Of a DNA stretch of 64,000 nt, positions 1-64,000 are shown one piece after another. The stretch's first letter is position 1, and every line of letters starts with the position of its first letter. The notes below the pieces were generated by a model. It saw only the letters and a list, made by a program, of their open reading frames with translations. It was not told the origin of the DNA and did no database searches. A program made the position numbers and the translations under genes. The DNA comes from a virus. Lineage: Duplodnaviria > Caudoviricetes. The stretch is taken from positions 1,325-65,324 of IMG/VR virus record IMGVR_UViG_3300036798_000504; one strand, 5' to 3'.

Positions 1-1
1 C

Positions 2-205
2 TGCATCCAGCGGCTGAAGGCCGGCGAGTCGGAGGTGAACGCCTGGGCCCACAACCTGCAGACCAGCCTGCAGACCGACCTCGACAACGGATCGCTGACC
101 GAGGACGAGGCCACCGCGGTGGCCTCGGAGTACGGGGTGAAGGCCCCCAAGCCGACGCCGAAGCCCGAGCCGGCCGGGCCGACCGAGTCAGTGCCGGCCG
201 CCTAG
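2..205 (+). CDS. 3' end of a hypothetical protein (partial, runs off the window start)
   Basis: Open frame 2 with G/C-ending codons, CIQRLKAGESEVNAWAHNLQ...PTESVPAA, ending TAG 203-205, convergent with the primase gene. Confidence 0.6.
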   Translation, partial: CIQRLKAGESEVNAWAHNLQTSLQTDLDNGSLTEDEATAVASEYGVKAPKPTPKPEPAGPTESVPAA

Positions 206-207
206 GC

Positions 208-2370
208 TTACGTTGGGTCAATCCAGCGGCCGACGACGACGTACTTGCGCTCTTTGCGGTTGGCGTCGACCTGGGCGTCGATATCCAGGAGGCCGCTGCC
301 GAGCCACGTCTTCAGCAGGGTTTTCACCCGGGCCCGCTCGGCGGGGTCGTCGAGGTCGAGACCCAGCGCCTGGGCGACCGCGTGACCGGCCCAATCGGTG
401 GCGCGGATATCCTCGCGCCACGCGCGGCCGGGCTCGGCGATCAGCCGCTGCACGCGGAGCACGTCGGCCGCGGTCAGGCCGCTGAGCGCGTTCGGCCACG
501 ACCAGGGCGTGATGACGCCGACGTTGTCGCCGAGGCCTTCCTCGGGCGGCCCGTTCTCCAGGTCGACGCTGATGAACCGCATCCAGGCCGCCTTGCTGGC
601 CGGCGCGAGGTTGGCCTTGCCGTGGTCGATGCGGAAGTAGGCGAAGCGGTGGTCGACCACGACGCCCGACGCCCTGGCCTCGTCCTCGGTCATGCGGTTG
701 AGCAAGCGCACGACACGGGCCGCCGCCGGCAGGGCGCCGCCGCCGCGGCTGTCGTCGAGGGTGAGCGCCTCGCCGTTGGTCTTCCTCGGGTGGTGGACGA
801 TCTCGATGGCGATGTTGCAGACCTCGGCGACGTAGGCCCAGGCCTTGACCACGAGGTCGATGGCCATGTTGTCGTTCTCGGGCATCCGGTGGCTCGACAC
901 GAACGGGTCGACGATCAGTACGTCGAGGCCAAGCTCGCGGATGACGGCGATGAGGCCGTTGAGCACGCGGGTGTCGACGTAGGGCGAGCCGTTCGCCGTG
1001 AGCCCCAGGGTGATGCGCGCATCCCGACCGGAGCCGACGAAGAGCCAGCCCTCCAAGTCCTCGGCGGTCAGATGGTAGTGCTTGGCCACCGCCGCGGTGC
1101 GCAGTTCCAGTTCGTGCGCCGGGTCTTCGCCGTTCCAGTAGCCGACCTTGCGGCGCGCGCAGGCCTGCCCGAGGATCGGCTGGCCGCTGGCCATCGCGAT
1201 GGCCTCCTGCAGCGCCAGCATGCTCTTGCCGGTGCCGGGCGCGCCGATGGTGCAACTGACGTAGCCGCGGATGTAGTGGCGCCCGTAGAGCCACTGGCGG
1301 GTCGGTATGTCTTCCGGCCACTTCCAGATGTAGGGCTTCAGCAGCGGCGGCTCGGACGCGGGCTCGTTGTAACCTGTATCCCCCTCGGGGCTACCGTCGG
1401 CCTTGCCGCCCGCGATAGCGGTGAGGTGGTCGCGTGGTGGCCGCTCCGCTGCGGGGCGCTCACGCGCCTCCAGTTCGGCCACCCAGGCCGGGTCGGGCTC
1501 GGGGCTGCCGAGCCCGCGGTCGATGGCGCGGGTGACCTTGTAGACCGCGTCGGCGTAGGTCCACGGGAAGCCGGGATCGTAGTTCGGGCAGGTCAGCAGG
1601 GTGGCGATGATCGCCTGCTCGGCGTAGCTGCGCTCGACCCAGCCGCGGGCGACGAGACTGCCGGCCTTCAGCGCCGCGGCCCCGAGCATCATCTCCTGCT
1701 GGCCGTCCGGCGCGGATCGGAGCGCGCTGAGCTTGGCCTCCAGGATCGACAGCCCGTAGGCCTGCAGCCGATTGCGCGCCTGCGGCGGGGTCGGCTTGGC
1801 GACGGTGGGCTGCGGCCGCTCGGCCTGGGCGCGGATCAGGGCCAGCCACGCGGACGGCATCTCGGCGAGGTCGATTTCCCACGGGGCGCGCCTGGGTTCC
1901 CACGACCATGTGCGCACCTCGCCGGTATTGCGGTCGTGGAACTCCGAGCCGGGCCCGACCGATTGGCCGCCCTGGCCGCGCACGTCGAGCCCGGGCGCGA
2001 AGCGGCCGCGGTTGCGGATCGGCAGGCCGTCGGCCGGCCAGCGGAAGATGTCCTGGTGGTTGCCGCTCTGGGTGCGGATGCGCCATGTGACCGGGAGGGG
2101 GCCGAGTTCGAAGGTGAGGCCGGCGATGGTGAGGTCGCCGCCGTCGTCCACGTCGAGGGCGAAGGCGTTGGCGCCCGGCCCCCAGGCGATGCCGTAGTTG
2201 GCGCCCGACGCGCCGCCCAGTTCACGCTGGATGCGCTCGGGGTCGAGGGTGGCCTGGGCTTCGAAGGCCCCGGTGTGTTTCGGGCGTTTGTCGCCGTCGC
2301 GCAGGAAGATGATGGGCAGGCCGTATTGAGTGGCGAGGGTCTGGGCCATCTCGGCGCGCGCATCGGGCAT
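208..2370 (-). CDS. Bifunctional DNA primase/polymerase (Prim-Pol) fused to an AAA_25/RepA-like helicase
   Basis: N-terminal Prim-Pol motifs NYGIAWG, FALDVD, TQSGNHQDIF, LDVRGQGGQSVGPGS; C-terminal Walker A GAPGTGKS, Walker B VLIVDP, IVHHPRK. Start moved to MPDARAEM (2370), downstream of the 2394..2612 gene. Confidence 0.9.
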   Translation of the reverse strand: MPDARAEMAQTLATQYGLPIIFLRDGDKRPKHTGAFEAQATLDPERIQRELGGASGANYGIAWGPGANAFALDVDDGGDLTIAGLTFELGPLPVTWRIRTQSGNHQDIFRWPADGLPIRNRGRFAPGLDVRGQGGQSVGPGSEFHDRNTGEVRTWSWEPRRAPWEIDLAEMPSAWLALIRAQAERPQPTVAKPTPPQARNRLQAYGLSILEAKLSALRSAPDGQQEMMLGAAALKAGSLVARGWVERSYAEQAIIATLLTCPNYDPGFPWTYADAVYKVTRAIDRGLGSPEPDPAWVAELEARERPAAERPPRDHLTAIAGGKADGSPEGDTGYNEPASEPPLLKPYIWKWPEDIPTRQWLYGRHYIRGYVSCTIGAPGTGKSMLALQEAIAMASGQPILGQACARRKVGYWNGEDPAHELELRTAAVAKHYHLTAEDLEGWLFVGSGRDARITLGLTANGSPYVDTRVLNGLIAVIRELGLDVLIVDPFVSSHRMPENDNMAIDLVVKAWAYVAEVCNIAIEIVHHPRKTNGEALTLDDSRGGGALPAAARVVRLLNRMTEDEARASGVVVDHRFAYFRIDHGKANLAPASKAAWMRFISVDLENGPPEEGLGDNVGVITPWSWPNALSGLTAADVLRVQRLIAEPGRAWREDIRATDWAGHAVAQALGLDLDDPAERARVKTLLKTWLGSGLLDIDAQVDANRKERKYVVVGRWIDPT

Positions 2371-2393
2371 CGAGGCCTCGTGAGGGCTGGGGG

Positions 2394-2612
2394 TCAGGCG
2401 GCATCGGCTTGGTCGGCCTGGGCGCGCTCGACAGCCCGCATGCGCCGCTGGATGGCGACGTTGCGGAGCTTGGCGCGCTCGACGAGCATCGGGCGCATGA
2501 GGTGTTCGTGCATGGCGAGCGCCTCGTCGAGGTAGGCGAGCCTGACTCGCTCGGCCTCGTTGACGTGGTCGCGCCAGTGCAGCGGCACGACTTTCGGGTC
2601 GGTTGTGGCCAT
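2394..2612 (-). CDS. Hypothetical helical protein (72 aa)
   Basis: ORF-track ORF with an SD-like AGAGAGGGA upstream and G/C-ending codons. Confidence 0.7.
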   Translation of the reverse strand: MATTDPKVVPLHWRDHVNEAERVRLAYLDEALAMHEHLMRPMLVERAKLRNVAIQRRMRAVERAQADQADAA

Positions 2613-2739
2613 CGGATGAGTCCCTCTCTTCTGGCGTGTCTGCGAAAGGGTGAGGGTGCGCCCCCTGCTTCCGGCGAGTCAACGGGTGCGGCGCCCGATT
2701 CGGGTGGATGAGCCTTAAGGATTGTGGGGACGGTTGGCT

Positions 2740-2899
2740 TGCGCCAGTTGGTGGACCCCAGGCGCTCCAGTGTGACAGTTAAGGCCCCCCCTATAAGGGG
2801 GGGGGGCCTAACAGCCACCACACTGGCGCAGAGCGCGAAGAGCGCCTCTTACGCGACAGTGCGCCAGTCTGCGTCAGTCTGCACGGCGGGACTGGCGCA
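2740..2899. other. Putative replication origin: TGCGCCAGT iterons plus a GC clamp/TATAA hairpin
   Basis: TGCGCCAGT at 2740 and 2860, variant TGCGTCAGT at 2870, inverted ACTGGCGCA at 2822 and 2891; ggccccccc-tataa-ggggggggggcc at about 2783-2808. Non-coding and next to the primase-helicase operon. Confidence 0.55.
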
Positions 2900-2995
2900 A
2901 ACCTGGAGGCGAGAGTGGTGGGCTGCAACTGGGGATGCGGGTGGGTGGCGCCGGCTCTTGCGGACCTCGTCAACAATCGTCTTGATCGCACGCGC

Positions 2996-3613
2996 ATGAC
3001 CGTCTCAGCCGAACGCCGGGAGCAAATCCGCGACGCCGTCGTGGCCGGCCTGTCACGTGGCACGCCGCTGACGCTGGTGCTGGAGGCGCTCGGGTGTCCG
3101 GTGACCACGTTCAACGAGTGGCGGCAGAACCGGGAGGAAATCCGGGAGGCGACCGAGCAGGCGCGCGACCTCGGGTACGACTGGCTGGCGCACGAGTGCC
3201 TGGAGATCGCCGACGACGGCCGCAACGACTGGATGGAGCAGCACGACCGCGAGGGCGAGAGTGTCGGCTGGAAGGTCAACGGGGAGCACGTGTTGCGCTC
3301 CAAGCTGCGCATCGAGACAAGGCTGCGGCTGCTCGCCAAGTGGGACCCTCGACGCTACGGGGACTCGAAGCGCATCGAGGTCGACGCTCACGTGGAGCAC
3401 ACGACACGCCATGTCGTGGATAGCCGCAGCTTGACAGACGAGGGACGTGCGGCCCTTCGCCGGCTACTCGCCGAGGCCCAGGCGCAGGGCCTGCTGCCGG
3501 CGCCCGCAGATGATCCCACTGTGATAGACGTGGTCGAGGCCGAGTATCACGAGGTGATGGAAGAGATCGGCGAGGACGAGGCCGAGGACGACCTCGACGC
3601 GCCCGACGATTGA
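2996..3613 (+). CDS. terS: Terminase small subunit (Sf6 gp1/P22-like)
   Basis: HTH-like N-terminus, then QARDLGYDWLAHECLEIADD...RSKLRIETRLRLLAKWDPRRYGD, typical of Sf6-like TerS. Confidence 0.85.
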   Translation: MTVSAERREQIRDAVVAGLSRGTPLTLVLEALGCPVTTFNEWRQNREEIREATEQARDLGYDWLAHECLEIADDGRNDWMEQHDREGESVGWKVNGEHVLRSKLRIETRLRLLAKWDPRRYGDSKRIEVDAHVEHTTRHVVDSRSLTDEGRAALRRLLAEAQAQGLLPAPADDPTVIDVVEAEYHEVMEEIGEDEAEDDLDAPDD

Positions 3614-3645
3614 CCCGCCTGCGCGCCAGGGAGTATGCGCCGGGT

Positions 3646-3864
3646 ATGAGCAACCGCGACCACTCCGAGAAACAGTTCAACGTCCGCCTCACCGAGGTCG
3701 AGCGGCGCATCCTCGACATGGAACGCGAGCGCCTCGGCCTGCGCCACACCGGCGACGTGATCCGCCTGTGGATCGGCGCCGTCCGCGAGCGACGCCGCGC
3801 CATCGACCGCGAGACCGACGCCGAGCGCGTCACGACGACGCAGGACGAACTCGCCGAGGCGTGA
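3646..3864 (+). CDS. Small ribbon-helix-helix-like DNA-binding protein
   Basis: KQFNVRLTEVERRILDMERERLGLRHTGDVIRL: alternating beta-strand followed by two helices (RHH/MobC-like pattern). Confidence 0.55.
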   Translation: MSNRDHSEKQFNVRLTEVERRILDMERERLGLRHTGDVIRLWIGAVRERRRAIDRETDAERVTTTQDELAEA

Positions 3865-3879
3865 CATCCCAGCCACATG

Positions 3880-4100
3880 CGACACGCTGCCACTTGACGG
3901 AAAACGCTATGGAAAACAAAGACTTAGCGGACCACAACCCTCAAGGGTGCGACAGCACGCCGCACCCCCAGGGGGGCGGCGCTTTGACGCACCTTGACAG
4001 TGGGGGGGGAGGGGGGGAACCCCCCGCACAAACCCCGAACAAAAACCGCCAGTTACCCGAAAAAAATCCCAAAAATCCGGGTCCCCTTTCGGCCCCCCCG
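3880..4100. other. Homopolymer-rich segment, candidate packaging initiation or terminus region
   Basis: G8-A-G7 run near 4002-4017, C and A runs (gaaaaaaatcccaaaaatcc), IHF-like AAACAAAGACTTA at 3914-3926 (one mismatch to WATCAANNNNTTR); lies just downstream of terS. Confidence 0.35.
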
Positions 4101-4352
4101 CCGCAAATCCACGTCCTCGCCAGCTTCCACGACCAGGAGTCCCTGCTCGCCGCCATGCGCAGATCGATCTCCTGGATCAAGCTCGACGACGAAGCCGCCC
4201 ACCGCGCCCTGCTGCCGACCCTCACCCACCTGATGATCGACAACACCCTCAAGCGCCTCGACGACCTCGGCCACGCCGACCTCGTCACCTTCGTGCGCCA
4301 GTTGGTCGACAGGTACGAGTGGCTGATCGATCAGGCCAAGCCGGTCAGATGA
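3909..4352 (+). CDS. Hypothetical protein (start uncertain)
   Basis: 3' half has normal codon usage (HVLASFHDQ...DQAKPVR) and its stop overlaps the next ATG; the 5' part crosses the homopolymer region and may not be translated. Confidence 0.5.
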   Translation: MENKDLADHNPQGCDSTPHPQGGGALTHLDSGGGGGEPPAQTPNKNRQLPEKNPKNPGPLSAPPPQIHVLASFHDQESLLAAMRRSISWIKLDDEAAHRALLPTLTHLMIDNTLKRLDDLGHADLVTFVRQLVDRYEWLIDQAKPVR

Positions 4353-4654
4353 GCGGCCATCCCGCCGCCGCTCACCAGCGGGCGATCCAGGCGATCACCC
4401 GCGAGTACGAGGACCATCTCTCGCACGAGGACTGCGCTTTCATCGTGCATACCGTCGCCGCCGCCTTCAGAGAGCCCGACCAGCGCACCATCGAGATGTT
4501 CATCGAGGAACTCGACGACACCCCCGGCCAGCACAGCGATCCCAGCGCCGCCGAGGCCGACAGCGGCAGCCGCCACGCCACCCGCCGCCGGCTGGCGCTC
4601 ACCTACGCCTGGAGGCGGGCGATGGACCGGCTGGCCGAGCGCGGCCGCCCATGA
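4349..4654 (+). CDS. Hypothetical protein
   Basis: ATGA overlaps at both ends; G/C-ending codons. Confidence 0.75.
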   Translation: MSGHPAAAHQRAIQAITREYEDHLSHEDCAFIVHTVAAAFREPDQRTIEMFIEELDDTPGQHSDPSAAEADSGSRHATRRRLALTYAWRRAMDRLAERGRP

Positions 4655-4896
4655 AGTTCCGCGCGTCAGGCACGCTGAAGCCGCTGCGCAGCTTCAGGAC
4701 CCGCGCCGCCCTGAAGGCCCATCTCGCAGCGGAGTTCGCGCTCTGGCCGGACCTCGACGGGCTCGACCTCGACAAGCTGAGGACCGAGCCGCTCGGGGTC
4801 TTCGGCAGGCGCCGGCCGCCCGGCTGGGACGGCCCGGTGCATATCGTCCTGCTCGACGGCTACGGCGTGGTGGGCTTCACGGATCGGCCGCTGTGA
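4651..4896 (+). CDS. Hypothetical protein
   Basis: ATGA/GTGA coupled with neighbours. Confidence 0.75.
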   Translation: MKFRASGTLKPLRSFRTRAALKAHLAAEFALWPDLDGLDLDKLRTEPLGVFGRRRPPGWDGPVHIVLLDGYGVVGFTDRPL

Positions 4897-5291
4897 GCGA
4901 CCCGCCCCCAGACGCCACCCCACCCAAGCCCAAGCGCCAACCCGACCGGCCGGACTACCGCCGCCTGCGCAAGTTCCTGAAGGCCGGCGGCGTGCTGCAG
5001 CGGGAGATCATCGAGAGCCCGGGCCAGGATGAGCCGACCGAGCCGGCCGCCGAAACCGCCTCCCCCAGGCCCGGCTACCGCTACATCGTCTGGCATGCGG
5101 CGGCGCGCGACGGCCGCTCGTTCGACGCCGACACCTGCGAGTGGTTCAGGATGCTGCCCTACTTCAGCCTGGACGGGGCGGAGGGCTGGCTGGAGGAGTA
5201 TCCGGCCGGCATCTTCAAAAGAGTACCTGACATCCACCCGACGATGGGCGATGTTGCAGATCAGACGCCAGACGACGAAGAGGGACCATGA
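4893..5291 (+). CDS. Hypothetical protein
   Basis: GTG start overlapping the upstream stop; ends EEGP before the next ATG. Confidence 0.75.
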   Translation: MSDPPPDATPPKPKRQPDRPDYRRLRKFLKAGGVLQREIIESPGQDEPTEPAAETASPRPGYRYIVWHAAARDGRSFDADTCEWFRMLPYFSLDGAEGWLEEYPAGIFKRVPDIHPTMGDVADQTPDDEEGP

Positions 5292-5482
5292 GCCGTAAGC
5301 AGCGCGACGGGTGCGAGTTCTGCCTGGGGGCCAAAGGTGGTGTGCCCGGCAACGAGAACGTCTTCGCCGGCCATCTCGCCTGCGACTTCTGCACCATCCT
5401 GATCATGGACGTGCGGCGCGAGGCGGTGATGAAGGTCACCCAGGCCAGGGCGCGCAAGCACGAGGCCGAGGCGGGCGCATGA
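5288..5482 (+). CDS. Small zinc-finger-like protein
   Basis: CEFC...CDFC pairs; SD GAGGGA; ATGA coupled. Confidence 0.7.
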   Translation: MSRKQRDGCEFCLGAKGGVPGNENVFAGHLACDFCTILIMDVRREAVMKVTQARARKHEAEAGA

Positions 5483-6270
5483 GCGAGCGCATCATCACCG
5501 AGAAGGGAACCCACCACATCCTGGTGACGCTGACCTCCGACGAACTGCGGCTGGCCTTCGACATCGCGCTGGCGCGGCAGGGCATGAACCTCTCCAGGGG
5601 CGCCAAGCACTACATCGAGCGCACCCAGGCCGGGCTCTGGCAGCACACCAAGGGCGCGGTCGGCGAGATCGCCGCGTCCCTCTACTTCGACCGGCCGCTC
5701 TTGGCGCTGGAGAGCCTCGGCGACTACGACGCCCCCGACGTGTTCCCCAACATCGGCGTGCGCTGCACCGGCCGCATGGGCAATCCGATCAACCTCTACG
5801 ACAAGAAGGACGATCCGCAGCACCCGTTCGTGCAGGCGGTCTGGGACACCGACCGCAACGTCATCCGGGTCACCCTCACCGGCTGGGCGTTCAAGAAGGA
5901 CGTGGCGCGGGAGGCCTACTGGGACCCCACCGACTCGAACTGGAAGGTCCCGCTGGCGGAACTGCGGCCGATGGCCGAACTCGCCGCCATCGCCGCCGAG
6001 GCCCGGGCGCTCGAAAGCCTCGACCGGGTGGCCAAGTACAAGCAGGTGGTCGCCGAGCGCGAGCGCGGCGAGCGGGCCGCGCGCCCGCCCAGCCCCCCTA
6101 TAGGGGGGCTGGCCACCCCGGTCGCAACGCATGCGCCGGCCGTTTCCACCCCTGCCGCCGACCGAGCCCTGAACGAAGCTGCGGCGACTGCCTCCGCGCC
6201 TGGAACGGCGACGGAAGCTGGCGCGCCGCCTACCACCGACGATACCTCGCTGCTGGAGCGTGACTTCTGA
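5479..6270 (+). CDS. Putative PD-(D/E)xK-fold nuclease-like protein
   Basis: GAVGEIAA...APDV...IGVRCT pattern resembles restriction-endonuclease-like cores; low-complexity C-terminal tail. Confidence 0.5.
   Translation: MSERIITEKGTHHILVTLTSDELRLAFDIALARQGMNLSRGAKHYIERTQAGLWQHTKGAVGEIAASLYFDRPLLALESLGDYDAPDVFPNIGVRCTGRMGNPINLYDKKDDPQHPFVQAVWDTDRNVIRVTLTGWAFKKDVAREAYWDPTDSNWKVPLAELRPMAELAAIAAEARALESLDRVAKYKQVVAERERGERAARPPSPPIGGLATPVATHAPAVSTPAADRALNEAAATASAPGTATEAGAPPTTDDTSLLERDF
6089..6112. repeat. Perfect 24-bp palindrome CCAGCCCCCCTATAGGGGGGCTGG
   Basis: Directly visible; its core resembles the hairpin at 2783-2808. Confidence 0.9.
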
Positions 6271-6554
6271 TGGCCACCGAGCCCGAGAGCCCTGCGCTGC
6301 GCACCATGATCGCGGCCGATCAGGCTGCGTCCAGGCTGAACCCCGGCCTGTTCAAGGCCTTCCTGGGCTGGGCGGCCGACCGGCAGGCGCAGTACGAGCG
6401 CGAGCGCCGCGCGTGGCGGGCCGCGCACCCGCTCGTCGATGTCGGCGCGCTGGAGGCCCAGTACGGCGTCCAGGCGGACATCCTCACCACCGACCAGTTG
6501 CGCGCCAGCGCCCCGACCCTGCTGATCGGGCCGGAAGCCGAAGAGGGACCATGA
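6270..6554 (+). CDS. Hypothetical protein
   Basis: TGATG overlap with the upstream gene; ends EEGP. Confidence 0.75.
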   Translation: MATEPESPALRTMIAADQAASRLNPGLFKAFLGWAADRQAQYERERRAWRAAHPLVDVGALEAQYGVQADILTTDQLRASAPTLLIGPEAEEGP

Positions 6555-6913
6555 GCGAGACTGCCGAACCCAGGCCGACCCCCACCCACGTCGTCGAGGT
6601 CTACCTCGCCGACACGAATACGCTGATCGGCGTCGCGCGCACCGACCGCTTCTTCTTCGGCGCCGAGGCCGTCGCCACCATCGCCTACCACGAACTGTCG
6701 GGCTACCTGAACGCCGCCCCGGAGAAGAACAACGACCTGCCGCTGACCATCGAGGTCGACGACCTCTACGGCTCGGGCCGGCTGGTCCCGCGCGACCTGC
6801 GCGGCGTGCGGCTCTTCGACATCGAGGCGCTCGACGACTGGGAGTTCGCCCGGCAGGCGAAGAAGTCGGACGCCAAGCGGCGCGCCGCCAAGGCCGCGGA
6901 GGCCGGCCTGTGA
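6551..6913 (+). CDS. Hypothetical protein
   Basis: SD GAGGGA, ATG at 6551, coupled with both neighbours. Confidence 0.75.
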   Translation: MSETAEPRPTPTHVVEVYLADTNTLIGVARTDRFFFGAEAVATIAYHELSGYLNAAPEKNNDLPLTIEVDDLYGSGRLVPRDLRGVRLFDIEALDDWEFARQAKKSDAKRRAAKAAEAGL

Positions 6914-7254
6914 GCGACGACGCGCGCAACCCCACCGAGGACGAAGCCACCCGCATGCTGGAAGCGGCGCAAGCGGTGGTGAGCGTGATCACCGACAAGG
7001 CCAAGGCGATCACCCCCGACAGCGTGATGACCGCCACGCTGGTGATCATCGAGACCGCGCACGCCTCCATCCTCGCCGCCGCGGTGCTGGCCCAGTACGG
7101 GCCGGCCGCGGAAGCCGAACTGGAGGGGACGCTGGCCATCGCCAGGAACCACCTGCGCCACTTCGCCAGCGTGTTCGTGGAGGGCGGTCTGCGCGCCATC
7201 GCGAGCGGCGAGATGCCCGCCGACCTGATCCCCGAGGAGGCGCCACGGCCATGA
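6910..7254 (+). CDS. Hypothetical protein
   Basis: GTGA/ATGA overlaps; G/C-ending codons. Confidence 0.75.
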   Translation: MSDDARNPTEDEATRMLEAAQAVVSVITDKAKAITPDSVMTATLVIIETAHASILAAAVLAQYGPAAEAELEGTLAIARNHLRHFASVFVEGGLRAIASGEMPADLIPEEAPRP

Positions 7255-7523
7255 GCAACGTCTTCGATGGCCCGCCGGACCGTCGGCAGTCGTCCGATCC
7301 CAACCTGCCGACCAGCCGCTTTAGGCCGCGCTACCGGGCGCTCACCGACGCCGAACTGGCGCTGCACGACGAGATCAAGGACGCCGCCGCGGCGCTGGAG
7401 CGGGTGATCGACCGCACCCTCCCCGACGACTTCGTGCCGGTTGGCTCGGCGCGCTACCACGCGCTGGCGATCACCGCCTTGGAGCAGGCGGTGGTGTGGG
7501 CGATCAAGGGCCTCACCGCATGA
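7251..7523 (+). CDS. Acb2/Tad1-like cyclic-nucleotide sponge (anti-defence) candidate
   Basis: RYRALTDAELALHDEIK resembles the Acb2 YRxLS/T-x-E motif; RYHALAITALEQAVVWAIK resembles the shared Acb2/Tad1 helical hairpin (from memory of the families). Confidence 0.65.
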   Translation: MSNVFDGPPDRRQSSDPNLPTSRFRPRYRALTDAELALHDEIKDAAAALERVIDRTLPDDFVPVGSARYHALAITALEQAVVWAIKGLTA

Positions 7524-7849
7524 CGACCGACCTCGGCAAGGGCGACGTGGTGGTGGCGGTCCACGCCATGAGCGTCAACGGCCGCTGGACGCCGCACGGC
7601 GGCGCCTACCACATCGCGGCCGGCGACCGCGCCATCGTCGAGGAGGTCACCGACTGCCGCGGCGTCTGCACCGAGTGCGGCTGCAAGCCCGGCCTCATCG
7701 GCCTCAAGCTGGTCGAGTACCCGCTGAAGCGCCACGTGCGCTGGTGCCCCTGCGAGTGGAAGAAGCTCGGGCCCGGGCAGGAAGAGACGGTGGCCAAGTT
7801 CGCGCACCATCTCACCCCCGCGCGCTCGCGGGTGAAGGCGGACGCATGA
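7520..7849 (+). CDS. Hypothetical Cys-rich protein
   Basis: ATGA coupled; CTEC and WCPC motifs. Confidence 0.75.
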   Translation: MTTDLGKGDVVVAVHAMSVNGRWTPHGGAYHIAAGDRAIVEEVTDCRGVCTECGCKPGLIGLKLVEYPLKRHVRWCPCEWKKLGPGQEETVAKFAHHLTPARSRVKADA

Positions 7850-8154
7850 AACCGGCCACCCTGGCGCAGGCGCGCGCGTCCTACCGCAAGCAGGCCCGCT
7901 TCAACTACATCTGCCGGGCCATCGTCGCCGAGGAGATGCAGGTGGCCAGCGCGGCGCTCGACGAGTGCGAGCGCGACCCCTACCGGCTGCGCGAAGTCGT
8001 CGACTACCTCGCCACCAGCGTCGCCGCCCGGGTGCTGCAGACCGTCTACGACAACGACGAGGAGATCAGCCAGTGGAAGGCGCAGGTCGAGCGGCTGACC
8101 GAACTGGCCAGCGAGAGCCTCAACCTGAAGCCGACGCCGGTGGTGAAGCCATGA
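7846..8154 (+). CDS. Hypothetical protein
   Basis: ATGA coupled; G/C-ending codons. Confidence 0.75.
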   Translation: MKPATLAQARASYRKQARFNYICRAIVAEEMQVASAALDECERDPYRLREVVDYLATSVAARVLQTVYDNDEEISQWKAQVERLTELASESLNLKPTPVVKP

Positions 8155-8621
8155 CCGAGCCGCACGACGATGGTGGGCCCATCGAGGCGCCGCCGCGCAT
8201 GCTGTCGGCGCCCTGGACCGACACCCAGGTGCGCGCCATCCAGGCGTGGCAGGCGGCCGGCACGGTGCATCCGCTGACCTGCGCCACCTCCGAGCACGGC
8301 CCGCTGGAGGTGCATGCGGACGAGCTTTGGTGCCGCTCCTGCAGCTACAAGCAGACCTGGGTCCCGGCTGTCTGCGCCGAGAACTTCCCCAGCGACTTCG
8401 CGCCGCCGCTGGCGGTGCTGGCGCAGCAGAAGATCGCCGCGCGGGTGGCGGCGCTGGTGATCGCCATCCGGCTGATGGAGATGCACCTGGAACTCGCCAC
8501 CCCCGGCGGCGCCGGGCGCGACTCCATCGCCTGGACGGTGGCGATAGGGCGGGTGGACGTGCTGCGCGAGATGCTGGAGGAACTGCAGGCGCTGCAGCCG
8601 GCGCAGCCCTCGGTAGACTAA
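8151..8621 (+). CDS. Hypothetical protein with HPLTC...CRSC motif
   Basis: ATGA coupled; the last 15 nt overlap the tRNA 5' end. Confidence 0.75.
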   Translation: MTEPHDDGGPIEAPPRMLSAPWTDTQVRAIQAWQAAGTVHPLTCATSEHGPLEVHADELWCRSCSYKQTWVPAVCAENFPSDFAPPLAVLAQQKIAARVAALVIAIRLMEMHLELATPGGAGRDSIAWTVAIGRVDVLREMLEELQALQPAQPSVD

Positions 8622-8681
8622 CGGGTAGGTCACTGGACTTTGGTTCCGGGAGTGCAGGTTCGAAGCCTGCCCGAGGGTCCA
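8607..8681 (+). tRNA. trnQ: tRNA-Gln (anticodon UUG), CCA encoded, atypical identity elements
   Basis: Acceptor CCCTCGG/CCGAGGG, D stem GACT/GGTC, anticodon arm CTGGA-CT-TTG-GT-TCCGG, T arm GCAGG-TTCGAAG-CCTGC, discriminator T, then CCA; 75 nt. Confidence 0.9.
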
Positions 8682-8699
8682 GCGCTGGAGGAGATCGAT

Positions 8700-9119
8700 A
8701 TGCACGACGCGAACATGACCAAGCTGGCCGAAGTCCTGCGCTCGCCGGCGGCCGCCAAGCACTTCTGCCTGGATGTCTACTTCGACGACGAGACCGAGGC
8801 CGATTCTCCGGTCAGGGAGTTGCCGTTCAGCCAGCGCATCGAGCGCTGCGGCGCGGTCGCCTGCATCGCCGGCTGAGCGGCGATGCTGGCGCAGCCCGGC
8901 CTCGAATCGGGCGACGGCGGCGCCGGCAGCATGCACGCAATCGGGCGGGCGTGGCTCGGCCTGACGACCGCGGCGGCCGAGGCGCTGTTCACGCCCGACA
9001 GCGAGAAGGTCGACTACGGCGCGGTGACGCCGGCCATCGCGGCGGACGTGCTCGACCATCTGCGCGAAACCGGCGAGGTGGTGTGGCCGCGCGAGGTGGC
9101 GGGCGACGACGAAGCCTAG
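8700..9119 (+). pseudogene. Gene interrupted by an in-frame TGA at 8874-8876 (nonsense mutation or readthrough)
   Basis: SD GGAGGAG and ATG 8700; ...CGAVACIAG-TGA-AAMLAQP... continues in the same frame to TAG 9119. The TGA sits where the recalled CGxxxCxAGW motif has Trp. Confidence 0.65.
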
Positions 9120-9190
9120 CGCGTATGGACGGCGATCAGCGTCAGGGCCAGGATCGCCAGCGCGGTCAGGATCACCAGGACGGCCCGCAT
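9116..9190 (-). CDS. 24-aa hydrophobic single-TM peptide MRAVLVILTALAILALTLIAVHTR, antisense to the terL start
   Basis: ATG 9190, TAG 9118-9116, SD GAGAGG 7 nt upstream, 22 of 23 codons after the ATG end in G/C; below the ORF-track length cutoff. Confidence 0.7.
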   Translation of the reverse strand: MRAVLVILTALAILALTLIAVHTR

Positions 9191-10934
9191 GTCGGCGCCT
9201 CTCATCAACTTCGACGGCACGCTGATCGACGCCGCCGGGCAGTTGATCGACCTCAGCCGTTACGACTGCGAGGAGTCTCTCTACGCCTTCACCAAGCACG
9301 CCTGGAGGCAGATCGATCCGGCCCCGTTCCGCGACGGCTGGCCGATCCAGGCGGTCTGCGAGCACCTGGAGGCGGTGGTCGACGGCGACATCAAGCGGCT
9401 GATCATCAACATCCCCCCGCGCAGCGGCAAATCGACCTTGTGCTCGGTCTGCTTCCCGGCCTGGACCTGGGCGCAGCCGGAAGACCGCAACGGGCCCACC
9501 AGCGGCCCCGGCACCCAGTTCGTCTACGCCTCCTACGCCGAGAAGCTGGCGCTGCGCTTCAGTCTTCGGAACCGGCGGCTGGTGCAGTCGAAGTGGTATC
9601 AGCAGCGCTGGGGCGATAGGTTCTCGATCCTCGCCGACGAGAACACCAGCCACCGCTTCGTCAACGACAAGGGCGGCGAGCGGCTGGTGACCTCGATCTC
9701 GGGCACCGCCACCGGCTTCGGCGGCAACATCTTCGTCATCGACGACGCCAACGCCGCCAACGAGGCGTTCAGCGAGGCCGCCATCCAGGAGGTCATCGAC
9801 TGGTGGGACCAGACCGCCTCGACCCGTCTCAACGACCTCGACGCCGGCGCCTTCGTGATCATCCAGCAGCGGCTCGCCGAGAACGACCTCACCGGCCACG
9901 TGCTGGAGCAGCAGATCGGCGACTGGGACCTCTTGATGCTGCCGATGCACTACGATCCCGAGCGGATGGTCACCACCTCCATCGGCTGGACCGACCCGCG
10001 CGCCTACGAGGGCGAGCTTCTGTGGCCCGAGCGCTTCCCCGACCGGGCGGTGAGGGCGCTGGAGCAGACGCTGGGGCCGTTCGCGGCGGCCGGGCAACTG
10101 GAGCAGAGCCCGAAGCCGAAGGGCGGCGGCGTCATCAAGTACGACTGGTGGTGCGCCTGGGAGCCCGAGCGCTACCCGCCGATGGACTACATCCTGGCCT
10201 CGCTCGACACCGCCTACACCGAGAAGACCGAGAACGACTATTCAGCCATGACCATCTGGGGGGTGTTCAGCTACGACGGCGTCGCCGTCGCCGGGCGCAT
10301 GATCGACCGCGACGGGCGCCCGCAGTACCTCGGCGAGCGCAGCTTCTACGACCCCGCGCCGCGGGTGATGCTGATGCACGCTTGGCAAAAGCGGCTGCCG
10401 CTGCACGAACTGGTGGTGAAGGTCGCCGATAGCTGTAAGCTGATGAAGGTCGACCTGCTGCTGATCGAGAACAAGGCCTCCGGGATCAGCGTCAGCCAGG
10501 AGATGCAGCGGCTCTACAGCCACGAGACCTGGGGGGTGGAACTCAACGACCCGAAGTCCATCGACAAGCTCAGCCGGCTGCACTCGGTGGTGCCGCTGTT
10601 CGCCCCCGAGCTTCGCGAGCGCAAGGACATCCGCGGCCGCACGCTCCGCGACCAGCACGGCGACCCGCTCTTGGTGAAGACCCGCGACGGCATCGTCTAC
10701 GCCCCCTCCTCGCCGGGCATGCCGACCTTCCGGGTGTGGGCCGAGGAGTGCATCCGGCAGGTCGAGAGCTTCCCGCACGGCGCGCACGACGACTACGTCG
10801 ACACCGTCTCCCAGGCGCTGCGCATGCTGCGCGACCGTGGTCTGATCCGGCTGCCGAGCGAGCGGCTTGCCGACATCGACCTCGCCAAGCAATACTCGCC
10901 GCCGCCAGCGCCCCTCTATCCCGGGGTAGGGTGA
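9189..10934 (+). CDS. terL: Terminase large subunit
   Basis: Walker A INIPPRSGKST, Walker B FVIDD, IIQQRL coupling motif, RNase H-like nuclease ASLDTAY...IENKASG...HDDYVD. Confidence 0.95.
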   Translation: MSAPLINFDGTLIDAAGQLIDLSRYDCEESLYAFTKHAWRQIDPAPFRDGWPIQAVCEHLEAVVDGDIKRLIINIPPRSGKSTLCSVCFPAWTWAQPEDRNGPTSGPGTQFVYASYAEKLALRFSLRNRRLVQSKWYQQRWGDRFSILADENTSHRFVNDKGGERLVTSISGTATGFGGNIFVIDDANAANEAFSEAAIQEVIDWWDQTASTRLNDLDAGAFVIIQQRLAENDLTGHVLEQQIGDWDLLMLPMHYDPERMVTTSIGWTDPRAYEGELLWPERFPDRAVRALEQTLGPFAAAGQLEQSPKPKGGGVIKYDWWCAWEPERYPPMDYILASLDTAYTEKTENDYSAMTIWGVFSYDGVAVAGRMIDRDGRPQYLGERSFYDPAPRVMLMHAWQKRLPLHELVVKVADSCKLMKVDLLLIENKASGISVSQEMQRLYSHETWGVELNDPKSIDKLSRLHSVVPLFAPELRERKDIRGRTLRDQHGDPLLVKTRDGIVYAPSSPGMPTFRVWAEECIRQVESFPHGAHDDYVDTVSQALRMLRDRGLIRLPSERLADIDLAKQYSPPPAPLYPGVG

Positions 10935-11065
10935 TCTCAGGAAGACGGCTCGGAACCGTCCGCCTCCCCAGCCTCCCCGGCGCTGATGCTGTTCCGGCGC
11001 GTTCCGAGACGACGCCGGCCGGCCACTCACAAGGGGGACGCTGGCGCCTCGCTCGGAGGCCCACC

Positions 11066-11284
11066 ATGCAGTGGCCCAGGATACTGGCGCAGGCCTTCGT
11101 CGACCCCGGCAGGTTCGCGGTCGAGGACATCGAGCAGCAGGCCTTCCTGGTCACCGTCGACGGCCACCTCTGGGGCGGTGACGACCTCCCTCGCCGCAAG
11201 TATGAGATCGCCGCCGTCAACGAGGACATCGCCGCCCGGGCCGGCCTGGAGCGCTACGTCACCGAGATGGAGCGGCTGAACTGA
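11066..11284 (+). CDS. Hypothetical protein (72 aa)
   Basis: SD GGAGG before ATG 11066; TGATG coupled to the next gene. Confidence 0.7.
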   Translation: MQWPRILAQAFVDPGRFAVEDIEQQAFLVTVDGHLWGGDDLPRRKYEIAAVNEDIAARAGLERYVTEMERLN

Positions 11285-11499
11285 TGAGCGAGCCGATAGA
11301 CGAGAAGCTGTACGGCTATCTGGGTCTCGCTCCGCTGAAGACCGAGGGCGAGGCGCTGCCCTACGACCGCGGCGCCGGGCCGGGCGTACCACTGACCCGC
11401 TGGGGGCGCATCAAGCACCGGGTCGGCAAGGTGCGCGAGCGCATCCGCTACATCCCCACCCGGCTCTGGTGGGCGGTGTTCGGCGACGAGTACTACTGA
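11284..11499 (+). CDS. Hypothetical protein (71 aa)
   Basis: TGATG coupled at both ends. Confidence 0.7.
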   Translation: MSEPIDEKLYGYLGLAPLKTEGEALPYDRGAGPGVPLTRWGRIKHRVGKVRERIRYIPTRLWWAVFGDEYY

Positions 11500-13970
11500 T
11501 GGCCCGCGCCGCCGGCTTCGGCCGCGCCAACCTCAGACTGGTGGTCCCGGCCCCCGACTACGGGGTCGACGACCAGATCATCGTCGACGCCGCCGAGGAT
11601 GACGCCGACCAGCCGCAGGTCAACACCTCGGGCGAGGTGTTCTCCATCGAGCACGGCGACGGCTCGGTCACCATCAGCATGAACGACAAGCCGCTGCTGC
11701 CCGGCATCGGCCACAACCGCGGCCCACAGGACTGGTTCGCCAACCTCGCCGAGGACATGGACGAGGGTCAGTTGGCCACCATCGCCGACGACCTCATGCG
11801 CGGCATCGCCGACGACGAGCAGTCGCGGCGCGAGTGGGTGGACACCGTCGCCACCTTCATCAAGCTGATCGGCGTCACCATCGAGGTGCCGGCGGTCTCG
11901 GGCGCCGCCGACGGCGCGCCGGTGGAGGGCATGAGCCGGGTGCGTCACCCGCTGCTGCTGGAGGCGGTGCTGCGCTTCCAGGCCAACGCCCGCGGCGAGT
12001 TCCTGCCCGCCGACGGGCCCATGAAGATCAGGAACGACTCCTCCGACGGGGTGGAGACCGAACTTCTGGCCGGCGCCCTCGAAAAGGACATGAACCACTA
12101 CCTGACGGCGCACGCGACCGAGTACTACCCGGACAGCGACCGGATGTACTTCCGCCTCGGGCTGGAGGGCACCGCGTTCAAGAAGGTCTACCGCTGCCCG
12201 CTGCGCATGCGGCCGGTCTCCGAGACGGTGATCGCCAACGACCTGATCGTCTCCAACGACGCCACCGACCTCGCCAACGCCCGGCGCGTCACCCACCGGC
12301 TGATGATGTCGCCCACCACCATCCGGCGCATGCAGATCATCGGGGCCTACCTGGATGTCGACTTGGGGACGCCGGTCGAGCCGAACCTCGACGCCGCGCA
12401 GCGCGAGGAGCGCCGCCAGCAGGGGCAGGCCGACGCCAGCCTCGATCCCGACGACCGCGACCGGCAGCTTTACGAGTGCTACTGCGACCTCGACCTCGTC
12501 GGCTACGAGCACATGTGGAAGGGCCGCCCGAGCGGCCTGGAAATCCCCTACCGGGTCACCGTCGACGTGACCTCGCGCAAGGTGCTGTCGCTGGTCAGGG
12601 ACTACGACGAGCCCGACGACGACGCCGAGAACAACCTGCCGAAGCGGCGCGACACCTTCGTGCAGTTCTCCTACGTGCCCGGCTTCGGCTTCTACGCGCT
12701 CGGGCTCGGCCACATCCTCGGCAATACCACCAACGCCATCACCGCCGCGTGGCGCGAGATGCTCGACAACGGCATGTTCGCCAACTTCCCCGGCTTCCTG
12801 ATCGCCAAGGCCGCCACCCGCCAGCAGACCTCGATCATCCGGGTGCCGCCCGGCGGCGGCCAGCCGGTCGACACGCTCGGCAAGCCGATCAACCAGTCGG
12901 TGATGCCGCTGCCCTACAACACCACCCAGATGCCGCCGCTGATGCAACTGATCGAGTCGATGGCGACGACCGGCTCGCGGATCGGCGGCACCGCCGAAAT
13001 CCAGGTCGGCGAGGGCCGCCAGGACGCGCCGGTCGGCACCACGCTGGCGCTCATCGATCAGGCCACCAAGATCGAGAACTCGGTGCACAAGCGCCTGCAC
13101 ACCGCCCAGGCGCAGGAGTTCAAGCTCATCGTGCGCTGCTTCCGCGAGCACCCCGAGGACTTCCTGCGCTGCGAGTTCCCGTCGAAGCAGGACTGGGACC
13201 AGCAGACCTTCCTGCAGGCGCTCTCCACCTGCGACCTCGTTCCCCAGGCCGACCCCAACACCTCGTCGCAACTGCAGCGGATGATGCGCGCGATGGGCAT
13301 CAAGCAACTGCAGAGCCAGGGCCAGAGCCTCTACGACCCCATCGCCGTCGACACCTATGCGCTGAAGTCGATGGGGGTGAACAACCCCAGCCAGTTCTTC
13401 GTGCCCCCGTCGGCGATGGGCCAGCCGCCGCCGCAACTGCAGCAGATGCAGGCCGACATGGCGGCCAAGAAGCAGCAGGCCGACGCCCGCATGCTGGACG
13501 CGCAGTCGCGCAAGGCCATCGCCGACGCCAAGACCGCCGAGGTGAAGGCCAAGGAGGCGCAGGGCGGCTTCGCCAAGGCCGGCGGATCGAGCGGCGCGCA
13601 ACCCACCGGCTTCGAAGCGCTCGACGCGCACACCAAGCTGATGGACGCCGAGACTCGCCAGTTCACCGCGCACGCCAAGCTCGGCGAGATGCAGATGCAG
13701 TCCGAGGAGAAGGCGGCCGACCGGCAGCAGGACGCGCAGACCGACCACCTCGACCTGATCAAGACGCTGCTGGCGCACCATGCCGAGGGCCAGCAACTGG
13801 CCATGAAGCACGCGCACGAGCAGCACGAGGGCGCCCACGACCGCGAGGCCGACGCCCGCGAGGGCTCGCGCGACCGCGGCTCGCAGGTGACGATGGCGAA
13901 GATCGCCGCCAAGGCGGCGCAGGCGAAGGCCGCCAAGGCCAAGAAGGACAGCCCCAAGAAAAAGGACTAA
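11499..13970 (+). CDS. Portal protein (P22/T7-like, with long C-terminal coiled coil)
   Basis: Follows terL; SRREWVDT, HPLLLEAVLRFQA, GTAFKKVY, FSYVPGFGFYALG motifs; helical Q/A-rich tail. Confidence 0.9.
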   Translation: MARAAGFGRANLRLVVPAPDYGVDDQIIVDAAEDDADQPQVNTSGEVFSIEHGDGSVTISMNDKPLLPGIGHNRGPQDWFANLAEDMDEGQLATIADDLMRGIADDEQSRREWVDTVATFIKLIGVTIEVPAVSGAADGAPVEGMSRVRHPLLLEAVLRFQANARGEFLPADGPMKIRNDSSDGVETELLAGALEKDMNHYLTAHATEYYPDSDRMYFRLGLEGTAFKKVYRCPLRMRPVSETVIANDLIVSNDATDLANARRVTHRLMMSPTTIRRMQIIGAYLDVDLGTPVEPNLDAAQREERRQQGQADASLDPDDRDRQLYECYCDLDLVGYEHMWKGRPSGLEIPYRVTVDVTSRKVLSLVRDYDEPDDDAENNLPKRRDTFVQFSYVPGFGFYALGLGHILGNTTNAITAAWREMLDNGMFANFPGFLIAKAATRQQTSIIRVPPGGGQPVDTLGKPINQSVMPLPYNTTQMPPLMQLIESMATTGSRIGGTAEIQVGEGRQDAPVGTTLALIDQATKIENSVHKRLHTAQAQEFKLIVRCFREHPEDFLRCEFPSKQDWDQQTFLQALSTCDLVPQADPNTSSQLQRMMRAMGIKQLQSQGQSLYDPIAVDTYALKSMGVNNPSQFFVPPSAMGQPPPQLQQMQADMAAKKQQADARMLDAQSRKAIADAKTAEVKAKEAQGGFAKAGGSSGAQPTGFEALDAHTKLMDAETRQFTAHAKLGEMQMQSEEKAADRQQDAQTDHLDLIKTLLAHHAEGQQLAMKHAHEQHEGAHDREADAREGSRDRGSQVTMAKIAAKAAQAKAAKAKKDSPKKKD

Positions 13971-13982
13971 GGGCGAGGACTT

Positions 13983-14246
13983 ATGAAAATCGAGGACATC
14001 CGCGACCTGCTGCAGAGCGCCCTGCAGGCGCTGGAGAACCCGACGCCGGCTGCGCTCAAGCGCGCCGAACGGCTGACCGAAGACGCCAACGCGGCGATCC
14101 GCGAACTCACCGACCCGCCCGATCCTTACAAGGACATGAAGCTGCGGCCGGGGCTCGGCGGCGGCAGTTACCAACCGAACCCCGGTGACAACGGCCACCT
14201 GACCCACACGGGCCAGCCGGTTCCCAAGGAGCACCCCGATGGCTGA
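13983..14246 (+). CDS. Hypothetical protein
   Basis: SD GAGGA; G/C-ending codons. Confidence 0.7.
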   Translation: MKIEDIRDLLQSALQALENPTPAALKRAERLTEDANAAIRELTDPPDPYKDMKLRPGLGGGSYQPNPGDNGHLTHTGQPVPKEHPDG

Positions 14247-15915
14247 AGGCTCTGGCGCGGCGGCCGCCCAATCCTACCGCGAGCACATGCGCTCCAAGGC
14301 CGCCCGGCTCGGCAGCGGCGAGGACGCGGTCTCGGTGGACGCCTCCGACTACACCCCCGGCGAACCGCTCGACGCCGACGTAAAGACCGGCATGCGGCCG
14401 GTCTCCCGGCAGGCGCGCAAGCGTGGCGGCTCGGTGAAGGGCGAGCAATCGCCGCTCGGCGCGCACGCGCTGGCGCGGCCCGGCCGTCGGGCGCGCGCCG
14501 CTGGCGGCGGGGTCGGCGAGAGCTACGTCAACCGCAACGCCAAGACCGCCAACGAGGATCGCGCGGGCAAGAAGCACGACCTCGGCCTGAAGAGCGGCGG
14601 CCGCGCGGCGCGCGCGGTGGGCGGCGTCGGCGGCGCGCCGGCGATCACCCTCGGCGGCCGGGCCCGGCCGCAGCGCAAGATGGGTTTCAGCGCCCCCGGC
14701 GGCCGCTTCGGGCTCAGCCGCCACTCCACCGACGCGCTGCACTCGATGGCCGAGAGCGAGACCGATCCGACCCGGCTCGGCCACCTGTTCGACGAGATCG
14801 ACCGCCGCTCGGGCCGCGCCCGCGGCGGCCGCGCGCGCCGCGCCAACGGCGGGCGGACGAACGAGGAAGGCTACGTGCCACGCAAGGAGCGCGCCGGTGG
14901 TGCGCACACCCGCGACCTCACCAAGCGCTCGGCCTCGGCCGCCGAGGTCGACGTGCCGAAGCGGATCGTGCGCGCCTCCGGTGGCCGCGTCGGCCGGCAG
15001 GCCGGCGGCCCGCTGTCGACGCCGCTGGCCGCCGGCATGGGCGGCCAGGGCCGGCTCGGCTTCAACTTCGGGCCGCAGGCCTCGATGGGGTCGAAGCTCG
15101 GCCTGCGCGACGGCGGCCGCGCCAAGGCGCACGAGCGCTACGGCCACGGGCCAAGCTGCAGTTGCCCTTCCTGCCGCAAGGGCAAGGCGGGCGGCGGCGG
15201 CCTCGGCGCGCTCGGCGGTCTGCTGCCGATGGCGATCCAGGAGTTCTCGGGCGGCGACGGCGACGACAACAAGCCGGCCCCCTACTCGCCCGGGAGCGGC
15301 AAGAAGGCCGGCGGTCGCGCCGGGCGCGCCAACGGCGGCCCCGCGCCGGGTCCGGCCGAGAACGAGGGTGCGGTCGGCGCGCCGAGCTTCAAGCACCGCG
15401 CCCCGAAGGGCGAGAACTCGATCCGCGCCCGCACCCTGGCCAGCGCCGAAGGGCGCAAGGACGGCGGCAGCGTCGAGAAGAAGGTGCTGGCGGCGCACCA
15501 CGCCGAGCACGATGCGATGTCGAAGGGCCGCGCCCGCGGCGGTCGCTCGGGCAAGGGCAAGATGAGCGTCAACATCGTCATCGCCCCCGGCGGCGCCAAC
15601 CCGCAGGCGGCGGGTCCGCCCGGCGCCAACCCGGCGCTGGCGATCAAGCCGCCGCCGGCCATGCCGATGCCGATGCCGGGTGGCGCGCCTGCCCCAGGCG
15701 CCATGCCGATGCCGATCCCGATGCCCGGCGCTGCGGGTCCGCCTGGACCGCCCGGCATGCCGCCGCCGGGCATGATGGGACCGCGCGCCCGCGGCGGCCG
15801 CGCGCCGCGCATCCACGGCGAGCCGGAAGCCGGCGCCGGGTCGGGCCTGGGACGGCTGCAGAAGACCGCGGCCTACGGCCACCGCTCGCGCGAGGGGTCG
15901 GGTCTGAGGAAGTAG
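14239..15915 (+). CDS. Basic low-complexity head-module protein with many xxGG motifs
   Basis: 558 aa; more than 12 copies of RKRGG/RARGG/KSGG/RDGG-type motifs; Pro/Met-rich C-terminus; lies between portal and scaffold. Confidence 0.8.
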   Translation: MAEGSGAAAAQSYREHMRSKAARLGSGEDAVSVDASDYTPGEPLDADVKTGMRPVSRQARKRGGSVKGEQSPLGAHALARPGRRARAAGGGVGESYVNRNAKTANEDRAGKKHDLGLKSGGRAARAVGGVGGAPAITLGGRARPQRKMGFSAPGGRFGLSRHSTDALHSMAESETDPTRLGHLFDEIDRRSGRARGGRARRANGGRTNEEGYVPRKERAGGAHTRDLTKRSASAAEVDVPKRIVRASGGRVGRQAGGPLSTPLAAGMGGQGRLGFNFGPQASMGSKLGLRDGGRAKAHERYGHGPSCSCPSCRKGKAGGGGLGALGGLLPMAIQEFSGGDGDDNKPAPYSPGSGKKAGGRAGRANGGPAPGPAENEGAVGAPSFKHRAPKGENSIRARTLASAEGRKDGGSVEKKVLAAHHAEHDAMSKGRARGGRSGKGKMSVNIVIAPGGANPQAAGPPGANPALAIKPPPAMPMPMPGGAPAPGAMPMPIPMPGAAGPPGPPGMPPPGMMGPRARGGRAPRIHGEPEAGAGSGLGRLQKTAAYGHRSREGSGLRK

Positions 15916-15916
15916 G

Positions 15917-16111
15917 ATGGCGTCGAGCGCGCAGTTCGAAGCGGCGCTGAAGGAGATCGTCGAGGCTGAGCGCGATCAAGCCGCCGCCGACCTCGCCGAC
16001 GGCTCGGCCGGCGACTACGCCGAGTACCGCGAGCAGGTCGGTTTCATCCGCGCCCTTGACCAGTTCGGCGAGTGGTGTGCTGAGGTGGCGAGGAAGCTGG
16101 AAGAGCGATAA
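15917..16111 (+). CDS. Small conserved head-module protein
   Basis: DYAEYREQVGFIRAL motif, recalled from genes upstream of phage groES. Confidence 0.75.
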   Translation: MASSAQFEAALKEIVEAERDQAAADLADGSAGDYAEYREQVGFIRALDQFGEWCAEVARKLEER

Positions 16112-16115
16112 CGCC

Positions 16116-16505
16116 ATGCCCGCCACGCAGTTCGCGCATGAGATCGATCCTAAGGTGAAGTTGCTGGAGGCGGTCGGGTCCGTCTCCGAGGTGGATATCT
16201 TCCACAATCAGGTGCTCTGCGCGGTCTACATCGCCCCGGAAAAGACCAGGGGTGGCATCATCCGGCCCCAGGCGAACATCGACGAGGACAAGTACCAGGG
16301 CAAGGTCGGTCTCGTCCTGAAGTGCGGCCCGCGCGCCTTCGTCAGCGACACCAAGTGGCAGTGGCCGGACGACATGGGCGAGGGCGACTGGGTGTTCTAC
16401 CGGGTCAGCGACACCATCGGCGTCACCATCAACGGGCAGGCCTGCCGCATCCTCGACGATGTCGACGTGAAGGGCCGGCTGCCGCAGCCGGATGGGGTGT
16501 GGTGA
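16116..16505 (+). CDS. groES: GroES-like co-chaperonin
   Basis: Mobile-loop EKTRGGIIRP, GKVGLVLKCGP, GDWVFY, CRILDDVDV. Confidence 0.85.
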   Translation: MPATQFAHEIDPKVKLLEAVGSVSEVDIFHNQVLCAVYIAPEKTRGGIIRPQANIDEDKYQGKVGLVLKCGPRAFVSDTKWQWPDDMGEGDWVFYRVSDTIGVTINGQACRILDDVDVKGRLPQPDGVW

Positions 16506-16720
16506 TGGACGAAAGCTACCTCGCGCAGTTCACCGAGAGCGTGCTGGTCACGCTGATGGAGGCCAAGGACCGCAACGGCCTGAAGATCAGGCTGTCGCCG
16601 GACCAGCAGATCACCATCCTGGCCAGCGCCATCACCTCGGTGATGAACAGCCGCACCGATCTGGCGCTTTTCCGGCCTATAAGCCTCGGGCCGGGCGGGG
16701 AAATCCGCTTCGGAGAGTGA
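16505..16720 (+). CDS. Hypothetical protein
   Basis: TGATG coupled start at 16505. Confidence 0.65.
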   Translation: MDESYLAQFTESVLVTLMEAKDRNGLKIRLSPDQQITILASAITSVMNSRTDLALFRPISLGPGGEIRFGE

Positions 16721-16723
16721 GTT

Positions 16724-17731
16724 ATGGCGCGCGAACCCACCAACTCGGTCGATCTGGCGCTCTCGGAACTCGAAAACGAGCCGCTGCCGACCCACACCCG
16801 CGATCATCCGCCCCCGGAAGACGAAATCGAGGTCGATTACGAGGGCGACACGCCCGAAACGGCCGAAAAACCCGCGTCAGAGCCCGAAAAACGCGAAATC
16901 GACGCCGACGAGGGCATCGATACCCTGCGCGCGCGCCTGCAGGCCTCGGATTTGGCCCGCCGGCAGGCCGAAGACCGCGCCAACGCCGCCGAACGGGCCC
17001 GCGCCGACGCCGCCGGCAACACCCAGGAGGCCAACGTCAGCTTCCTGACCTCGGCGCTCGACAGCGTGCGCCAGGGGATGGGGATTCTGGAAGCGAATCT
17101 GGCGCAGGCCTATGCGGAACAGGACTTTGCCGCGGCCGCGAAGATTCAGACCGAACTGGCGCGCGCCGCGCAGCGCGAAGGCCAGATCGACGCCGGCCTG
17201 GAGCAGCTAAAGGCGATGCCGCGCGACCAGCCGCGCGCCATGCCGCGCGAGCAGGACCAAGTCGAGGCGGTCGCCAGCCAACTCACCCCCAACGCCGCCG
17301 CCTGGGTGCGCCAGCACCCCGACTACATCACCGACCCGCAGAAGAACGCGCGGTTGATGAGCGCCCACTACGACGCGATGGCCAACGGGCTGGTCGGCGA
17401 CAGCCCCGAGTACATCCGCTACGTCGAGCAGCACGTCGGGCTCGGCGGACAGCGCGCCGGCGCCAACGGCGATGGCCGGCGAGACCCTCCAGTCGAAAGG
17501 CGAGACCCCGTGGCCGAACGTCGTACCGCGCCCCCGGCCGCTCCGGTGAGCCGGCAAGGCGCCAGCCAGTCCAATCCGCAGCGCGTCACGTTGACGCGCG
17601 AGGAGCGCGAGATGGCGCGCGAGACCTTCCCCGACGAGCTTGCGAAGGACCCCACCGGGCGCAAGTCCGAGCAGGCCTACGCGCGCAACAAGCTGATCCT
17701 GCAGCGCGAAGGCCGCATGAAGGTGAACTGA
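16724..17731 (+). CDS. Capsid scaffolding protein (putative)
   Basis: Acidic N-terminus, long coiled coil, C-terminal VTLTREEREMA...YARNKL; upstream of the capsid genes. Confidence 0.75.
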   Translation: MAREPTNSVDLALSELENEPLPTHTRDHPPPEDEIEVDYEGDTPETAEKPASEPEKREIDADEGIDTLRARLQASDLARRQAEDRANAAERARADAAGNTQEANVSFLTSALDSVRQGMGILEANLAQAYAEQDFAAAAKIQTELARAAQREGQIDAGLEQLKAMPRDQPRAMPREQDQVEAVASQLTPNAAAWVRQHPDYITDPQKNARLMSAHYDAMANGLVGDSPEYIRYVEQHVGLGGQRAGANGDGRRDPPVERRDPVAERRTAPPAAPVSRQGASQSNPQRVTLTREEREMARETFPDELAKDPTGRKSEQAYARNKLILQREGRMKVN

Positions 17732-17732
17732 G

Positions 17733-18482
17733 ATGGTCAGCCACAACCCGCGCTCTGCCAGCTACCGCTCGCGCCCCCGCAAGCCGCGCGCCCATGATGC
17801 GCCGGATGTCGAGGCGCTGATGAACGGCACCACGACGGCGAAGCCGCCGCCGATTGTTTCACGTGAAACAAAAGCTTCACCACAAACCGCGCGCGAAGGG
17901 GCGGGGGACGACGTTGGGTCTGCGGGGTCCGCCGCAGCGTTCGCCCGCCCCGATCCGCGCGGTGAGGTGCGACCCGAGATGCGCGCCAGCGAGGCGCCGC
18001 ACGAGATGACCTCGCGCGAGCGGGCCGAGCGGCGCACCGCCGAGATCATGGGGCACCTCGACGAGAACCTCGACGAGGGCGTCGACGAACTCTTCATCGA
18101 GGACGCGATGGTCCCCGACGGCTGGACCTACGAGTGGAAGCGCCAGACCGTCTACGGCAAGTCCGACCCGGCCTACGATACCAAGCTGGCCAGGACCGGC
18201 TGGGAGACGGTGCCGGCGACCCGCCACCCGGCGATGATGCCGAAGGGCTCGCGCGGCGAGATCACCCGCGACGGGCTGGTGCTGATGGAGCGGCCGAAGG
18301 CGATCACCGACCGGGTCAAGCAGATCATGTACCGCAAGGCCAAGGGCGCGGTGGCGCTGAAAGAGCAGCAACTCAACGATAACCCCGAGGGCACCTTCGC
18401 CCGCGTCGATGAGAGCGGCCGGCCCACCGCCCGGGTGCGCGTCAGCCACTCGCCGGTCGAGATTCCGGTGCCCACCGAGTGA
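17733..18482 (+). CDS. Conserved hypothetical head-module protein
   Basis: PDGWTYEWKR...GWETVPATRHP...GLVLMERP motif recalled from related podophages. Confidence 0.75.
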   Translation: MVSHNPRSASYRSRPRKPRAHDAPDVEALMNGTTTAKPPPIVSRETKASPQTAREGAGDDVGSAGSAAAFARPDPRGEVRPEMRASEAPHEMTSRERAERRTAEIMGHLDENLDEGVDELFIEDAMVPDGWTYEWKRQTVYGKSDPAYDTKLARTGWETVPATRHPAMMPKGSRGEITRDGLVLMERPKAITDRVKQIMYRKAKGAVALKEQQLNDNPEGTFARVDESGRPTARVRVSHSPVEIPVPTE

Positions 18483-18598
18483 AGTGGTTCGCGCTCTGGA
18501 TCGGGCTGTCGTTCGTCTTCGGCGCGATCTGGGCGGCGTGGCGCTGGCCGAACCACCACGACGACCCTGACGACCCCGACCTGGAGGGGCTCAGTTGA
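18479..18598 (+). CDS. 39-aa single-TM protein MKWFALWIGLSFVFGAIWAAWRWPNHHDDPDDPDLEGLS
   Basis: GTG 18479 overlaps the upstream TGA; its TGA overlaps the next TTG start; not in the ORF track. Confidence 0.7.
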   Translation: MKWFALWIGLSFVFGAIWAAWRWPNHHDDPDDPDLEGLS

Positions 18599-18879
18599 GC
18601 GCCACCGAAACCATCGTTGAGGTCCGCCTTCCCTTCGGAGCTACTCGACTGGAGGACATGGACCCGGTCGCCCTGATCGAGGCCACCCACTACGCGCGCG
18701 GTCGCGACAGCCGCGGCCTCATCGTGAACGGCTCGGTGGTGGTGCTGCGCATCCATCGCGGCGATCAGGTAGCGTCGATGCAGTGGCCCGCCACGAACTT
18801 CAAGCAGGCGATGGCCGACCTTGGCGCGGTCGCTGATCGCGAGCCGCGCGACGAGGACGCGCCGGATTTGCGGACGTGA
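18595..18879 (+). CDS. Hypothetical protein
   Basis: TTG start with SD GGAGGGG; GTGA overlap with the next gene. Confidence 0.65.
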   Translation: MSATETIVEVRLPFGATRLEDMDPVALIEATHYARGRDSRGLIVNGSVVVLRIHRGDQVASMQWPATNFKQAMADLGAVADREPRDEDAPDLRT

Positions 18880-19247
18880 ACCGCTGGCTGCTCAGCATCG
18901 CCGAGTGGCTCTACGTCGCGGCGGTGGCGCGCTACCTGCACCGCCCCGATCTGGAGACGCTGCTGCCGCCATCCGAGGTGCGCCGCCTCGCGTGGCGCGA
19001 GGTCGAGGCGATCCCCACTTCGATCCTCGCCCACTTCGACTACCAGGACCGCGAACAGCGCATCCTCAGCGACCGCCTGACGCGCCGCTTCGACCTCGGC
19101 ATGGCGCTGAACGAGGCCGCCGCGCGGGCGATCACCGAGAAGCAGACCAGCCGGGTGGCGATGCCGGTCGGCTACCCGACCGACAAGCAGAAGATGGCGC
19201 TGAAACTGCAGGAAGAGACGCTGCGCGAGCGCATCGGCAAGTCGTAG
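18876..19247 (+). CDS. Hypothetical protein
   Basis: Coupled ORF with G/C-ending codons. Confidence 0.7.
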   Translation: MNRWLLSIAEWLYVAAVARYLHRPDLETLLPPSEVRRLAWREVEAIPTSILAHFDYQDREQRILSDRLTRRFDLGMALNEAAARAITEKQTSRVAMPVGYPTDKQKMALKLQEETLRERIGKS

Positions 19248-19248
19248 G

Positions 19249-19278
19249 TTGACGACCGGATCACCGCGGCCGTAGCTT
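19249..19278 (+). promoter_or_regulatory. Sigma70-type promoter of the capsid operon
   Basis: TTGACG (19249-54), 18-nt spacer, TAGCTT (19273-78), followed by a structured 5' UTR of about 90 nt. Confidence 0.55.
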
Positions 19279-19377
19279 CCGCGCCCAGAACGGGTCCCCC
19301 GGGGAGGACCCAGGTAGGCCACTCAAGTCTGATCCGGCCCGGCGCTCGGCAGGACTTCCCATCAGGGACGTGCTGCT

Positions 19378-19986
19378 GTGCCCAACGTCAACGCACCCTA
19401 CGGCTTCCAACAAGCGCAAGGTCTCGGCGCATCGCCGACCTACGAGCAGGTGCAGGAGAAGATCGCGTCGACCACGGCGCCGATCTTCTGGGGCGACCCC
19501 GTCTTCCGCCTCGCCGACTCGACGATGGCCGGGCCCACCACCGGCCCTGGCCCAGGCGCCGCCGTGATGGCCGGCATCTTCCAGGGCTGCTCGTACATGA
19601 GCGTGGCCAACAAGCGGAAGGTCTGGTCGAACTACTGGCCCGCGGCGGACGTGCAGGCCGGCTCGACCAGCGACTGCTGGATCACCAACGATCCCAACGC
19701 CCGCTTCCGGGTGCAGGCCGGCAACTCCACCACCGTCGGGTTCGTGCAGGCCGACATCGGCATGAACGCCCAGTTCGGCTACGGGACCGGCAACCCCGCC
19801 AACGGCCTCTCGGGCGCGTACATCGACATGGCGGTGGCGCGGGCGGTGACCGCCACGCTGCCGTTCCGGGTGATCGCCCTGATCCTCGATCCGCCCGGCG
19901 GCCCCGGCACCCAGTCCGGCGCCTACAACTGGGCCATCGTCGGCTTCAACAACGTCGAGACGAAGTCTCTGACGGCGCAGGCATAG
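19378..19986 (+). CDS. Capsid-associated (decoration/cement-like) protein
   Basis: GTG start; MPNVNAPYGF N-terminus typical of the gene immediately before the MCP in this phage group. Confidence 0.65.
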   Translation: MPNVNAPYGFQQAQGLGASPTYEQVQEKIASTTAPIFWGDPVFRLADSTMAGPTTGPGPGAAVMAGIFQGCSYMSVANKRKVWSNYWPAADVQAGSTSDCWITNDPNARFRVQAGNSTTVGFVQADIGMNAQFGYGTGNPANGLSGAYIDMAVARAVTATLPFRVIALILDPPGGPGTQSGAYNWAIVGFNNVETKSLTAQA

Positions 19987-19995
19987 GGGCGGGTC

Positions 19996-20910
19996 ATGGC
20001 AGTCAATCTCGCAGCCATCAAGGACCTGCTCCTCCCGGGCCTTCGTGGTGTCGAAGGCAAGTACGAGCAAATCCCATCGCAGTGGGACAAGGTCTACACG
20101 CGGCACACGTCGAAGATGGCTCTGGAGCGCACCGTCGAGATGCGCTACCTCGGCCTCGCCCAACTGAAGACCGAGGGCGGCCAAACCCAGTTCGACAACG
20201 CTGCCGGCGAGCGCTTCATCTTCAATCAGGAACACAGGGAAATCGGCCTGGGCTATGCGATGACTCGCAAGTCCATCGACGACAACTTGTACAAGTCGCA
20301 GTTCCACCCGTCTAACCTTGGTCTGGTCGAGAGTTATCAGCAAACCAAGGAACTATACGGGGCGAACATCCTCAACGTCGGCAACGTCTACGACCCATCC
20401 ATCGGCGGCGACGGTGTTGCGCTGTTCGCGCCCAACCACCCCATCGACGGCGGCGTCTATTCGAACATCGCCGCCACCCCGGTCGACCTCAACGAGGCCA
20501 GCCTGCTGAACGGCATGATCAGCGTGCGGACCCAGTTCCGCGATCAGGCCGGGCTGCGGATGTTCTCGCGCGCCCGCAAGCTGATCGGGCCGCCGCAACT
20601 GGAGCCGGTGATGATCCGGCTCATCAAGACCGAACTGCGGCCGGGAACCGCCGACAACGACGTGAACGCCATCCACTCGACCGCGGGCGGCCTGCCCGAG
20701 GGCTACATGGTGATGGACTTCCTCACGTCGCCGTTCGCATGGTTCCTGCTGACGAATATCGACGGGCTCAGCTATATGACCCGCATCGCGTTCGAAACCG
20801 ACATGCAAGTCGACTTTGTCACCGACAATCTACTTGTGAAGGCTTACGAACGCTATTCGTTTGCTTACTACAACCCGCGGGCAGGCTGGGCCAGCTTCCC
20901 GACTTCATAG
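19996..20910 (+). CDS. Major capsid protein (HK97 fold, Mu gpT-like family)
   Basis: MAVNLAAIKDLLLPGL, GLGYAMTRKSIDDNLY, DGVALFAPNHP, DLNEASL, YLTSPxAWF-like FLTSPFAWF, KAYERYSF motifs. Confidence 0.9.
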   Translation: MAVNLAAIKDLLLPGLRGVEGKYEQIPSQWDKVYTRHTSKMALERTVEMRYLGLAQLKTEGGQTQFDNAAGERFIFNQEHREIGLGYAMTRKSIDDNLYKSQFHPSNLGLVESYQQTKELYGANILNVGNVYDPSIGGDGVALFAPNHPIDGGVYSNIAATPVDLNEASLLNGMISVRTQFRDQAGLRMFSRARKLIGPPQLEPVMIRLIKTELRPGTADNDVNAIHSTAGGLPEGYMVMDFLTSPFAWFLLTNIDGLSYMTRIAFETDMQVDFVTDNLLVKAYERYSFAYYNPRAGWASFPTS

Positions 20911-20919
20911 GAGATACTT

Positions 20920-21468
20920 ATGCAAGTCGTCGGCGGCCAACTGATCCAATCCCCCGGCAACCCGATCTTCCCAGGCACCCATGTCACCGGCCCGCTGCTG
21001 GCCGGCAACATCAAGGACTGGGACGGCGGCGCCGGTCTCGCGGGCCTCGGCTCGACCAACCCCGGCGTGCTGGCCAACGTCGGCTACGCCAAGATGATCC
21101 AGGCGGGGCGCGTCACCCAGGCCGCCTCGCCCGGTCAGCCGCCCGGGGTGTTCGTCAGCCCCGACCTCGTCATCCCCGCGCAGTCGCTGATCGTCGCCAT
21201 CGCCTCCATCGTGCTGGTGGCCTTCACCGGCGCCGCCTCGACGTTCGGCATCGGCAACACGGTCAACCCCATCGCCTTCACGCCCGCCGGCGCCATGACC
21301 GCGCCGGCCACCGAGGTGATCACCGCCGCCGTCGCCCCGCAACTGCAGAACTGGCTGAACTGCGGACCCATCGACGAGCAGTTCGTGTTCACCAGTTCGA
21401 ACACCGGCGCCGGCGTGATGATCGTCCTCATCGAGTACATCCAGGGGATCAACGCCGCGACCAGCTAG
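20920..21468 (+). CDS. Putative virion structural protein
   Basis: Follows the MCP; THVTGPLLAG N-terminal motif, beta-rich. Confidence 0.65.
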   Translation: MQVVGGQLIQSPGNPIFPGTHVTGPLLAGNIKDWDGGAGLAGLGSTNPGVLANVGYAKMIQAGRVTQAASPGQPPGVFVSPDLVIPAQSLIVAIASIVLVAFTGAASTFGIGNTVNPIAFTPAGAMTAPATEVITAAVAPQLQNWLNCGPIDEQFVFTSSNTGAGVMIVLIEYIQGINAATS

Positions 21469-21495
21469 ACCAGAACAGAACGAAGGGTCTGAACG

Positions 21496-21771
21496 ATGAA
21501 GACGATTGCGAGGCGCCGCGGCGGCAAGACCGACGACAAGGGCCGGGCGGCGATCTCCAGGCACCACGAGACGGACGGCGACGGTATGGCCGACCTCGAC
21601 CACGCCAAGCACGTCGGGCCGGTGCGTGGTGAGCACGGCAAGCACACCAGCGCGCGCAGCCCTCGCAAGGGCGGCGGCCACGTCGCCGGCTCGGTCGGCG
21701 CCGACCGGCGTCCGTTCTCGTCAGCCGCCCACGGCACCGAGCCGAAGGGCCGCCACACGATGGACGACTGA
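21496..21771 (+). CDS. Small basic protein with RRGG/RKGG motifs
   Basis: RRRGGKT, RKGGGHV; His/Arg-rich. Confidence 0.7.
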   Translation: MKTIARRRGGKTDDKGRAAISRHHETDGDGMADLDHAKHVGPVRGEHGKHTSARSPRKGGGHVAGSVGADRRPFSSAAHGTEPKGRHTMDD

Positions 21772-21787
21772 CGGGTAGGAGGGCCCC

Positions 21788-22639
21788 ATGCGGCCGATCA
21801 CCGTCAACGTCGGGCCGCTCGCCGCCGTGTCGAGCATAGGCGCGCCGATCCCGATCGGCTCGGTCGGCACCTTCAGCCTGAACCTCGTCCCGACTGGCGG
21901 CTCCAATAACGCCGCCTGGGTGGGCGTTGGCACCATCACCAACGGCGTGCTGAGCATCTCCTCGACGACCTCGGGCGCGATAGCCGCCGGGATGCGGCTG
22001 AACACCACCGGGCTTGCGCCCAACACTCGGGTGTTGGGTCCGGGTCCGACGCCGGGAACGTGGATCGTCTACCCGACGCAGACGGTGTCGCCGGTGCCAT
22101 CCATCCGCGGCAACCAAGTCGTCACGCTCGATGCGCCGCGGCAGGTGCAGATCGCCAACACTGAGGCCGCCGGGACCAACAGCTTCACGGTCAGTGGGAC
22201 CGACGCGGCGGGCAACCAGATCAGCGAGACACTGGTCAGCACGGGCGCGGCGGTCACCACCTCGCAGAACTTCGCCACCGTCACCCAGATCAGTTGCAGC
22301 GCGCCGCTCGCTGCGGTCGTGACAGTCGGTACGGCGGCGACGGCGACCTCGCCGCTGGTGATGTTTGATCCCTGGGCGACGCCGGCCAGCATCACCAAGC
22401 AGGCCACGTTGACCGGCGCGGCGACCTTCAGCGTGCAGATTTCCAACGACGACCCGAACGCGCCCGGTGGCCCGCCGCCCGGCGCCATGACGTGGTCGCC
22501 TGACCCCGACGCCACCTTCGTCGGCGCCACCACGCCGGTGGAGGGCGCCTGGGCGTTCGTGCCGCTCTACGCGCGGGTGCTGCTGACGGCAGGCGCGGGC
22601 TCGGTGCGGATGACGTTCGCGCAGCAGGGCAGCCCTTAA
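21788..22639 (+). CDS. Putative virion structural protein
   Basis: Thr/Gly beta-rich; contains a GTITNGVLSISSTTSGAIAAG unit like the tailspike repeats. Confidence 0.65.
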   Translation: MRPITVNVGPLAAVSSIGAPIPIGSVGTFSLNLVPTGGSNNAAWVGVGTITNGVLSISSTTSGAIAAGMRLNTTGLAPNTRVLGPGPTPGTWIVYPTQTVSPVPSIRGNQVVTLDAPRQVQIANTEAAGTNSFTVSGTDAAGNQISETLVSTGAAVTTSQNFATVTQISCSAPLAAVVTVGTAATATSPLVMFDPWATPASITKQATLTGAATFSVQISNDDPNAPGGPPPGAMTWSPDPDATFVGATTPVEGAWAFVPLYARVLLTAGAGSVRMTFAQQGSP

Positions 22640-22650
22640 GGGAGGCCCTG

Positions 22651-23343
22651 ATGCCGACCAGCGGCACCTTCACCTTCAACCCCGACATCGGCGAGCTTGG
22701 CCTCTACGCCTTCAACATCGCCGGCGTGCGCTCGACCGCGCTCACCCAGTCGCACATGGAATCGCTGCGGATGGCGGCGAACCTGATCAACAGCCGCTGG
22801 TCGGGCCAGGACGTGAACCTCTGGGCGGTCGACCTGCAGTCGATCCCGCTGGTGCCCGGCAACGCCACCTACTCCGTGCCGCCGAACACCATCGCCATCC
22901 TCGACGCCTACACCACCAACTTCGGGACCGGCGCGGCGCAGCGCAATCGCATCATCCTGCCTGTCTCGCGCTCCGAGTACGCCTCCTATCCGAACCCGAG
23001 CCAGCCGGGGCAAGTCACCGTCTACTGGTTCAACAAGCTGCTCAGCCCCAACATCACCTTCTACCTGACGCCGGACGGCACCAATCGCACCGTCAACTAC
23101 TGGCGGGTGCGGCAGATTCAGGACGCCAAGGTGCAGGGCGGCATGTCGCCCGAGCTACCCTTCTACTTCCTGGAGGCCTACGCGCTGGCGCTGGGGCAGC
23201 GGCTGGCGATGGTGTGGAACCCGGCGATGGCGGCAGGCCTGAAGACGCTCGCCGATGAGGCCTTCGAGATCGCGGCGAACCAGAACACCGAGCGCGCGGC
23301 GTTCTACGTCTCGCCGCAGATTTCAACTTACTTCAGGCCCTGA
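22651..23343 (+). CDS. Head-tail adaptor (P22 gp4-like)
   Basis: MPTSGTFTF, helical N-terminus, ISR-like VSRSEYASYPN, YALALGQRLA. Confidence 0.65.
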   Translation: MPTSGTFTFNPDIGELGLYAFNIAGVRSTALTQSHMESLRMAANLINSRWSGQDVNLWAVDLQSIPLVPGNATYSVPPNTIAILDAYTTNFGTGAAQRNRIILPVSRSEYASYPNPSQPGQVTVYWFNKLLSPNITFYLTPDGTNRTVNYWRVRQIQDAKVQGGMSPELPFYFLEAYALALGQRLAMVWNPAMAAGLKTLADEAFEIAANQNTERAAFYVSPQISTYFRP

Positions 23344-23345
23344 CG

Positions 23346-24320
23346 ATGGCCTACGCCTCCCGATCCGGTCGCGCGCGGACCTCTAGCTCCAGCCCCGAGG
23401 CGTTCGGCGTCTGCATGCGCTGCGGCTTCTGGTATCAGCGCCGCGAGCTTATCAACCAGATGCGCTGGCGCGGCGCGGCGCTGCTGCCGACCTGGGTGTT
23501 CGTCTGCCGGACCTGCAACGACACCCCCAACGAGCAGGAGCGTGCGGTGGTTTGGCCGGCCGACCCGGTGCCGGTGCAACTGGCGCTGCCCGAGGACTTT
23601 TCCGTCGCGAACTCGGTGATGGGCCTCGCGCTGCCGCAGCAAGAGACCGTGCTCATGGGTCTCGTCGACCTCGTGACGTACATGACCACGACCGATGGGG
23701 ACTACATGGCCGAGGCCAACCCCGAGGTGTTCTCCCAGGTCGACCCGATCACCGGCATCCCGCTGTCGCCCGGCGTAGGCATGCAGACGGTCGACGGTGT
23801 AGTTATGGCCCCGACCCCAACCGGGCGACCGCCTGGATACGACGCTCTGGTCAACCAGCCGGTCGCCACGAACGACGTGGTGATCTTCATGTCCACGACC
23901 AAGGGCGCCGGCATGCAGAGCACCGACGGGACCAACATGGGCACCGAAGAGGACGGCTTCGACGGCGCGCCGGGCGATGCGGGCCTGCCGAGCGGCACGC
24001 CGATCTCGATAGTCTCGCTGATGGCCGACGGCACGCCGCTGGTGCGCGCCACCTGCAACCGCCCGCACGGCCTGACCCTGAACAGCCAAATCTTCGTGCG
24101 CGGGACCGGCAACCCGCTCGCCGACGGCGCCTTCAGCGTCATCCCGATCACCGCCACCGCCTTCACCTACGGCACCTACTCGCCGATCCCGGCGGGCTCG
24201 CTGCTGGAGCCGGGCACCCTGATGGTGGCGACCCAGATCGGCCTGCCGCGCGACTTCCCGGCGCTGCCGCAGACCGGCCTGCCGGCGGCGCAGGCCCGCG
24301 TATCGAAGGGCGTGCAGTAG
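23346..24320 (+). CDS. Tail-module protein with N-terminal Cys motif
   Basis: CMRCGFWY...VCRTCND; C-terminal beta domain (TCNRPHGLTLNSQIFVRG). Confidence 0.7.
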   Translation: MAYASRSGRARTSSSSPEAFGVCMRCGFWYQRRELINQMRWRGAALLPTWVFVCRTCNDTPNEQERAVVWPADPVPVQLALPEDFSVANSVMGLALPQQETVLMGLVDLVTYMTTTDGDYMAEANPEVFSQVDPITGIPLSPGVGMQTVDGVVMAPTPTGRPPGYDALVNQPVATNDVVIFMSTTKGAGMQSTDGTNMGTEEDGFDGAPGDAGLPSGTPISIVSLMADGTPLVRATCNRPHGLTLNSQIFVRGTGNPLADGAFSVIPITATAFTYGTYSPIPAGSLLEPGTLMVATQIGLPRDFPALPQTGLPAAQARVSKGVQ

Positions 24321-27245
24321 ATGGCTGACGGCACCACCTTCCCGCCCTTCCAGACCATCCCCGACCTGCCCCCGGCGAGCGGGCTGAACTTCACCGATCA
24401 GGTGTGGATCAATCAGGCCGGCCTCGATGTCCGCGCCAACCTCGGCGACATCGCGGCGCTGATGCCGGCGCACGTGGTGTCGTTCAACGGCCGCACCGGC
24501 GACGTGGCGCTGCAGATCGGCGACATCACCGGCGCCGGTGGTGCGCCACTCTCAAGCCCGGTGCTGGAGGGCGTGCCGCAAGCGCCCACCCCGCCGCGAG
24601 GCGCGACCGACACCCGCATCGCCACCGCCGAGTTCGTGCAGGACGCCATCAGCAGCACCGTCGCAGGCGTCGCCAGCTTCAACGGCCGCGTCGGGGCGGT
24701 GACGCTCACCACCGCCGACATCACCGGCGCTGGCGCGATCACCCACGCCGTCACCAGCGTCTCCTCGGCAAGCGGCGACCTCAGCGTCGCCAACCCCACG
24801 ACGACGCCTGCGCTGACCGTGCTCTCGGCCCCGAAGTGGTCGCAGGCGCGCATCGTCAACTACACCGGCGATGTCACCGGCACGAACACGGTCGACGGCT
24901 CGGCCAACGTCACCACGCCGCTGACTATCGCGCCCTCGGGGGTGGCCGCCGGCACCTATGGCGACGCCACCCACATCCCCGCGGTCACCGTCAACGCCAA
25001 GGGCCTTGTCACCGGCGTCACCCTGATCCCGACCCCGCCGCCGGCCACCGGCACCGTCTCCAGCGTCGGCCTGACCGTGCCCACCGGCTTCGCGGTCGCC
25101 GGCAGCCCGGTCACCGGGGCAGGCACCCTGGCGATCAGCTTCACTGCCCAGCCCAACAACGTCGTGCTGGCGGGTCCCGCGACCGGCGGCCCGCTCGCCC
25201 CGACGTGGCGGCAACTGACCCAGGCCGACATCGCTGGCGGCGTCGGCGTCACCAGTGTCGGGCTCACCATGCCCGCGCTGTTCGGCGTCAGCGGCTCGCC
25301 CGTGACCGGCGCCGGGGGCTTCACCGTCACCATCCCGAACCAGGGCCAGAACTTGGTGTGGGCTGGCCCGACCACGGGTGGCCCAGGTCAACCCGCCTTC
25401 CGCCCGTTGACCCTCGCCGACATGCCGGCCGGCCTCGCGACCGGCACCGTGAACTCGGTGGGGCTGGCGCTGCCGAACATCTTCACCGTCACCGGCTCGC
25501 CGGTCACCGGCTCGGGGACGCTCACCGGCGCCCTCGCCACCCAGGCGGCGGGCACCATCTTCGCCGCCCCGGTCGCGGGCGGCGTCCCCAGCTTCCGCGC
25601 GCTGCAGACATCCGATCTGCCCAGCCTCAGCTACCTGCCGCTGGCGGGCGGCACGCTGACCGGGCCGCTCAACGGCACCGCCGTCCACGTCGGCACGACC
25701 TTCCGCGTCGGGACCAACAACCTCTCGTCCTATTCCAACACCGCCCAAGCGTCGATTGAAGCCATCGGGGATGGCGTTGGTGCGGGGCTCAACGCCAGCC
25801 GCTTCTCGACTGACGCCAGCGGCCCGGTCATCAACGGCCTCAAGGCGCGCGGCACGCTCGCGGCCCCAGTAGCGGTGGTCAGCGGCGACTTCGTTAACCA
25901 GTTCCAGGCCCAGGCCTACGACGGCTCGGCCTTCCAGTTGGTCGCGGCGATCCTCTCGCAAGCGCAGACCTACACCGCGCCGGGCAACCTCTCGGGCGCT
26001 CTGTACTTGCAGACGCGGACGGCGGGCCCGGGTGGTGCGCTGGCGAACGCGCTCACCATCGACCAAGTCCAGAACGCCACCTTCGCTGGCACGACCACCA
26101 CCTTTGGGGTGGCGGGCTCGGGCGCGGTGGCGAACCCGACCCAGATCAGGCTCGACGGCAGCTACGCGACCGCGTCCGGCGGCCCCCTGAAGCTCGATCT
26201 GTTCGGCGGCAACGGCCAGTACGGCATCGGCTTGTCGTCGGGGAACATGTACCTCAACGCCGGCGCTGCCGCGCCCACGGCAGAGTTCAGCCCGACCCTG
26301 ACCACCTTCCACCAGCCGGTCACCGGGCTCAGCGGCTTCCTCGTCAACCCGCCTGGGGTGACGCAGTTCACGCTGGCGCAGCGGCCCCCGGCCACCGGCA
26401 ACCCCAACGCCGCGTTCTACCCGACGACGCCGAACACGCTGATGAACGTGGCGCTGTACCCCAACGGCGTACCGCCCGGAGGGACCGGGGCAAGCCTCCT
26501 CCTCTTCGACAGCGACCTGTTCAACACCACGACGACACCGAACAACTATCTCCAACTGACGACGGCGGCCGACGCGAACCGGCTGGTCGCTGGCGCCCAA
26601 AACGGCGCGACCCAGAAGCCGTTCGCGATCCGGGTTGGGACTGTCGATGCGCTCACCATCGACGCAACGCAGACCGTCACCCTGATCCATCCGCCGGTGT
26701 GGCCTGCGGTCAACCAGAACCGCTTCTGGGCGAGCCCGGTGGGTGCGTCTGCGGCGCCCGCCTTCCGCAAGCTCGACGTGTCCGACATGCCGGCGCTGAC
26801 GACCGCCAATCTGACCGACATCATCCCGCCGACCGCCTTCACGCCCACCGTCAGCTTCGGCACCACGGTGGGCGACCTCGCGGTGTCCTACACGGTCCAA
26901 AGGGGGTCTTGGAGCGCGGTCGGTAAACTGACGCATGTGGAGGTCAACCTAAGCTGCACGCTGACCTACACGACCTCGGCCGGCGCTCTCATCGTCCTCC
27001 TGCCAGGGCTGCCGCTACCGCCGAGCAGCGGGGCCGTCGCGCCGATGGGCGTCGTCGTCGTCGGCCATGCGACGGGGTGGACCGGGTACCTCTATGGCAA
27101 CATAGCCATCGTCGGCGGCGTTGCTGCGGTTTTCATCAACCAAGTGCCCCCCGCCTCCTTCGCTCAGTCTCTCACCGTGGCCAACGTCCCGAGCGGCGCG
27201 ACGGTCTACACGGTCCAGATCAACATCGACTACAGCGCGGCATAA
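24321..27245 (+). CDS. Tail fibre / receptor-binding protein 1
   Basis: VVSFNGRTGDVAL and VASFNGRVGAVTL repeats; three ~62-aa GTVxSVGL...SPVTGxG...FRxLxxxD repeats; beta-rich C-terminus. Confidence 0.85.
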   Translation: MADGTTFPPFQTIPDLPPASGLNFTDQVWINQAGLDVRANLGDIAALMPAHVVSFNGRTGDVALQIGDITGAGGAPLSSPVLEGVPQAPTPPRGATDTRIATAEFVQDAISSTVAGVASFNGRVGAVTLTTADITGAGAITHAVTSVSSASGDLSVANPTTTPALTVLSAPKWSQARIVNYTGDVTGTNTVDGSANVTTPLTIAPSGVAAGTYGDATHIPAVTVNAKGLVTGVTLIPTPPPATGTVSSVGLTVPTGFAVAGSPVTGAGTLAISFTAQPNNVVLAGPATGGPLAPTWRQLTQADIAGGVGVTSVGLTMPALFGVSGSPVTGAGGFTVTIPNQGQNLVWAGPTTGGPGQPAFRPLTLADMPAGLATGTVNSVGLALPNIFTVTGSPVTGSGTLTGALATQAAGTIFAAPVAGGVPSFRALQTSDLPSLSYLPLAGGTLTGPLNGTAVHVGTTFRVGTNNLSSYSNTAQASIEAIGDGVGAGLNASRFSTDASGPVINGLKARGTLAAPVAVVSGDFVNQFQAQAYDGSAFQLVAAILSQAQTYTAPGNLSGALYLQTRTAGPGGALANALTIDQVQNATFAGTTTTFGVAGSGAVANPTQIRLDGSYATASGGPLKLDLFGGNGQYGIGLSSGNMYLNAGAAAPTAEFSPTLTTFHQPVTGLSGFLVNPPGVTQFTLAQRPPATGNPNAAFYPTTPNTLMNVALYPNGVPPGGTGASLLLFDSDLFNTTTTPNNYLQLTTAADANRLVAGAQNGATQKPFAIRVGTVDALTIDATQTVTLIHPPVWPAVNQNRFWASPVGASAAPAFRKLDVSDMPALTTANLTDIIPPTAFTPTVSFGTTVGDLAVSYTVQRGSWSAVGKLTHVEVNLSCTLTYTTSAGALIVLLPGLPLPPSSGAVAPMGVVVVGHATGWTGYLYGNIAIVGGVAAVFINQVPPASFAQSLTVANVPSGATVYTVQINIDYSAA

Positions 27246-27249
27246 CCTG

Positions 27250-30200
27250 ATGGGCAACCCGATCCAGACCATCCCCAACCTGCCGCCCGCCATCGGCCTC
27301 TCGGGCGACGAGCAGACGTGGATCAATCAGGCCGGCGTCGACCGGCGCACCAGCTTGAGCGCCATCGCTGCGCTGGTGGTGGTCCCGCCCCCCAACGGCG
27401 GCGGGGGCGGCGTCGTGGACGGCAGCGCGGCGGTGGTGACCGCCTACAGCGCCATCCGCAAGGCCACCTTCCCGGCCACGGTCACCTCGGTCGTGCTCAA
27501 CGATATCTACAAGGGCGGCGTCTTCGTGCGCGGCCCGGCGAGCTTGCCCGACAACGGCGGCACCCGGATCAAGGACGCCTCGGGCCAGTTCTGGTGGCGC
27601 GTCTACGACGAGCGCATCAACGCCGCGTGGTTCTACTCGGGGCCGCCCGACACCCTCGGCAACCCGACCACGCTGGGCTCGGGGCCGGCGCAGATCACCC
27701 AGGCCGACCTCGATGCGAACATCGCGGTTTGGGTCGGCCTCGCCGACGACGGCTATGGCGGCGGCCCCGGCAGCGTGCAGACCGCGCAGCCCTACCCGGT
27801 CGGCACCTACTGGGATTTCGTGGCGCTGCAGGAGTGGATTTACGCCTGCGCGGCCGAGCGCTCGGTGCCGCAGTCGACCTTCATCGGCGCCATGAATAAC
27901 GACGGGCGGCTGCGCGTCAGCCAGTGGCTGACCGGGCCGGGGTTCCTCGGGATCGGCCAGCCGATCACCGGCGCCGGCGTCGCGCCGGGGTCTTTCGTCA
28001 GCGCGCTCGACCCCGACCCCAACGTCTACTGGATCGGCCTGAACCACTACACCGGCAGCCTTCACGGCGTCACGACCGACGCGGGCACCAACTTCGACGG
28101 CTACCTTGAAGGCGTGATCCTGACCGCAAACGGCATCTACACCAATCCCGGCGCGCCCCCGCTGCTGAAGCCGGGCGACGAGATCACCAGCCCGCTCTAC
28201 CCACCGGAGAGCTTCTTCAACGGCGTGCTGCCGGGCACCACGGTGGGCCCGCAGATCGACGGGCCGCCCGGCGGCGCCGTTGGCGTCCGCGCCGACTTCT
28301 ACATCGGCATCAAGCAGAACGTCCCCTCGACCCTTATGGTGGGCGTCGGCGGCCCGACCTGGAACACGGTGGGCGGTGAGTACCAGCGCAACATCCCCGG
28401 CTTCTGCCCGCGCGGGGTCATGTACCTCAACCAGATGCTGGTGGTGAACGGCAACGGGCTCGACCTGCTGTTCGCCTCCAAGCGGGGCACCACCCTCAAC
28501 TGGTACGGCAACGCCACGGCCACGTCGAACGTCGGCCCGGGGATCAAGTTCAACACGCTGGCCTACTCGACGGTCAAAAGCCTCACCGTCTTCGACCAGT
28601 CGGTCGTCCTCGGCGGCGTCTCCAACTACCTCGTCAGCCTCTCGCACACCCCCGGCACGCCCGGCCTCAACGTCGAAAACAATACGTTGCAGGATTGGAA
28701 TATCGTCGGCAACTACAACACCAGCCAAGCCGGCATCGCCATCTCGCCCGAGGGCGGCGCCGCGCAGGGCGACACCCAGATGTTCATCCAGTGCTGGGTG
28801 ACCGGGTTCTATGACGGCTTCACCTTCGGCGGCGCCAACGCCATCGGCGGCACCTTCATCGGCGGCCAGACCCAGGCCTGCCCCCGCTACGGCGTCGCGG
28901 CGTTCGGCGGAAGCTTTTCCGCCTACACGATGCTGACCGAGAACAACTCGGCCAACAGCTACTACCAGACCCCCCAGCGCACCCAGATTCACCTCGGCGG
29001 CGCCGACTTCTACGCCCAGCAGGTGCAGACCGAATCGTGCGTCGTCATCGGCTGCCGCTCCGAGGGCACGGTCGGGATGGCCGACACGAACCATGAGTCC
29101 AGCGTGATCAACTGGACGACCGGCGGCTACTTCAACTTGTGGGCGCCCAACCAGCACTGGACGCCGCAGACGCTGCTGGCGGTCAATAACCCTGGCGTCA
29201 ACTCGACCAACGCACTCAACAACTACGCCGTGGTGATGCTGGCCGACGACGGCGGCCCGCCCTGGCTGAAGAGCGACGCTAGCTCGACGACGACCGTGAT
29301 CTCGTTCACGCCGAACCCCGGCTGGACGCCGAACCAGTGGGCGGGCTTCGGCGTCTGGCTGATGCCGGCCGGCGCCTACCAAGCCAACAGCATCGCTATC
29401 GAGTCCAACACCGCCAACACGATCACCCTGCCCGCGGCGACGCCGGCCTGGGCCTCGGGCGCCAACTGGTGGAAAATCTTCAACAAGTCCGGCGGTGCGG
29501 CGCCGAACTGGGGCGCGACCACCCACTTCGGCCAGTTCCTGCGCAACGCGGCCGGCTGGGGCTCGACCATCGCGGCCGGCTTCAACCTGCTGCAGACCGC
29601 CACCGGGGTCGTCGCGGGCGACTGGGTGATGATCCCCGATCAGGCGGTCTTCCCCGACGGCGGCAACGTGCCGATGGCGCTGACGGGCAAGGTGCAGAAC
29701 CAGCACCCGTCCTCCACCGGCTGGTACATCCAATCGTTCGGAACCCTGGCGACGGTCTGGGGTGTGCCCAGCAACCCGATCCTGCTCGGCGGCCTCCCGT
29801 CCGCCACCGGCTACAACTTCCTCATCGGCCAGACCTCGGGCGCGGCGGGCGCCATCGGCCAGTACACGCTGCAGTACCCGCAGACGCTCGGCTCGGACTT
29901 CACCGGCTCGATCTCGGGCGCCTTCCTGACCGTGACCGCGGTCAACCACGGCGCCGTGGCGGCTGGCCAGTACCTCGGCGGCGCCGGCATCTCCAACTCC
30001 GCGCCGCCGCAGATCACCAACGCCGGCGTCGGCTTCACCGGCTTCGTGGACGACGGCAGTGGCGGGACCGTCAAAGGGACCGTGCTCACCGTGCAGACGG
30101 TGGCCGCCGGCGTCATCCGCCTGGGCGCGCCGCTGACCGGCGGCGCCGTGGCCGCCGGCACCGTCATCCTCAGCCAGATCAGCGGCCCGGCGGGCGGGGC

Positions 30201-31494
30201 AGGGACCTACAACGTCAGTGGCCAGCCGCAACTTCTCGGCCAGTGCGCCTTCACCGGCTCGATGACCACCACCGCGCAGTTGACCGTCACCGCCATCGCC
30301 TCGGGCGCGCTGGCCTTCGGCCAACTGCTGCAGGGCCCCGGCGTGCCGCCGGGCTGCCTGCTCTCGACCCAGATCAGCGGCGTGGCCGGCGGCGTCGGCC
30401 TCTACAACATCACCTCCTCGGTGAACGTCGCCAGCGAGGCGATGACCGCGACCTGGAGCTTGGCCGGCGGCGGGCTGGCGGCGCAGTTCACCGCCACCGT
30501 CGACAACGGCGCCGGCTCCTACGGTAACATCCTCACCGTGACGGCGATGGCTGGTGGTGTGCTGGGCGTCGGCCAGACCGTCAACGTGCCGGTGAGCGGC
30601 GGCCCGGCGGGCATGACCGCGCAGGCGACCATCGTCCCAAGCCTGACCAGCACCGGCACCGGCGGCCTCGGCACCTACGCGCTGAGCGGCCTGGGCAACA
30701 TCATCGTGCCGTCGAGCGCGATGACCGCCAACTCCACGGGCGGCATCGGCACCTACACGATCAGCCCGCCAGCCGGGGCGCCGATCACCAGCGAGGCCAT
30801 GCAAGGCGGCTACCTCTCGCAGATCGCGCCGCTCTGGGAGATCGTCGATGCCCACGGCAACCCGCAGAACGCGGCCAAAAGCACGGTCGACGCCAACCCG
30901 GCCTACTACAGCGCCGGCATCACCGACGGCGGCCTCACCCACATGGTCATCGACTACGACGTGATGTGGGGCGTCGGCTCGCTCGACCAGTGCCAGCTTG
31001 GCCTCACCGGCAAGGTCGGCGCCATCGGCCGGATCGACAATCTCGCCGCGCCGGGGCCGGGCGGCATCACCGGGGCGGCGATCCGTCCCAACGAAGGCTT
31101 CGTCGGTCAGTTCTCCTACAAGAACGCCGCGCAGTTCACGCTGCCGCCGCGCTTCGGGGTGGGCGCCAACGTCACGCCGTTCACCATCGACGCGAGCTTC
31201 TTCAACCAGTCGAACGTGGTCTGCACCGTCGCAGCGAACAACACCGTGCTCGGGCTCGCGCCGCTCGGGCCGGGCCTCATCGTCGACATCGACCTCTTCC
31301 TGACGCCCGGCCAAGCCATCTCTGGCGGCATGATCGTGGACTGGGACCCGACGACGGTGAAGTCGCCGACGACGACCATCAACATCGGCCAGAACGGTCA
31401 GCAGACCATCGTGCGGATGAAGTGGGTCGGCAACGCCAACCCCGCCGCGCCCGGCGGCCACTGGTACGTGATGTCGGCGGAAGGACCCATGTGA
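27250..31494 (+). CDS. Tailspike / receptor-binding protein 2 (beta-helix-like centre, Gly/Thr repeats)
   Basis: Start MGNPIQTIPNLPP at 27250; pectate-lyase-like region (DFVALQEW...GKGVMY-like PRGVMYLN, N/G ladders); FTG..LTVTA..GG.GTY repeats. Confidence 0.85.
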   Translation: MGNPIQTIPNLPPAIGLSGDEQTWINQAGVDRRTSLSAIAALVVVPPPNGGGGGVVDGSAAVVTAYSAIRKATFPATVTSVVLNDIYKGGVFVRGPASLPDNGGTRIKDASGQFWWRVYDERINAAWFYSGPPDTLGNPTTLGSGPAQITQADLDANIAVWVGLADDGYGGGPGSVQTAQPYPVGTYWDFVALQEWIYACAAERSVPQSTFIGAMNNDGRLRVSQWLTGPGFLGIGQPITGAGVAPGSFVSALDPDPNVYWIGLNHYTGSLHGVTTDAGTNFDGYLEGVILTANGIYTNPGAPPLLKPGDEITSPLYPPESFFNGVLPGTTVGPQIDGPPGGAVGVRADFYIGIKQNVPSTLMVGVGGPTWNTVGGEYQRNIPGFCPRGVMYLNQMLVVNGNGLDLLFASKRGTTLNWYGNATATSNVGPGIKFNTLAYSTVKSLTVFDQSVVLGGVSNYLVSLSHTPGTPGLNVENNTLQDWNIVGNYNTSQAGIAISPEGGAAQGDTQMFIQCWVTGFYDGFTFGGANAIGGTFIGGQTQACPRYGVAAFGGSFSAYTMLTENNSANSYYQTPQRTQIHLGGADFYAQQVQTESCVVIGCRSEGTVGMADTNHESSVINWTTGGYFNLWAPNQHWTPQTLLAVNNPGVNSTNALNNYAVVMLADDGGPPWLKSDASSTTTVISFTPNPGWTPNQWAGFGVWLMPAGAYQANSIAIESNTANTITLPAATPAWASGANWWKIFNKSGGAAPNWGATTHFGQFLRNAAGWGSTIAAGFNLLQTATGVVAGDWVMIPDQAVFPDGGNVPMALTGKVQNQHPSSTGWYIQSFGTLATVWGVPSNPILLGGLPSATGYNFLIGQTSGAAGAIGQYTLQYPQTLGSDFTGSISGAFLTVTAVNHGAVAAGQYLGGAGISNSAPPQITNAGVGFTGFVDDGSGGTVKGTVLTVQTVAAGVIRLGAPLTGGAVAAGTVILSQISGPAGGAGTYNVSGQPQLLGQCAFTGSMTTTAQLTVTAIASGALAFGQLLQGPGVPPGCLLSTQISGVAGGVGLYNITSSVNVASEAMTATWSLAGGGLAAQFTATVDNGAGSYGNILTVTAMAGGVLGVGQTVNVPVSGGPAGMTAQATIVPSLTSTGTGGLGTYALSGLGNIIVPSSAMTANSTGGIGTYTISPPAGAPITSEAMQGGYLSQIAPLWEIVDAHGNPQNAAKSTVDANPAYYSAGITDGGLTHMVIDYDVMWGVGSLDQCQLGLTGKVGAIGRIDNLAAPGPGGITGAAIRPNEGFVGQFSYKNAAQFTLPPRFGVGANVTPFTIDASFFNQSNVVCTVAANNTVLGLAPLGPGLIVDIDLFLTPGQAISGGMIVDWDPTTVKSPTTTINIGQNGQQTIVRMKWVGNANPAAPGGHWYVMSAEGPM

Positions 31495-31832
31495 TGATCG
31501 ATGCAGCAACGCTGAACGCCAAGGGCGTGCGGACGCGGCAGGCGCTGGACATCCTGCGCACCACCATCAAGACGCCGCAGCAGGCGCTCTCGGTGGCCTA
31601 CGCCTACGCCACCTTCTCCAACCTGATGCGCGCGCTGGAAGAGGACGCCGGTGTCTTCCCCGGCTACTTCGGGTCGGCGGGGCCGCTGCTCCCGGAGGTC
31701 AACCCGTTCGACGGGGTGGTGATGCCGGCGGCGGTCAGCGGCGAGCCGGCGCCGCCGTTCAATCAGCCCAAGCAGGCGGGTGTGCCGGCCGCGCCGCCGT
31801 TTGACACGCCGACCCCGACCCTGAACTTCTAA
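31494..31832 (+). CDS. Hypothetical tail-module protein
   Basis: TGATG coupled to the tailspike. Confidence 0.7.
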   Translation: MIDAATLNAKGVRTRQALDILRTTIKTPQQALSVAYAYATFSNLMRALEEDAGVFPGYFGSAGPLLPEVNPFDGVVMPAAVSGEPAPPFNQPKQAGVPAAPPFDTPTPTLNF

Positions 31833-31834
31833 AG

Positions 31835-32614
31835 ATGCCCGGCGCCCCGACCACCCCGCTGACCTACAACGGCCTCGTCACCCAGGTCTGCCTGCTGGCG
31901 CCCTACCAGTTCGACACCAGCGGGCCGGTGGTGCTGCCGCTGAACCAGCCCGAGTTCACGGCGCTGATCCCGATGATGTTGACCTACGCCGAGCAGCGCA
32001 TCCAGCGTGACCTGGAACTGCTCAACACCCAGGTGATGCGCGGGCCCTACGCGCTGGTGGTCGGCTCCAACCAACTGTCGGTGCCGCCCGCGGACCTGAT
32101 GGTGATCCAGGACGTGCTGGTCAGCATCGGCGGGGCGCCAACGCCGATGAACCCGGTCAGCAAGGCTTACATGCTGACGGTCTGGCCCTCGACCTCCGCG
32201 CCGGGCCCGCCCAAGGTGGTGGCCCTGCAGGGCGGCGACGCGGCGACGCTCGGGCAGACCGGCACCATCCTGCTGTTCGGGCCGCCGCCGGACCTACCTT
32301 ATCAGGTCAACTGCATCGGCGAATCGCGGCCGCCGTCGCTCGCCACGTTCGGGGACCCGGGCGAGGCCGGGACGGCCACCACCTGGATATCGACGTGGCT
32401 GCCCGACCTGCTGGTGATGGCCTGCATGATCTACGTCAGCGGCTACCAGCGCGACTTCGGGCGCCAGTCCGACGACCCGCAGATGGCGCAGTCCTACGAA
32501 GCGCAGTACGGCACGCTGCTGGACGGCGTGAACAAGCAGGAGTTCCAGCGCCGCTGGGAGGCCGACGCCTGGACCGCCCAGGCCAAGTCTCCGGTCGCCA
32601 CGCCGACGAGGTGA
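31835..32614 (+). CDS. Tail tubular A / adaptor-like protein
   Basis: LTYNGLV, LIPMMLTYAEQRIQRDL, TWISTWLPDLLVMACM, YEAQY motifs. Confidence 0.7.
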   Translation: MPGAPTTPLTYNGLVTQVCLLAPYQFDTSGPVVLPLNQPEFTALIPMMLTYAEQRIQRDLELLNTQVMRGPYALVVGSNQLSVPPADLMVIQDVLVSIGGAPTPMNPVSKAYMLTVWPSTSAPGPPKVVALQGGDAATLGQTGTILLFGPPPDLPYQVNCIGESRPPSLATFGDPGEAGTATTWISTWLPDLLVMACMIYVSGYQRDFGRQSDDPQMAQSYEAQYGTLLDGVNKQEFQRRWEADAWTAQAKSPVATPTR

Positions 32615-32620
32615 TGCGCC

Positions 32621-34708
32621 ATGCCCCACGCCGCGGTCGAGCTTGCTGACGGGGTCAACGTCAACCGCACGCCGGCGCTCAACCAGTACGGCATCAGCTT
32701 CTCCCAGTTGATCCGCTACCAGTTCGACAACTCAGGCCAGCCGATGGTCCAGAAGCTCGGCGGCTGGGCCAAGTACCTGACCGCCCCGACCCCGGCCCCG
32801 GTCAGGGCCTTGTGGGGCTGGGAGGACACCAACGCGGTCACCCATCTCGCCTATGGGACCGATAGCTATGGCGGGCGTTCGCAGCTTGCCGTGGCGACCG
32901 GCGGCTCGGTGCAGGACATCACCCCCACCAGCAGCCAGACCAACGGCGCGGCGGTGCAGTTTGAGACCACGGCCGGCTCGCCGAACGTGCTCATCACCGA
33001 CCCCGGCATGACCGGGCTGACCAGCTTCGACAGCGTGGTGGTCGAGACCCCGATCTCGGTCGGCGGGCTGATCCTGAAGGGGCCCTATCCGATCACTCAG
33101 ATCAGCCCGAGCCAGTACCAGATCACCGCGCTCGACGTGCTCGGCAACCCGGTGGCGGCGAGCGCCGCCGACTCGCCCGGGGTGCTGGAGACCTACACGA
33201 CGACAGCGGGTTCGCCGGCGGTCACCGTGACGATGCCGAACCACGGCCTCGTGGTGGGCAAGACCTGGGCGATCCTGGTGCCGACCACGGTCGACGGCAT
33301 CACCTTGTTCGGCAACTACATCGTCTCGACGGTGCTCTCGTCGAGCCAGTTCCTGATCATCGCCACCGTGGTGGCGGCGACCGCCGCGGGCCCGACGCTG
33401 ATCAACGGCGGCGAGGTGCGCCTGCAGTACCAGTTCGGCATCGGCCCCACCCTGCCGGCCACCGGCTTCGGCCAGAACGGCTTCGGCGAGGGCCCGTTCG
33501 GCGGCGCCGGCTCGCCAGCCAACCCGGCCACCGGCGCGCCGATCAACGCCACCGACTGGACCTTGGACAACTTCGGCGAGGTGCTGATCGCCTGCCCGAT
33601 CAACGGCACCCTCAACCAGCCGCTCTACGCCTGGAACCCGCTCTCGGGCTCGCCGCAGGCCTCGGTGATCAGCCAGGGGCCCACGGTCAACGATGGCTTC
33701 TTCGTGGCCATGCCGCAGCGGCAGATCATCTGCTGGGGCTCGACCGTCACCGGCATCCAGGACCCGCTGCTGGTGCGCTGGTGCGACCTCAACAACTTCA
33801 ACATGTGGTTCGACCTGCCCACCAATCAGGCAGGCGAGTGGCGCCTGCCGCGCGGCTCCAAGATCGTCGGCGGCATCCAGGGACCGCAGCAGGGGCTGCT
33901 GTGGACCGACCTCTCGATCTGGTCGGTGCAGTACATCAACCTGCCCGGAGTGTGGTCGTTCAACGAGATCGCCACCGGCTGCGGGCTGATCAGCCGCAAG
34001 GCGGCGGCGGCCGCCAACGGCACCGTCTACTGGATGGGGCCGACCCAGTTCTACAGCCTGACCAGCGAGGGCGTGCAGCCGCTCGCCTGCCCGGTCTGGG
34101 ACGTGGCCTTCCAGGACATGGACGTGGCCAACGTCAGCAAGATCAGGGTGGCGGTGAACTCGCGCTTCAACGAGATCGCTTGGTACATCCCGACCCTCGG
34201 GTCGAACGGCGAGAACGGCACCTACCTCAAGTACAACTACGCCTTGGGCTGGTGGGACACGGGCCTGTTGTCGCGCTCGGCCTGGATCGACCAGTCGGTG
34301 CTGGGCGCGCCCATCGGGGCCGATCCGGGGAGCCGCTTCATCTACCAGCACGAGGTGTCGAACGACGCCGACGGCGTGCCGATGCTCTCCAACTGGGCCA
34401 CCGGCGACTTCACCCTCTCCGAGGGTGACATGATGACGTTCCTCGACGAGTTCTGGCCCGACGCGCGCTACGGCGACTACAACCAGCCGCAGAACGCCAC
34501 GCTGCAGATCACCTTCAAGGTCCGCGACTTCCCCGAGGACCCGCAGCGCACCTACGGCCCCTACACCGCCACCCAGGCCTCGCGCTGGTTCAACCCCCGC
34601 GCCCGCGGTCGCCTGTTCTCGCTGCAGATCGGCTCGTCCGACATCGGCTCGTTCTGGCGCATGGGCCGGTTCCGCTATAGGGGGCAGCCGGCAGGGCGGT
34701 ACGGATGA
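32621..34708 (+). CDS. Tail nozzle (P22 gp10 / T7 gp12-like) protein
   Basis: About 695 aa, beta-propeller-like; DPLLVRWCD, GCGLIS, VYWMG, RFNEIAWY, LSRSAWID motifs. Confidence 0.8.
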   Translation: MPHAAVELADGVNVNRTPALNQYGISFSQLIRYQFDNSGQPMVQKLGGWAKYLTAPTPAPVRALWGWEDTNAVTHLAYGTDSYGGRSQLAVATGGSVQDITPTSSQTNGAAVQFETTAGSPNVLITDPGMTGLTSFDSVVVETPISVGGLILKGPYPITQISPSQYQITALDVLGNPVAASAADSPGVLETYTTTAGSPAVTVTMPNHGLVVGKTWAILVPTTVDGITLFGNYIVSTVLSSSQFLIIATVVAATAAGPTLINGGEVRLQYQFGIGPTLPATGFGQNGFGEGPFGGAGSPANPATGAPINATDWTLDNFGEVLIACPINGTLNQPLYAWNPLSGSPQASVISQGPTVNDGFFVAMPQRQIICWGSTVTGIQDPLLVRWCDLNNFNMWFDLPTNQAGEWRLPRGSKIVGGIQGPQQGLLWTDLSIWSVQYINLPGVWSFNEIATGCGLISRKAAAAANGTVYWMGPTQFYSLTSEGVQPLACPVWDVAFQDMDVANVSKIRVAVNSRFNEIAWYIPTLGSNGENGTYLKYNYALGWWDTGLLSRSAWIDQSVLGAPIGADPGSRFIYQHEVSNDADGVPMLSNWATGDFTLSEGDMMTFLDEFWPDARYGDYNQPQNATLQITFKVRDFPEDPQRTYGPYTATQASRWFNPRARGRLFSLQIGSSDIGSFWRMGRFRYRGQPAGRYG

Positions 34709-35109
34709 CCTTCCAGGAGAACCGCAACATCCCGTCGAGCCACCCGGGCCACGGCCAGGGCCCGGCGGGCGCGAGCCTCAGCGACATCCTGACGGCCGTG
34801 AAGAACGTCGCCGTCAACATCGCCAACCTCGGGCAGACCATGCTGGCGATCAACGGTCAGCAGACAGCGCCTGCGCTGGCCGCCGCGGCGCTGGTGAAGC
34901 AGGGCGCCGGCCGGGTGGCGTTCGTCAACGTCACCATCGCCGGCGCCGCGCCGGGCTCAGTCATCGACGCCAACAGCGTCGGCGCGACGAGCCCGGTGCT
35001 CTACGTGATCCCCAACGTGGTCGGCTCGACCTTCGTGAATCTGCCCTACAGCTTCGGGCTGGTGGTGATCCCCGGGACCGGCCAGACCGTGACCGTGAGC
35101 TACTCCTGA
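34705..35109 (+). CDS. Hypothetical virion protein
   Basis: ATGA/TGATG coupled. Confidence 0.7.
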   Translation: MTFQENRNIPSSHPGHGQGPAGASLSDILTAVKNVAVNIANLGQTMLAINGQQTAPALAAAALVKQGAGRVAFVNVTIAGAAPGSVIDANSVGATSPVLYVIPNVVGSTFVNLPYSFGLVVIPGTGQTVTVSYS

Positions 35110-38100
35110 TGCCGCTCGCGCATGGCTCCAGCGAGAAGACGATCAGCCGGAACATCTCCGAGATGCGGGCGAGCGGCCACCCGCGCGAGCAGGCCATCGC
35201 CGCGGCCCTGCGGACGGCGCGCGAGAGCCACGCCTGGGGCGGTCGCATCGCCCTGGCCAAGGGCGGCTTCCCGGACCCGGAGTTCGGCCAGGGCAGCGGC
35301 TACACGTCGGGCGCCATCCGCTCGCTGACCAAGCTGCCCATCATGGAGGCGCCCACGCCGCACGCGCCCGGGTCGCGCAACGTCGGCGAGGTCGGCAAGG
35401 AGTTGGTGGGCAAAGGACAGCGGTTCTGGAAGCGGCGCGGCGTCGCCAGCGGCAAGATCACCGCCGAGACCGCGACCCCCCGGCACAACGACGCGCTCGC
35501 CGAGGCGCTCGCCGACGAGACCGAGCACGCGCTCGCCGGCCGCGGCAACGCCGCCAACTGGTACTCGGAGAAGTTCGAAGAGGCCAAGCGCGTGGCGGCG
35601 CTCACCCACCCGGAGATCATGCACGACCCGCATGCGCTGAGCGCCTGGGCGGCGGCGCTGGCGATCACCAGCCAGGGCGAGAAGGTGCATCGGAACGCCG
35701 AACTGGCCGACCAGATGTATCAGCGCTTCAAGGACAAGGGCGGCCGCTTCGCGATGGACGACGACGACATGCCGTCCGCCGACAAGAAGAAGATCGCCTC
35801 CAAGAACGTCACCCCGATGGTGTCCAACTTCAGGAAGTACGACGCCCTCGTCGACTACCACGCCAAGAATCGCGACGACGGGAACGGCCACGCCGGCGCC
35901 TACGAGTTCCTGAACAAGCCGATGAAGGGTCGCGACCTCGCCGCGGCCGGCTTCAAGGGCGGCCAACTCGAAGCGACCGGCTTCAAGAAACCGAGCGGCA
36001 TCACGATGGACGCCGACACCCACGGCTCGGCGATCTTCGGCGGCAAGATCGGCGGCGGCTTCTACCAGAACCTGATGGGTAACTATCATCCGGTGACCCA
36101 AGACCTGTGGTTCATGCGGACCTTCGGGCGGCTGACCGGCACCCTGATGGACACGGTGAAGACCGAGAAGGGCCGCCAGCAGGCCTACGACCGGGTCCGG
36201 GATGCGCTGGACAAGCTGCGCCTCAACGAGCCGGGCCCGACCGACAACGAGGGGCTGGCCGAGCATGCGAAGAAGTATGCCAGCCAGCACGAGCGCGACT
36301 TCGCCAAATACCGGGCCAAGTACGACAGCGGCGAGCTTACCAAGGACGAGATTCACCACGCCTCAGAGCGGCTGGTGAACATGCTGCATGGCGTCAACGA
36401 GATGCCGGGCGGCGGTCGCGACCGGCAGTGGCGCGCCGCCATCGTCAACAAGGCGCGACATATTCTGCAAAAGCGCGGTCACCACATCACCAACGCAGAC
36501 CTGCAGGCTACCATATGGTATCCAGAGAAAGACCTCTGGAAGCACATGGGTTCGACCGGAGGGTCCTCGGGTTCCGAGGGCAACAACGTCGACTACTCGC
36601 AGGCGCAGCAGCGCATCGCACGTCAACGAGGACACTCGGATGCCCACATCGAACAGGCCCTCGGACGGCCCCTCGATCACGACGAGAAGTTCGCACCGCC
36701 TGCCCAAGCGCAACCCAACGATCCACGAGATGCTCTCGGAGGACCCGGACCCGCCGGGGGAAACCGTGATGTCCCGGGAGGAAATCCGGCGGGCGGTGGA
36801 GCGCTCGGCCCACCTGATCAGCCCGCAGCACCACCGCCACCGCCGCAGCTAACCGGCGGCCTCGCCGCTGGCGGCCGCGCCGGCTTCCAGGAGGGCGGCG
36901 AGGTCGGGCCCCAGGGCTTCTACAGCCAGGGCGCCAGGGCGGCGATGGCGCTGCCGCAGGCCAAGGGCACGCCGCAGCAGATGATGGCCTCGCTGAAGGG
37001 CGTGAAGCCCGACGAGATGAAGTGGTCGGGCGTGCAGGACGCCTTCGCGGGCCAAAAGAGCGTCACCAAGGATCAGATCGCCCAGCACTTCCGGCAGGCG
37101 CAGCCGCAGATCGATGAGACGCTGCTCGCCGACCGTTACGGCTACAACGGTATGCCCACGGAGTACCGCCAATACACGATCCCCGGTGGCCGCAACTACC
37201 GCGAACTACTGCTGCACCTGCCTGAAGCGGGCCGCGGAGACCCGCTGCCGGACAAGCAGGCGTGGGCCGAGCACGGCCCTGCCAATCGAGCGCTGACGGA
37301 ACGGGAGCAGGCGGTTCGGGGCGCCTTTGCCAACGTCAAGCATGCGACCGATCCGCGGTTGCCGGGATATGCGGATGAGTTCGAAGCGATTGGGCGCGAG
37401 CGCAAGGCGCTGGCCGAGCGGATGGTCGCTGACACCAAGGCCAGGGTCCCGCCCTGGATGCGCCGGTCGCGCACCTACAACTCATCCCACTGGCACGTGC
37501 CCAACGTCCTGGCCCACCTACGCATGTCGGATCGCCACGGCCAGAACGGCGAGAAGCTGCTGCACCTTGAAGAACTGCAGAGCGACTGGGGCCAGGAGGC
37601 CAGGACGGAGGGGCTTCACGACCCGGCCAAAGCCGAGGCGGCGAAGGCGCGTTTGAACGAGTTAGAGCGTGAGCGGTCGTCGCTCCGTCATCGCATCTAC
37701 CAACCAGATACGACCCCCGAGGAGGATAAGCGATGGTCAGACCTCGGCTGGGAGCTTGATGACGCCGTCGACGCAGCCGACCGCGCCACGCAAGGTCGTC
37801 CGAACGCGCCCTACATCGGCAAGACCGAGGGCTGGACCGACCTCGGCCTGAAGCGCCTGCTGCACGAAGCGGCGCAGGGCGGCTACCACAAGGTGATGTG
37901 GACGCCCGGCCAGGATCAGGCCGACAGGTACGGCCTCGAAAAGCACCTCAAAGCCATCGATCTGCGGGAAACTATGGGTGGCCCACGCCTGGAAGTGCAT
38001 CAGCACAGCGGCCGCCGGCAGGTCTACTTCCCTGAAAACGACGAAGAGATCGGTCGCCTCCTCGGCAAGGAGACGGCTCAAAAGCTGCTGGCGGGCCGCA

Positions 38101-38894
38101 ACGAGAGCGGCGATTCGACCCTTGAGGGCCTCGACCTGAAGACCGGCGGCGAGGGGATGAAGGGCTACTACGACAACATCCTGCCCAAGCGGCTGCTGGC
38201 GCTGGCCAGGGAGCACGACCCGCAGGCGTCGCTCAGCGGGCAGTATCTCGATCCCGAAGGCATGGGCGACAAGGCGTCGGAGTACGCCACCAAGCCGTTC
38301 CCGGCGCTCACCATCACGCCGCAGATGCGCGCGAGCATCCTGAAGAACGGCTTCAAGGCCTACGCCTTCGGCGGCCGAGCGGCGCGCGCCGAGGGCGGCG
38401 GCTTCCCGCACGCCACCAAGCCGCTGCTGTTCCACTCCAACCTGCACCACCACCTGCACGTGGGGCCCATCCACTCGCACGTCTCGGGCCGCACCGATCA
38501 CCTGCCGATGCACGTGCCGTCGGGCTCCTACGTGCTGCCGGCCGACGTGGTCAGCGCCCACGGCGAGGGCAACACGATGGCCGGCTTTAAGGTCATGCAC
38601 CGCCTCTTCGGTGGTGCGCCCTACGGCGGCCACGGCGGCCCCTACGGCCAGGGCGGCGGTCCCTACGGGGAGGCGCTGCAGAACGAATCGCGCGGCGGCC
38701 GGGCGGTTGGCGACGACCGCGGCGTGCCCATCGTGGCGGCGGGCGGCGAGTACGTGCTCTCGCCCGGCCAAGTGCGCGCGGTCGGCAGGGGTGACCCCGA
38801 GGTCGGCTGCAAGGTGCTCGACGAGTTCGTGAAGCGCAGCCGGGCCAAGAACATAAAGACGCTGCAGAAACTGCCGGGGCCAGCGAAGGACTGA
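35109..38894 (+). CDS. Large multidomain (polyvalent) internal virion protein
   Basis: N-terminal SSEKTISRNISE domain; glycosylase-like block (NWY...AITSQ...VTQDLWFMR...LQATIW); GGRNYRELL...EELQSDW block; C-terminal GRTDHLP...GEYV domain; blocks separated by AxGG motifs. Confidence 0.8.
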   Translation: MPLAHGSSEKTISRNISEMRASGHPREQAIAAALRTARESHAWGGRIALAKGGFPDPEFGQGSGYTSGAIRSLTKLPIMEAPTPHAPGSRNVGEVGKELVGKGQRFWKRRGVASGKITAETATPRHNDALAEALADETEHALAGRGNAANWYSEKFEEAKRVAALTHPEIMHDPHALSAWAAALAITSQGEKVHRNAELADQMYQRFKDKGGRFAMDDDDMPSADKKKIASKNVTPMVSNFRKYDALVDYHAKNRDDGNGHAGAYEFLNKPMKGRDLAAAGFKGGQLEATGFKKPSGITMDADTHGSAIFGGKIGGGFYQNLMGNYHPVTQDLWFMRTFGRLTGTLMDTVKTEKGRQQAYDRVRDALDKLRLNEPGPTDNEGLAEHAKKYASQHERDFAKYRAKYDSGELTKDEIHHASERLVNMLHGVNEMPGGGRDRQWRAAIVNKARHILQKRGHHITNADLQATIWYPEKDLWKHMGSTGGSSGSEGNNVDYSQAQQRIARQRGHSDAHIEQALGRPLDHDEKFAPPAQAQPNDPRDALGGPGPAGGNRDVPGGNPAGGGALGPPDQPAAPPPPPQLTGGLAAGGRAGFQEGGEVGPQGFYSQGARAAMALPQAKGTPQQMMASLKGVKPDEMKWSGVQDAFAGQKSVTKDQIAQHFRQAQPQIDETLLADRYGYNGMPTEYRQYTIPGGRNYRELLLHLPEAGRGDPLPDKQAWAEHGPANRALTEREQAVRGAFANVKHATDPRLPGYADEFEAIGRERKALAERMVADTKARVPPWMRRSRTYNSSHWHVPNVLAHLRMSDRHGQNGEKLLHLEELQSDWGQEARTEGLHDPAKAEAAKARLNELERERSSLRHRIYQPDTTPEEDKRWSDLGWELDDAVDAADRATQGRPNAPYIGKTEGWTDLGLKRLLHEAAQGGYHKVMWTPGQDQADRYGLEKHLKAIDLRETMGGPRLEVHQHSGRRQVYFPENDEEIGRLLGKETAQKLLAGRNESGDSTLEGLDLKTGGEGMKGYYDNILPKRLLALAREHDPQASLSGQYLDPEGMGDKASEYATKPFPALTITPQMRASILKNGFKAYAFGGRAARAEGGGFPHATKPLLFHSNLHHHLHVGPIHSHVSGRTDHLPMHVPSGSYVLPADVVSAHGEGNTMAGFKVMHRLFGGAPYGGHGGPYGQGGGPYGEALQNESRGGRAVGDDRGVPIVAAGGEYVLSPGQVRAVGRGDPEVGCKVLDEFVKRSRAKNIKTLQKLPGPAKD

Positions 38895-38898
38895 TCCG

Positions 38899-39456
38899 AT
38901 GGCGGACGACAGCCACGAGCTTCAGGACGGCGTGGCGCTCACCGCCATCAGCCACCCGGATCAGCGCGACCCGCATCCGCACGTGCGCACCGGCACGCCG
39001 GCCGAGGTCGACGAGGTGATGAAGCTGGCGATCATGGGGTGCGAAGAGAATCAGTTCGTCCCCCACAACCCGATCAAGGTGCTGCAGGACGTGTGGGCCG
39101 CGCTCAACCTCGACAAAGGCATCGTCGGGGTGATCGGGCCGCCCGGCGGCCAGCTTGAGGGCGCTGTCCTCTTGCGCATCGGTCAGGTTTGGTACAGCGA
39201 TGCGCCTCACATCGAGGAGAGGGCGATCTTCGTGCATCCCGCCTTCCGCGGCGCGCGCGGGGGTCGGGCCGCGCGTCTCGCGGAGTTCTCGATGGACCTC
39301 GCCGACAAGCTCGGGATGCCGCTCTCCATAGGGGTCCTGTCGGACCACCGGACAGCCGCCAAGGTCCGGCTCTACTCGCGCATCATGGGCAAGCCCTCGG
39401 GCGCATACTGGATATACTGGCCCGGTAGCCGCGCCGTGCAAGCCGAGACCGGCTGA
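38899..39456 (+). CDS. GNAT-fold acetyltransferase-like protein
   Basis: IEERAIFVHPAFRGARGGRAARL motif A; positioned like P22 gp14 before the ejection proteins. Confidence 0.7.
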   Translation: MADDSHELQDGVALTAISHPDQRDPHPHVRTGTPAEVDEVMKLAIMGCEENQFVPHNPIKVLQDVWAALNLDKGIVGVIGPPGGQLEGAVLLRIGQVWYSDAPHIEERAIFVHPAFRGARGGRAARLAEFSMDLADKLGMPLSIGVLSDHRTAAKVRLYSRIMGKPSGAYWIYWPGSRAVQAETG

Positions 39457-42400
39457 TGGGCGGTAAAACTTCTACGAGTACTTCTCAGGTTGCGATACCA
39501 CCGGAGGTACTCGCCCGCTACAACAGCGTGAACGCGCAGGCCCAGCAGACCGCGGGCACGCCGTTCCAGCAGTATTCGACCGATCCCTCGGCCTTCGTCG
39601 CCCCGATCAACCCCACCCAGCAGGCGGGGATCGAGCAGACGATGGGCGCCGCCAACATGGCGCAGCCCTACTACAACGCCGCCACCGGGTTCGCGATGGC
39701 CGGCTCCCAGGCGGTCAACCCCTCTGCGCTGAACACCCCGGCCTACATGAACCCGTACCTCAACACGGTGCTGGGCTCGACGGCGGCGCTGATCAACCAG
39801 TCGAACGCCCAGGCGATGTCCGGCCAGACCGGCAACGCGATGCAGCAGGGGTACTTCGGCGGCGACCGCTCGGGGATCGCCAGCGCGGTGCTGCAGGGCC
39901 AGCAGAACCTCGCCGCCGGCCAGACCTACTCAGGCATCGCCTCCGACGCCTACAACCAAGCGATGGCCGCTGCGCAGCAGCAGCAGGGCGTCGGGCTCTC
40001 GGCCGAGCAGGCGAACCGCGCCGCGCTGCAGCAGACCGGCGAGACGCTGGCTGGCTTCGGCGGCGCGGCGCAAGGCGCCGCCCTCTCGGGCGCGCAGGCC
40101 GAACTGGGGGCCGGCACCACGGCGCAGCAGACCCAGCAGGCCGGCGACACTGCACTGTATAACCAGTTCCTTCAACAGCAAAGCTACCCGTTCCAGGTGG
40201 CTCAGTTCTTGGCCAATATTGCCGAAGGTACTGGCGCTCTCTCTGGTTCTACTACAACTACTCAACAACCACAGTCGATCTTCTCGGACGAGCGGCTCAA
40301 GGAGGACATGGTCCCGGTCGGGGTCGGCTTCGACGGGGCCAACATCTACCGCTTCCGCTACCGCGGCGATCCGACCACCCGCATCGGCTTCAGCGCCCAG
40401 GAGATGGCGCGGCTGCACCCCGAAGCCGTCCACACGACGCCCTCGGGCTTCCTGGCGGTCGACTACGGGCGCGCGACCGACGCCGCGGCCGGCTTCGCGC
40501 GGGCGGCCAACGACAACTACGGCGACGAGCCCGAGCGCCGCCGCATGGCGGCTGGCGGTCGCGCCGGCTTCCAGGGCGGCGGCGGCATGCCGCTCTCCAT
40601 GCAGCCCGGCATCTCGGGGGCCGCGAACCCCTACGACATGGCGATGATCCTGCAGGCGCAGCAGCAGGGCTACGCGCCGTTCTCCCAGGCCGGGCTCTAC
40701 GGCGGCCAGTCGAGTGGTGGGCCCTACGGCGGCGTGCAGGGCCACGTGCCGGCGGCGAACCTGCCGGTCGGCCACCTGCAGGTCGCCAGCCCGCCGCCGG
40801 CCCAGCAGAGCAGCCTATCCAGCGACCTGAAGAGCGTGGCGTCTCTCGCCGACGACGCCGAGGGTCTGAAGAGCGACTACCACCTCGCCCACGAGGGCTA
40901 CGACAAGCTCCGGGGCTTCGTCGGCGGCGGTGGAGATGGAGATGGACAGATGACCGGACCCCCCAACGCCCGGGGCGGGCGGATCGGGCGCGCACCCGGC
41001 GGCCTGACCGCGGCGGACTACGCCGCCCAGGCGCGCCAACAGGCGGCCATATCGAGGATTCGCGCGCTCGGCGCCCAGGCGCACGCGCACATCGCGGCGC
41101 GCAACGCCGCCGCCCAACGCAACGGCGGCATCGACTGGAGCGGCATCAACCAGGGGCTCGACCGCTTCGCCGGCAACATGTCGGGCGGCCTGAGTAACTG
41201 GGCCGGCCATCCGATGAACGCGCCCGATCCCCGCGCCGCCGCCGGCAACGCGGCCGTGGGCAGCGTGTGGCACGGCCTGGATCACTACCTGGGCAACGTC
41301 GCCGACACGCTGTCAGGAGGCGCCAATAGTTGGGTCGACCACCCGATGTGGGGCCCTGGCCAGCAGGGCGCCGAGGCGGGCCTCGGCGTCGGCCGTGCTG
41401 CGGCGGCGCAGATCGGAGCCGCCAGGGCAGCCGCGATCCACCACCACACGCAGCAGGCCCAGGCGCATGCCGCGGTGGCACAGCAACTTGCAGCGCCGAC
41501 CGCCTCGGCGCCCGGCGCGGCCTCGCCGAGCCTCGCCAGCGCCACCGGCCTGCCGAGCAATAGGGCGCCGGTCACGCCAATCGACATCGGCGACGTGTCC
41601 AACCTGCAGCCCGGCTTCGCGCCCGCCAACATGCACGCCTACAACCCCAACATCTTCCAGCGCTTCGGCAACTGGGTCGGGGACGAGCTACACGGCGCTG
41701 GCCAAGCGCTGGCCCAGCCCGGCCAGACGCGCGCGATGGTTCAGGACGCCCGCAACCTCGACACCGCGCCGGGCGCCATGAGCGAGGCGTTCCACCCGCA
41801 GGCCAACGCGCAGGTGGGCCCGGTGATGCAGAGCGAGGCCTTCCAGGATAGCCGGCCGGCGGTTGCGGCGCCGTCGGACCTCGTGCAGGCGGCGCCGATC
41901 TCAAGCGAGGCCTTCCAGCCGCGGGAACATCCCCCAGACCTTGCCGCGGCGATGGACGCCAATCCGCAACTGGCGGCGGCGCGGGGTGGCTTCGCACGCG
42001 CCGCCCGGCAGGCGGGCGGCGACATCTCCAGCCCGATGAACGACGACCCCTACAAGCCGCAGGGGGCGGGCCTGAACATCCCCACCTCGGAGACGCAGCA
42101 CCCGCAACTGGCCGTCGCCAAGCCGCCCGGCCAGCAAGACAGCGGTCTCAGCAGCGCCCTCGGGGACGCCGCCAGCATCGCTAAGATCGCTGCGCTGTTC
42201 GCAGCGCGTGGAGGCCGCATCGGCCGAGACGGCGGCGGGCCTGTCACCGAGCCTGCCGCCGATGATGACACCGCATCGGTGACACCGAAGACCCCGCTGC
42301 ACGACGCCGCCCAGACCCCGGCAGCGGCAGCGGCCGACGATGCTACGACCCCGGAGGCCCCGCCGCCGAAGCAACCCGGCTTCGGCGAGGCCGGGCAGCC

Positions 42401-43781
42401 TCCTGAAGGCCATCAAGGCTTCCTGCCCAGCCTGTTCCACGGGGTCGAGAAGCTCGGGCAAGGGCTGGCCGGCGCGGCCGGCTACGAGGGCGGCGGCAAG
42501 TGGAACCGCGACCAACTGATGCCACTGCTGTCGGCCATCGGCGCCGCCGGCTCAGTGCCGACCGTCCACCCGTTCGTGGCGCTGGCCGCCGGGCTCGGCG
42601 GCTACGGCAAAGCCTACATGCAGCAGCAGCAGGCCGAGGCGGGGCTGAACCTGACCCAAGCGCAAGCGACGCGCGAGCAGCAGCAGGCCATCCCCGAATC
42701 GATCCGCCAGTACACGGGCATCGCGGACGGTCCCGCCATGACGCGCGACGGCCGTTTCGTCGACAAGAGCCGCACCTTCACGACGGGCGACGGCAAGGTG
42801 CATCACTACATCACCGCCGACGAGATGCTGGGGATGGGCGGCCAAGGTGGGGCCGGTGGCCAGACCGGCACGGCAGGCGCGACGATGCAGACCCAGCAGG
42901 GCGGCGTCGGCGGCGCCGGGGCGCCGGCTCAGCCAGTGTCGGCCGATTACTCGGGCGGCGGGCACCCGCGCTACACCCTCGGACCCTCCCAGCAGGAGAT
43001 CGCGCGCGCCGAAGAGCGGTACGGTGTCGACCCGAACGCCAGCGGCATCTCGAATCGCGTCCATCGGCAGATGGGCAACGTCCAGGTAACCGACGACGAG
43101 ATCGCCGCTGCCGGCAAGGTCGCCGACCAGTACGACGGCACGCTGAACGACGCCTCCAGCACGCAGCGCGCCCTGCTCGACAACGTGGCGCAGATTCAGA
43201 AGCTGCCCGAGAGCGGGCCGGGTGCCGTCGGCCCTGGCCAGGAGGAGCGTCAACTGGCGCTGTCGTCCTACAACATGATGCTGCGGATGTTCGGCCTGCA
43301 GGGCGACCCGTCCATCGACGACAACACGGCGACGACGCAAATCCTGCAGAAGCTCAGCGCCTTGCAGGGCGCTGCGAAGGCCAACCAGTTCGGGCAGCAC
43401 GCCGCGTCCATCGCGAACCAGCTTCAGGGCGTCATGCCGAGCGGCCACATGCAGAAGCCGGCCGCCTACAACCTCCTCAGCCAGATGCTGGTCGCCAACC
43501 AGCAGGACCGCGATTTCGCCAACTACCGAGGGCAATACCAGCGCCTGGGGGTCGGCGACTTCCAGTCGCTGGAAGCCTTCCACCGCGACTTCGACCCGAT
43601 CTACGCGCGCGAGAACAAGCAGTTGCAGTCGATGATGGCGCGCGGCTCCAAGGGCGGCCCGAGCATCTTCGAAGTGCTGCAGAACCGGCCCCAGGACATC
43701 CAGCGGTTCGAACAGGGCTGGACTGACGCGGGCGGCACGCATCACCAGGGCTTCGGCTACCTCGGGCGGTATTTGCAGTGA
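39456..43781 (+). CDS. DNA ejection (pilot) protein with an internal peptidase S74 chaperone domain
   Basis: MGGKTSTSTSQ N-terminus, YMNPY, Q/A/G-rich helices; SDERLKEDM...IYRFRY...GFSAQE...AVDY at about 40284-40470. Confidence 0.8.
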   Translation: MGGKTSTSTSQVAIPPEVLARYNSVNAQAQQTAGTPFQQYSTDPSAFVAPINPTQQAGIEQTMGAANMAQPYYNAATGFAMAGSQAVNPSALNTPAYMNPYLNTVLGSTAALINQSNAQAMSGQTGNAMQQGYFGGDRSGIASAVLQGQQNLAAGQTYSGIASDAYNQAMAAAQQQQGVGLSAEQANRAALQQTGETLAGFGGAAQGAALSGAQAELGAGTTAQQTQQAGDTALYNQFLQQQSYPFQVAQFLANIAEGTGALSGSTTTTQQPQSIFSDERLKEDMVPVGVGFDGANIYRFRYRGDPTTRIGFSAQEMARLHPEAVHTTPSGFLAVDYGRATDAAAGFARAANDNYGDEPERRRMAAGGRAGFQGGGGMPLSMQPGISGAANPYDMAMILQAQQQGYAPFSQAGLYGGQSSGGPYGGVQGHVPAANLPVGHLQVASPPPAQQSSLSSDLKSVASLADDAEGLKSDYHLAHEGYDKLRGFVGGGGDGDGQMTGPPNARGGRIGRAPGGLTAADYAAQARQQAAISRIRALGAQAHAHIAARNAAAQRNGGIDWSGINQGLDRFAGNMSGGLSNWAGHPMNAPDPRAAAGNAAVGSVWHGLDHYLGNVADTLSGGANSWVDHPMWGPGQQGAEAGLGVGRAAAAQIGAARAAAIHHHTQQAQAHAAVAQQLAAPTASAPGAASPSLASATGLPSNRAPVTPIDIGDVSNLQPGFAPANMHAYNPNIFQRFGNWVGDELHGAGQALAQPGQTRAMVQDARNLDTAPGAMSEAFHPQANAQVGPVMQSEAFQDSRPAVAAPSDLVQAAPISSEAFQPREHPPDLAAAMDANPQLAAARGGFARAARQAGGDISSPMNDDPYKPQGAGLNIPTSETQHPQLAVAKPPGQQDSGLSSALGDAASIAKIAALFAARGGRIGRDGGGPVTEPAADDDTASVTPKTPLHDAAQTPAAAAADDATTPEAPPPKQPGFGEAGQPPEGHQGFLPSLFHGVEKLGQGLAGAAGYEGGGKWNRDQLMPLLSAIGAAGSVPTVHPFVALAAGLGGYGKAYMQQQQAEAGLNLTQAQATREQQQAIPESIRQYTGIADGPAMTRDGRFVDKSRTFTTGDGKVHHYITADEMLGMGGQGGAGGQTGTAGATMQTQQGGVGGAGAPAQPVSADYSGGGHPRYTLGPSQQEIARAEERYGVDPNASGISNRVHRQMGNVQVTDDEIAAAGKVADQYDGTLNDASSTQRALLDNVAQIQKLPESGPGAVGPGQEERQLALSSYNMMLRMFGLQGDPSIDDNTATTQILQKLSALQGAAKANQFGQHAASIANQLQGVMPSGHMQKPAAYNLLSQMLVANQQDRDFANYRGQYQRLGVGDFQSLEAFHRDFDPIYARENKQLQSMMARGSKGGPSIFEVLQNRPQDIQRFEQGWTDAGGTHHQGFGYLGRYLQ

Positions 43782-45685
43782 GCGACGATCCTCTCGCTGA
43801 CGCCATCGCTGACGCGCCAAATCCTGACGCGCCGACTGCAAGCGCCGCGCCGCCGCCGGGCGGCGGGCCTCCTGGCGCGCCCGTCGGTCCTCGCGGTGGA
43901 CCTCTGCGCGGTCAGCGTCTCACGCCGCCGGCCCCAGGCCCCGGCGCGCCGGCGCCCGACCTCTCTTTCAGTGATGCGCTGGAGCAGGCGAAGCACAACC
44001 TGCTGCCGAGCGCGGCGAGCAATATCTCCAACACGATGCACGCGCTCGCCCCCTGGAACTGGGGCGAAGACCTGCAGGGTCTCGGCAACATCGGCATGGG
44101 GCTGGCGTCGAAGGCCGGGATCATCGACCAGGGCAACGCCGCCGCGCAGAAGCAGCATCAGGCAGGGGTCAACGCCATCGGCAAGATGTACGGTGACCGC
44201 TACGGTTCCTGGCAGGGTTTCAAGCGCACTCTCGCCAACGACCCGTTCGCCATCGGCTCCGACATCGCCAGCGTGGCCACGCTGCCGCTCGGCGGCGAGG
44301 GTCTGGTCTCCAAGATTCCCGACGCGACCGAGGCCATGCTGCTGGCCGGCGCCGGCGCGGCCAAGCAGGGCGCGGGCCTCAGCAACACCCTGCTCAACGC
44401 CGCGGTCCATGTCCCCGGTGCGATGCGCGCCGCGGGCAGTATCGCCAAGCCGGTCCTGCAGAGGGCGCGGTGGGCGGACCCGGCCTACGCCGCTTCGCAG
44501 GTCGCCGGAAAGACCGTCAACGTCGGCCGAAGGGTCGGCCAGATTCCGGTCGTCGGCCGCGCCGTCAAAGGCGCCATCGGGGCCGGCATCGGCCACACCG
44601 TCGGCGGCTTCCTTCCCTTCATCGGCCACACCGGCGGCACGATCATCGGCGAGCACGTCGCCGAGGGGATGCTGGGACCGGGCGGCCCGGGCTGGCTCAG
44701 CAGGGGCGTTAACGCTGGCGCGAAGACGCTGCCGGCGTGGTCGACGGTGGGCGGTGCGGAGCAGATGCCGCCCTCGGAGCAGGGCGCACCACCCGGCGGT
44801 GCGCCTGGACATGGCCCTGAAGGTGATGCGCCGCCTGGACCGGCGGCCGCGACTGGCCAGGGCGCCGGCACTGGCGACCCTCTCCTCGATGCGATCAACG
44901 ATTCCAGCCTTGGCGCTAGTGACGGCGGCGCTGCGCCGGCCGACGAATCCCCGACACCGTCGTCCGGCCTGCAGGGCGCGCCGTCAGCTACTCCGATGAG
45001 GGCGCCGCGCGGCGGCATGTTCACCGCCATCGCCAACTGGGCTCACGGGCTCGGCGCTGTCCCGGGTGAGGTCGCCACCCTGCTGCACATCGCCAAGACC
45101 GAAAGCAGCGGAAATCCAGGCGCCACGAGCCCGAGTGGCCGCTATCACGGCCTCTTCCAGTACCAGAACAGCGCCGGCCCCGAGGCGGACACCGCTCGCG
45201 CGCTGGGCGACATGCGCGCCAACTCGGCCAAGTTGGCCCGGTTGGGCGTCAACCCCGACACTGCTGCGCTCTACGTCATGCACCAGCAGGGCCCCGGCGG
45301 CGGCCCTGCGCTGCTGACGGCGCCCCCTGGCACAAACGCGGTGGATGCGCTGACGCCCGCCTACCACGGCAACCGGGCGCTGGCTCGGCAGGCCATCGCC
45401 CACAATATCGGGATCAAGGACGAGGCGCAGGCGAACGCCGCGGCCGAGAACATGACGGCGGCCGACTTCGTCAACCTCTGGCGCAAGAAGCTGGGTGGCG
45501 CGTCGTTCGCCGATGGCGGCCGGGTCGGCTACGCCGAGGGCGGCAACGTCATCGACATGACTGAAAAACTGATGCAGCGCGCAGAAGCCCATCACAAGGC
45601 GAGCCAGCAGGCCACCAAGCCCCTGCTCGGACTTTCCGATAGTACGGTGGCCCAGGCGCTCAAGGTCGCTCAGCGAGGCATCTGA
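43778..45685 (+). CDS. Ejection protein with a lytic transglycosylase (SLT-like) domain
   Basis: IAKTESSGNP (catalytic ES), GLFQY, LYVMHQQG motifs. Confidence 0.75.
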   Translation: MSDDPLADAIADAPNPDAPTASAAPPPGGGPPGAPVGPRGGPLRGQRLTPPAPGPGAPAPDLSFSDALEQAKHNLLPSAASNISNTMHALAPWNWGEDLQGLGNIGMGLASKAGIIDQGNAAAQKQHQAGVNAIGKMYGDRYGSWQGFKRTLANDPFAIGSDIASVATLPLGGEGLVSKIPDATEAMLLAGAGAAKQGAGLSNTLLNAAVHVPGAMRAAGSIAKPVLQRARWADPAYAASQVAGKTVNVGRRVGQIPVVGRAVKGAIGAGIGHTVGGFLPFIGHTGGTIIGEHVAEGMLGPGGPGWLSRGVNAGAKTLPAWSTVGGAEQMPPSEQGAPPGGAPGHGPEGDAPPGPAAATGQGAGTGDPLLDAINDSSLGASDGGAAPADESPTPSSGLQGAPSATPMRAPRGGMFTAIANWAHGLGAVPGEVATLLHIAKTESSGNPGATSPSGRYHGLFQYQNSAGPEADTARALGDMRANSAKLARLGVNPDTAALYVMHQQGPGGGPALLTAPPGTNAVDALTPAYHGNRALARQAIAHNIGIKDEAQANAAAENMTAADFVNLWRKKLGGASFADGGRVGYAEGGNVIDMTEKLMQRAEAHHKASQQATKPLLGLSDSTVAQALKVAQRGI

Positions 45686-46620
45686 TGGCCGATCCCGTCA
45701 CCGTCAACAAGTCGCTGGCGCAGCCCCCGAACGCCGCGGACCCGGGGGTGTGGGACCAGCCGATGAACAACAACGCCCACGCGCTCGACCAAGCGCTGGG
45801 CGGGCTCACGGTGCTCAACGCCCAAGGCCTCACCGGGGCCCAGGCGCTGACCCTGGCGCAGTACACCCCGGCCAACATCGTGGTCACCGGCGCGCCGGCC
45901 GGCCCGATCACCTACCAGTTGCCGGTGAACGTCGGCGGCTTCTACTTCATCGCCAACGCCTGCAGCGGCGCCAACAGCACGGTGAGCTTCGGCTCGGCCA
46001 GCGTCGCGGCGGTGGTGTCGATCCCGGCCGGCGTCGGCGCGGCGGTGGTCATCGACCCCGTCTACGGCGGCCGCAGGGCCGACAGTATCGCCGAGGAGGC
46101 GGCCGGCCCGGTCGGGGCGGTGCAGTACGCCGGCGCCGGCGGCTTCTTCGCGGGCGATGCCGGGCTGAGCTACGACCCGACGACCCAGCACTTGGCGGTC
46201 GGCGGGCCGCTCTCCGTCGGCGGCAACCTCACCCTGATCGGGCAGATGATCTCGCGGCTGATCGTCAACGGGGGCGGCGCCAACACGCGCTCCGTGGCGA
46301 TCCCCTTCGCCGGCACCGGCATGGCGATGGACTGCTCGCTCTCCAACGTCTTCACCAGCACCCTCACCGGCAACGTCACCGGCGCGGTGGCCATCAGCAA
46401 CATGGACGACGGGCAGACCATCAACTGGCGCCTGCAGCAGGACGGCACGCCCGGCGGCAGCGGCGGCAACCGCACCATGTCCTGGCCGAGCAACTTCGTC
46501 TGGCCGGGCGGTACGGCAGGCGTGCTCTCGACGCCTGCTGGCGCCGTCGATCTGCTGGTCGCCACGTTCTTCGCCAGCACCGGCACGTGGCTGGCCAGCC
46601 TGATCAAGGCGTTCGCTTAG
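45685..46620 (+). CDS. Tail protein
   Basis: GVWDQPMNNNAHALDQALGG N-terminus; GQTINWRLQQDG...RTMSWP C-terminal domain. Confidence 0.7.
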   Translation: MADPVTVNKSLAQPPNAADPGVWDQPMNNNAHALDQALGGLTVLNAQGLTGAQALTLAQYTPANIVVTGAPAGPITYQLPVNVGGFYFIANACSGANSTVSFGSASVAAVVSIPAGVGAAVVIDPVYGGRRADSIAEEAAGPVGAVQYAGAGGFFAGDAGLSYDPTTQHLAVGGPLSVGGNLTLIGQMISRLIVNGGGANTRSVAIPFAGTGMAMDCSLSNVFTSTLTGNVTGAVAISNMDDGQTINWRLQQDGTPGGSGGNRTMSWPSNFVWPGGTAGVLSTPAGAVDLLVATFFASTGTWLASLIKAFA

Positions 46621-47306
46621 TGACCTTCGCCGCCCGCACGCTGTTCGACAGTCCGGCTGGCAGCGGCGGCAGCGGCGGTGGTGGCCCACCTCCTACGACG
46701 TTCACGCCGGTCACCAACCAGTACACCGCCGCCGGCAGCTTCACCGAGACGATCCCGACGCCGCCCGCCGGCCAGCCGGGTCCGGCGCAGCTTGTGATCG
46801 AGCTTGGCGGGCCGGGCGGCGGCGGCTCGTTCTCGCCCTACATGACCCGCATCCCGCAGGGCGTCTCGGGCTCGGGCGGCAGTGGTGCGCTCTGCCGCTC
46901 GACCTTCCCGCTCACCAGCGCCGACTGGGGCAAGACCTTCCTGGTCACCATCTCGCCCGGCGCCGCGGGCGGCGATCCGAACGTCGACTTCAACGGCCGG
47001 GCGGCGATGACCTCGACGATCACCCAGGGCAGCTTCTCGACCCCGGTGAACATGAACGCCGGGGGCGGCATGGGCGGCACCTGGAACCCAGGCGCGGGCG
47101 GCCAGGGCGGCGTCGGCAGCGGCGGGCAGGTCAACCTCAACGGCAACGCCGGCCAGGGCAACACGCTCTACCCGACCCCCAGCCACGGCGGCGTCCCCAT
47201 CGTCGGCAACCTGATCAGCAGCGGCCGCGGCGGCGACGCCAGCATCGTGGCGGGCGGCAGCGGCTCGCCCGGCCTCACCGGCGGCGCGGCGTTCGGCTAC
47301 ACGTAA
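46620..47306 (+). CDS. Glycine-rich tail-fibre-associated protein
   Basis: GTG overlapping the upstream TAG; GPGGGGS, GSGGSGA, GGMGG, GQGGVGSGG repeats. Confidence 0.75.
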   Translation: MTFAARTLFDSPAGSGGSGGGGPPPTTFTPVTNQYTAAGSFTETIPTPPAGQPGPAQLVIELGGPGGGGSFSPYMTRIPQGVSGSGGSGALCRSTFPLTSADWGKTFLVTISPGAAGGDPNVDFNGRAAMTSTITQGSFSTPVNMNAGGGMGGTWNPGAGGQGGVGSGGQVNLNGNAGQGNTLYPTPSHGGVPIVGNLISSGRGGDASIVAGGSGSPGLTGGAAFGYT

Positions 47307-47394
47307 GGCGGTGGATAACGGCGAAGCTCGCTGGACAAGGCTACCGCCTATGGTACGCATACGCTCTCGCATCAAGTCAGAGGAGATATGCGAA

Positions 47395-47562
47395 GTGAGC
47401 GACACCGACACCCACGAGCACGAAGAGCCGAAGCCCGACGAGGAGATGGCCACCAGCGCCGAAGCCTCCGAAGCGGCCGAGATCGAGCACGAGGAGGCCG
47501 AGGAGGCCGAACCCGAGGAGGCCGAGGAGGCCGAGGAAGAGGAAGAAGAGCCCGAGGCCTGA
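47395..47562 (+). CDS. Extremely acidic 55-aa protein
   Basis: GTG 8 nt after SD AGGAGA; 28 of 55 residues are D/E, one Lys. Confidence 0.7.
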   Translation: MSDTDTHEHEEPKPDEEMATSAEASEAAEIEHEEAEEAEPEEAEEAEEEEEEPEA

Positions 47563-47617
47563 CACCATCCGTGGTGGGGACCATCATGCCCTGGAACCTC
47601 CAGGGGCATGCGAACTG

Positions 47618-47644
47618 GGCGGGCCTCACGGCCCGCCTTTTTTT
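47618..47644 (+). terminator. Rho-independent terminator at the end of the late operon
   Basis: GGCGGGCC-TCAC-GGCCCGCC-T7; a second hairpin at 47585-47610; convergent genes meet here. Confidence 0.85.
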
Positions 47645-47904
47645 CACTTCAGCAGTAGCCCCTCCAGGCGCAGCTTCAGCGCCTCCAGCGCGGCGCCGGC
47701 GAAGTGGCCGCCATGCGGCTCGCCCCGCTCCAGAGTGTCGAGCACCCGGTTGATGGCGGCGACGGTCATCTCGCAGCCGTAGTCCTGGCCGCGCCACCAC
47801 GCCGGGTGCGCGGCGTCGGTGCAGTCGAGGCCAGGATCGTCCGGCACTATCGTCACGGTGCGCTTGGGCCCGAACTCGTCGGGGCCGGTCTCGTAGTCGG
47901 TCAT
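47644..47904 (-). CDS. Hypothetical protein
   Basis: ATG 47904 overlapping the upstream stop; SD AAGGAG. Confidence 0.7.
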   Translation of the reverse strand: MTDYETGPDEFGPKRTVTIVPDDPGLDCTDAAHPAWWRGQDYGCEMTVAAINRVLDTLERGEPHGGHFAGAALEALKLRLEGLLLK

Positions 47905-48137
47905 CGCTGCTCCTTCGGCCACTGCTTTGGCGACACCATGCGCATCTCCAGCACCCGGCCGGCCGGGTCCAACACCGTCAGGCCGCCCACCAGCTTGGTC
48001 AGCTTGAAGCCTATCATCACGCGCAGGCACCTCGCGAAGCTCGCCCCGACGTACATGCGAGCCTCGGTGCCGCGCACGTAGAGCCGCCAGCCGTTGTAGT
48101 TCTCGCGGCCGTAGACGCGATGCCAGCCGTCACTCAC
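47901..48137 (-). CDS. Hypothetical protein
   Basis: GTG start; coupled ORF. Confidence 0.65.
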   Translation of the reverse strand: MSDGWHRVYGRENYNGWRLYVRGTEARMYVGASFARCLRVMIGFKLTKLVGGLTVLDPAGRVLEMRMVSPKQWPKEQR

Positions 48138-48291
48138 GGGGGTTCACGTGCGGCGGCTTGCCATCGATCTCGCGGTGCAGTTCCTCAAGGATCACCTCCA
48201 GCGCCCGCCAGCCGTTCGAATCGAGGTCAAGCCGCTCCTTCGCCCGGCCCAGCACCCGACTCAGCGTCGCCAGCGTGGTCAGGTCACTCAT
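48130..48291 (-). CDS. Hypothetical 53-aa protein MSDLTTLATLSRVLGRAKERLDLDSNGWRALEVILEELHREIDGKPPHVNPRE
   Basis: Fills the gap between neighbours with overlaps at both ends; not in the ORF track. Confidence 0.65.
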   Translation of the reverse strand: MSDLTTLATLSRVLGRAKERLDLDSNGWRALEVILEELHREIDGKPPHVNPRE

Positions 48292-48460
48292 GGCCGTCCG
48301 CGCCCTTGTAGCTGGCCGCCGACTCCGCGTCCTCGCGCGCCACCCGCGCCCAGTGGCGGCGGCGCATCCAGCGGCCGATCCCGTAGGCGACGATGAAGAT
48401 GGCGAACGCTACGAGGGCGCCTGCGACCTCGGCAAGCAGCGCGCCGTCGACCGCGCTCAT
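48284..48460 (-). CDS. 58-aa single-TM membrane protein
   Basis: LLAEVAGALVAFAIFIVAYGIG followed by basic RWMRRRH; ATGA coupled. Confidence 0.7.
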   Translation of the reverse strand: MSAVDGALLAEVAGALVAFAIFIVAYGIGRWMRRRHWARVAREDAESAASYKGADGHE

Positions 48461-48732
48461 CGGTGGTGGTGGCGTCGGTGGTGGACGTAGACCGGCTGCG
48501 GCCTGGGCGACGGCCGCAAGCGGACGGTGAGGTGGCCCGGGGAGTGCTGCCCAGGGGTCAGGTGGCGGACGTGGTGCGCATGCGGCTCGTCCTCGAAAGC
48601 CGGGTGCGGGTTCATGTCCATCGTAAGCTGGCAGTTCAGCGGGATGGCCACCGCTGCAGGAGGGGGCGGTTGGCCGGCCACCTGCCCGGTCAGCAACAGG
48701 TAGGCGGCGGCGACGATCACGGGGTCGGTCAT
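48457..48732 (-). CDS. His/Pro-rich protein with hydrophobic N-terminus (possibly exported)
   Basis: SD GGAGGAGG; PVIVAAAYLLLTG; C-terminus HHRRHHHR. Confidence 0.7.
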   Translation of the reverse strand: MTDPVIVAAAYLLLTGQVAGQPPPPAAVAIPLNCQLTMDMNPHPAFEDEPHAHHVRHLTPGQHSPGHLTVRLRPSPRPQPVYVHHRRHHHR

Positions 48733-48749
48733 GGGATTCTCCTCCTCCC

Positions 48750-48789
48750 AAAGCATAACCGGCCCGCCCTCGGTTGGAGAGCGGGCCGG
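48750..48789 (-). terminator. Terminator-like hairpin after the secreted-protein operon
   Basis: CCGGCCCGC...GCGGGCCGG stem followed by TTATGCTTT on the minus strand. Confidence 0.6.
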
Positions 48790-48801
48790 CCACTGCCGCC
48801 T

Positions 48802-49803
48802 TCAGTTCCGAGGCGACTTCGGGCCCTCTTCCGCAGGTGGGTTCGGAATCGGGGCCATCGTGCCCGGGGCCTGCTGCTGGGAGGCTTCAGGCGGCGGGGG
48901 CGGCGGCGGTGGAGCGGCGTAGAGGTACTGCGCAGGCGGCGGCGGGGGCGGCGGCGGCACGTAGGAGGACGGGCCCTGCGCGGCCTGCGGCGTCGGGCAC
49001 GGCCGGCCGACATCCTCGAAAGCCTGCCGCACGTCCTTGTCCTGGCAGAGGATCGCGCGCGCCGCCTCGCGGTCGCCGGTGAGGCTGGCGACCTCGCGGG
49101 CGTAGAGCCGGCGGTTGCAGTTGTGGTCCTCCCAGGTCGAGCCGATGGAGAGACCCCAGCCCATGCCCGAGCCCGACATGCTGGACGAGCCCATGCAGGT
49201 GTCGGTCAGGGTGGTGGTCAGCGCGGGCGCGTAGACGGTCGGGGCGCTCTTGATGTCGGCGGTGGTGTGGGTCGGCGTGGCCGGGCTGTTGAAGGTGATG
49301 TTCTGCGCGTTGGACGAGTTTGCCGCGCCGTTGGTGGCGTTGGCGTTGGACGAGCCGCCGTTGGAGGTCGAGGTGCCGCCCTGCGCCGACGAGGTCGAGG
49401 AGCCGCCCTGGCCGCCGGTGGCGACCGAGTGCGAGGCGGTGTTCGCCTCGGCGTTGGAGTGCGAGATCGAGGTGTCCGGCCCCACCGTGGTGGTCTGCGG
49501 CCCGACGGTCGTCGTCTGCGGGCCGACCGTGGTCTGCTGGCCGCCGTTGTTGGCGTTCGACGCCGAGCCCGACAGCGCACCCGAGGCCGAGTTGGAAGTC
49601 GAGGTCTGCGGGCCCACAGTCGTCGTCTGGGGGCCGTTGGAGTTGCCGCCGTTGGAGTTGTTGTTGCCCTGGCTCTGGGCCTGGAGTTGCCCCTGCTGGG
49701 CGTTCGACGCCGCGCCGGCGTCGGAGGTCGAGGTCTGCTGCGCGTAGGCAGAGCCCGCGACAAGGGCGAGCGCGAGCGCGCTCGTGGCGAGTAGTCGGTT
49801 CAT
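48802..49803 (-). CDS. Secreted N/Q/S/T-rich repeat protein with a C-terminal four-Cys domain
   Basis: Sec signal MNRLLATSALALALVAGSAYA; GPQTTTV-type repeats; APALTTTLTDTC...WEDHNCNRR...LCQD...GRPCP; Pro-rich tail. Confidence 0.85.
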   Translation of the reverse strand: MNRLLATSALALALVAGSAYAQQTSTSDAGAASNAQQGQLQAQSQGNNNSNGGNSNGPQTTTVGPQTSTSNSASGALSGSASNANNGGQQTTVGPQTTTVGPQTTTVGPDTSISHSNAEANTASHSVATGGQGGSSTSSAQGGTSTSNGGSSNANATNGAANSSNAQNITFNSPATPTHTTADIKSAPTVYAPALTTTLTDTCMGSSSMSGSGMGWGLSIGSTWEDHNCNRRLYAREVASLTGDREAARAILCQDKDVRQAFEDVGRPCPTPQAAQGPSSYVPPPPPPPPAQYLYAAPPPPPPPPEASQQQAPGTMAPIPNPPAEEGPKSPRN

Positions 49804-49834
49804 GTAGCCCCCACCTGGGTTAGCTGGTTCATGC

Positions 49835-49869
49835 GAAAGAGGGGGCGAGGTGTGCGGCCTCGCCCCCTC
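49835..49869 (-). terminator. Intercistronic 12-bp hairpin (weak terminator or mRNA stabiliser)
   Basis: GAGGGGGCGAGG/CCTCGCCCCCTC perfect stem followed by only TTTC on the minus strand. Confidence 0.65.
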
Positions 49870-49935
49870 CCATCAGGCTCCTTCAGGATCGCGCGGGGCT
49901 AACCGGGGGGTCGGCTGCGCGCTCCTGGGCCCCGA

Positions 49936-50280
49936 TTAGTGCGCGGCCGCGGCCGAGAAACCCGTGCCCGCCTGGAAGCTGAACGAAGAGGTCAGCGAGA
50001 GCGGCGCGGTCGAGCCGTTGGCGTTGGACGCCGACCCGTGGGTCGTCGAGTTGGCGTTGGTCGCCGAGAACACCGGGCCGAGCGCCAGAGCTTGCGCGTT
50101 GGCGTTGGAGGTGTTGTTCGACGTGCTGGCGCCGGCGCTGGTGCCGGTGCCGATCTGCACGGCGGCGCTGCCGCTGGCGACGGTCGAGGTCGCCACGGCG
50201 ACGGTGGCGGTGGCCGCAGCGGCCGCACCGGCGAAGCCGAGCAGCGCGACGGCGGCTGCCGCCGCAAAGAGATGCTTCAT
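49936..50280 (-). CDS. Secreted 114-aa A/S/T/N-rich protein with no D/E/K/R in the mature part
   Basis: Signal MKHLFAAAAAVALLGFAGAAAA; mature part has alternating beta-pattern residues; ATG 50280. Confidence 0.85.
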   Translation of the reverse strand: MKHLFAAAAAVALLGFAGAAAAATATVAVATSTVASGSAAVQIGTGTSAGASTSNNTSNANAQALALGPVFSATNANSTTHGSASNANGSTAPLSLTSSFSFQAGTGFSAAAAH

Positions 50281-50740
50281 GTTTGGGATATCCCTGATGC
50301 GAGCACGGTCGAAGAGGTCGTGCCCAGCCCCCACCAAGCGAACTTGGTGACGACTGTGTAGCAGCGCTTTATGACACTTGGCCAGCCGATTTCTGCCGCG
50401 GTTCCGCCTTTTTTTTTGACAGGTCCCGCAAGCCGGACTTGAGCGATCCGCTATGTCACAGGAGGAGAGATCGCGGCCAGGAGGTGATAGAGGGCAAACC
50501 CCCTGGCCGCTACTCGGTGGTGCGCCCTGCAGCTTCAGGGCTTGGGGGGCTTTAAGCAGCCGCAGGTCGAGCCGCGCCCCGAGCCCGCCATATATCGGCT
50601 TGCGTGTTCTGCAAGGCAAGGATCACTTTTGCGACAAGTGGTCAGGGGCCCGGCAGCCACGGAGGTTTAACGCGTCGGACAGGCCCCTGACCTGCCCGGC
50701 GCGCTGGGTTTGGGGCTTCCACCGCCGGGCGATGGTGAGC
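50281..50740 (-). ncRNA. Candidate structured ncRNA or leader (many hairpins)
   Basis: 460-bp gap with at least seven inverted repeats (see findings); no gene-like ORF. Confidence 0.35.
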
Positions 50741-51262
50741 TTACTTCGGCTCGGGCGTCGGCGCGATGGGGTGCGACGCCTCCAGGCTGGTGTCGACCAC
50801 TACCCAGTGCAGTTGGCCGGTGCCGAGCACCAGCACCAGCACCAGCACCTTGTCCTCGCCGGCGGCCGGCGGCAGCGGCGGCCACACCGCACCCGGCGGC
50901 AGTTCGATGGGATGCTCCGGGGTCTCGGGGTGGATCGGCACGCCCGGCCAGATGTCCGGCGGGATCGGATGGCCGATGGTCGGCGGGACCGGCGGGATCA
51001 CGATGGGGTGGCTCGGGCGGCCGACCACGCCGCCGCCCGGCAGGCCCTGGTCGGGGTAGCCGACGATGGGGTGGCTCGGCGAGCCCGGCAGGCCACCGCC
51101 GACCGGCGGCCAGATGCCGGGCGGGATCGGGTGGCTGACGCCCGGAGGCGGGCCGCCTGGGGCGATGGGGTGCGAGGGATAGCTCGGCATGCCGCCCCAG
51201 ATACCCGGGGGTTCGTCGTCGCGGCCGAGCGGGGTGATGCGGGCAAGGTAGGAGTCGGACAT
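50741..51262 (-). CDS. Pro-rich protein with repeated HPI motifs
   Basis: PSHPI, VSHPI, IGHPI, PEHPI, ASHPI repeats; hydrophobic KVLVLVLVLG near the C-terminus; SD GGAG. Confidence 0.8.
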   Translation of the reverse strand: MSDSYLARITPLGRDDEPPGIWGGMPSYPSHPIAPGGPPPGVSHPIPPGIWPPVGGGLPGSPSHPIVGYPDQGLPGGGVVGRPSHPIVIPPVPPTIGHPIPPDIWPGVPIHPETPEHPIELPPGAVWPPLPPAAGEDKVLVLVLVLGTGQLHWVVVDTSLEASHPIAPTPEPK

Positions 51263-51339
51263 GGTCAGGTGCTCTCCGGGGGGTATGGTGCGCCCCTCTG
51301 TAACCCACCTGCGTGACGGGAGCATCCTCGGAGCGCCCC

Positions 51340-51501
51340 ATGCCCACCATCATCTTCGCCATCCTCACCGTGCTCGGCTTCATCTTCTGGTTCCTGGCCA
51401 CGTGGCCGCAGCCGGTGCCGCCTTGGATGGAGCGCCTCGCGCGCGGCTTCTTCCTGGCCGCCGCCATCGTGTTCTTCTGGGGCGCGCTCACTGCCCGCTG
51501 A
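51340..51501 (+). CDS. 53-aa two-TM membrane protein (holin-like)
   Basis: MPTIIFAILTVLGFIFWFLATWP...GFFLAAAIVFFWGALTAR; lone plus-strand gene in a minus-strand block. Confidence 0.7.
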   Translation: MPTIIFAILTVLGFIFWFLATWPQPVPPWMERLARGFFLAAAIVFFWGALTAR

Positions 51502-52092
51502 TCAGCGGATGTGCCCGGCCAGCACGGCGCGTTCGATCTCCGTGAGGTCCCAGGCCGCGCAGACCACCCAGAGGTCGCTGCGGCCGATGCGGCGCAGCAG
51601 CAGCGGGTCCTTCGGCGGGATCGGCTGCCACTCCGCTTCGAAGAGGATGTGGTAGCTGGCCAGGGCGCGCTTCGGGCGCAGATGGATTGGCACCAGCGGC
51701 ACCTGGGCGCCGAAGTGGAGGTTGGTGCGCTTGGCGTCGGGGAAGCTGCCGGCCGGCATATCGACGTAGGTGCGCCAGTTGCGGTCCTTCGGCCACGCCG
51801 TCGTCGAGAAGCGCGCGCCGCCGTCCCGGGTCAGGTAGAGGTGGCACGTCTCGATGGGCTGGTCCGCATCGTCGGCGGCGCGGACGATGGCCAGCTTCGG
51901 CAGACCGTCCTTGTTCAGCCCGGCTTGGGCGATGCTGGCGATGGCGCGGATCACCACCTTGCCCTGGCCGAGCGCGGCGTAGGTCCGCTGAATCTCCAAA
52001 TCGATGGGGGTCGAGTAGTGCTGGTGCTCCCGGTACTTCCGGTAGAGCGCGCGTGCTTCCTCACGGTCGACGGTGATCTGCTCAGTTCGCAT
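51502..52092 (-). CDS. Conserved hypothetical protein
   Basis: HILFEAEW...DPLLLRRIG...WVVCAAWDLTEIE motif. Confidence 0.8.
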   Translation of the reverse strand: MRTEQITVDREEARALYRKYREHQHYSTPIDLEIQRTYAALGQGKVVIRAIASIAQAGLNKDGLPKLAIVRAADDADQPIETCHLYLTRDGGARFSTTAWPKDRNWRTYVDMPAGSFPDAKRTNLHFGAQVPLVPIHLRPKRALASYHILFEAEWQPIPPKDPLLLRRIGRSDLWVVCAAWDLTEIERAVLAGHIR

Positions 52093-52771
52093 GGTGGGTC
52101 TCCTCTAGCGCCGGCAGCAGCGCCATGACCTTGTTGGTAGCCTGCGACAGAGCGTCCAGCGACTCCATGCCTTCCAGCATGGCGACCTCCAGCAGCGCCG
52201 GCAGGCCGCTGTTCAGCGACTCGACGCACTCGGCATGCGTCGCCTCGCGGCCCTCCTTCCACCAGGACACCGCGTGCGGCGCGCCCAGTTCGAAGAGGAT
52301 GCCCTGGCCGCCAGCCATCGGCCGGAACGGCTTGGAGGCGTGCAGGCTCTCCCAGATCACCGAGACGCCGGGGTTGCGGTCGAGCGCGATGCCGGCCGCC
52401 TCGCGGCGCTCCTCGGGCAAGTTGCGGTCGTTGCGCTTGGCCCGCGGCCGGCTGAGGAACGGACAGGCCTGGACGGCGTAGCGCGCGCAGCGCGGGTGGC
52501 TGGCCGGCTCGCTGGTGATCCGGTTGATCGCGCACATCGGCCCGATCACCGAGGCCTTCACACGGCCAAGCTTGTTACCGCAGACCCAACAGCGCTGCTC
52601 GCGCACGGCGCGCAGGAACTTGCGGCTGTCGATCACCCGGTGGTCGGGCTTGTCGCCGGCAGGCCCGCAGTCGACGAACCACGGCACCACGAAGCCGCGC
52701 TCGTCGATCTGCAGCCGGTCGACCTCGGCCGGGCGGGGGATGTCGCGGATCGCGGCGTTGAGGTCAGGCAT
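52082..52771 (-). CDS. Cys/His metal-binding hypothetical protein
   Basis: CWVCG, EPASHPRCARYAVQACPFL; SD GGAGAGGG; overlaps at both ends. Confidence 0.8.
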   Translation of the reverse strand: MPDLNAAIRDIPRPAEVDRLQIDERGFVVPWFVDCGPAGDKPDHRVIDSRKFLRAVREQRCWVCGNKLGRVKASVIGPMCAINRITSEPASHPRCARYAVQACPFLSRPRAKRNDRNLPEERREAAGIALDRNPGVSVIWESLHASKPFRPMAGGQGILFELGAPHAVSWWKEGREATHAECVESLNSGLPALLEVAMLEGMESLDALSQATNKVMALLPALEETHHAN

Positions 52772-52952
52772 CGGCCCTCTCCGGTCGTTCATGCGTCACC
52801 ACCTCGGTGTCGCAGTCGTGGCAGAAGCCGGCGTCGTGGATCGACGCCACCTCCCATCGCTGCGCGCCCGCGTCCCAGGACGCCCAGGCGTCGCGCAGTA
52901 TGTTGTCGCCGCCGCAGCATCCGCAGATCACGAGCACTCTGCCCCCCGGCAT
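52764..52952 (-). CDS. Small zinc-ribbon protein
   Basis: CGCC...CHDC. Confidence 0.7.
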   Translation of the reverse strand: MPGGRVLVICGCCGGDNILRDAWASWDAGAQRWEVASIHDAGFCHDCDTEVVTHERPERADA

Positions 52953-52955
52953 GGT

Positions 52956-53150
52956 TCATCCCTCTTCCATCTCTTTGCGTCTGACTTCCTCGGCGGCGTC
53001 ACGCCGCTCGGCGAGTTCAAGCTGCTGGCTCCAGTAGATCGCGTAGACTCGGTTGCCGGCCGGCGCTGCCGCCAGCGCACGCTGGCAGCGCTCGACCGTG
53101 TGACCCGCGTCACTCGCCTCCAGTTTGTCGATCTCCGGTTTGCGCGGCAT
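52956..53150 (-). CDS. Hypothetical protein
   Basis: Fits the operon; ends in an SD-like GAGGGA for the next gene. Confidence 0.65.
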   Translation of the reverse strand: MPRKPEIDKLEASDAGHTVERCQRALAAAPAGNRVYAIYWSQQLELAERRDAAEEVRRKEMEEG

Positions 53151-53475
53151 CGTCTGCTCCGACTTTGAACTTCGTGATCTCCAGGCGCTCCCGCTGGTGC
53201 GGGATGACGCCTATGTCATATCCGATAATCCGAAGCGTCGCCTGCATCTTGCCGAGACGGGGTGCGTGCGTGGTCTTCTCGGCCCACTTCGTCAGAGTAG
53301 AGGGGTGGGGTCCGAGCTTGCCGTGGATGTCTTCGAAGGTCAGGTGGCTGTTCTTCACCAGTGACACCACGTCGTCGCGCAAGTCTTCGTAGGCCTCCAG
53401 CCGCTGTCGCTCGGCGTCGACGGCCTTGTCATGCTGTCGTTGCTCGCGGGCCTTATTGATGGGCTTCAAGGCCAT
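53110..53475 (-). CDS. XRE-like HTH DNA-binding protein
   Basis: LTFEDIHGKLGPHPSTLTKW...PRLGKMQATLRIIG HTH pattern. Confidence 0.65.
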   Translation of the reverse strand: MALKPINKAREQRQHDKAVDAERQRLEAYEDLRDDVVSLVKNSHLTFEDIHGKLGPHPSTLTKWAEKTTHAPRLGKMQATLRIIGYDIGVIPHQRERLEITKFKVGADDAAQTGDRQTGGE

Positions 53476-54501
53476 CTACTTGGTCTCCTTGGGGTTCAGG
53501 CGGGCGTGGAGGGCGACGAACTCCGATTCGAGCATCATCGCCATCTTGGGGTCGGCCTTGGCCAACTGGGCGCGCGCCGCGAGGTTGGCGTCGCTGTTCC
53601 AGCGGGTCTCCAGCGCCTCCAGTTCCACCCGGGTCTGGGTGGCTTCGAAGGCCTCGCGCACCTGCGCCACCCACTTCAGGGTGGGGTTGAGGCCGCTGGG
53701 CTGAGCCTTGAGGTCGACCTCCTCGGGCGGTTGGTCGGCCGGTTGGTCGGCCACCTCGACCACTTCCTCGGGCGGCGGCGCGTCGGCGACCTCGATCTCG
53801 GCGCCGTCGTCGGCGGCGATGTCGGCCTCCAGGAAGGCGCTCACCGTGGGCGGCTCCTCGGCGGTCACGTCGGTGAAGTCGGCGTCCAGCGCTTCCTCGC
53901 GCACCACGATGCCGCGGGTGATGTCCGAGCAGCCGTCGCGGATCGCCCAGGAGCGGGCGCGCATCTGCAGCATGCGCTTGGGGTAAGTGATCCAGGGGGT
54001 GTCCTGGCCCTCCTTGCCTTTCTTGTTCCAGAGCCCGGCCTTCTTGGCGTCCTCGACGCTGAACGAACGGGTGGTCGGCTCCTCGGCGTCGCCGGGCCGG
54101 GTGACCGTGCAGAAGGCGACGCGCGCGTCGCCCTCGCCCTCGTGCCACTCCTTCAGGCGCACGCCCCGGGCCTGCACGACGCCCAGCAGGCCGTCGCCCC
54201 ACATGGTCGGGCGGCCGTTGATGATGGCGATGGACTGCACCGCCTGGAACGGCGGCAGGCCCACCTCGGCGCCGGCCATGATCGCGGTCAGCACCTGCTC
54301 GGGGCGCTGCACGCCCTTGGGGGTCAGGCCCGAGCGGGCCATCGCCACCGCCAGCCTCCAGGCCTCGTCGATGGTGCGCGGCACAAGGCCGGCGACCGGC
54401 GCCCCGGCGCGGACCTCGGCGCCGGCGCGCACGGCGCGCCGGGTCGGCAGTTGCGGATCGCCCGCCTCGGGCGGCACGGCGGTTTCGTCAGACGGCGGCA
54501 T
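53476..54501 (-). CDS. recT: RecT-like single-strand annealing protein
   Basis: EAWRLAVAMARSGL...GAEVGLPPFQAVQSIAIINGRP...FSVEDAKKAGL...WITYPKRMLQMRA; adjacent to an exonuclease. Confidence 0.75.
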   Translation of the reverse strand: MPPSDETAVPPEAGDPQLPTRRAVRAGAEVRAGAPVAGLVPRTIDEAWRLAVAMARSGLTPKGVQRPEQVLTAIMAGAEVGLPPFQAVQSIAIINGRPTMWGDGLLGVVQARGVRLKEWHEGEGDARVAFCTVTRPGDAEEPTTRSFSVEDAKKAGLWNKKGKEGQDTPWITYPKRMLQMRARSWAIRDGCSDITRGIVVREEALDADFTDVTAEEPPTVSAFLEADIAADDGAEIEVADAPPPEEVVEVADQPADQPPEEVDLKAQPSGLNPTLKWVAQVREAFEATQTRVELEALETRWNSDANLAARAQLAKADPKMAMMLESEFVALHARLNPKETK

Positions 54502-55387
54502 ACTCTTGCTCCTCGATGCGGCGCTGGATGTAGTAGGGGGTCTGGATCGGCTGCGCGGGACCGTAGCCGGGCCACACGTTCGTCTCGACGCACCGGGCGA
54601 TTCCGTCAAGCAGGTCGCGGATGCGGCGTTTCGCCTGCATGATCTGGTCGGGCTCGGTGCGGTGGACGCTGACCGCGAACGGCGGCTTCTTCTCCTGGGC
54701 CACGAACCACATGCACGGGCGCATCTCGCCGGTCGCCGCGGCCACCACGTCGAGCGCCAGGGCGGCCTGCATGTCGTAGTCGTAGTTGAACACCGAGCGG
54801 CCGAACGCGCTGAACGAGCCGTCCTCGGTGGTCTTGTAGTCGACCAGCCCGCGGCCGGACGAGCCGGGCGTGAAGTCCGGTCGGGTCAGCATCCAGATGC
54901 CGGTGGCCTCGTCCTTGGCCATGAAGCTCATCTCGGGCAGGCCGTTCTGGAAGAGCTTGGTGGCGTCGGGGTCCTTGCGCAGCTTGTCGGCCATGCGCAG
55001 CAGCTTCGTCAGTTCCGCTTCCTTGATCGGCAGCGCGCCCGCGCCGAGGGTCGCGGCCTTCCACTCCTTGGCCTCCCCGGAGCGATACTCCGAGTACGGA
55101 CTGACGACGAACTGCTCGCCGAACAGTTCCGGCTGGAAGGCCAGCACGTGCGCCGCCTTGCCCAGCCGCAGCGCGTCGGTGTTCTCTTCCGGCGGCTCGC
55201 GGTCGGGGTTCCAGGCGCAGAAGGCCCAGAAGTGTTCCATGCTGCGCTCGGCGCGCGTGAGGCTGCCGGCGGTCACGAAGCGGCCGGCGACGGCCGGCTG
55301 CACGTGGCCGTGGTACACGTCGATGGGCACCCCGAGCCACGCGCCGGGCGTAGTGATCGTCGTGCCGGTGAAGCGGTAGGCCTTCAT
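54488..55387 (-). CDS. Exonuclease VIII / RecE-like PD-(D/E)xK nuclease
   Basis: ALRLGKAAH, PEMSF, TRPDF, VDYKTT, YDMQAALAL, FVAQEKKPPF motifs. Confidence 0.85.
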   Translation of the reverse strand: MKAYRFTGTTITTPGAWLGVPIDVYHGHVQPAVAGRFVTAGSLTRAERSMEHFWAFCAWNPDREPPEENTDALRLGKAAHVLAFQPELFGEQFVVSPYSEYRSGEAKEWKAATLGAGALPIKEAELTKLLRMADKLRKDPDATKLFQNGLPEMSFMAKDEATGIWMLTRPDFTPGSSGRGLVDYKTTEDGSFSAFGRSVFNYDYDMQAALALDVVAAATGEMRPCMWFVAQEKKPPFAVSVHRTEPDQIMQAKRRIRDLLDGIARCVETNVWPGYGPAQPIQTPYYIQRRIEEQEYAAV

Positions 55388-55875
55388 CAGGCGGCGTCCT
55401 TTCTGGCGACCAGGGTGGCGGTCGTCTCGCCCCACACCGCCATCCAACGACCGTTCAGCCGCTCGACCTCGACCCGGTGCTTCAGCTTGGCGCTCGCCTC
55501 GGTCGGCGCCCTGATCAGCATCCTCTGGCTGGTCCTGACGCCGCCGTCGGTGACGTAGTGGGTCTCGCACTCCCAGTCCTTGACCGGGGCTGTCTTCATC
55601 TCGGGCTTCCGGCCGGTGCGCGCGGCGATCAGCCTGTACAGCGCGTCGGTGCCCTCGGCCGTCTCCCGCGGGCCGAGAACCTGTAGCTGCGCTGTCGCGT
55701 AGAAGGTCACCTCGGCGTGGCCGAGCGGGGTGATGGTGACGCGCACCTTGCGGATGCTGTCGCGCGCACCGGGCGGCAGGATGAAGTGCGCCGTGTCGAC
55801 GAGCGGCGGGTCGCCTTCCGGGAGCGTCGCTCCGAACCCGGCAAGGACGGTGATGGCGGTGGCAAGGTCGATCAT
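55387..55875 (-). CDS. Hypothetical protein
   Basis: TGATG/ATGA coupled. Confidence 0.7.
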   Translation of the reverse strand: MIDLATAITVLAGFGATLPEGDPPLVDTAHFILPPGARDSIRKVRVTITPLGHAEVTFYATAQLQVLGPRETAEGTDALYRLIAARTGRKPEMKTAPVKDWECETHYVTDGGVRTSQRMLIRAPTEASAKLKHRVEVERLNGRWMAVWGETTATLVARKDAA

Positions 55876-55979
55876 GGCAGTGTACGGCTCCAGGTCAGAA
55901 GGGCGATCAGAGCGACGAAAGCGGCGGCGCTGATGCCGAGGAAGAAGAGGACGGGCCCCCAGAGGGACGGTTGTTTCAT
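55872..55979 (-). CDS. 35-aa single-TM peptide MKQPSLWGPVLFFLGISAAAFVALIALLTWSRTLP
   Basis: ATGA overlaps at both ends. Confidence 0.65.
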   Translation of the reverse strand: MKQPSLWGPVLFFLGISAAAFVALIALLTWSRTLP

Positions 55980-56155
55980 CCGTTCACGTCGCTTTCGGTC
56001 GTGAAGTCTGGGCATGCGTAGGGGCTCTCCGGGTCGCCGCGGGGTGTGTCTGCGAACTCCAGCGTCAGCCGCTTCTCGCAGCGCCGCAGCGGCCGGGGGC
56101 CTTGGGTGGGGATGATGCGCGGGTCGAGGTGGACGCAGTCGCCGCAGGTGTTCAT
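55976..56155 (-). CDS. Small Cys-rich protein
   Basis: CGDCVH...C...CPDF; ATGA coupled. Confidence 0.7.
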   Translation of the reverse strand: MNTCGDCVHLDPRIIPTQGPRPLRRCEKRLTLEFADTPRGDPESPYACPDFTTESDVNG

Positions 56156-56403
56156 CCGGGCGGCCTTCCCTGCATCGCCCAGCCGAGCCGACGCTGCGAC
56201 TCGGCCAGGGTGATCGCCGCGCGCAGGGCGGACGCCGGCTCCGACCAGCAGCGAGCTTGGTTGTAGTCGCTGCGGGCACGGCACTGGTTGGCCTTCTCGG
56301 CCCAGGTCTGGACGAGCGCCCGGGCGTCGTCCAGGTCGAGCCGGTGGGCGGGGACCGTGGTCTGGTCCCACACCTCACCCTCGCGCGCGTCGAACCTTCC
56401 CAT
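56152..56403 (-). CDS. Hypothetical protein
   Basis: SD AAGGAGGG; TGATG coupled. Confidence 0.7.
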   Translation of the reverse strand: MGRFDAREGEVWDQTTVPAHRLDLDDARALVQTWAEKANQCRARSDYNQARCWSEPASALRAAITLAESQRRLGWAMQGRPPG

Positions 56404-57689
56404 CACCCCTCCTTCGGGCCAGCGCTCATCGTGGCCTTGATGGCCTCGATTTCGGTGTTGACGGCGAGTAGCTCCTCGATGGCCTTGGCTTGCCGTTCGG
56501 TAGCCTTGGCCATCCGATTGGTCATGTCCCGGCGCCACTTGTCGAGAGCGATGTTGCCGGCATCGTTATCCGTGCCCTCGCCGTAGACGCGGCTGCGCTC
56601 CTCGACCACCCAGGCGGGCGGCACGTCGAGTTCGGCGGCGACCTTGGCGTCCGACCAGACGCCGGTGTAGCGACCGGCGCCTTCGGTCAGGTAGACCGCG
56701 TTCAGCTTCTCGTGGATGGCCAGCAGCTTGTCGCGGCTGGGGCGGGCAGGGGGGACGGCGGTGAGAGTGGGGCTCATAGGTTCCTCTGAGGTAGTGACGG
56801 CCGGCTCGACGGCCGTGGTGGTGGGGTTGGGATCGGCGCCTTCGGCCAGGACAGGTCTGTAGGCCTCCAGCACCTGCTGCAGGGCTGCCGCCCTCCCAGA
56901 GGGTTTCGGCGGCAGCGCCCAGCCGATCTCGTCGTCGGACGCCCAGACGATGAAGTCCCGGCCGATCTGTGGATCGCGGATGCCGCAAGCTCGCAGGTAG
57001 ACGCGGGCGATGTAGGCCGCGTCGCCGGGGTAGCGGTAGCCGGACAGCTTGCGCTTATACTGGCGCGCCGGCTTCGGCGGCGTCAGAAACTCGGGCAAGT
57101 TCAGCGGCTTGGGCGAGATCGGCAGCGAGCCGGTGCGGCCGGTGGCCTTCCACTTCACTTCCTGCGGCGGTCTGCTGCGCGGCGAGGCCGGTGGCTTGGG
57201 CGCGGGTGCGGGCGGCTCCACGTGTTGGGTGACATGGCCCAGGTGGCTGAGCGCCTCGGCCATGCGGTCGGGCTTCATCAGGTCGGGGTCGATGTTCTGG
57301 TGTCCCTCGCTGTTGTGCATCTCCAGCACACCGTTGGTGAGGCTGCTGTCGTTCAGTAGGTCGCGCCGGTTGGCGGTGTCGGGATGCTTGCGGGCCATCA
57401 CCGTGATGCCGCCGCCAAGCTCGCGCACCGACCGGCCGCCGAGCCCGCGGGGGCCCTGCGCGCAGGTGGGGCACTGATGGCGACCGGCGCGGTCGGCGAC
57501 CGACCACCCGCGGGACTTGAAGACGCGCCGGGCCCAGCCGGCGTTCTTGTCCTTCAGCGGCGTGTCGTCGGTCTTGCCGCAGGAGCGGCAGGTGATGGTG
57601 GCGAACGTGCGCCGGCCGCCGGGGGCGCCGCCCTCCAGTCGTGACTGGATGACGAAGCTGGCGTCTGCCGAGTGAGAGGCCGCGGTCAT
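56403..57689 (-). CDS. Zinc-ribbon-containing multidomain protein
   Basis: N-terminal CRSC...CPTC; C-terminal WSDAKVAAELDVPPAWV HTH-like domain and coiled coil. Confidence 0.75.
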   Translation of the reverse strand: MTAASHSADASFVIQSRLEGGAPGGRRTFATITCRSCGKTDDTPLKDKNAGWARRVFKSRGWSVADRAGRHQCPTCAQGPRGLGGRSVRELGGGITVMARKHPDTANRRDLLNDSSLTNGVLEMHNSEGHQNIDPDLMKPDRMAEALSHLGHVTQHVEPPAPAPKPPASPRSRPPQEVKWKATGRTGSLPISPKPLNLPEFLTPPKPARQYKRKLSGYRYPGDAAYIARVYLRACGIRDPQIGRDFIVWASDDEIGWALPPKPSGRAAALQQVLEAYRPVLAEGADPNPTTTAVEPAVTTSEEPMSPTLTAVPPARPSRDKLLAIHEKLNAVYLTEGAGRYTGVWSDAKVAAELDVPPAWVVEERSRVYGEGTDNDAGNIALDKWRRDMTNRMAKATERQAKAIEELLAVNTEIEAIKATMSAGPKEG

Positions 57690-57928
57690 GCGCGGTACTC
57701 CACGACAAACCGACGCCCGTAGGCCTCGACCGTCTCGGGCTGGCCGGCGGCCGCGTAGAGGGTCATCACGTGCATCCGCTCGGTGCGGTCGTGATGCAGC
57801 ATCCACGAACCGCGCGCGCCGGGCGTCGCGATCAGCGTGCCGTACTTGCCGCCCGCGGCCTCAACAGAGCCAGGGCGGGGACCGGACCAGGGCGGCGCCT
57901 CGGCCGCCCAGGGGATAGTCGTGGACAT
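57686..57928 (-). CDS. Hypothetical protein (first gene of the leftward operon)
   Basis: SD GGAGA; downstream of the leftward promoter. Confidence 0.7.
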   Translation of the reverse strand: MSTTIPWAAEAPPWSGPRPGSVEAAGGKYGTLIATPGARGSWMLHHDRTERMHVMTLYAAAGQPETVEAYGRRFVVEYRA

Positions 57929-57958
57929 CGGGATGTCTCCAGCGGTTGTGCTTCCACA

Positions 57959-57987
57959 TACCTATCGCGGTAGCCACGGGGTGTCAA
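57959..57987 (-). promoter_or_regulatory. Leftward early promoter
   Basis: TTGACA-CCCC...-17 nt-TAGGTA on the minus strand; same family as the repeated rightward promoters. Confidence 0.7.
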
Positions 57988-58009
57988 GCGCCATCCGCTT
58001 GGGGCATGA

Positions 58010-58048
58010 TTGTCGGGCATCCCCGCCCGTGGCATGATGCGCATCATG
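58010..58048 (+). promoter_or_regulatory. Rightward promoter with an operator palindrome
   Basis: TTGTCG-17-CATGAT; perfect palindrome CATGATGCGCATCATG at 58033-58048 over the -10 box. Confidence 0.65.
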
Positions 58049-58059
58049 GAAGGCCACAC

Positions 58060-58281
58060 ATGAAGACGTTCGCAGAGCAGATGGTCGTCTTCGACCGTCG
58101 GCGGAAGCGGGCCCGCATCCTCGACGAGGAACTGGCCAGCGAGTCGGGCGTCTCCTGCGCCACCATCTCCCGCTACCGGCACGGCCGCCAGCAGCCCTCG
58201 GTCGACCGCTGGGCGATCCTGCAGGAGGCGCTCGACCAGTTGATCAGCCGGCGCGCCACGGAACTGCGCAAGCTCGCCTGA
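58060..58281 (+). CDS. Cro/XRE-like HTH regulator
   Basis: LDEELASESGVSCATISRYRHGRQQPSVD HTH; first gene of the divergent rightward operon. Confidence 0.85.
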   Translation: MKTFAEQMVVFDRRRKRARILDEELASESGVSCATISRYRHGRQQPSVDRWAILQEALDQLISRRATELRKLA

Positions 58282-58823
58282 TGCCAAACCCCGCCGACCG
58301 CTTCGCCCGCTGGGGCTCCAGAGCATCCGGCCGCAAGGGCGGCGCGAAGGGCGCGACCAGGATCAGCGCCGGCGCCAAGCGGGCGACCCCCGAGGCCGAC
58401 TTCCAGGGCGCGGTGGTGAGCTATTTCAACTACGCGCTGCCGAAGGGCATCGAGTGGACGGCGACGCTGAGCGGCGCTCACCTCGGCGAGAACCAGCGTA
58501 TGATGGCCAAGCGTACCGGCCTGCGCCGCGGCATCAGCGACTTCGTCCTGGTCGCGCCAGCCCGCGGCGCCTTCTTCATGGAGGTGAAGCCGCCCAGGGG
58601 CCAGCGCAGCGGCGCCGGCGGCCACCGCCAGTACCGCGGCCTCACCGACGACCAGGAGCGCTGGGCCGCCGCGCTCGGCAAGCGCTGGCAGACCTGCCAC
58701 ACGCTGGAGGAGGTCGAGGCGGCGCTGATCCTCTGGGGCATCGAGCCGCGGTGCTCCATCGTCCAGGCGAATCGGTATGCGATGCAGGCTTCGCCGGAAC
58801 CGGACCCCGAACTCGACCTGTGA
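58281..58823 (+). CDS. VRR-NUC / PD-(D/E)xK nuclease
   Basis: EADFQ...GLRRGISDF...FMEVK...LTDDQERW. Confidence 0.8.
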   Translation: MPNPADRFARWGSRASGRKGGAKGATRISAGAKRATPEADFQGAVVSYFNYALPKGIEWTATLSGAHLGENQRMMAKRTGLRRGISDFVLVAPARGAFFMEVKPPRGQRSGAGGHRQYRGLTDDQERWAAALGKRWQTCHTLEEVEAALILWGIEPRCSIVQANRYAMQASPEPDPELDL

Positions 58824-59353
58824 TCTACCCCGATCCCGACACCCGCGCCGACTGGATGGACCTCGCCTGCATGTACAGGTGGCTGTACCGCTGCAGCCTG
58901 CAGGAGCGGCTGGCCACGCAGGCGGCCGACGTGTCGGAGTGGTTCCAGATCGGCGGGCCGGCCCGACGGCAGAGGGACCTGACCGCCGGGCCTCACACGC
59001 CAGTGTGGTCGCCGCAGGGATCGAGGAGATTAGCACCCGTGACGACAGAGCCGACCGTAGCTGAACCTGCAGGCGGGATCGAGGCCCCGCAACCCATGTT
59101 GGGCAGCCCGCTCGCCGGCCGGCCATCCGCGGTCAAGCAGATCATCATGCGGGTCTCGGCGCAGACCGGCGTCGAGGTCTCGCGGATCATGGGGAAGCGG
59201 CGGCGCTGGGCCGACGCCCAGGCCCGGCATCTCGCCGTGCGGCGCCTTGCCGCGATGCCGTGGTGCGGCAGCCACCCCAGCCCCCAGCAGATCGCGCAGT
59301 GGATGAACATGGAGCGCACCAGCGTCCTGCATGCTCTTGGACGAGGGGCTTGA
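58820..59353 (+). CDS. Protein with a C-terminal DnaA domain IV-like HTH
   Basis: IMGKRR...AQARHLA...SPQQIAQWMNMERTSVLHA parallels the DnaA RDHTTVLHA helix; GTGA coupled. Confidence 0.7.
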   Translation: MIYPDPDTRADWMDLACMYRWLYRCSLQERLATQAADVSEWFQIGGPARRQRDLTAGPHTPVWSPQGSRRLAPVTTEPTVAEPAGGIEAPQPMLGSPLAGRPSAVKQIIMRVSAQTGVEVSRIMGKRRRWADAQARHLAVRRLAAMPWCGSHPSPQQIAQWMNMERTSVLHALGRGA

Positions 59354-59378
59354 CACCCCTGATGCAAGCGCCTAGATA
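59344..59378 (+). promoter_or_regulatory. Early promoter/operator, copy 1
   Basis: AGGGGC-TTGAC-ACCCCT; TTGACA-17-TAGATA. Confidence 0.8.
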
Positions 59379-59418
59379 GGGTCCTGTCAGGGGCGACGAG
59401 CGTCCCAGAGGAGATGAC

Positions 59419-59682
59419 ATGACCAAGTTCGCCGACGGCCTGCCCGAGATGTGCTTCGTGCCGCACCCCTACGAGCCGAAGACCTTCATCTGCCTGACCC
59501 GCGGACAGGCCGGCTACAGCGCCACCACCGTCTACACGCAGGACCACGCCGACGCCCTGAACCGCAAGCTCGGCGGCGTCAGCAAGGCGCAGATCGCCGC
59601 GATGGAAGCCGGCTCGATGTTCGGCTGGCACGTCCCGGCCGCCGACCCGAAGCGCTACGACGCGAACGGGCGGTTCGCCTGA
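59419..59682 (+). CDS. Conserved hypothetical protein (GSMFGW family)
   Basis: LNRKLGGVSKAQIAAMEAGSMFGWHVPAADPKRYD; SD GAGGAG. Confidence 0.8.
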   Translation: MTKFADGLPEMCFVPHPYEPKTFICLTRGQAGYSATTVYTQDHADALNRKLGGVSKAQIAAMEAGSMFGWHVPAADPKRYDANGRFA

Positions 59683-59888
59683 TGGCCTGGAGCCCCAAGA
59701 CCAAGCCGACGCCGGCCAACATCCGCAAGCGGCTGCAGGCCGCGCTGGAGGCGCTGGAAGGCGCTGAGGCGCTCTGTGACGCGCACGGCGGCATGGCCAT
59801 GACAAAGACCGCCATCCACCGCGCCCAGTCCTGGGTGGGCCCTGGGCCGGGCAGCGCGATGGACCGCAGCAAGGGAGGGCGTCGATGA
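59682..59888 (+). CDS. Hypothetical protein
   Basis: TGATG coupled. Confidence 0.7.
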   Translation: MAWSPKTKPTPANIRKRLQAALEALEGAEALCDAHGGMAMTKTAIHRAQSWVGPGPGSAMDRSKGGRR

Positions 59889-60052
59889 TCGAACCCTCGG
59901 TCCCCGAGGCCGAGGCCGTGCTGGAGGCCGCCAGGGACACCCTGGCGGCCGCCCGGCGGGCCCACGACGCCGCCATGCTGGCGGTCGGCGAGGCCGCCCT
60001 GCGGGTGCGACAGGCGCGGCAGGCTGCCGCAGATCGGCGGCGGCTCAACTAG
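59885..60052 (+). CDS. 55-aa coiled-coil protein
   Basis: SD AGGGAGGG, ATG 59885, TAG 60050-52; not in the ORF track. Confidence 0.65.
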   Translation: MIEPSVPEAEAVLEAARDTLAAARRAHDAAMLAVGEAALRVRQARQAAADRRRLN

Positions 60053-60086
60053 GGGCTTGACGCCCCCGGTAGCCGCATGCGATACA
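60051..60086 (+). promoter_or_regulatory. Early promoter/operator, copy 2
   Basis: AGGGGC-TTGAC-GCCCCC; weaker -10. Confidence 0.7.
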
Positions 60087-60126
60087 CCACTTGTCGGGGC
60101 GGACGAGCCGCCCTAGAGGAGCCGAC

Positions 60127-60426
60127 ATGATCTACGACCCGATCTTCAACCCTTCGCCCGATATCGCCGCCATGCGCGAGCGCTCCCACGAGCGCGACCT
60201 CGCCGTCCACGGCCTGCACGGCGCGGTGATCGCCATCGTCAGCGGCGCCAAGTTCAGCGGCATCTCCAACGAGTTCCGCCTGCAGCAGTTGGCCGACGCG
60301 CTGGCCAACTGCGAGGCGCGCCAAGCGGCCGCCGAGGCGCGCTACGAGGCCGACATGGCCGCGTGGCGGGCCAAGCTCGCGGCCGACGCGCTGGCCGATC
60401 CCGAGAACGACCTCGCCGGCATCTGA
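60127..60426 (+). CDS. Hypothetical protein
   Basis: SD GAGGAG before ATG 60127. Confidence 0.75.
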   Translation: MIYDPIFNPSPDIAAMRERSHERDLAVHGLHGAVIAIVSGAKFSGISNEFRLQQLADALANCEARQAAAEARYEADMAAWRAKLAADALADPENDLAGI

Positions 60427-60559
60427 CCCACGACCGTGCGGCCCCGCGCGGGAGGTCTTCGTGACCAGGGGCTTTGCGCTGAACGCGCCCGAGGCGGGAG
60501 GGGGAAACCCCGGCCCGCCCGCGGCCGTGCAAGGGGATGAGCCCCTGATGGAGAACGAC

Positions 60560-60790
60560 GTGAACAAGGAACGGCGCAAGACCCTGGAAGAGGCCTACCG
60601 GCTGATCGACCAGGGCCGCGACATGGTCGACGGCGTGGCGCAGGAAGAGCGCGAGGTCTTCGACAACATGCCCGAGAGCTTCCAGAACGGCGAGCGCGGC
60701 CAGCGCGTCAGCGAGAACGCCGACAACCTGGAAGAGGTGGTGAGCACCATCCAGGAGATGCTCGACAAGATCGACGAGGCCACCCAGTGA
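60560..60790 (+). CDS. Conserved small acidic helical protein
   Basis: GTG start after GGAGA; MNKERRK...EEREVFDNMPESFQNGERG motif recalled from many phages. Confidence 0.75.
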   Translation: MNKERRKTLEEAYRLIDQGRDMVDGVAQEEREVFDNMPESFQNGERGQRVSENADNLEEVVSTIQEMLDKIDEATQ

Positions 60791-61131
60791 TCTGGCTGCT
60801 GATGCACCCCCAGGCCGAGCCCGAGCACCTCGGGTTCGTGCCGCAGTTCTTCGACGACCAGGACCCGCGCCCGGCCGCCGAGCAACTGGCCGAGCGCTAC
60901 GCGCACGGCGGCGGCTGGCACTCGTTCGGCAAGGGTCTGTTCCGGGTGCGTGAGCATGACGGCGCCCTGATCTTCCCCGGCAGCCCCGAGGACGGCGAGC
61001 CGGACGAGGTCTACCCGCTGATCGCCATCGCCGCCCTGCCGCTCAGCGGCGAGCGGCTGCGCTTCTACACCTCGGCGCTGCTGGCGGTGGTGAAGGACGA
61101 CGACAGCTTCGAAGTCACCCGGGTCGACTGA
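60787..61131 (+). CDS. Conserved hypothetical protein
   Basis: DPRPAAEQ...YAHGGGW...SFEVTRVD motif; GTGA coupled. Confidence 0.75.
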   Translation: MIWLLMHPQAEPEHLGFVPQFFDDQDPRPAAEQLAERYAHGGGWHSFGKGLFRVREHDGALIFPGSPEDGEPDEVYPLIAIAALPLSGERLRFYTSALLAVVKDDDSFEVTRVD

Positions 61132-61319
61132 TGCCGATCCGCGTCAACCCCCGCGCCCTGGAGGTCGCTGTCGCGGCCAACAGGGCGCTCAATCCCGACA
61201 ACCGCCCGTGGGACAGGCTGAGCGCCGAGGAGCGCAAGGCGTACCTGCAGGCCGGGGCCGAGTTCCTGCGCGCCTACGACGACGCCAAACAAGTCGACCT
61301 GAAGAAGAGGAGGGCCTGA
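61131..61319 (+). CDS. Hypothetical protein
   Basis: TGATG coupled. Confidence 0.7.
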   Translation: MPIRVNPRALEVAVAANRALNPDNRPWDRLSAEERKAYLQAGAEFLRAYDDAKQVDLKKRRA

Positions 61320-61588
61320 TGGCCAAGAAGAGGGACCACGTCGAACGCTTCGCCACCCGCGACGGCGTCATGGTGAGCTACAGCGTCTGGACCGACGGTC
61401 AGGGTGCGGAGCTTCTGTTCGAAGCCCCGATGCAGCCGGCGCGCAGCCTGTCGCTGTCGGTCAGCGATATGGGAGCGTTCGCCGACATGCATGAAGGCAT
61501 GAAGAAAGCGGTGCTGCGCCAGTTCATCGCCGCCGAGCGCGTCGCCCTGGAGCGCCTGCTGCGGGCCGAGATCGCGGAGGGCGAGTAG
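61319..61588 (+). CDS. Hypothetical protein
   Basis: SD GAGGAGGG, ATG 61319. Confidence 0.7.
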   Translation: MAKKRDHVERFATRDGVMVSYSVWTDGQGAELLFEAPMQPARSLSLSVSDMGAFADMHEGMKKAVLRQFIAAERVALERLLRAEIAEGE

Positions 61589-61857
61589 TGGTCGACGCGC
61601 ACCCCACCTACGGCCATCCCATCGCCGGCCGCGTGCTGTTGATCGGCGACGCCGTGTTCCGGCCCTACCGGGCCGGTTTCCTGCTCAACGTGCGGTGCTC
61701 GGACGACCATCGCATCACCATCATCAGCCACGGCGCCGGCTACATCGCCTTCGTCGACGGCTCGGTGGTCGTCAACAAGGCTGGCGAGCGTTTCCGGTTC
61801 GGGTCGGTGGATGCCGCCGGCAGGATGGCGGTGAAGCTCGCGAAGGCGAAGCGCTGA
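61588..61857 (+). CDS. Hypothetical protein
   Basis: TAGTG overlap. Confidence 0.65.
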   Translation: MVDAHPTYGHPIAGRVLLIGDAVFRPYRAGFLLNVRCSDDHRITIISHGAGYIAFVDGSVVVNKAGERFRFGSVDAAGRMAVKLAKAKR

Positions 61858-62078
61858 TGGCGTACATCTATAACGTGTACCGCTGGAAGACCCGCCGCCG
61901 TTCGCTGAGCCGGGCGGTGCGGGTCTGGCAGGGCTTGGCCAACCACGGCCCGGGCGCCATCGCCGCGGCGCACGCCGCCCGGCCGACCTTGAAGGGCTGG
62001 GCGCTGTTCGCCCGCTGCGCGCACAAGGACCCCTACGCCAACGACCCCCTAACCCTGATCGAGGAGGATCAGTCTTGA
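61857..62078 (+). CDS. Hypothetical basic protein
   Basis: TGATG coupled. Confidence 0.65.
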   Translation: MAYIYNVYRWKTRRRSLSRAVRVWQGLANHGPGAIAAAHAARPTLKGWALFARCAHKDPYANDPLTLIEEDQS

Positions 62079-62398
62079 ACGACCGTATACTGACGAACGA
62101 CGAGGAGATGGCCGAGGCGGCTTCCATCACCGAAGCCATCGACGCCCTGACCGACGCCATGATCGACGCCGGGCAGCAGATCGAAGAGCGCGACGGCGGC
62201 CCGATGACCAGCCTGCTGATCGCCGAGGGCGTGCTGGCGCGCATCATCGCCGCCTTCGCCAAGGCCTACGGCGGCGGCCAGCAGGAGGGTCTCGACGACC
62301 TGCTGGCGATCAGCGCCCGGCACGTGCGCGAGATGAGCCAGAGCTACTGGGACCGCCTGCCCGAGGAGCCCGAGACCGATGCTGCGCAAGACGCCTGA
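62075..62398 (+). CDS. Hypothetical acidic helical protein
   Basis: TTG start with SD GAGGAGG. Confidence 0.7.
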   Translation: MNDRILTNDEEMAEAASITEAIDALTDAMIDAGQQIEERDGGPMTSLLIAEGVLARIIAAFAKAYGGGQQEGLDDLLAISARHVREMSQSYWDRLPEEPETDAAQDA

Positions 62399-62561
62399 GA
62401 CCGACGACGCGCGCTTCGTCACCTGCCCTGGCTGCGACGGCGAGGGCGGATGGGAAGGCTGGGCGCCGCCGACCTTCGACGACCCCTACGCCTCGCGCTG
62501 GGAGGAGTGCGCCGACTGCGGCGGCTCGGGCTGGGTCGAGGACTGCGACACTCTGCCATAA
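62379..62561 (+). CDS. Small zinc-finger protein (DnaJ-like CxxCxGxG repeats)
   Basis: CPGCDGEGG...CADCGGSG. Confidence 0.7.
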   Translation: MLRKTPETDDARFVTCPGCDGEGGWEGWAPPTFDDPYASRWEECADCGGSGWVEDCDTLP

Positions 62562-62563
62562 CC

Positions 62564-62598
62564 AGGGGCTTGACGCCCCTCATGGTAGCCGCTAGATA
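62564..62598 (+). promoter_or_regulatory. Early promoter/operator, copy 3
   Basis: AGGGGC-TTGAC-GCCCCT; TTGACG-17-TAGATA. Confidence 0.8.
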
Positions 62599-62631
62599 GA
62601 GCGGACCAACCCACCCCCGGAGCACACGCCA

Positions 62632-63204
62632 GTGTCCTACATCCTTCCCCAACTCGGCGACGCCGCCCCCCACCAGCAGACCTACGAGGTCCGCTTCGAC
62701 GGCCGCGTCTACGACGTCTGGTTCCACCGCGGCCGCGCCGCCTCGGTCACCGTCAAGGTGCTGAAGATGCCGGGCCAACGCGGCCCCGAGCGCATGACCA
62801 TCTGGCCGAAGGCCACCCGCGACCGTCACGGCTTCGCCACCCACGACGGCAAGCCGGCGACCGGCCGCGCCGCCGAGGTGATCCGCTTCACGCTGAACCC
62901 GGCCGCGGCCGAGCGGGCCGGCGCCGAGGTCCGCGATCCGGCGATGATCACCGCCGCCATCGTGGCGGACAACGCGGCCTACCGCGCCCGCGTCGACGCG
63001 CTCCGCGCGCGACAACAGGAGCAAGACGCCGCCCGCGAGGCGCGCGCCCGGGAGAAGGACCGCCGCGACGCGGCCTTCCCGGCCCTGCTGGCCGCCCTGG
63101 AGGCCGTCCTGGCCGAGGCCGGGCCGAACCCGGACGAGACGCTGTCCCAGGCGCTGCAGGCCCAGATCAAGGCCGCCATCGCCCTGGCCGGGGAGGAGGC
63201 ATGA
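62632..63204 (+). CDS. Hypothetical protein
   Basis: GTG start after GGAG; G/C-ending codons. Confidence 0.75.
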   Translation: MSYILPQLGDAAPHQQTYEVRFDGRVYDVWFHRGRAASVTVKVLKMPGQRGPERMTIWPKATRDRHGFATHDGKPATGRAAEVIRFTLNPAAAERAGAEVRDPAMITAAIVADNAAYRARVDALRARQQEQDAAREARAREKDRRDAAFPALLAALEAVLAEAGPNPDETLSQALQAQIKAAIALAGEEA

Positions 63205-63398
63205 TGCGCGTGCCCGGCCACAAGCTGACGCTGGTCTGGTCGGGCGAGCGCGGCGTCGAGAGTAGCTCGACCGCGCACTGCGCCTGCGGCTGGAGCGAGA
63301 GCGCCAGCAGCCAGTTCATCTGCCGCTTCGAATACCGCAACCACCTGCGACAGGTCGCGCCGGCCAGGGGCTTGACGCCCCTAGTCGATGACGACTAG
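63201..63398 (+). CDS. Small Cys/His protein
   Basis: HCACGW...H motif; ATGA coupled. Confidence 0.65.
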   Translation: MMRVPGHKLTLVWSGERGVESSSTAHCACGWSESASSQFICRFEYRNHLRQVAPARGLTPLVDDD

Positions 63399-63401
63399 AA
63401 G
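63366..63401 (+). promoter_or_regulatory. Early promoter/operator, copy 4, with an extra palindrome
   Basis: AGGGGC-TTGAC-GCCCCT; TTGACG-18-TAGAAG; CTAGTCG-ATGA-CGACTAG at 63381-63398. Confidence 0.75.
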
Positions 63402-63424
63402 AGCAGACCAACCCGGAGGCCCCG

Positions 63425-63625
63425 ATGCCTGCCCTCACCCCCGCCCAGTTCAGGACCGCGCTCGACCGGCTCGGCATCAGCCAAGCCGGCTGCGCGAGGG
63501 TCCTGGACATCAACCGCCGCACGGTCACCCGCTACCTGTCGGGCGACCTGGAGGTGCCACCGCTGGTCGCCTGGGCCCTGAAGGGGCTGCAGTCGGAGAC
63601 CCGCCGCATCCGAGAGGACGCATGA
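63425..63625 (+). CDS. Small XRE-type HTH protein
   Basis: LGISQAGCARVLDINRRTVTRYLSGD...VP. Confidence 0.85.
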   Translation: MPALTPAQFRTALDRLGISQAGCARVLDINRRTVTRYLSGDLEVPPLVAWALKGLQSETRRIREDA

Positions 63626-63867
63626 AGCGCTCGCTCAGCGAGGCCTACGCCGCCGCCCAGGCGGTGTTCCAGGCGGCGGGGTTCACCTGCCGCCTGCAGC
63701 ACCCCAAGGGCAAGGGCCACACCCTGTGCATCGCCGAGCGTGATGGGCACACCATCCGCCTGTCGCTCTCGGGGACGCCGGCCTCGGGCAGCCAGCAGGC
63801 CGCCAAGCTGGCCGCCATCAACGCCAGAAAACGACTGCGGCAGCACGCCGCCTTCCCCACCCCCTGA
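63622..63867 (+). CDS. HicA-like small basic protein (putative)
   Basis: Helix, then GFTCRL-KGKGH-TLCI...IRLSLSGTP...NARKRLR, resembling the HicA dsRBD-like layout. Confidence 0.5.
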   Translation: MKRSLSEAYAAAQAVFQAAGFTCRLQHPKGKGHTLCIAERDGHTIRLSLSGTPASGSQQAAKLAAINARKRLRQHAAFPTP

Positions 63868-63884
63868 CAGAGAAGGACCCCGAC

Positions 63885-64000
63885 GTGGCCCTGCCCACCA
63901 TGCGCCCGTTCGTCATCGTCAGCAGCGGCGGCAGCCGCTTCAAGGTGATCTACGCCACCAGGGCGCGCGCCAAGGTGGTCGCCGTCGAGCAGCAGATCGT
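63885..64000 (+). CDS. 5' part of a hypothetical protein (partial)
   Basis: SD AGAAGGA, GTG 63885, open to the window end. Confidence 0.6.
   Translation, partial: MALPTMRPFVIVSSGGSRFKVIYATRARAKVVAVEQQI

Follow-up and report, generated by a model that had tools for sequence, protein, structure and literature searches.

A tandem di-glycine motif marks the module boundaries of proteins that reside inside the head of this phage and are ejected from it. The window analysed here is a stretch of 64,000 nucleotides (IMGVR_UViG_3300036798_000504:1325-65324), and all positions are counted from its first letter. In a first-pass annotation, the motif-bearing proteins were regarded as polyproteins cut at G-G or, alternatively, the motif as a shared head-loading tag. 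Its restriction to internal proteins, its location at module boundaries (which are homology breakpoints) and the lack of a detectable canonical prohead protease are borne out by the present analysis, whereas the proposed adenain consensus is not. We favour, with a probability of roughly 0.4, the interpretation that the motif is an uncleaved joint and docking motif of internal proteins, and also an in-frame junction for cassette exchange.

Structure and setting of the motif

The motif as first described consists of two minimal units, [R/K/F/Y/L]-[A/K]-x-G-G, with a spacing of 8 residues. The tandem product, G-G-R-[A/I/V]-[G/A]-[R/F/Y]-[A/Q]-x-G-G, comprises ten residues between and including the two glycine pairs, and the conserved span is about 13 residues, again including both pairs. 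Alanine or lysine stands two residues before the glycine pair in 77% of cases in the 558-aa protein family and in 80% in the IMG/VR set, and the first pair is followed by arginine in 73% of copies. With A or K at P4 and the hydrophobic or basic residue one position further back, at P5, the supposed likeness to the adenain consensus is lost.

Disordered or hinge sequence surrounds the motif, the units of which are helix-capping. It is found in three settings: in many copies in a disordered basic portal-adjacent protein, in a small basic protein, and in giant ejection or "polyvalent" proteins, where it sits at the junctions between modules, with one to four copies at C-terminal module ends (Table 1).

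Table 1. Motif-bearing proteins of the window and their features
Feature	Position	Strand	Remarks
558-aa protein	14239..15915	+	basic, glycine-rich, intrinsically disordered; encoded just after the portal
Strict tandem motifs in 558-aa protein	14587-14625, 14815-14853, 14971-15009, 15301-15339	+	4 copies
Zinc-knuckle-like motif H-x3-C-x-C-x2-C in 558-aa protein	15145-15174	+	
Hydrophobic N-I-V-I-A stretch in 558-aa protein	15571	+	
91-aa small basic protein	21496..21771	+	two degenerate basic-G-G sites
gpX N-terminal helical hairpin (gpX, PHROG 2423)	35109..35237	+	ends in first motif copy, 35229-35267
Cargo block 1 (aa 54-587) of 1261-aa protein	35268..36869	+	followed by motif copy 36861-36899
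Cargo block 2 (aa 598-1087) of 1261-aa protein	36900..38369	+	ends in motif copy 38361-38399
gpX conserved core (aa 1099-1261)	38403..38891	+	two beta-hairpin-plus-helix repeats resembling tape-measure-protein segments
1441-aa ejection protein	39456..43781	+	multi-module by homology blocks
S74 Ser277/Lys282, predicted self-cleaving site in 1441-aa protein	40284	+	PF13884 match and dyad
Motif copies in 1441-aa protein	40545-40583, 40965-41003, 41976-42020, 42201-42239	+	
635-aa ejection protein	43778..45685	+	weak transglycosylase-like domain
Motif in 635-aa protein	45506-45544	+	followed, after about 55 aa, by a C-terminal tail that every orthologue conserves

Enrichment in internal virion proteins

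The eight copies listed previously were all recovered, save that the 15-residue copy is shifted by one codon and starts at 41976, not 41973. A scan with the strict tandem pattern G-G-[RK]-x5-G-G revealed 11 in-frame copies, spread over four virion proteins (558, 1261, 1441 and 635 aa), and one match in the remaining 76 genes (15,400 aa). The comparison of virion with other ORFs proposed in the first-pass annotation thus shows the motif to be concentrated in internal/ejected virion proteins. When all six frames were scanned (G-G-R-x5-G-G), 16 matches were obtained. The genes at 14239-15915, 35109-38894, 39456-43781 and 43778-45685 account for 11 of them, all in the coding frame, and the remaining five were scattered, four of them in non-coding frames. 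Per-protein shuffles led to expected numbers of 0.11, 0.03, 0.03 and 0.03 for the 558-, 1261-, 1441- and 635-aa proteins (observed: 4, 3, 3 and 1), and when G-G was kept as a token, P was <= 0.001 for three proteins and 0.065 for the 635-aa protein. Shorter units were counted as well: the 8-residue unit occurs 14 times in the target proteins and is absent from 15,309 aa of other genes, and the 5-residue unit occurs 25 times in 3,986 aa of targets versus 7 times in 15,309 aa elsewhere, preceding 24% and 4% of the G-G pairs, respectively.

The genome has a GC content of 70% and favours Gly, Ala and Arg codons, which could by itself generate such a pattern as codon-driven low complexity in GC-rich genes. 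However, the six-frame counts and both types of shuffle contradict a chance origin, and relatives with 35 to 71% GC retain the motif (at portal identities down to about 24-33%), so that it is no GC artefact; we consider the probability of this explanation negligible. One flavour of the motif alone has at least 119 matches in IMG/VR, nearly all of them in frame within very long ORFs, and the motif is kept across thousands of uncultured relatives. BLAST searches with the short peptide against cultured phages gave no match, and a string search of the literature collection used found no mention of the motif. Neither the motif nor the 558-aa family is present in phages of the Tb and phiGT1 types or in Caulobacter phage RW. 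The sole relative in the phage collection is metagenome-assembled.

The gpX carrier and its cargo

The 1261-aa protein is a carrier of ~200 aa (gpX) with 1,040 aa of inserted cargo, which the motif both flanks and divides. As previously suggested, the motifs fall between the four blocks of this protein, where they coincide with homology breakpoints. In the AlphaFold2 model of gpX (pLDDT 76), a predicted helix ends exactly at the G-G unit and is followed by a low-confidence disordered loop corresponding to the insertion site. In the gpX family (about 3,800 members), modules are inserted at fixed sites of the small conserved carrier: among 103 gpX proteins with an insert at site 1, G-G is present at the left junction in 92 and the unit at the right junction in 64, with identical consensus. 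Cargo block 2, which has a weak endolysin-like PHROG match, recurs together with its terminal motif in portal-proximal polyvalent proteins of relatives, at other genome positions.

Breakpoints of homology at the motif, together with direct repeats of the unit that flank the inserts like a target duplication, would also be compatible with a scar or linker which is functionless at the protein level and persists only through in-frame cassette shuffling by recombination. The identity of 24 of 25 nucleotides between two copies, reported earlier, is real, but it stops at the motif borders and results from identical peptides combined with a GC3 of about 90%; recombination as its cause was thus rejected, since the identity ends with the peptide. 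Furthermore, the amino acids are conserved over 35-71% GC and deep divergence, and the 558-aa family keeps its G-G slots without cassettes between them. A mere scar is therefore very improbable.

The ejection proteins

Like the 1261-aa protein, the 1441-aa protein is built of several modules, and no block of either matches a Pfam/NCBIfam conflict domain. Structural proteins that consist of a stand-alone S74 domain protein are homologues of its N-terminal module (aa 1-340). PF13884 (Peptidase_S74) matches aa 277-326 with an E value of 1.7e-5 (above cut-off), and S-D-E-R-L-K from residue 277 provides the Ser-x4-Lys dyad at the domain start. The S74 domain is the sole proteolytic element found; it is predicted to work at the Ser-Lys dyad and is unrelated to G-G. 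Orthologues of the 1441-aa protein show the motifs as conserved islands in poorly conserved linkers. Single copies are lost in close relatives which keep the flanking modules; such a loss would fit redundancy in a multivalent binder and argues against a processing site.

The basic proteins

Besides the elements listed in Table 1, the 558-aa protein contains a Pro/Met-rich region and a C-terminal helix. The "more than 12 copies" attributed to it hold true at the level of the 5-residue unit (13 units), whereas only four are strict tandem motifs. Its family (at least 1,961 members) is G/R/K-rich, disordered by AlphaFold2 prediction, and possesses 8-9 G-G slots with no cassettes in between; few other positions are likewise invariant or >=90% conserved. 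The two copies proposed for the 91-aa protein are both present but degenerate, and only one matches the 5-residue unit; its orthologues in relatives bear clear tandem motifs. Searches with the 558- and 91-aa proteins against Pfam, PHROGs, NCBIfam and PDB sequences revealed no known family.

These features raise the question of whether the motif functions chiefly as an RGG/RG-type box for binding nucleic acids. In that case the 558-aa protein would be a protamine- or nucleocapsid-like DNA condenser, and the other copies would tether ejection proteins to the packaged DNA, with which they would leave. The basic, glycine-rich and disordered character of the 558-aa protein, its zinc-knuckle-like motif and the arginine after most first pairs are in line with that, and the basic part of T7 gp7.3 touches DNA in the channel (PMC11784390). 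Compared with RGG/RG boxes, however, the family has the order G-G-R, with 8 residues as the fixed spacing. The aromatic flavour of the motif, with G-Y or G-F in its middle and an acidic residue ahead of the second pair, is the form conserved most widely, although it is not particularly basic. Moreover, ejection proteins of known podophages enter the procapsid ahead of the DNA. No DNA-binding fold speaks for this reading, and a role primarily in nucleic acid binding is improbable.

Processing site or joint?

The motif could also be a processing site, after one or both pairs of which a G-G-specific protease (an unrecognised phage or host enzyme) would cut. Cargo would thereby be released from its carriers, and the 558-aa protein would be chopped into small basic peptides, as known for adenovirus cores, ASFV and T4. 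We regard this main rival of the joint as somewhat unlikely. Two observations count for it and against a joint: both glycines of each pair are strictly conserved (in fact, the pairs are the most conserved feature of the motif), as G-G proteases demand and a hinge would hardly require; and the location of the units at C-terminal module ends and on both flanks of inserted cargo is also expected of a polyprotein site. The motif is common to all internal proteins and confined to them, which in T4 and giant phages is the signature of a prohead-protease site. The 1441-aa protein already has one predicted self-cleaving element (S74), and the head module contains a conserved gene without assigned function (17733-18482). 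Furthermore, for polyvalent proteins, a processing into units has been predicted (PMC5512222), and P22 gp20 may need to be cut by an enzyme of the host (PMC8954989).

Nevertheless, the HMMs of seven families, S77, S78, ClpP, C5 adenain and C48 Ulp1 (clan CE; PF00770 and PF02902, at E <= 1), C39 (PF03412) and MPTase-PolyVal, had no match in the complete 65-kb genome, although a divergent enzyme may have escaped them; note that the G-G motifs are internal, unlike the N-terminal leaders of the double-glycine type. Among the head and ejection genes, Pfam, PHROGs and NCBIfam likewise showed no peptidase besides S74, in agreement with the earlier statement that no canonical prohead protease is detectable. 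The head module, with a coiled-coil scaffold candidate (335-aa gene, 16724-17731, which resembles a scaffold-like coiled coil in an Atlas look-up) and a 304-aa capsid protein, looks protease-free. An Atlas look-up of 17733-18482 gave no match, and PDB sequence searches with two head genes lacking an assigned function returned nothing useful. gpX was considered as the protease as well: Foldseek with its model gave no significant match, VIA-align matched only the N-terminal hairpin (Z about 5), and the core lacks cysteine and any match to a protease-like fold, its repeats resembling tape-measure segments instead. Proteolytic activity of gpX is unlikely. The conserved span with its two pairs exceeds a typical site, and the adenain-type consensus is missing. 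No orthologue split into separate genes at a motif was seen; apparent splits in relatives coincide with the contig ends of records that are circularly permuted, and were dismissed as evidence.

We return to the uncleaved joint with docking function, which is supported by the restricted distribution and enrichment of the motif, its conservation over 35-71% GC, the highly conserved G-G slots in a protein predicted to be disordered, the homology breakpoints at the motif, the presence of the same cargo and motif in different carriers, and the protease-free appearance of the head module. We infer that the joint remains uncleaved in proteins travelling inside the virion. It would act as a double hinge, allowing modules to fold and unfold separately during passage through the narrow portal-tail channel, and its basic segment may be a common recognition element for a putative conserved virion partner, either the acidic portal/tail channel or the DNA end. 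Docking on such a partner would explain why the motif occurs only in internal proteins and why the portal-adjacent protein is multivalent. As every cassette ends in the same peptide, this peptide may also serve as an in-frame junction where cargo cassettes move between carriers. The "shared head-loading tag" alternative is closer to this interpretation than G-G cutting.

A precedent for docking may be seen in the small ejected T7 proteins gp7.3 and gp6.7, whose basic glycine-containing stretches dock on the nozzle and the portal barrel, gp7.3 also contacting the DNA end (PMC11784390). Ejection proteins leave the virion partly unfolded (PMC8954989). The T7 case is an analogy only, because a profile comparison detected no homology between gp7.3 and the 558-aa family (probability of 0.5%, with 3 aligned columns).

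Comparison with known systems

Adenovirus protease cuts at (M/I/L)-x-G-G-x and ASFV pS273R at G-G-x. As in these viruses, a short G-G motif is common to several core/internal proteins, and its carriers include basic, possibly DNA-associated ones; in contrast, no clan CE protease gene was found here, the pattern preceding G-G is offset by one position, and the motif is a tandem pair. T4 internal proteins likewise have in common a short motif of proteins that are packed in the head and ejected. However, the T4 capsid-targeting signal is N-terminal and removed by the S77 protease (gp21 cleavage motif), whereas the position of the motif described here is internal, or C-terminal to modules; an S77/S78 enzyme was not found. 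Ubiquitin-like C-termini (R-G-G) and sites of viral papain-like proteases (L-x-G-G) resemble the module ends, where G-G is preceded by a small residue and, before this, by a basic or hydrophobic one, but no ubiquitin-like fold, DUB-like enzyme or conjugation machinery was found in this phage.

T7 gp6.7 (portal barrel) and gp7.3 (nozzle and DNA end), which are ejected first, are small or disordered, basic, glycine-containing podophage proteins like those studied here (PMC11784390). Nonetheless, homology was not detectable, and the T7 proteins lack the tandem motif in the same form. We know of no report of a motif that the T7 ejection proteins gp14-16 have in common with gp6.7/gp7.3.

A parallel in architecture is offered by polyvalent proteins, giant mosaic proteins which are encoded among late genes and whose delivery is presumed to take place together with the DNA (Iyer et al. 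2017, PMC5512222). PolyVal-type domains within the same protein family, which define this class, are found through relatives, whose homologous carriers and neighbours hold ART-PolyVal and InPase modules (PF18760, PF18823) as well as GNAT, M15 and NUDIX modules. The present system differs in that its genome lacks MPTase, the enzyme proposed for processing, and in that the cargo sits at fixed sites of gpX, a conserved and small carrier. Neither glycine nor linkers nor any junction motif are mentioned for polyvalent proteins (PMC5512222).

Implications

The choice of proteins that enter a podophage head and the delivery of large enzyme cargo with the DNA are known mainly from T7, P22 and T4. Here, a ten-residue, easily mutated sequence marks the internal/ejected set in thousands of environmental phages and borders exchangeable cassettes such as ADP-ribosyltransferase, pyrophosphatase, NUDIX, acetyltransferase and peptidoglycan hydrolases. 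It allows internal/ejected proteins and their domain borders to be predicted in metagenomic phages from sequence only, and it offers a defined site for packaging, docking or cleavage assays. gpX is a natural "cargo slot" that shows where a small carrier tolerates foreign domains. It is unlikely that these phages, a very large and entirely uncultured podophage assemblage, use G-G-directed processing by a protease of an unrecognised family (candidates: the product of 17733-18482 or a host enzyme). If they did, standardised cargo would be excised from carrier and polyvalent proteins and a disordered basic core protein fragmented, which would be a bacteriophage counterpart of adenovirus/ASFV core maturation, and a new protease family would be there to be found.

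Occurrence of the motif and its anatomy

The 65,324-bp IMG/VR virus record is complete by CheckV, and the window (GC 70%) spans nearly all of it. Its cultured relatives are distant: portal identity is ~30% with Pelagibacter phages HTVC027P and HTVC023P, Caulobacter phage RW and Roseobacter CRP-901. By portal, a metagenome-assembled phage, MW202675, is closest (57%). The GroES-like gene has counterparts in HTVC027P, phage RW and MW202675. One head-module gene (17733-18482) keeps its C-terminal ~150 residues in 5/5 complete relatives (45-74% identity) and has no family, PDB relative or named Atlas cluster.

All copies of the di-glycine motif listed by the first-pass annotation, which had proposed a polyprotein-processing system or a head-loading tag, are present in the window. 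A six-frame scan for G-G-R-x5-G-G gave 16 matches, 11 of them in the coding frames of four genes. Per-protein shuffles predict 0.03-0.11 copies, compared with 4, 3, 3 and 1 observed in the four proteins, and with G-G held as a unit P remained <= 0.001 in three of the four. The other 76 genes (15,400 residues) contain one copy; this sole strict match beyond the virion genes was judged to be due to chance and belongs to an early-region protein of 467 aa that has C-x2-C pairs. The 24/25-nucleotide identity noted between two copies is real and stops at the edges of the shared peptide; with ~90% GC3, this is what identical peptides give. Chance or compositional pattern as the origin of the motif is thus excluded by the shuffles, the six-frame scan and the relatives down to 35% GC.

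Logos were built from 222 sites of the portal-adjacent (558-aa) family. G-G is preceded by [R/K/L/F/M/Y] at -3 and [K/A] at -2 and followed by R or K at +1 and A, T or V at +2, and the next G-G shows a sharp peak at spacing 8. Logos and spacing define a minimal unit, [R/K/F/Y/L]-[A/K]-x-G-G, two of which make up the tandem motif. The five-residue unit is enriched 14-fold in the target proteins, where it precedes 24% of G-G pairs (4% elsewhere), and the 8-residue form occurs 14 times in them versus 0 in the other 15,309 residues. A DNA-binding, RGG-like role of the motif appears improbable, less likely than a role as joint or as cleavage site.

Features of the window and of related loci (L, loci of other phages)
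Feature	Location	Strand	Remark
Terminase	9189-10934	+	
Portal, SU10-type	11469-13970	+	
558-aa protein	14239-15915	+	in-frame G-G-R-x5-G-G
H-x3-C-x-C-x2-C knuckle	15145-15174	+	conserved in disordered 558-aa protein
GroES-like (Cpn10) gene	16056-16505	+	between 558-aa gene and scaffold candidate
Head-module gene	17733-18482		
Scaffold candidate, coiled-coil, 335-aa gene		+	late genes
Capsid protein, 304 aa		+	late genes
Adaptor, SU10-type		+	late genes
Fibres		+	late genes
Three large ejection proteins		+	late genes
Tube protein, P22 gp10-like	32621-34708	+	
1261-aa protein (gpX)	35109-38894	+	in-frame G-G-R-x5-G-G
gpX, other phages	L105:3363-3974	-	
	L001:8103-8684		
PHROG 2423 hairpin	35109-35237		
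	L111:2501-2677		
	L112:1501-1656		
GNAT 'head assembly' protein	38899-39456	+	
1441-aa protein	39456-43781	+	in-frame G-G-R-x5-G-G
Peptidase_S74 domain	40284-40490	+	Ser-x4-Lys dyad intact: Ser277, Lys282
635-aa protein	43778-45685	+	in-frame G-G-R-x5-G-G
C-terminal tail of 635-aa protein	45545-45682		
467-aa early-region protein	56403-57806	-	
MW202675 polyvalent proteins	L088:10316-17813		
~275-aa basic protein	L134:8676-9698		

Distribution of the motif in related phages

At 80 loci fetched via the portal (GC 48-70%), the post-portal gene nearly always encodes a multi-copy protein, and HTVC027P (35% GC) has a 112-aa protein with two copies near its portal. In five complete relatives, fetched whole, the strict motif is limited to three protein groups: the one encoded next to the portal, a small basic one and the very large internal ones. 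A DNA-pattern scan of IMG/VR for one flavour, G-G-R-[V/I/M]-G-Y-A-x-G-G, found at least 119 stretches. Among the matches listed, 81 were examined, and 75 of them read in frame within ORFs 200 to 1,865 aa long; GC spans 0.35-0.71, and lineage markers flank the motif at 42 loci, where portal identity falls as low as 24-33%. The motif is absent from other-lineage phages sharing the S74-domain structural protein (Brucella Tb type, Sulfitobacter phiGT1), as well as from Caulobacter phage RW. In a more distantly related group, disordered basic proteins of ~275 aa (counted from an internal Met of a 340-aa ORF) are encoded 3' of the capsid gene; a unit lies close to their N-terminus and the aromatic motif 25 residues before their C-terminus.

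The portal-adjacent 558-aa protein

This family comprises at least 1,961 proteins, all unnamed, without Pfam domain, PHROG function or NCBIfam name. In its alignment 8-9 G-G slots are invariant or >=90% conserved, in a sequence that elsewhere reaches only ~20% conservation across distant members. Further recognizable features are a short hydrophobic stretch, N-[V/I]-N-I-I-I, a region rich in Pro and Met, and a helix conserved at the C-terminus. AlphaFold2 with the family alignment predicts disorder nearly throughout (mean pLDDT 52), except for one helix at each terminus (3-20 and 269-279) and two more of very short length. The H-x3-C-x-C-x2-C element resembles the small zinc knuckle of retroviral nucleocapsid proteins. 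The 91-aa protein belongs to a second family of small basic proteins, of which it is the weakly conserved member.

A carrier protein with cargo

Residues 1-45 and 1090-1261 of the 1261-aa protein match a ~200-aa protein of relatives, designated gpX (203 aa in the related genome G005, 193 aa in MW202675), and ~1,040 residues are inserted between these parts. As had been proposed, the motifs fall between its blocks: one copy marks each border of the insertion, and a third separates the two inserted blocks. The second block, terminal motif included, shares homology with portions of the polyvalent proteins adjoining the portal gene in MW202675 and G005, and the homology stops exactly at the motif. 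MW202675 encodes three such proteins (739, 847 and 898 aa) between the portal and the 558-aa orthologue, with one motif copy each between domains; one combines GNAT, M15 and ART-PolyVal, and the 898-aa protein carries InPase. The window has no polyvalent genes at this place, part of the MW202675-type cargo being found inside gpX instead.

The gpX family contains 3,284 proteins of ~200 aa and 484 longer forms (about 3,800). gpX itself has no Pfam domain, PHROG function or NCBIfam name, and Pfam domains of the longer forms (ART-PolyVal, InPase, NUDIX, GNAT or methyltransferase) are confined to the inserts. In the AlphaFold2 model (pLDDT 76), the second helix of a helical hairpin ends right at G-G and is followed by a disordered loop, insertion site 1; two beta-hairpin-plus-helix repeats are separated by a disordered P-Y-G-rich loop, site 2, where relatives G003 and G004 have NUDIX inserts. 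The model matched no fold among solved structures; the repeats resemble tape-measure protein segments. Among 103 members with site-1 inserts, G-G is present at the left junction in 92 and a unit at the right junction in 64, with a common consensus R-x-A-[R/K]-A-x-G-G; in insert-free gpX a unit of this type closes the N-terminal hairpin (111/120). gpX is a ~200-aa carrier that takes up enzyme cargo at two fixed sites. That the motif is a function-free recombination scar is improbable, less likely than a joint or a cleavage site.

Klebsiella and Burkholderia phages encode the N-terminal hairpin (PHROG 2423) as a separate protein of ~50 aa, and sequence resembling it occurs in phages of Pseudomonas, Ralstonia and Prochlorococcus. 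In some cases the copy sits outside the virion module; the Klebsiella copy has G-G at its end.

The 1441- and 635-aa proteins

Residues 1-340 of the 1441-aa protein correspond to a structural protein that stands alone in Tb- and phiGT1-type phages and has Peptidase_S74 at its end; the first motif lies at the fusion point, where the chain extends past this module. In an alignment with two orthologues, all four motifs stand out as conserved islands amid low-complexity linkers that diverge, and one relative lacks individual copies. The S74 domain is usually C-terminal, but here more than 1,100 residues follow it. As the Ser-x4-Lys dyad is retained, the protein is probably self-cleaved at S74, independently of G-G; the placement predicts that a trimeric N-terminal part is cut from the remainder. 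All 635-aa orthologues have a G-G unit, most the full tandem motif, ahead of a C-terminal tail of ~50 residues, which is kept in all of them despite strong divergence elsewhere.

Proposed roles: joint or cleavage site

A G-G-specific protease would be expected to produce the pattern seen, with G-G pairs that are invariant where modules end C-terminally, that flank inserts on either side and that all internal proteins share; processing has been predicted for polyvalent proteins (PMC5512222, which mentions neither glycine nor linkers). Cleavage at the motif is a serious rival, a little less probable than the joint. The earlier statement that no canonical prohead protease is visible holds: HMMs for S77, S78 and ClpP, and likewise for adenain C5, Ulp1 C48, C39 and MPTase-PolyVal, did not match the genome, while control genomes responded. 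Searching the head and ejection genes with Pfam, PHROGs and NCBIfam revealed no peptidase other than S74, and no H-E-x-x-H motif lies in a plausible place; the 335-aa gene is scaffold-like in appearance.

We tentatively favour (probability about 0.4) the motif as an uncleaved joint and docking element, because no protease is apparent in this lineage, as in T7 and P22, because copies are redundant and come and go, because the conserved span is long and paired, and because the unit is a predicted helix cap ahead of a flexible loop. This reading also draws on T7, where basic glycine-containing stretches of small ejected proteins dock, gp6.7 on the portal barrel and gp7.3 on the nozzle and DNA end (PMC11784390), and on the partly unfolded state that ejection proteins require for channel passage (PMC8954989).

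The data are consistent with a strongly selected short linear motif, a mark of the proteins that are internal and ejected and of where their modules end. The motif strings had no match in the literature searched. The terminal peptide common to all cassettes would also explain their in-frame movement between carriers. Mosaic internal or ejected proteins are of a known kind; the new features are a conserved motif at the junctions, a disordered protein that is multivalent, and the fixed cargo slots of the carrier.

Follow-up and report, generated by a model that had tools for sequence, protein, structure and literature searches.

The locus analyzed here raises the question of what a phage might do with two exported proteins, one of them free of charge in its mature part, whose genes stand in tandem with a perfect hairpin between them. 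In the original prediction the pair, here termed A and B, forms an extracellular amyloid-like fibre or coat in the manner of curli; none of our results demonstrates such a fibre, and the analysis points to the host cell envelope instead. The window, the whole stretch of 64,000 nucleotides that was analyzed, comes from a viral record that is a complete 65-kb contig (CheckV completeness 100%), and terminase, portal, capsid, ejection and tail-fibre genes are present on the same contig; the encoding of A and B by a phage is supported. On the minus strand, where the leftward RecT/exonuclease arm ends, the A-B module stands apart from the structural block, with a long non-coding region and hairpins as its borders. 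A search for a tyrosine integrase was negative for this phage, and no endolysin/holin/spanin set was recognised as separate within the window. The sequence features that had been described for the operon were all recovered in place on the minus strand.

Gene A (49936..50280, minus strand) encodes 114 amino acids and starts with a Sec-type signal, MKH followed by a 20-residue core of A, L, V, G and F. Note that the signal peptides of both A and B were judged by eye. The mature part of 92 residues has the composition A23 S17 T14 G9 N8 V5 L4 F4 Q3 P2 H2 I1, and with no D, E, K or R among them it is uncharged as predicted; cysteine is also absent. The chain ends on a histidine (...SAAAAH), and Ala-His likewise terminates most of its relatives. 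Of the alternating beta patterning noted for this protein and the beta-solenoid of the secreted polymers to which it had been likened, the former is detectable as a modest periodicity (z 2.3, p 0.017 versus shuffles) that is positive in 9 of 9 family members, while the latter did not appear in the AlphaFold2 monomer model, which was calculated from a 9-sequence alignment and showed four long predicted strands and no confident fold (pLDDT 44). Identity to eight relatives ranges from 48 to 73%, and 33 positions are invariant among nine relatives. Scans of Pfam, NCBIfam and PHROGs assigned no family to A, or to the downstream gene C, with the Pfam cut-off for A and B set at E<=0.1. A tblastn search of a cultured-phage collection with A gave no match, a word-index search gave one, and phmmer against 1.84 billion representatives returned three, namely two close relatives and one repetitive protein.

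For gene B (48802..49803, minus strand, 333 amino acids) the expected Q/N/S/T/G region with GPQTTTV repeats, four-Cys domain and Pro-rich tail were all found. Its canonical signal has the boundary between ...AYA and QQ. Residues 22-185 are rich in S, T, G, A, N and Q and include the GPQTTTV repeats, encoded by a 21-bp tandem repeat in 2.8-3.1 copies, and this low-complexity part varies in both length and sequence among relatives. The four cysteines (203, 229, 253 and 269) fall into a domain of approximately residues 186-272, and the tail contains 24 prolines in 58 residues and a conserved terminal motif, MAPIPNP...PRN. AlphaFold2 yielded a folded structure only for residues 200-270 (pLDDT 77-89). 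These data show B to be modular, with a disordered spacer, a 70-residue four-Cys domain and a variable tail. In the PHROGs scan residues 153-275 aligned with positions 159-279 of 314 in phrog_20531 (E 1.6e-22), a family annotated as of unknown function and the only one that these scans assigned to B, and the Pfam scan at E<=0.1 assigned no family to the window's B, hence no OmpA_C (PF00691). Foldseek against the PDB gave a best E of 2.0 for the model, a wide VIA-align search a best Z of 4.0, and a PDB profile search no match under E 0.35; as modelled, the four-Cys domain is without a meaningful match to solved structures.

Judged from their coding properties, A and B are real genes, since their GC3 values (0.91 and 0.93, respectively) resemble those of the remaining genes of the phage, pN/pS for A is 0.19-0.33 in the closest pairs, and B, for which 90 homologues were collected, has domain matches at E 1e-40 and better. 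In distant pairs pN/pS of A reaches 0.96, corresponding to weak constraint. Two antisense reading frames on the plus strand, 49250-49747 and 49964-50350, were dropped, as the minus-strand genes have their own signals, ribosome-binding sites and homologues; the high GC3 of the antisense frames is explained entirely by their codon third positions falling opposite those of B and A. The heptapeptide GSASNAN had been noted in both proteins. It is indeed present in each, and a shared 7-mer is rare in shuffles (11 of 2000), but seven relatives share only 4-5-mers between A and B, so that it is not a conserved feature. Mature A aligned to residues 22-185 of B with a score of 78 against a shuffle mean of 69 +/- 8 (p 0.13); a derivation of A from the N-terminal region of B by copying was rejected on these grounds, and the proposed subunit-nucleator relation of the CsgA/CsgB type is reduced to a likeness in composition.

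The spacer between A and B contains the predicted hairpin with its weak U-tract, a perfect G+C stem of 13-14 bp (49837..49871, minus strand) followed by CUCUUUCGC. It is kept in all phage relatives, with compensatory changes in 5 of 13 pairs, and an equivalent strong hairpin was predicted in 7 of 7 bacterial loci that were folded, in two of them with a classic U-tract after it. The element probably raises A over B, acting either as a partial terminator or as a 3' stabiliser. A conserved hairpin fits the stoichiometry of major A and minor B that had been envisaged; a curli-type homology of subunit and nucleator was not found. Stem-loops after the gene for the major subunit are also a feature of the pilin/fimbrial operons pap and fim, where, as here, an intercistronic hairpin directly follows a small and presumably abundant first gene, but A and B have no chaperone, usher, pilin fold or prepilin signal. 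A second hairpin, with a 16-bp stem and outer pairs followed by UUAUGCUUU (48752..48797, minus strand), occupies the spacer between B and C, where a hairpin after B had been foreseen. Upstream of A, a non-coding leader of 460 bp (50281..50740, minus strand) presumably holds the promoter of the module; no sigma-70-like site was found on its minus strand.

Co-occurrence of A and B had been set beforehand as a test of the pair. A, hairpin and B were found together in 7 of 7 close phage loci, the A-B pair in about 20 of the 22 nearest viral loci for which upstream DNA exists, and an A-like reading frame with B in 12 of 12 bacterial loci; loci of different phyla, with G+C contents from 0.41 to 0.71, have A, hairpin and B in the same order. 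The B domain itself occurs in 64 viral loci on contigs of 8 kb to 360 kb, and small signal-bearing proteins with the folded Cys domain are widespread among phages. In most of the distant phages B is found without A, so that B may act alone. These include the cultured HTVC023P, JWDelta and RSP15; cultured phages with the domain infect Pelagibacter, Achromobacter and Ralstonia. Their phrog_20531 members, HTVC023P gp45 (Pelagibacter), JWDelta JJJA_0025 (Achromobacter) and RSP15 ORF122 (Ralstonia), resemble the window's B in the Sec signal, the low-complexity S/T/N/G/Q region, a variable tail and the four-Cys domain with its common motif ...TxTCMGS...G.G.S.G.TW.D..C...C...C, but they have no A-like gene upstream, and their tails differ from that of the window's B, being charged in gp45 and of the DPIVRKRLGLPPL type in JWDelta and RSP15. 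In the lytic JWDelta the gene is located among early/middle genes, between N4 gp22-like and gp24-like genes, and in HTVC023P a distance of 2 kb separates gp45 from a peptidase M15 gene.

The bacterial copies bear on where the proteins might reside. The pair is rare in bacteria (3 of 401 Alphaproteobacteria and 1 of 301 Sphingomonadaceae sampled). In Novosphingobium and Sphingomonas, an 'OmpA family protein', as NCBI names the bacterial B proteins (for example WP_183622667.1), and an upstream hypothetical protein (for example WP_093225984.1) show the same order of A-like reading frame, hairpin and B. The Cys domains of bacterial and phage B are 54-58% identical and a Pro-rich linker is present in both, but only bacterial B continues after this linker into an OmpA-type peptidoglycan-binding domain (OmpA_C), which is also found in the homologue P0046. 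Aligned with hhalign, phage A and the bacterial A-like family match in the signal peptide alone and are unalignable beyond it, so that their equation rests on synteny, size and composition. The flanking genes of the bacterial loci differ by genus, and no secretion gene is common to them. An OmpA-type domain in bacterial B together with the lack of a linked export gene argues for the periplasm or outer membrane as the site of action, rather than for the extracellular fibre of the original prediction.

We therefore tentatively prefer, at somewhat short of an even chance, a reading in which A and B constitute a self-contained, Sec-only and horizontally mobile envelope module of the periplasm or outer membrane with which the phage remodels the envelope of its host, plausibly for superinfection exclusion. 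That the module alters the host cell envelope in some form is probable. Both proteins would be delivered to the periplasm, and the hairpin would stop or stabilise most transcripts after A, so that more A than B is made. Disulfide bonds may form in the four-Cys domain of B, and the protein may be held in the envelope by its tail, through peptidoglycan binding in bacteria and, in the phage, through a rigid stretch rich in Pro that ends in a conserved motif. From this position B could organise or tether A, uncharged and beta-prone as it is, either at the peptidoglycan or at the inner face of the outer membrane. By expressing the pair the phage would then restructure the envelope of the cell it infects, or of the lysogen, and the most plausible purpose would be to block the entry of competing phages, by superinfection exclusion or receptor masking. 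The exclusion genes imm and sp of T4 sit in the early/middle region, and the position of the JWDelta gene in the corresponding region was therefore counted in favor of exclusion.

Phage-encoded envelope proteins of this kind are known as exclusion or moron proteins and include Imm and Sp of T4, Llp of T5, Bor and Lom of lambda and SieA of P22. Like A and B they are encoded beyond the structural and lysis modules, often in a small transcription unit of their own, but A and B show no sequence or fold relationship to them. Several observations run against the envelope reading: phage B is without an OmpA domain, many phages carry B but no A, the A-like bacterial reading frames are not demonstrably homologous to phage A, the U-tract after the A-B hairpin in the window is weak, and neither promoter nor integrase was found. 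A small chance is given to a further-reaching version, in which the module is a polymer or layer of the envelope, so far undescribed, that assembles itself with Sec as its only export route, is spread mainly by phages and re-surfaces the infected cell, with B as a disulfide-locked, wall-fixed anchor or nucleator for many charge-free copies of A, and that would differ from curli, Fap, chaplins and pili alike. The chaplins of Streptomyces, in which the short secreted ChpD-H provide a short amyloid subunit and the long ChpA-C are wall-anchored, resemble this arrangement in that a small, uncharged secreted subunit is made in abundance and a partner attached to the wall is rarer, as is presumed here for A and B, and in that Sec alone suffices. 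They differ in that A has no chaplin domain in the Pfam scan at E<=0.1, the host is diderm, and the anchor would be OmpA_C or a Pro-rich tail instead of a sortase substrate.

The extracellular fibre, in which A would cross the outer membrane and polymerise while B nucleates or anchors it, for aggregation, biofilm formation or receptor masking, is retained as a rival ranked below the envelope module, and we regard it as quite unlikely. It would account for an uncharged, beta-periodic A in presumed excess and for the prion-like N/Q/S/T/G region of B, and the chaplins offer a precedent. Against it stands that no outer-membrane export channel was found in the phage and none is conserved beside the bacterial copies: a search of the whole 65-kb record for CsgG (PF03783) gave no match at E<=1, while the E. 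coli and Caulobacter controls matched, and searches for CsgF (PF10614) in the phage record and for curlin repeats (PF07012) gave no match either. Together with the lack of any Pfam match, of an AlphaFold solenoid and of more than compositional similarity between A and the low-complexity part of B, this removes the pair from membership in the curli, Fap or Hfa systems to which it had been likened. The low-complexity part is moreover variable among relatives, unlike a templating core, and the bacterial B domain binds peptidoglycan, a constituent of the periplasm. With curli/T8SS and Caulobacter HfaA/HfaB/HfaD the module has in common exported low-charge beta-prone proteins that could alter the host surface, and possibly the logic of major subunit and partner; it differs in the missing CsgG/HfaB channel, CsgF and curlin repeats and in the lack of detectable subunit-nucleator homology. 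Note that whole curli systems are known in phages, complete modules in pelagiphages having been published (PMC9599517), and this precedent also speaks for a fibre. As the B domain was likewise already contained in phrog_20531, the statement that no description of such a phage system was known needs to be corrected on both points.

An alternative closer to the envelope is a split OmpA-like tether, in which BAM inserts A, a small beta protein, into the outer membrane, perhaps as an oligomeric barrel, and B links it to the wall, the phage copy adding a surface or outer-membrane component or competing with the host tether. Outer-membrane proteins carry a C-terminal aromatic signature, and five more distant A-like proteins (L038, L040 and L043-L045) do end in FAFHF, RAPF, SWPF or NPF after an alternating pattern, but Ala-His, which is not aromatic, closes the window's A and most of its relatives. 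The lack of charge, the alternation and the four long predicted strands of A would suit a barrel, the succession of partner domain, Pro hinge and OmpA_C in B is that of the periplasmic half of OmpA, and a Sec-only module requires just the general machinery; against this, A has no Tyr or Trp and so no aromatic girdle, its lipid-facing positions would be mostly Ala, Ser and Thr, 92 residues are short for a barrel, and the AlphaFold model of A is of low confidence. We consider the tether unlikely. Decidedly unlikely is a function of B alone, for instance as a periplasmic binder or inhibitor acting through its Cys domain, next to an unrelated, fast-evolving low-complexity A. The occurrence of B without A in most of the distant phages and the weak constraint on A in distant pairs would agree with this, but the order of A, hairpin and B preserved across phyla and the invariant positions of A do not. 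A role as lysis accessory, with the exported proteins helping to break the outer membrane or wall late in infection in a spanin-like or disruptin-like manner, appears very improbable. With a non-coding leader and hairpins to itself, the pair is not part of a coupled lysis cassette, A and B have no lipobox or signal-anchor, unlike spanins, chromosomal copies carry the OmpA domain in non-phage contexts, and the JWDelta gene is in the early/middle region. What speaks for lysis is that a separate endolysin/holin/spanin set was not recognised in the window, that small TM proteins adjoin the pair (gene D and a 2-TM reading frame at 51313-51501), and that HTVC023P gp45 is near a peptidase gene. With respect to spanin features, A is free of Cys, B has none before residue 203, and no long helix is predicted in either protein.

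Envelope-changing genes of phages decide on the entry of other phages, on cell aggregation and on the mode of lysis, and to our knowledge very few of them are understood beyond the phages of E. coli. The module is compact, consisting of two genes and a conserved putative dosage hairpin, is widespread in viromes and is present in Novosphingobium and Sphingomonas strains that can be cultured. As it lends itself both to a knockout in bacteria and to an assay of phage exclusion, it offers a tractable entry to new envelope biology, and if A polymerises it would represent a functional-amyloid-like system that needs no secretion apparatus.

Downstream of B, the predicted His/Pro-rich, exported-looking protein and single-TM protein were found as genes C and D. 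Gene C (48457..48732, minus strand, 91 amino acids, ribosome-binding site GGAGGAGG) has a hydrophobic N-terminus and a His/Pro-rich C-terminus and follows B only in close phage relatives. The hairpin between B and C overlaps an upstream ATG that belongs to a longer frame of C; this longer frame (48756) and a 169-residue frame at 48284-48793 were dropped for a GC3 of 0.64 or for hairpin overlap. Gene D (48290..48460, minus strand, 57 amino acids, single TM) overlaps C through ATGA, indicating translational coupling, and is conserved only in two loci (L003 and L006). The small overlapping reading frames E, F and G (47644..48291, minus strand; 53, 78 and 86 amino acids), variable among relatives, form the end of the leftward unit before a hairpin at 47617-47638.

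The source record, a viral entry of IMG/VR of 65,324 bp, is rated complete by CheckV, and the window, which covers its positions 1325-65324 at a G+C of 70%, carries the virion genes on the plus strand: small and large terminase, portal and major head protein, three giant ejection-type proteins and tail-fibre genes that end near 47306. A GroES-like co-chaperonin (16056-16505, plus strand) lies upstream of the capsid gene, likewise in Pelagibacter phage HTVC023P (gp36 GroES, gp40 capsid), and this order hints at a distant kinship of the high-GC phage with HTVC023P-type podoviruses. Genes A and B occupy the far end of a leftward arm with RecT and exonuclease (53476-55570, minus strand), and the module converges with the tail-fibre genes on a hairpin at 47617-47638. 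Gene A (50280..49936, minus strand, 114 residues) is followed by B (49803..48802, minus strand, 333 residues), by C (48732-48457, minus strand), which encodes a His/Pro-rich protein behind a strong ribosome-binding site, and by D, with one TM segment and ATGA coupling to C. All features named in the original prediction of a secreted amyloid- or adhesin-like operon were found at the locus. ORFs with high GC3 also run antisense to A and B, an effect of third codon positions that fall together with those of the two genes; they were rejected, and the genes assigned to the minus strand, on the evidence of purifying selection, of homologues and of the signals and ribosome-binding sites.

Mature A (92 residues) is free of D, E, K, R and C. 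A matched no family, and large sequence searches returned close relatives only; a full-length alignment with eight relatives has 33 invariant positions, including PVFS, FSFQ.G and the C-terminal His, and the closest pairs are under purifying selection (pN/pS 0.19-0.33). The alternating beta pattern claimed for A gained modest support (z 2.3), and its AlphaFold2 model contains four long strands, but at a pLDDT of only 44, a result equally compatible with a solenoid, a barrel or disorder. Feature-level look-alikes of 122-124 residues from Pseudomonadota in the Atlas are a lead only. B is built from a textbook signal (end AYA/QQ), a 164-residue S/T/G/A/N/Q region including a 21-bp tandem repeat, a part with four cysteines, and a tail with 24 prolines among 58 residues. 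Its low-complexity part resembles A in composition only, and the GSASNAN motif, although present in both proteins, is not conserved among relatives.

No Pfam or NCBIfam model matched B, and residues 153-275 match phrog_20531, a PHROG without assigned function of which the module is a member. A large protein collection yielded 90 homologues; contigs of 63-75 kb carry many of them, and in a few the protein is fused to an OmpA_C or TPR domain. In alignments the conserved part centres on four cysteines that are invariant or almost so, with an N-terminal low-complexity region and a tail that vary in length and sequence; the domain is under purifying selection (pN/pS 0.17-0.54). AlphaFold2, supplied with 86 sequences, folded only residues 200-270 (pLDDT 77-89), as a beta hairpin and three helices, and modelled the remainder as disordered. 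Neither this fold (Foldseek best E 2.0, VIA-align best Z 4.0) nor the sequence profile found a partner in the PDB, and in the ESM Atlas the domain falls among mostly viral clusters. A second tail type, with a conserved DPIVRKRLGLPPL-like end motif and in some cases a terminal Lys, is common to lytic phages and bacterial or MAG copies: JWDelta (L092 2419-3351), RSP15 (L093 1386-2333), the MAG contig L022 and the metagenome homologues P0059 and P0077. These proteins have an additional CGNGQ.TNGCGG pair behind the signal peptide.

As predicted, the pair co-occurs in relatives: in 7/7 IMG/VR loci with upstream DNA, B has an A homologue (48-65% identity) in front of it; the wider neighbourhood differs from locus to locus. 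The Cys-domain profile retrieved 64 viral loci on contigs of 8 to 360 kb (G+C 0.30 to 0.71), and 56 of the 64 B-like ORFs open with a signal-like segment. Among the 22 closest loci with upstream DNA, about 20 have an uncharged ORF with a signal ahead of B; distant loci seldom do. Surveying one genome per species, we found 13 bacterial loci (Caulobacteraceae, Novosphingobium, Sphingomonas, Methylomonas and some MAGs labelled CPR), where in 12/12 cases with upstream DNA B is preceded by a signal-bearing ORF of 118-160 residues and <4% charged, His-terminated in 7/12. Only the signal peptide of these ORFs can be aligned with phage A, so synteny and composition are the basis for calling them equivalent. 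Few cellular genomes have the pair (3/401 sampled Alphaproteobacteria, 1/301 Sphingomonadaceae), and it is single-copy where it occurs. Three contigs binned as Paceibacterota/Moraniibacteriota (L021, L022, L023) have the A-hairpin-B module, with a G+C of 0.48-0.65. A diderm envelope module is not expected in such small-genome bacteria, and the contigs may therefore be misbinned or phage-derived. Two divergent alphaproteobacterial B-like proteins (L026 991-1956, L027 856-1938) come without an A-like gene, have poly-Pro right behind the signal and then a long Asn/Ser-rich run, and in both a CheY-type response regulator lies immediately upstream.

RNA folding of the A-B spacer gave a perfect 13-14-bp stem plus CUCUUUCGC, and a 16-bp stem follows B. 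The A-B stem is retained in every close phage relative in spite of varying sequence, with compensatory changes in 5/13 pairs and a C/T-rich run behind it. A strong A-B hairpin was predicted in all seven bacterial loci folded, clearly exceeding shuffled sequence in four (z -3.8 to -5.2), and two lower-GC loci have classic terminators with U-runs. In pilin and fimbrial operons a conserved terminator-like hairpin between cistrons, placed behind a small first gene, leaves the major subunit in excess, and by this analogy a hairpin that would keep A in excess over B is the best-supported part of the original prediction.

In Novosphingobium and Sphingomonas, B has an OmpA-type peptidoglycan-binding domain beyond its Pro-rich linker and is annotated by NCBI as 'OmpA family protein'. 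The neighbours of the bacterial pair are unrelated across genera (efflux components, TonB-dependent receptors, response regulators, Sel1 proteins) and share no secretion component; a Sec-only module with a wall-binding partner acts most simply in the periplasm or outer membrane. We tentatively favour an envelope module in which A would be abundant and B a rarer partner fixed by its tail; phages would use it to alter the envelope of the host, most plausibly as a barrier to superinfection. A split tether of OmpA type, with A placed in the outer membrane, is unlikely. Five more distant A-like proteins have alternating aromatic motifs at the C-terminus and a terminal Phe, which recall the insertion signal of outer-membrane proteins, whereas A of the window ends in Ala-His. 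The module itself does not belong to the OmpA family.

An extracellular amyloid-like fibre, with the beta pattern of A in its favour, appears less probable still; no CsgG, CsgF or curlin repeat was found in the phage genome, the module is not a member of the curli, Fap/Hfa or chaplin systems, and the amyloid/adhesin label was premature. B occurs without A in the cultured phages HTVC023P (gp45), JWDelta (JJJA_0025, in an N4-type early or middle region) and RSP15 (ORF122); that it acts alone is improbable. The whole window has no recognisable stand-alone endolysin, holin, spanin or tyrosine integrase, and its sole PHROG match to a muralytic family falls within the ejection-type protein 35109-38894 (phrog_7348 region). 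The module does not belong to the spanins, and a role as lysis accessory is very unlikely. Judged by eye, 43778-45685 contains a lytic-transglycosylase-like motif, but it matched no Pfam or PHROG family.

A and B are a real, conserved, uncharacterised envelope gene pair of phages and bacteria with a conserved dosage hairpin, of interest as it is widespread, without known fold and testable in culturable hosts. We found no paper on the pair. Pelagiphages encode complete curli systems with CsgG, CsgF and CsgA/B (PMC9599517), so the general idea of phages making infected cells build surface fibres is not new.

A 62-aa ORF at 51313-51501 (plus strand, GC3 0.92) with two hydrophobic segments lies opposite in strand to its neighbours, overlaps the start of gene 50741-51325 and is nearly letter-for-letter identical in the related phage loci L003 and L006; it may encode a membrane peptide, of holin type or another. 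Gene 50741-51325 (minus strand) encodes a 194-aa Pro/Gly/His-rich protein with repeated SHPI/HPIPP motifs and no family match, and similar proteins occur near the module, at differing positions, in L003, L006, L009 and L010. All close phage loci have gene C after B, and bacteria do not; C and its relatives share the N-terminus MTDPVI.AAA..L and a His-rich C-terminus (up to HHHHHH in phage locus L008). His is also the last residue of A in most copies, and a metal- or His-dependent interaction is conceivable.
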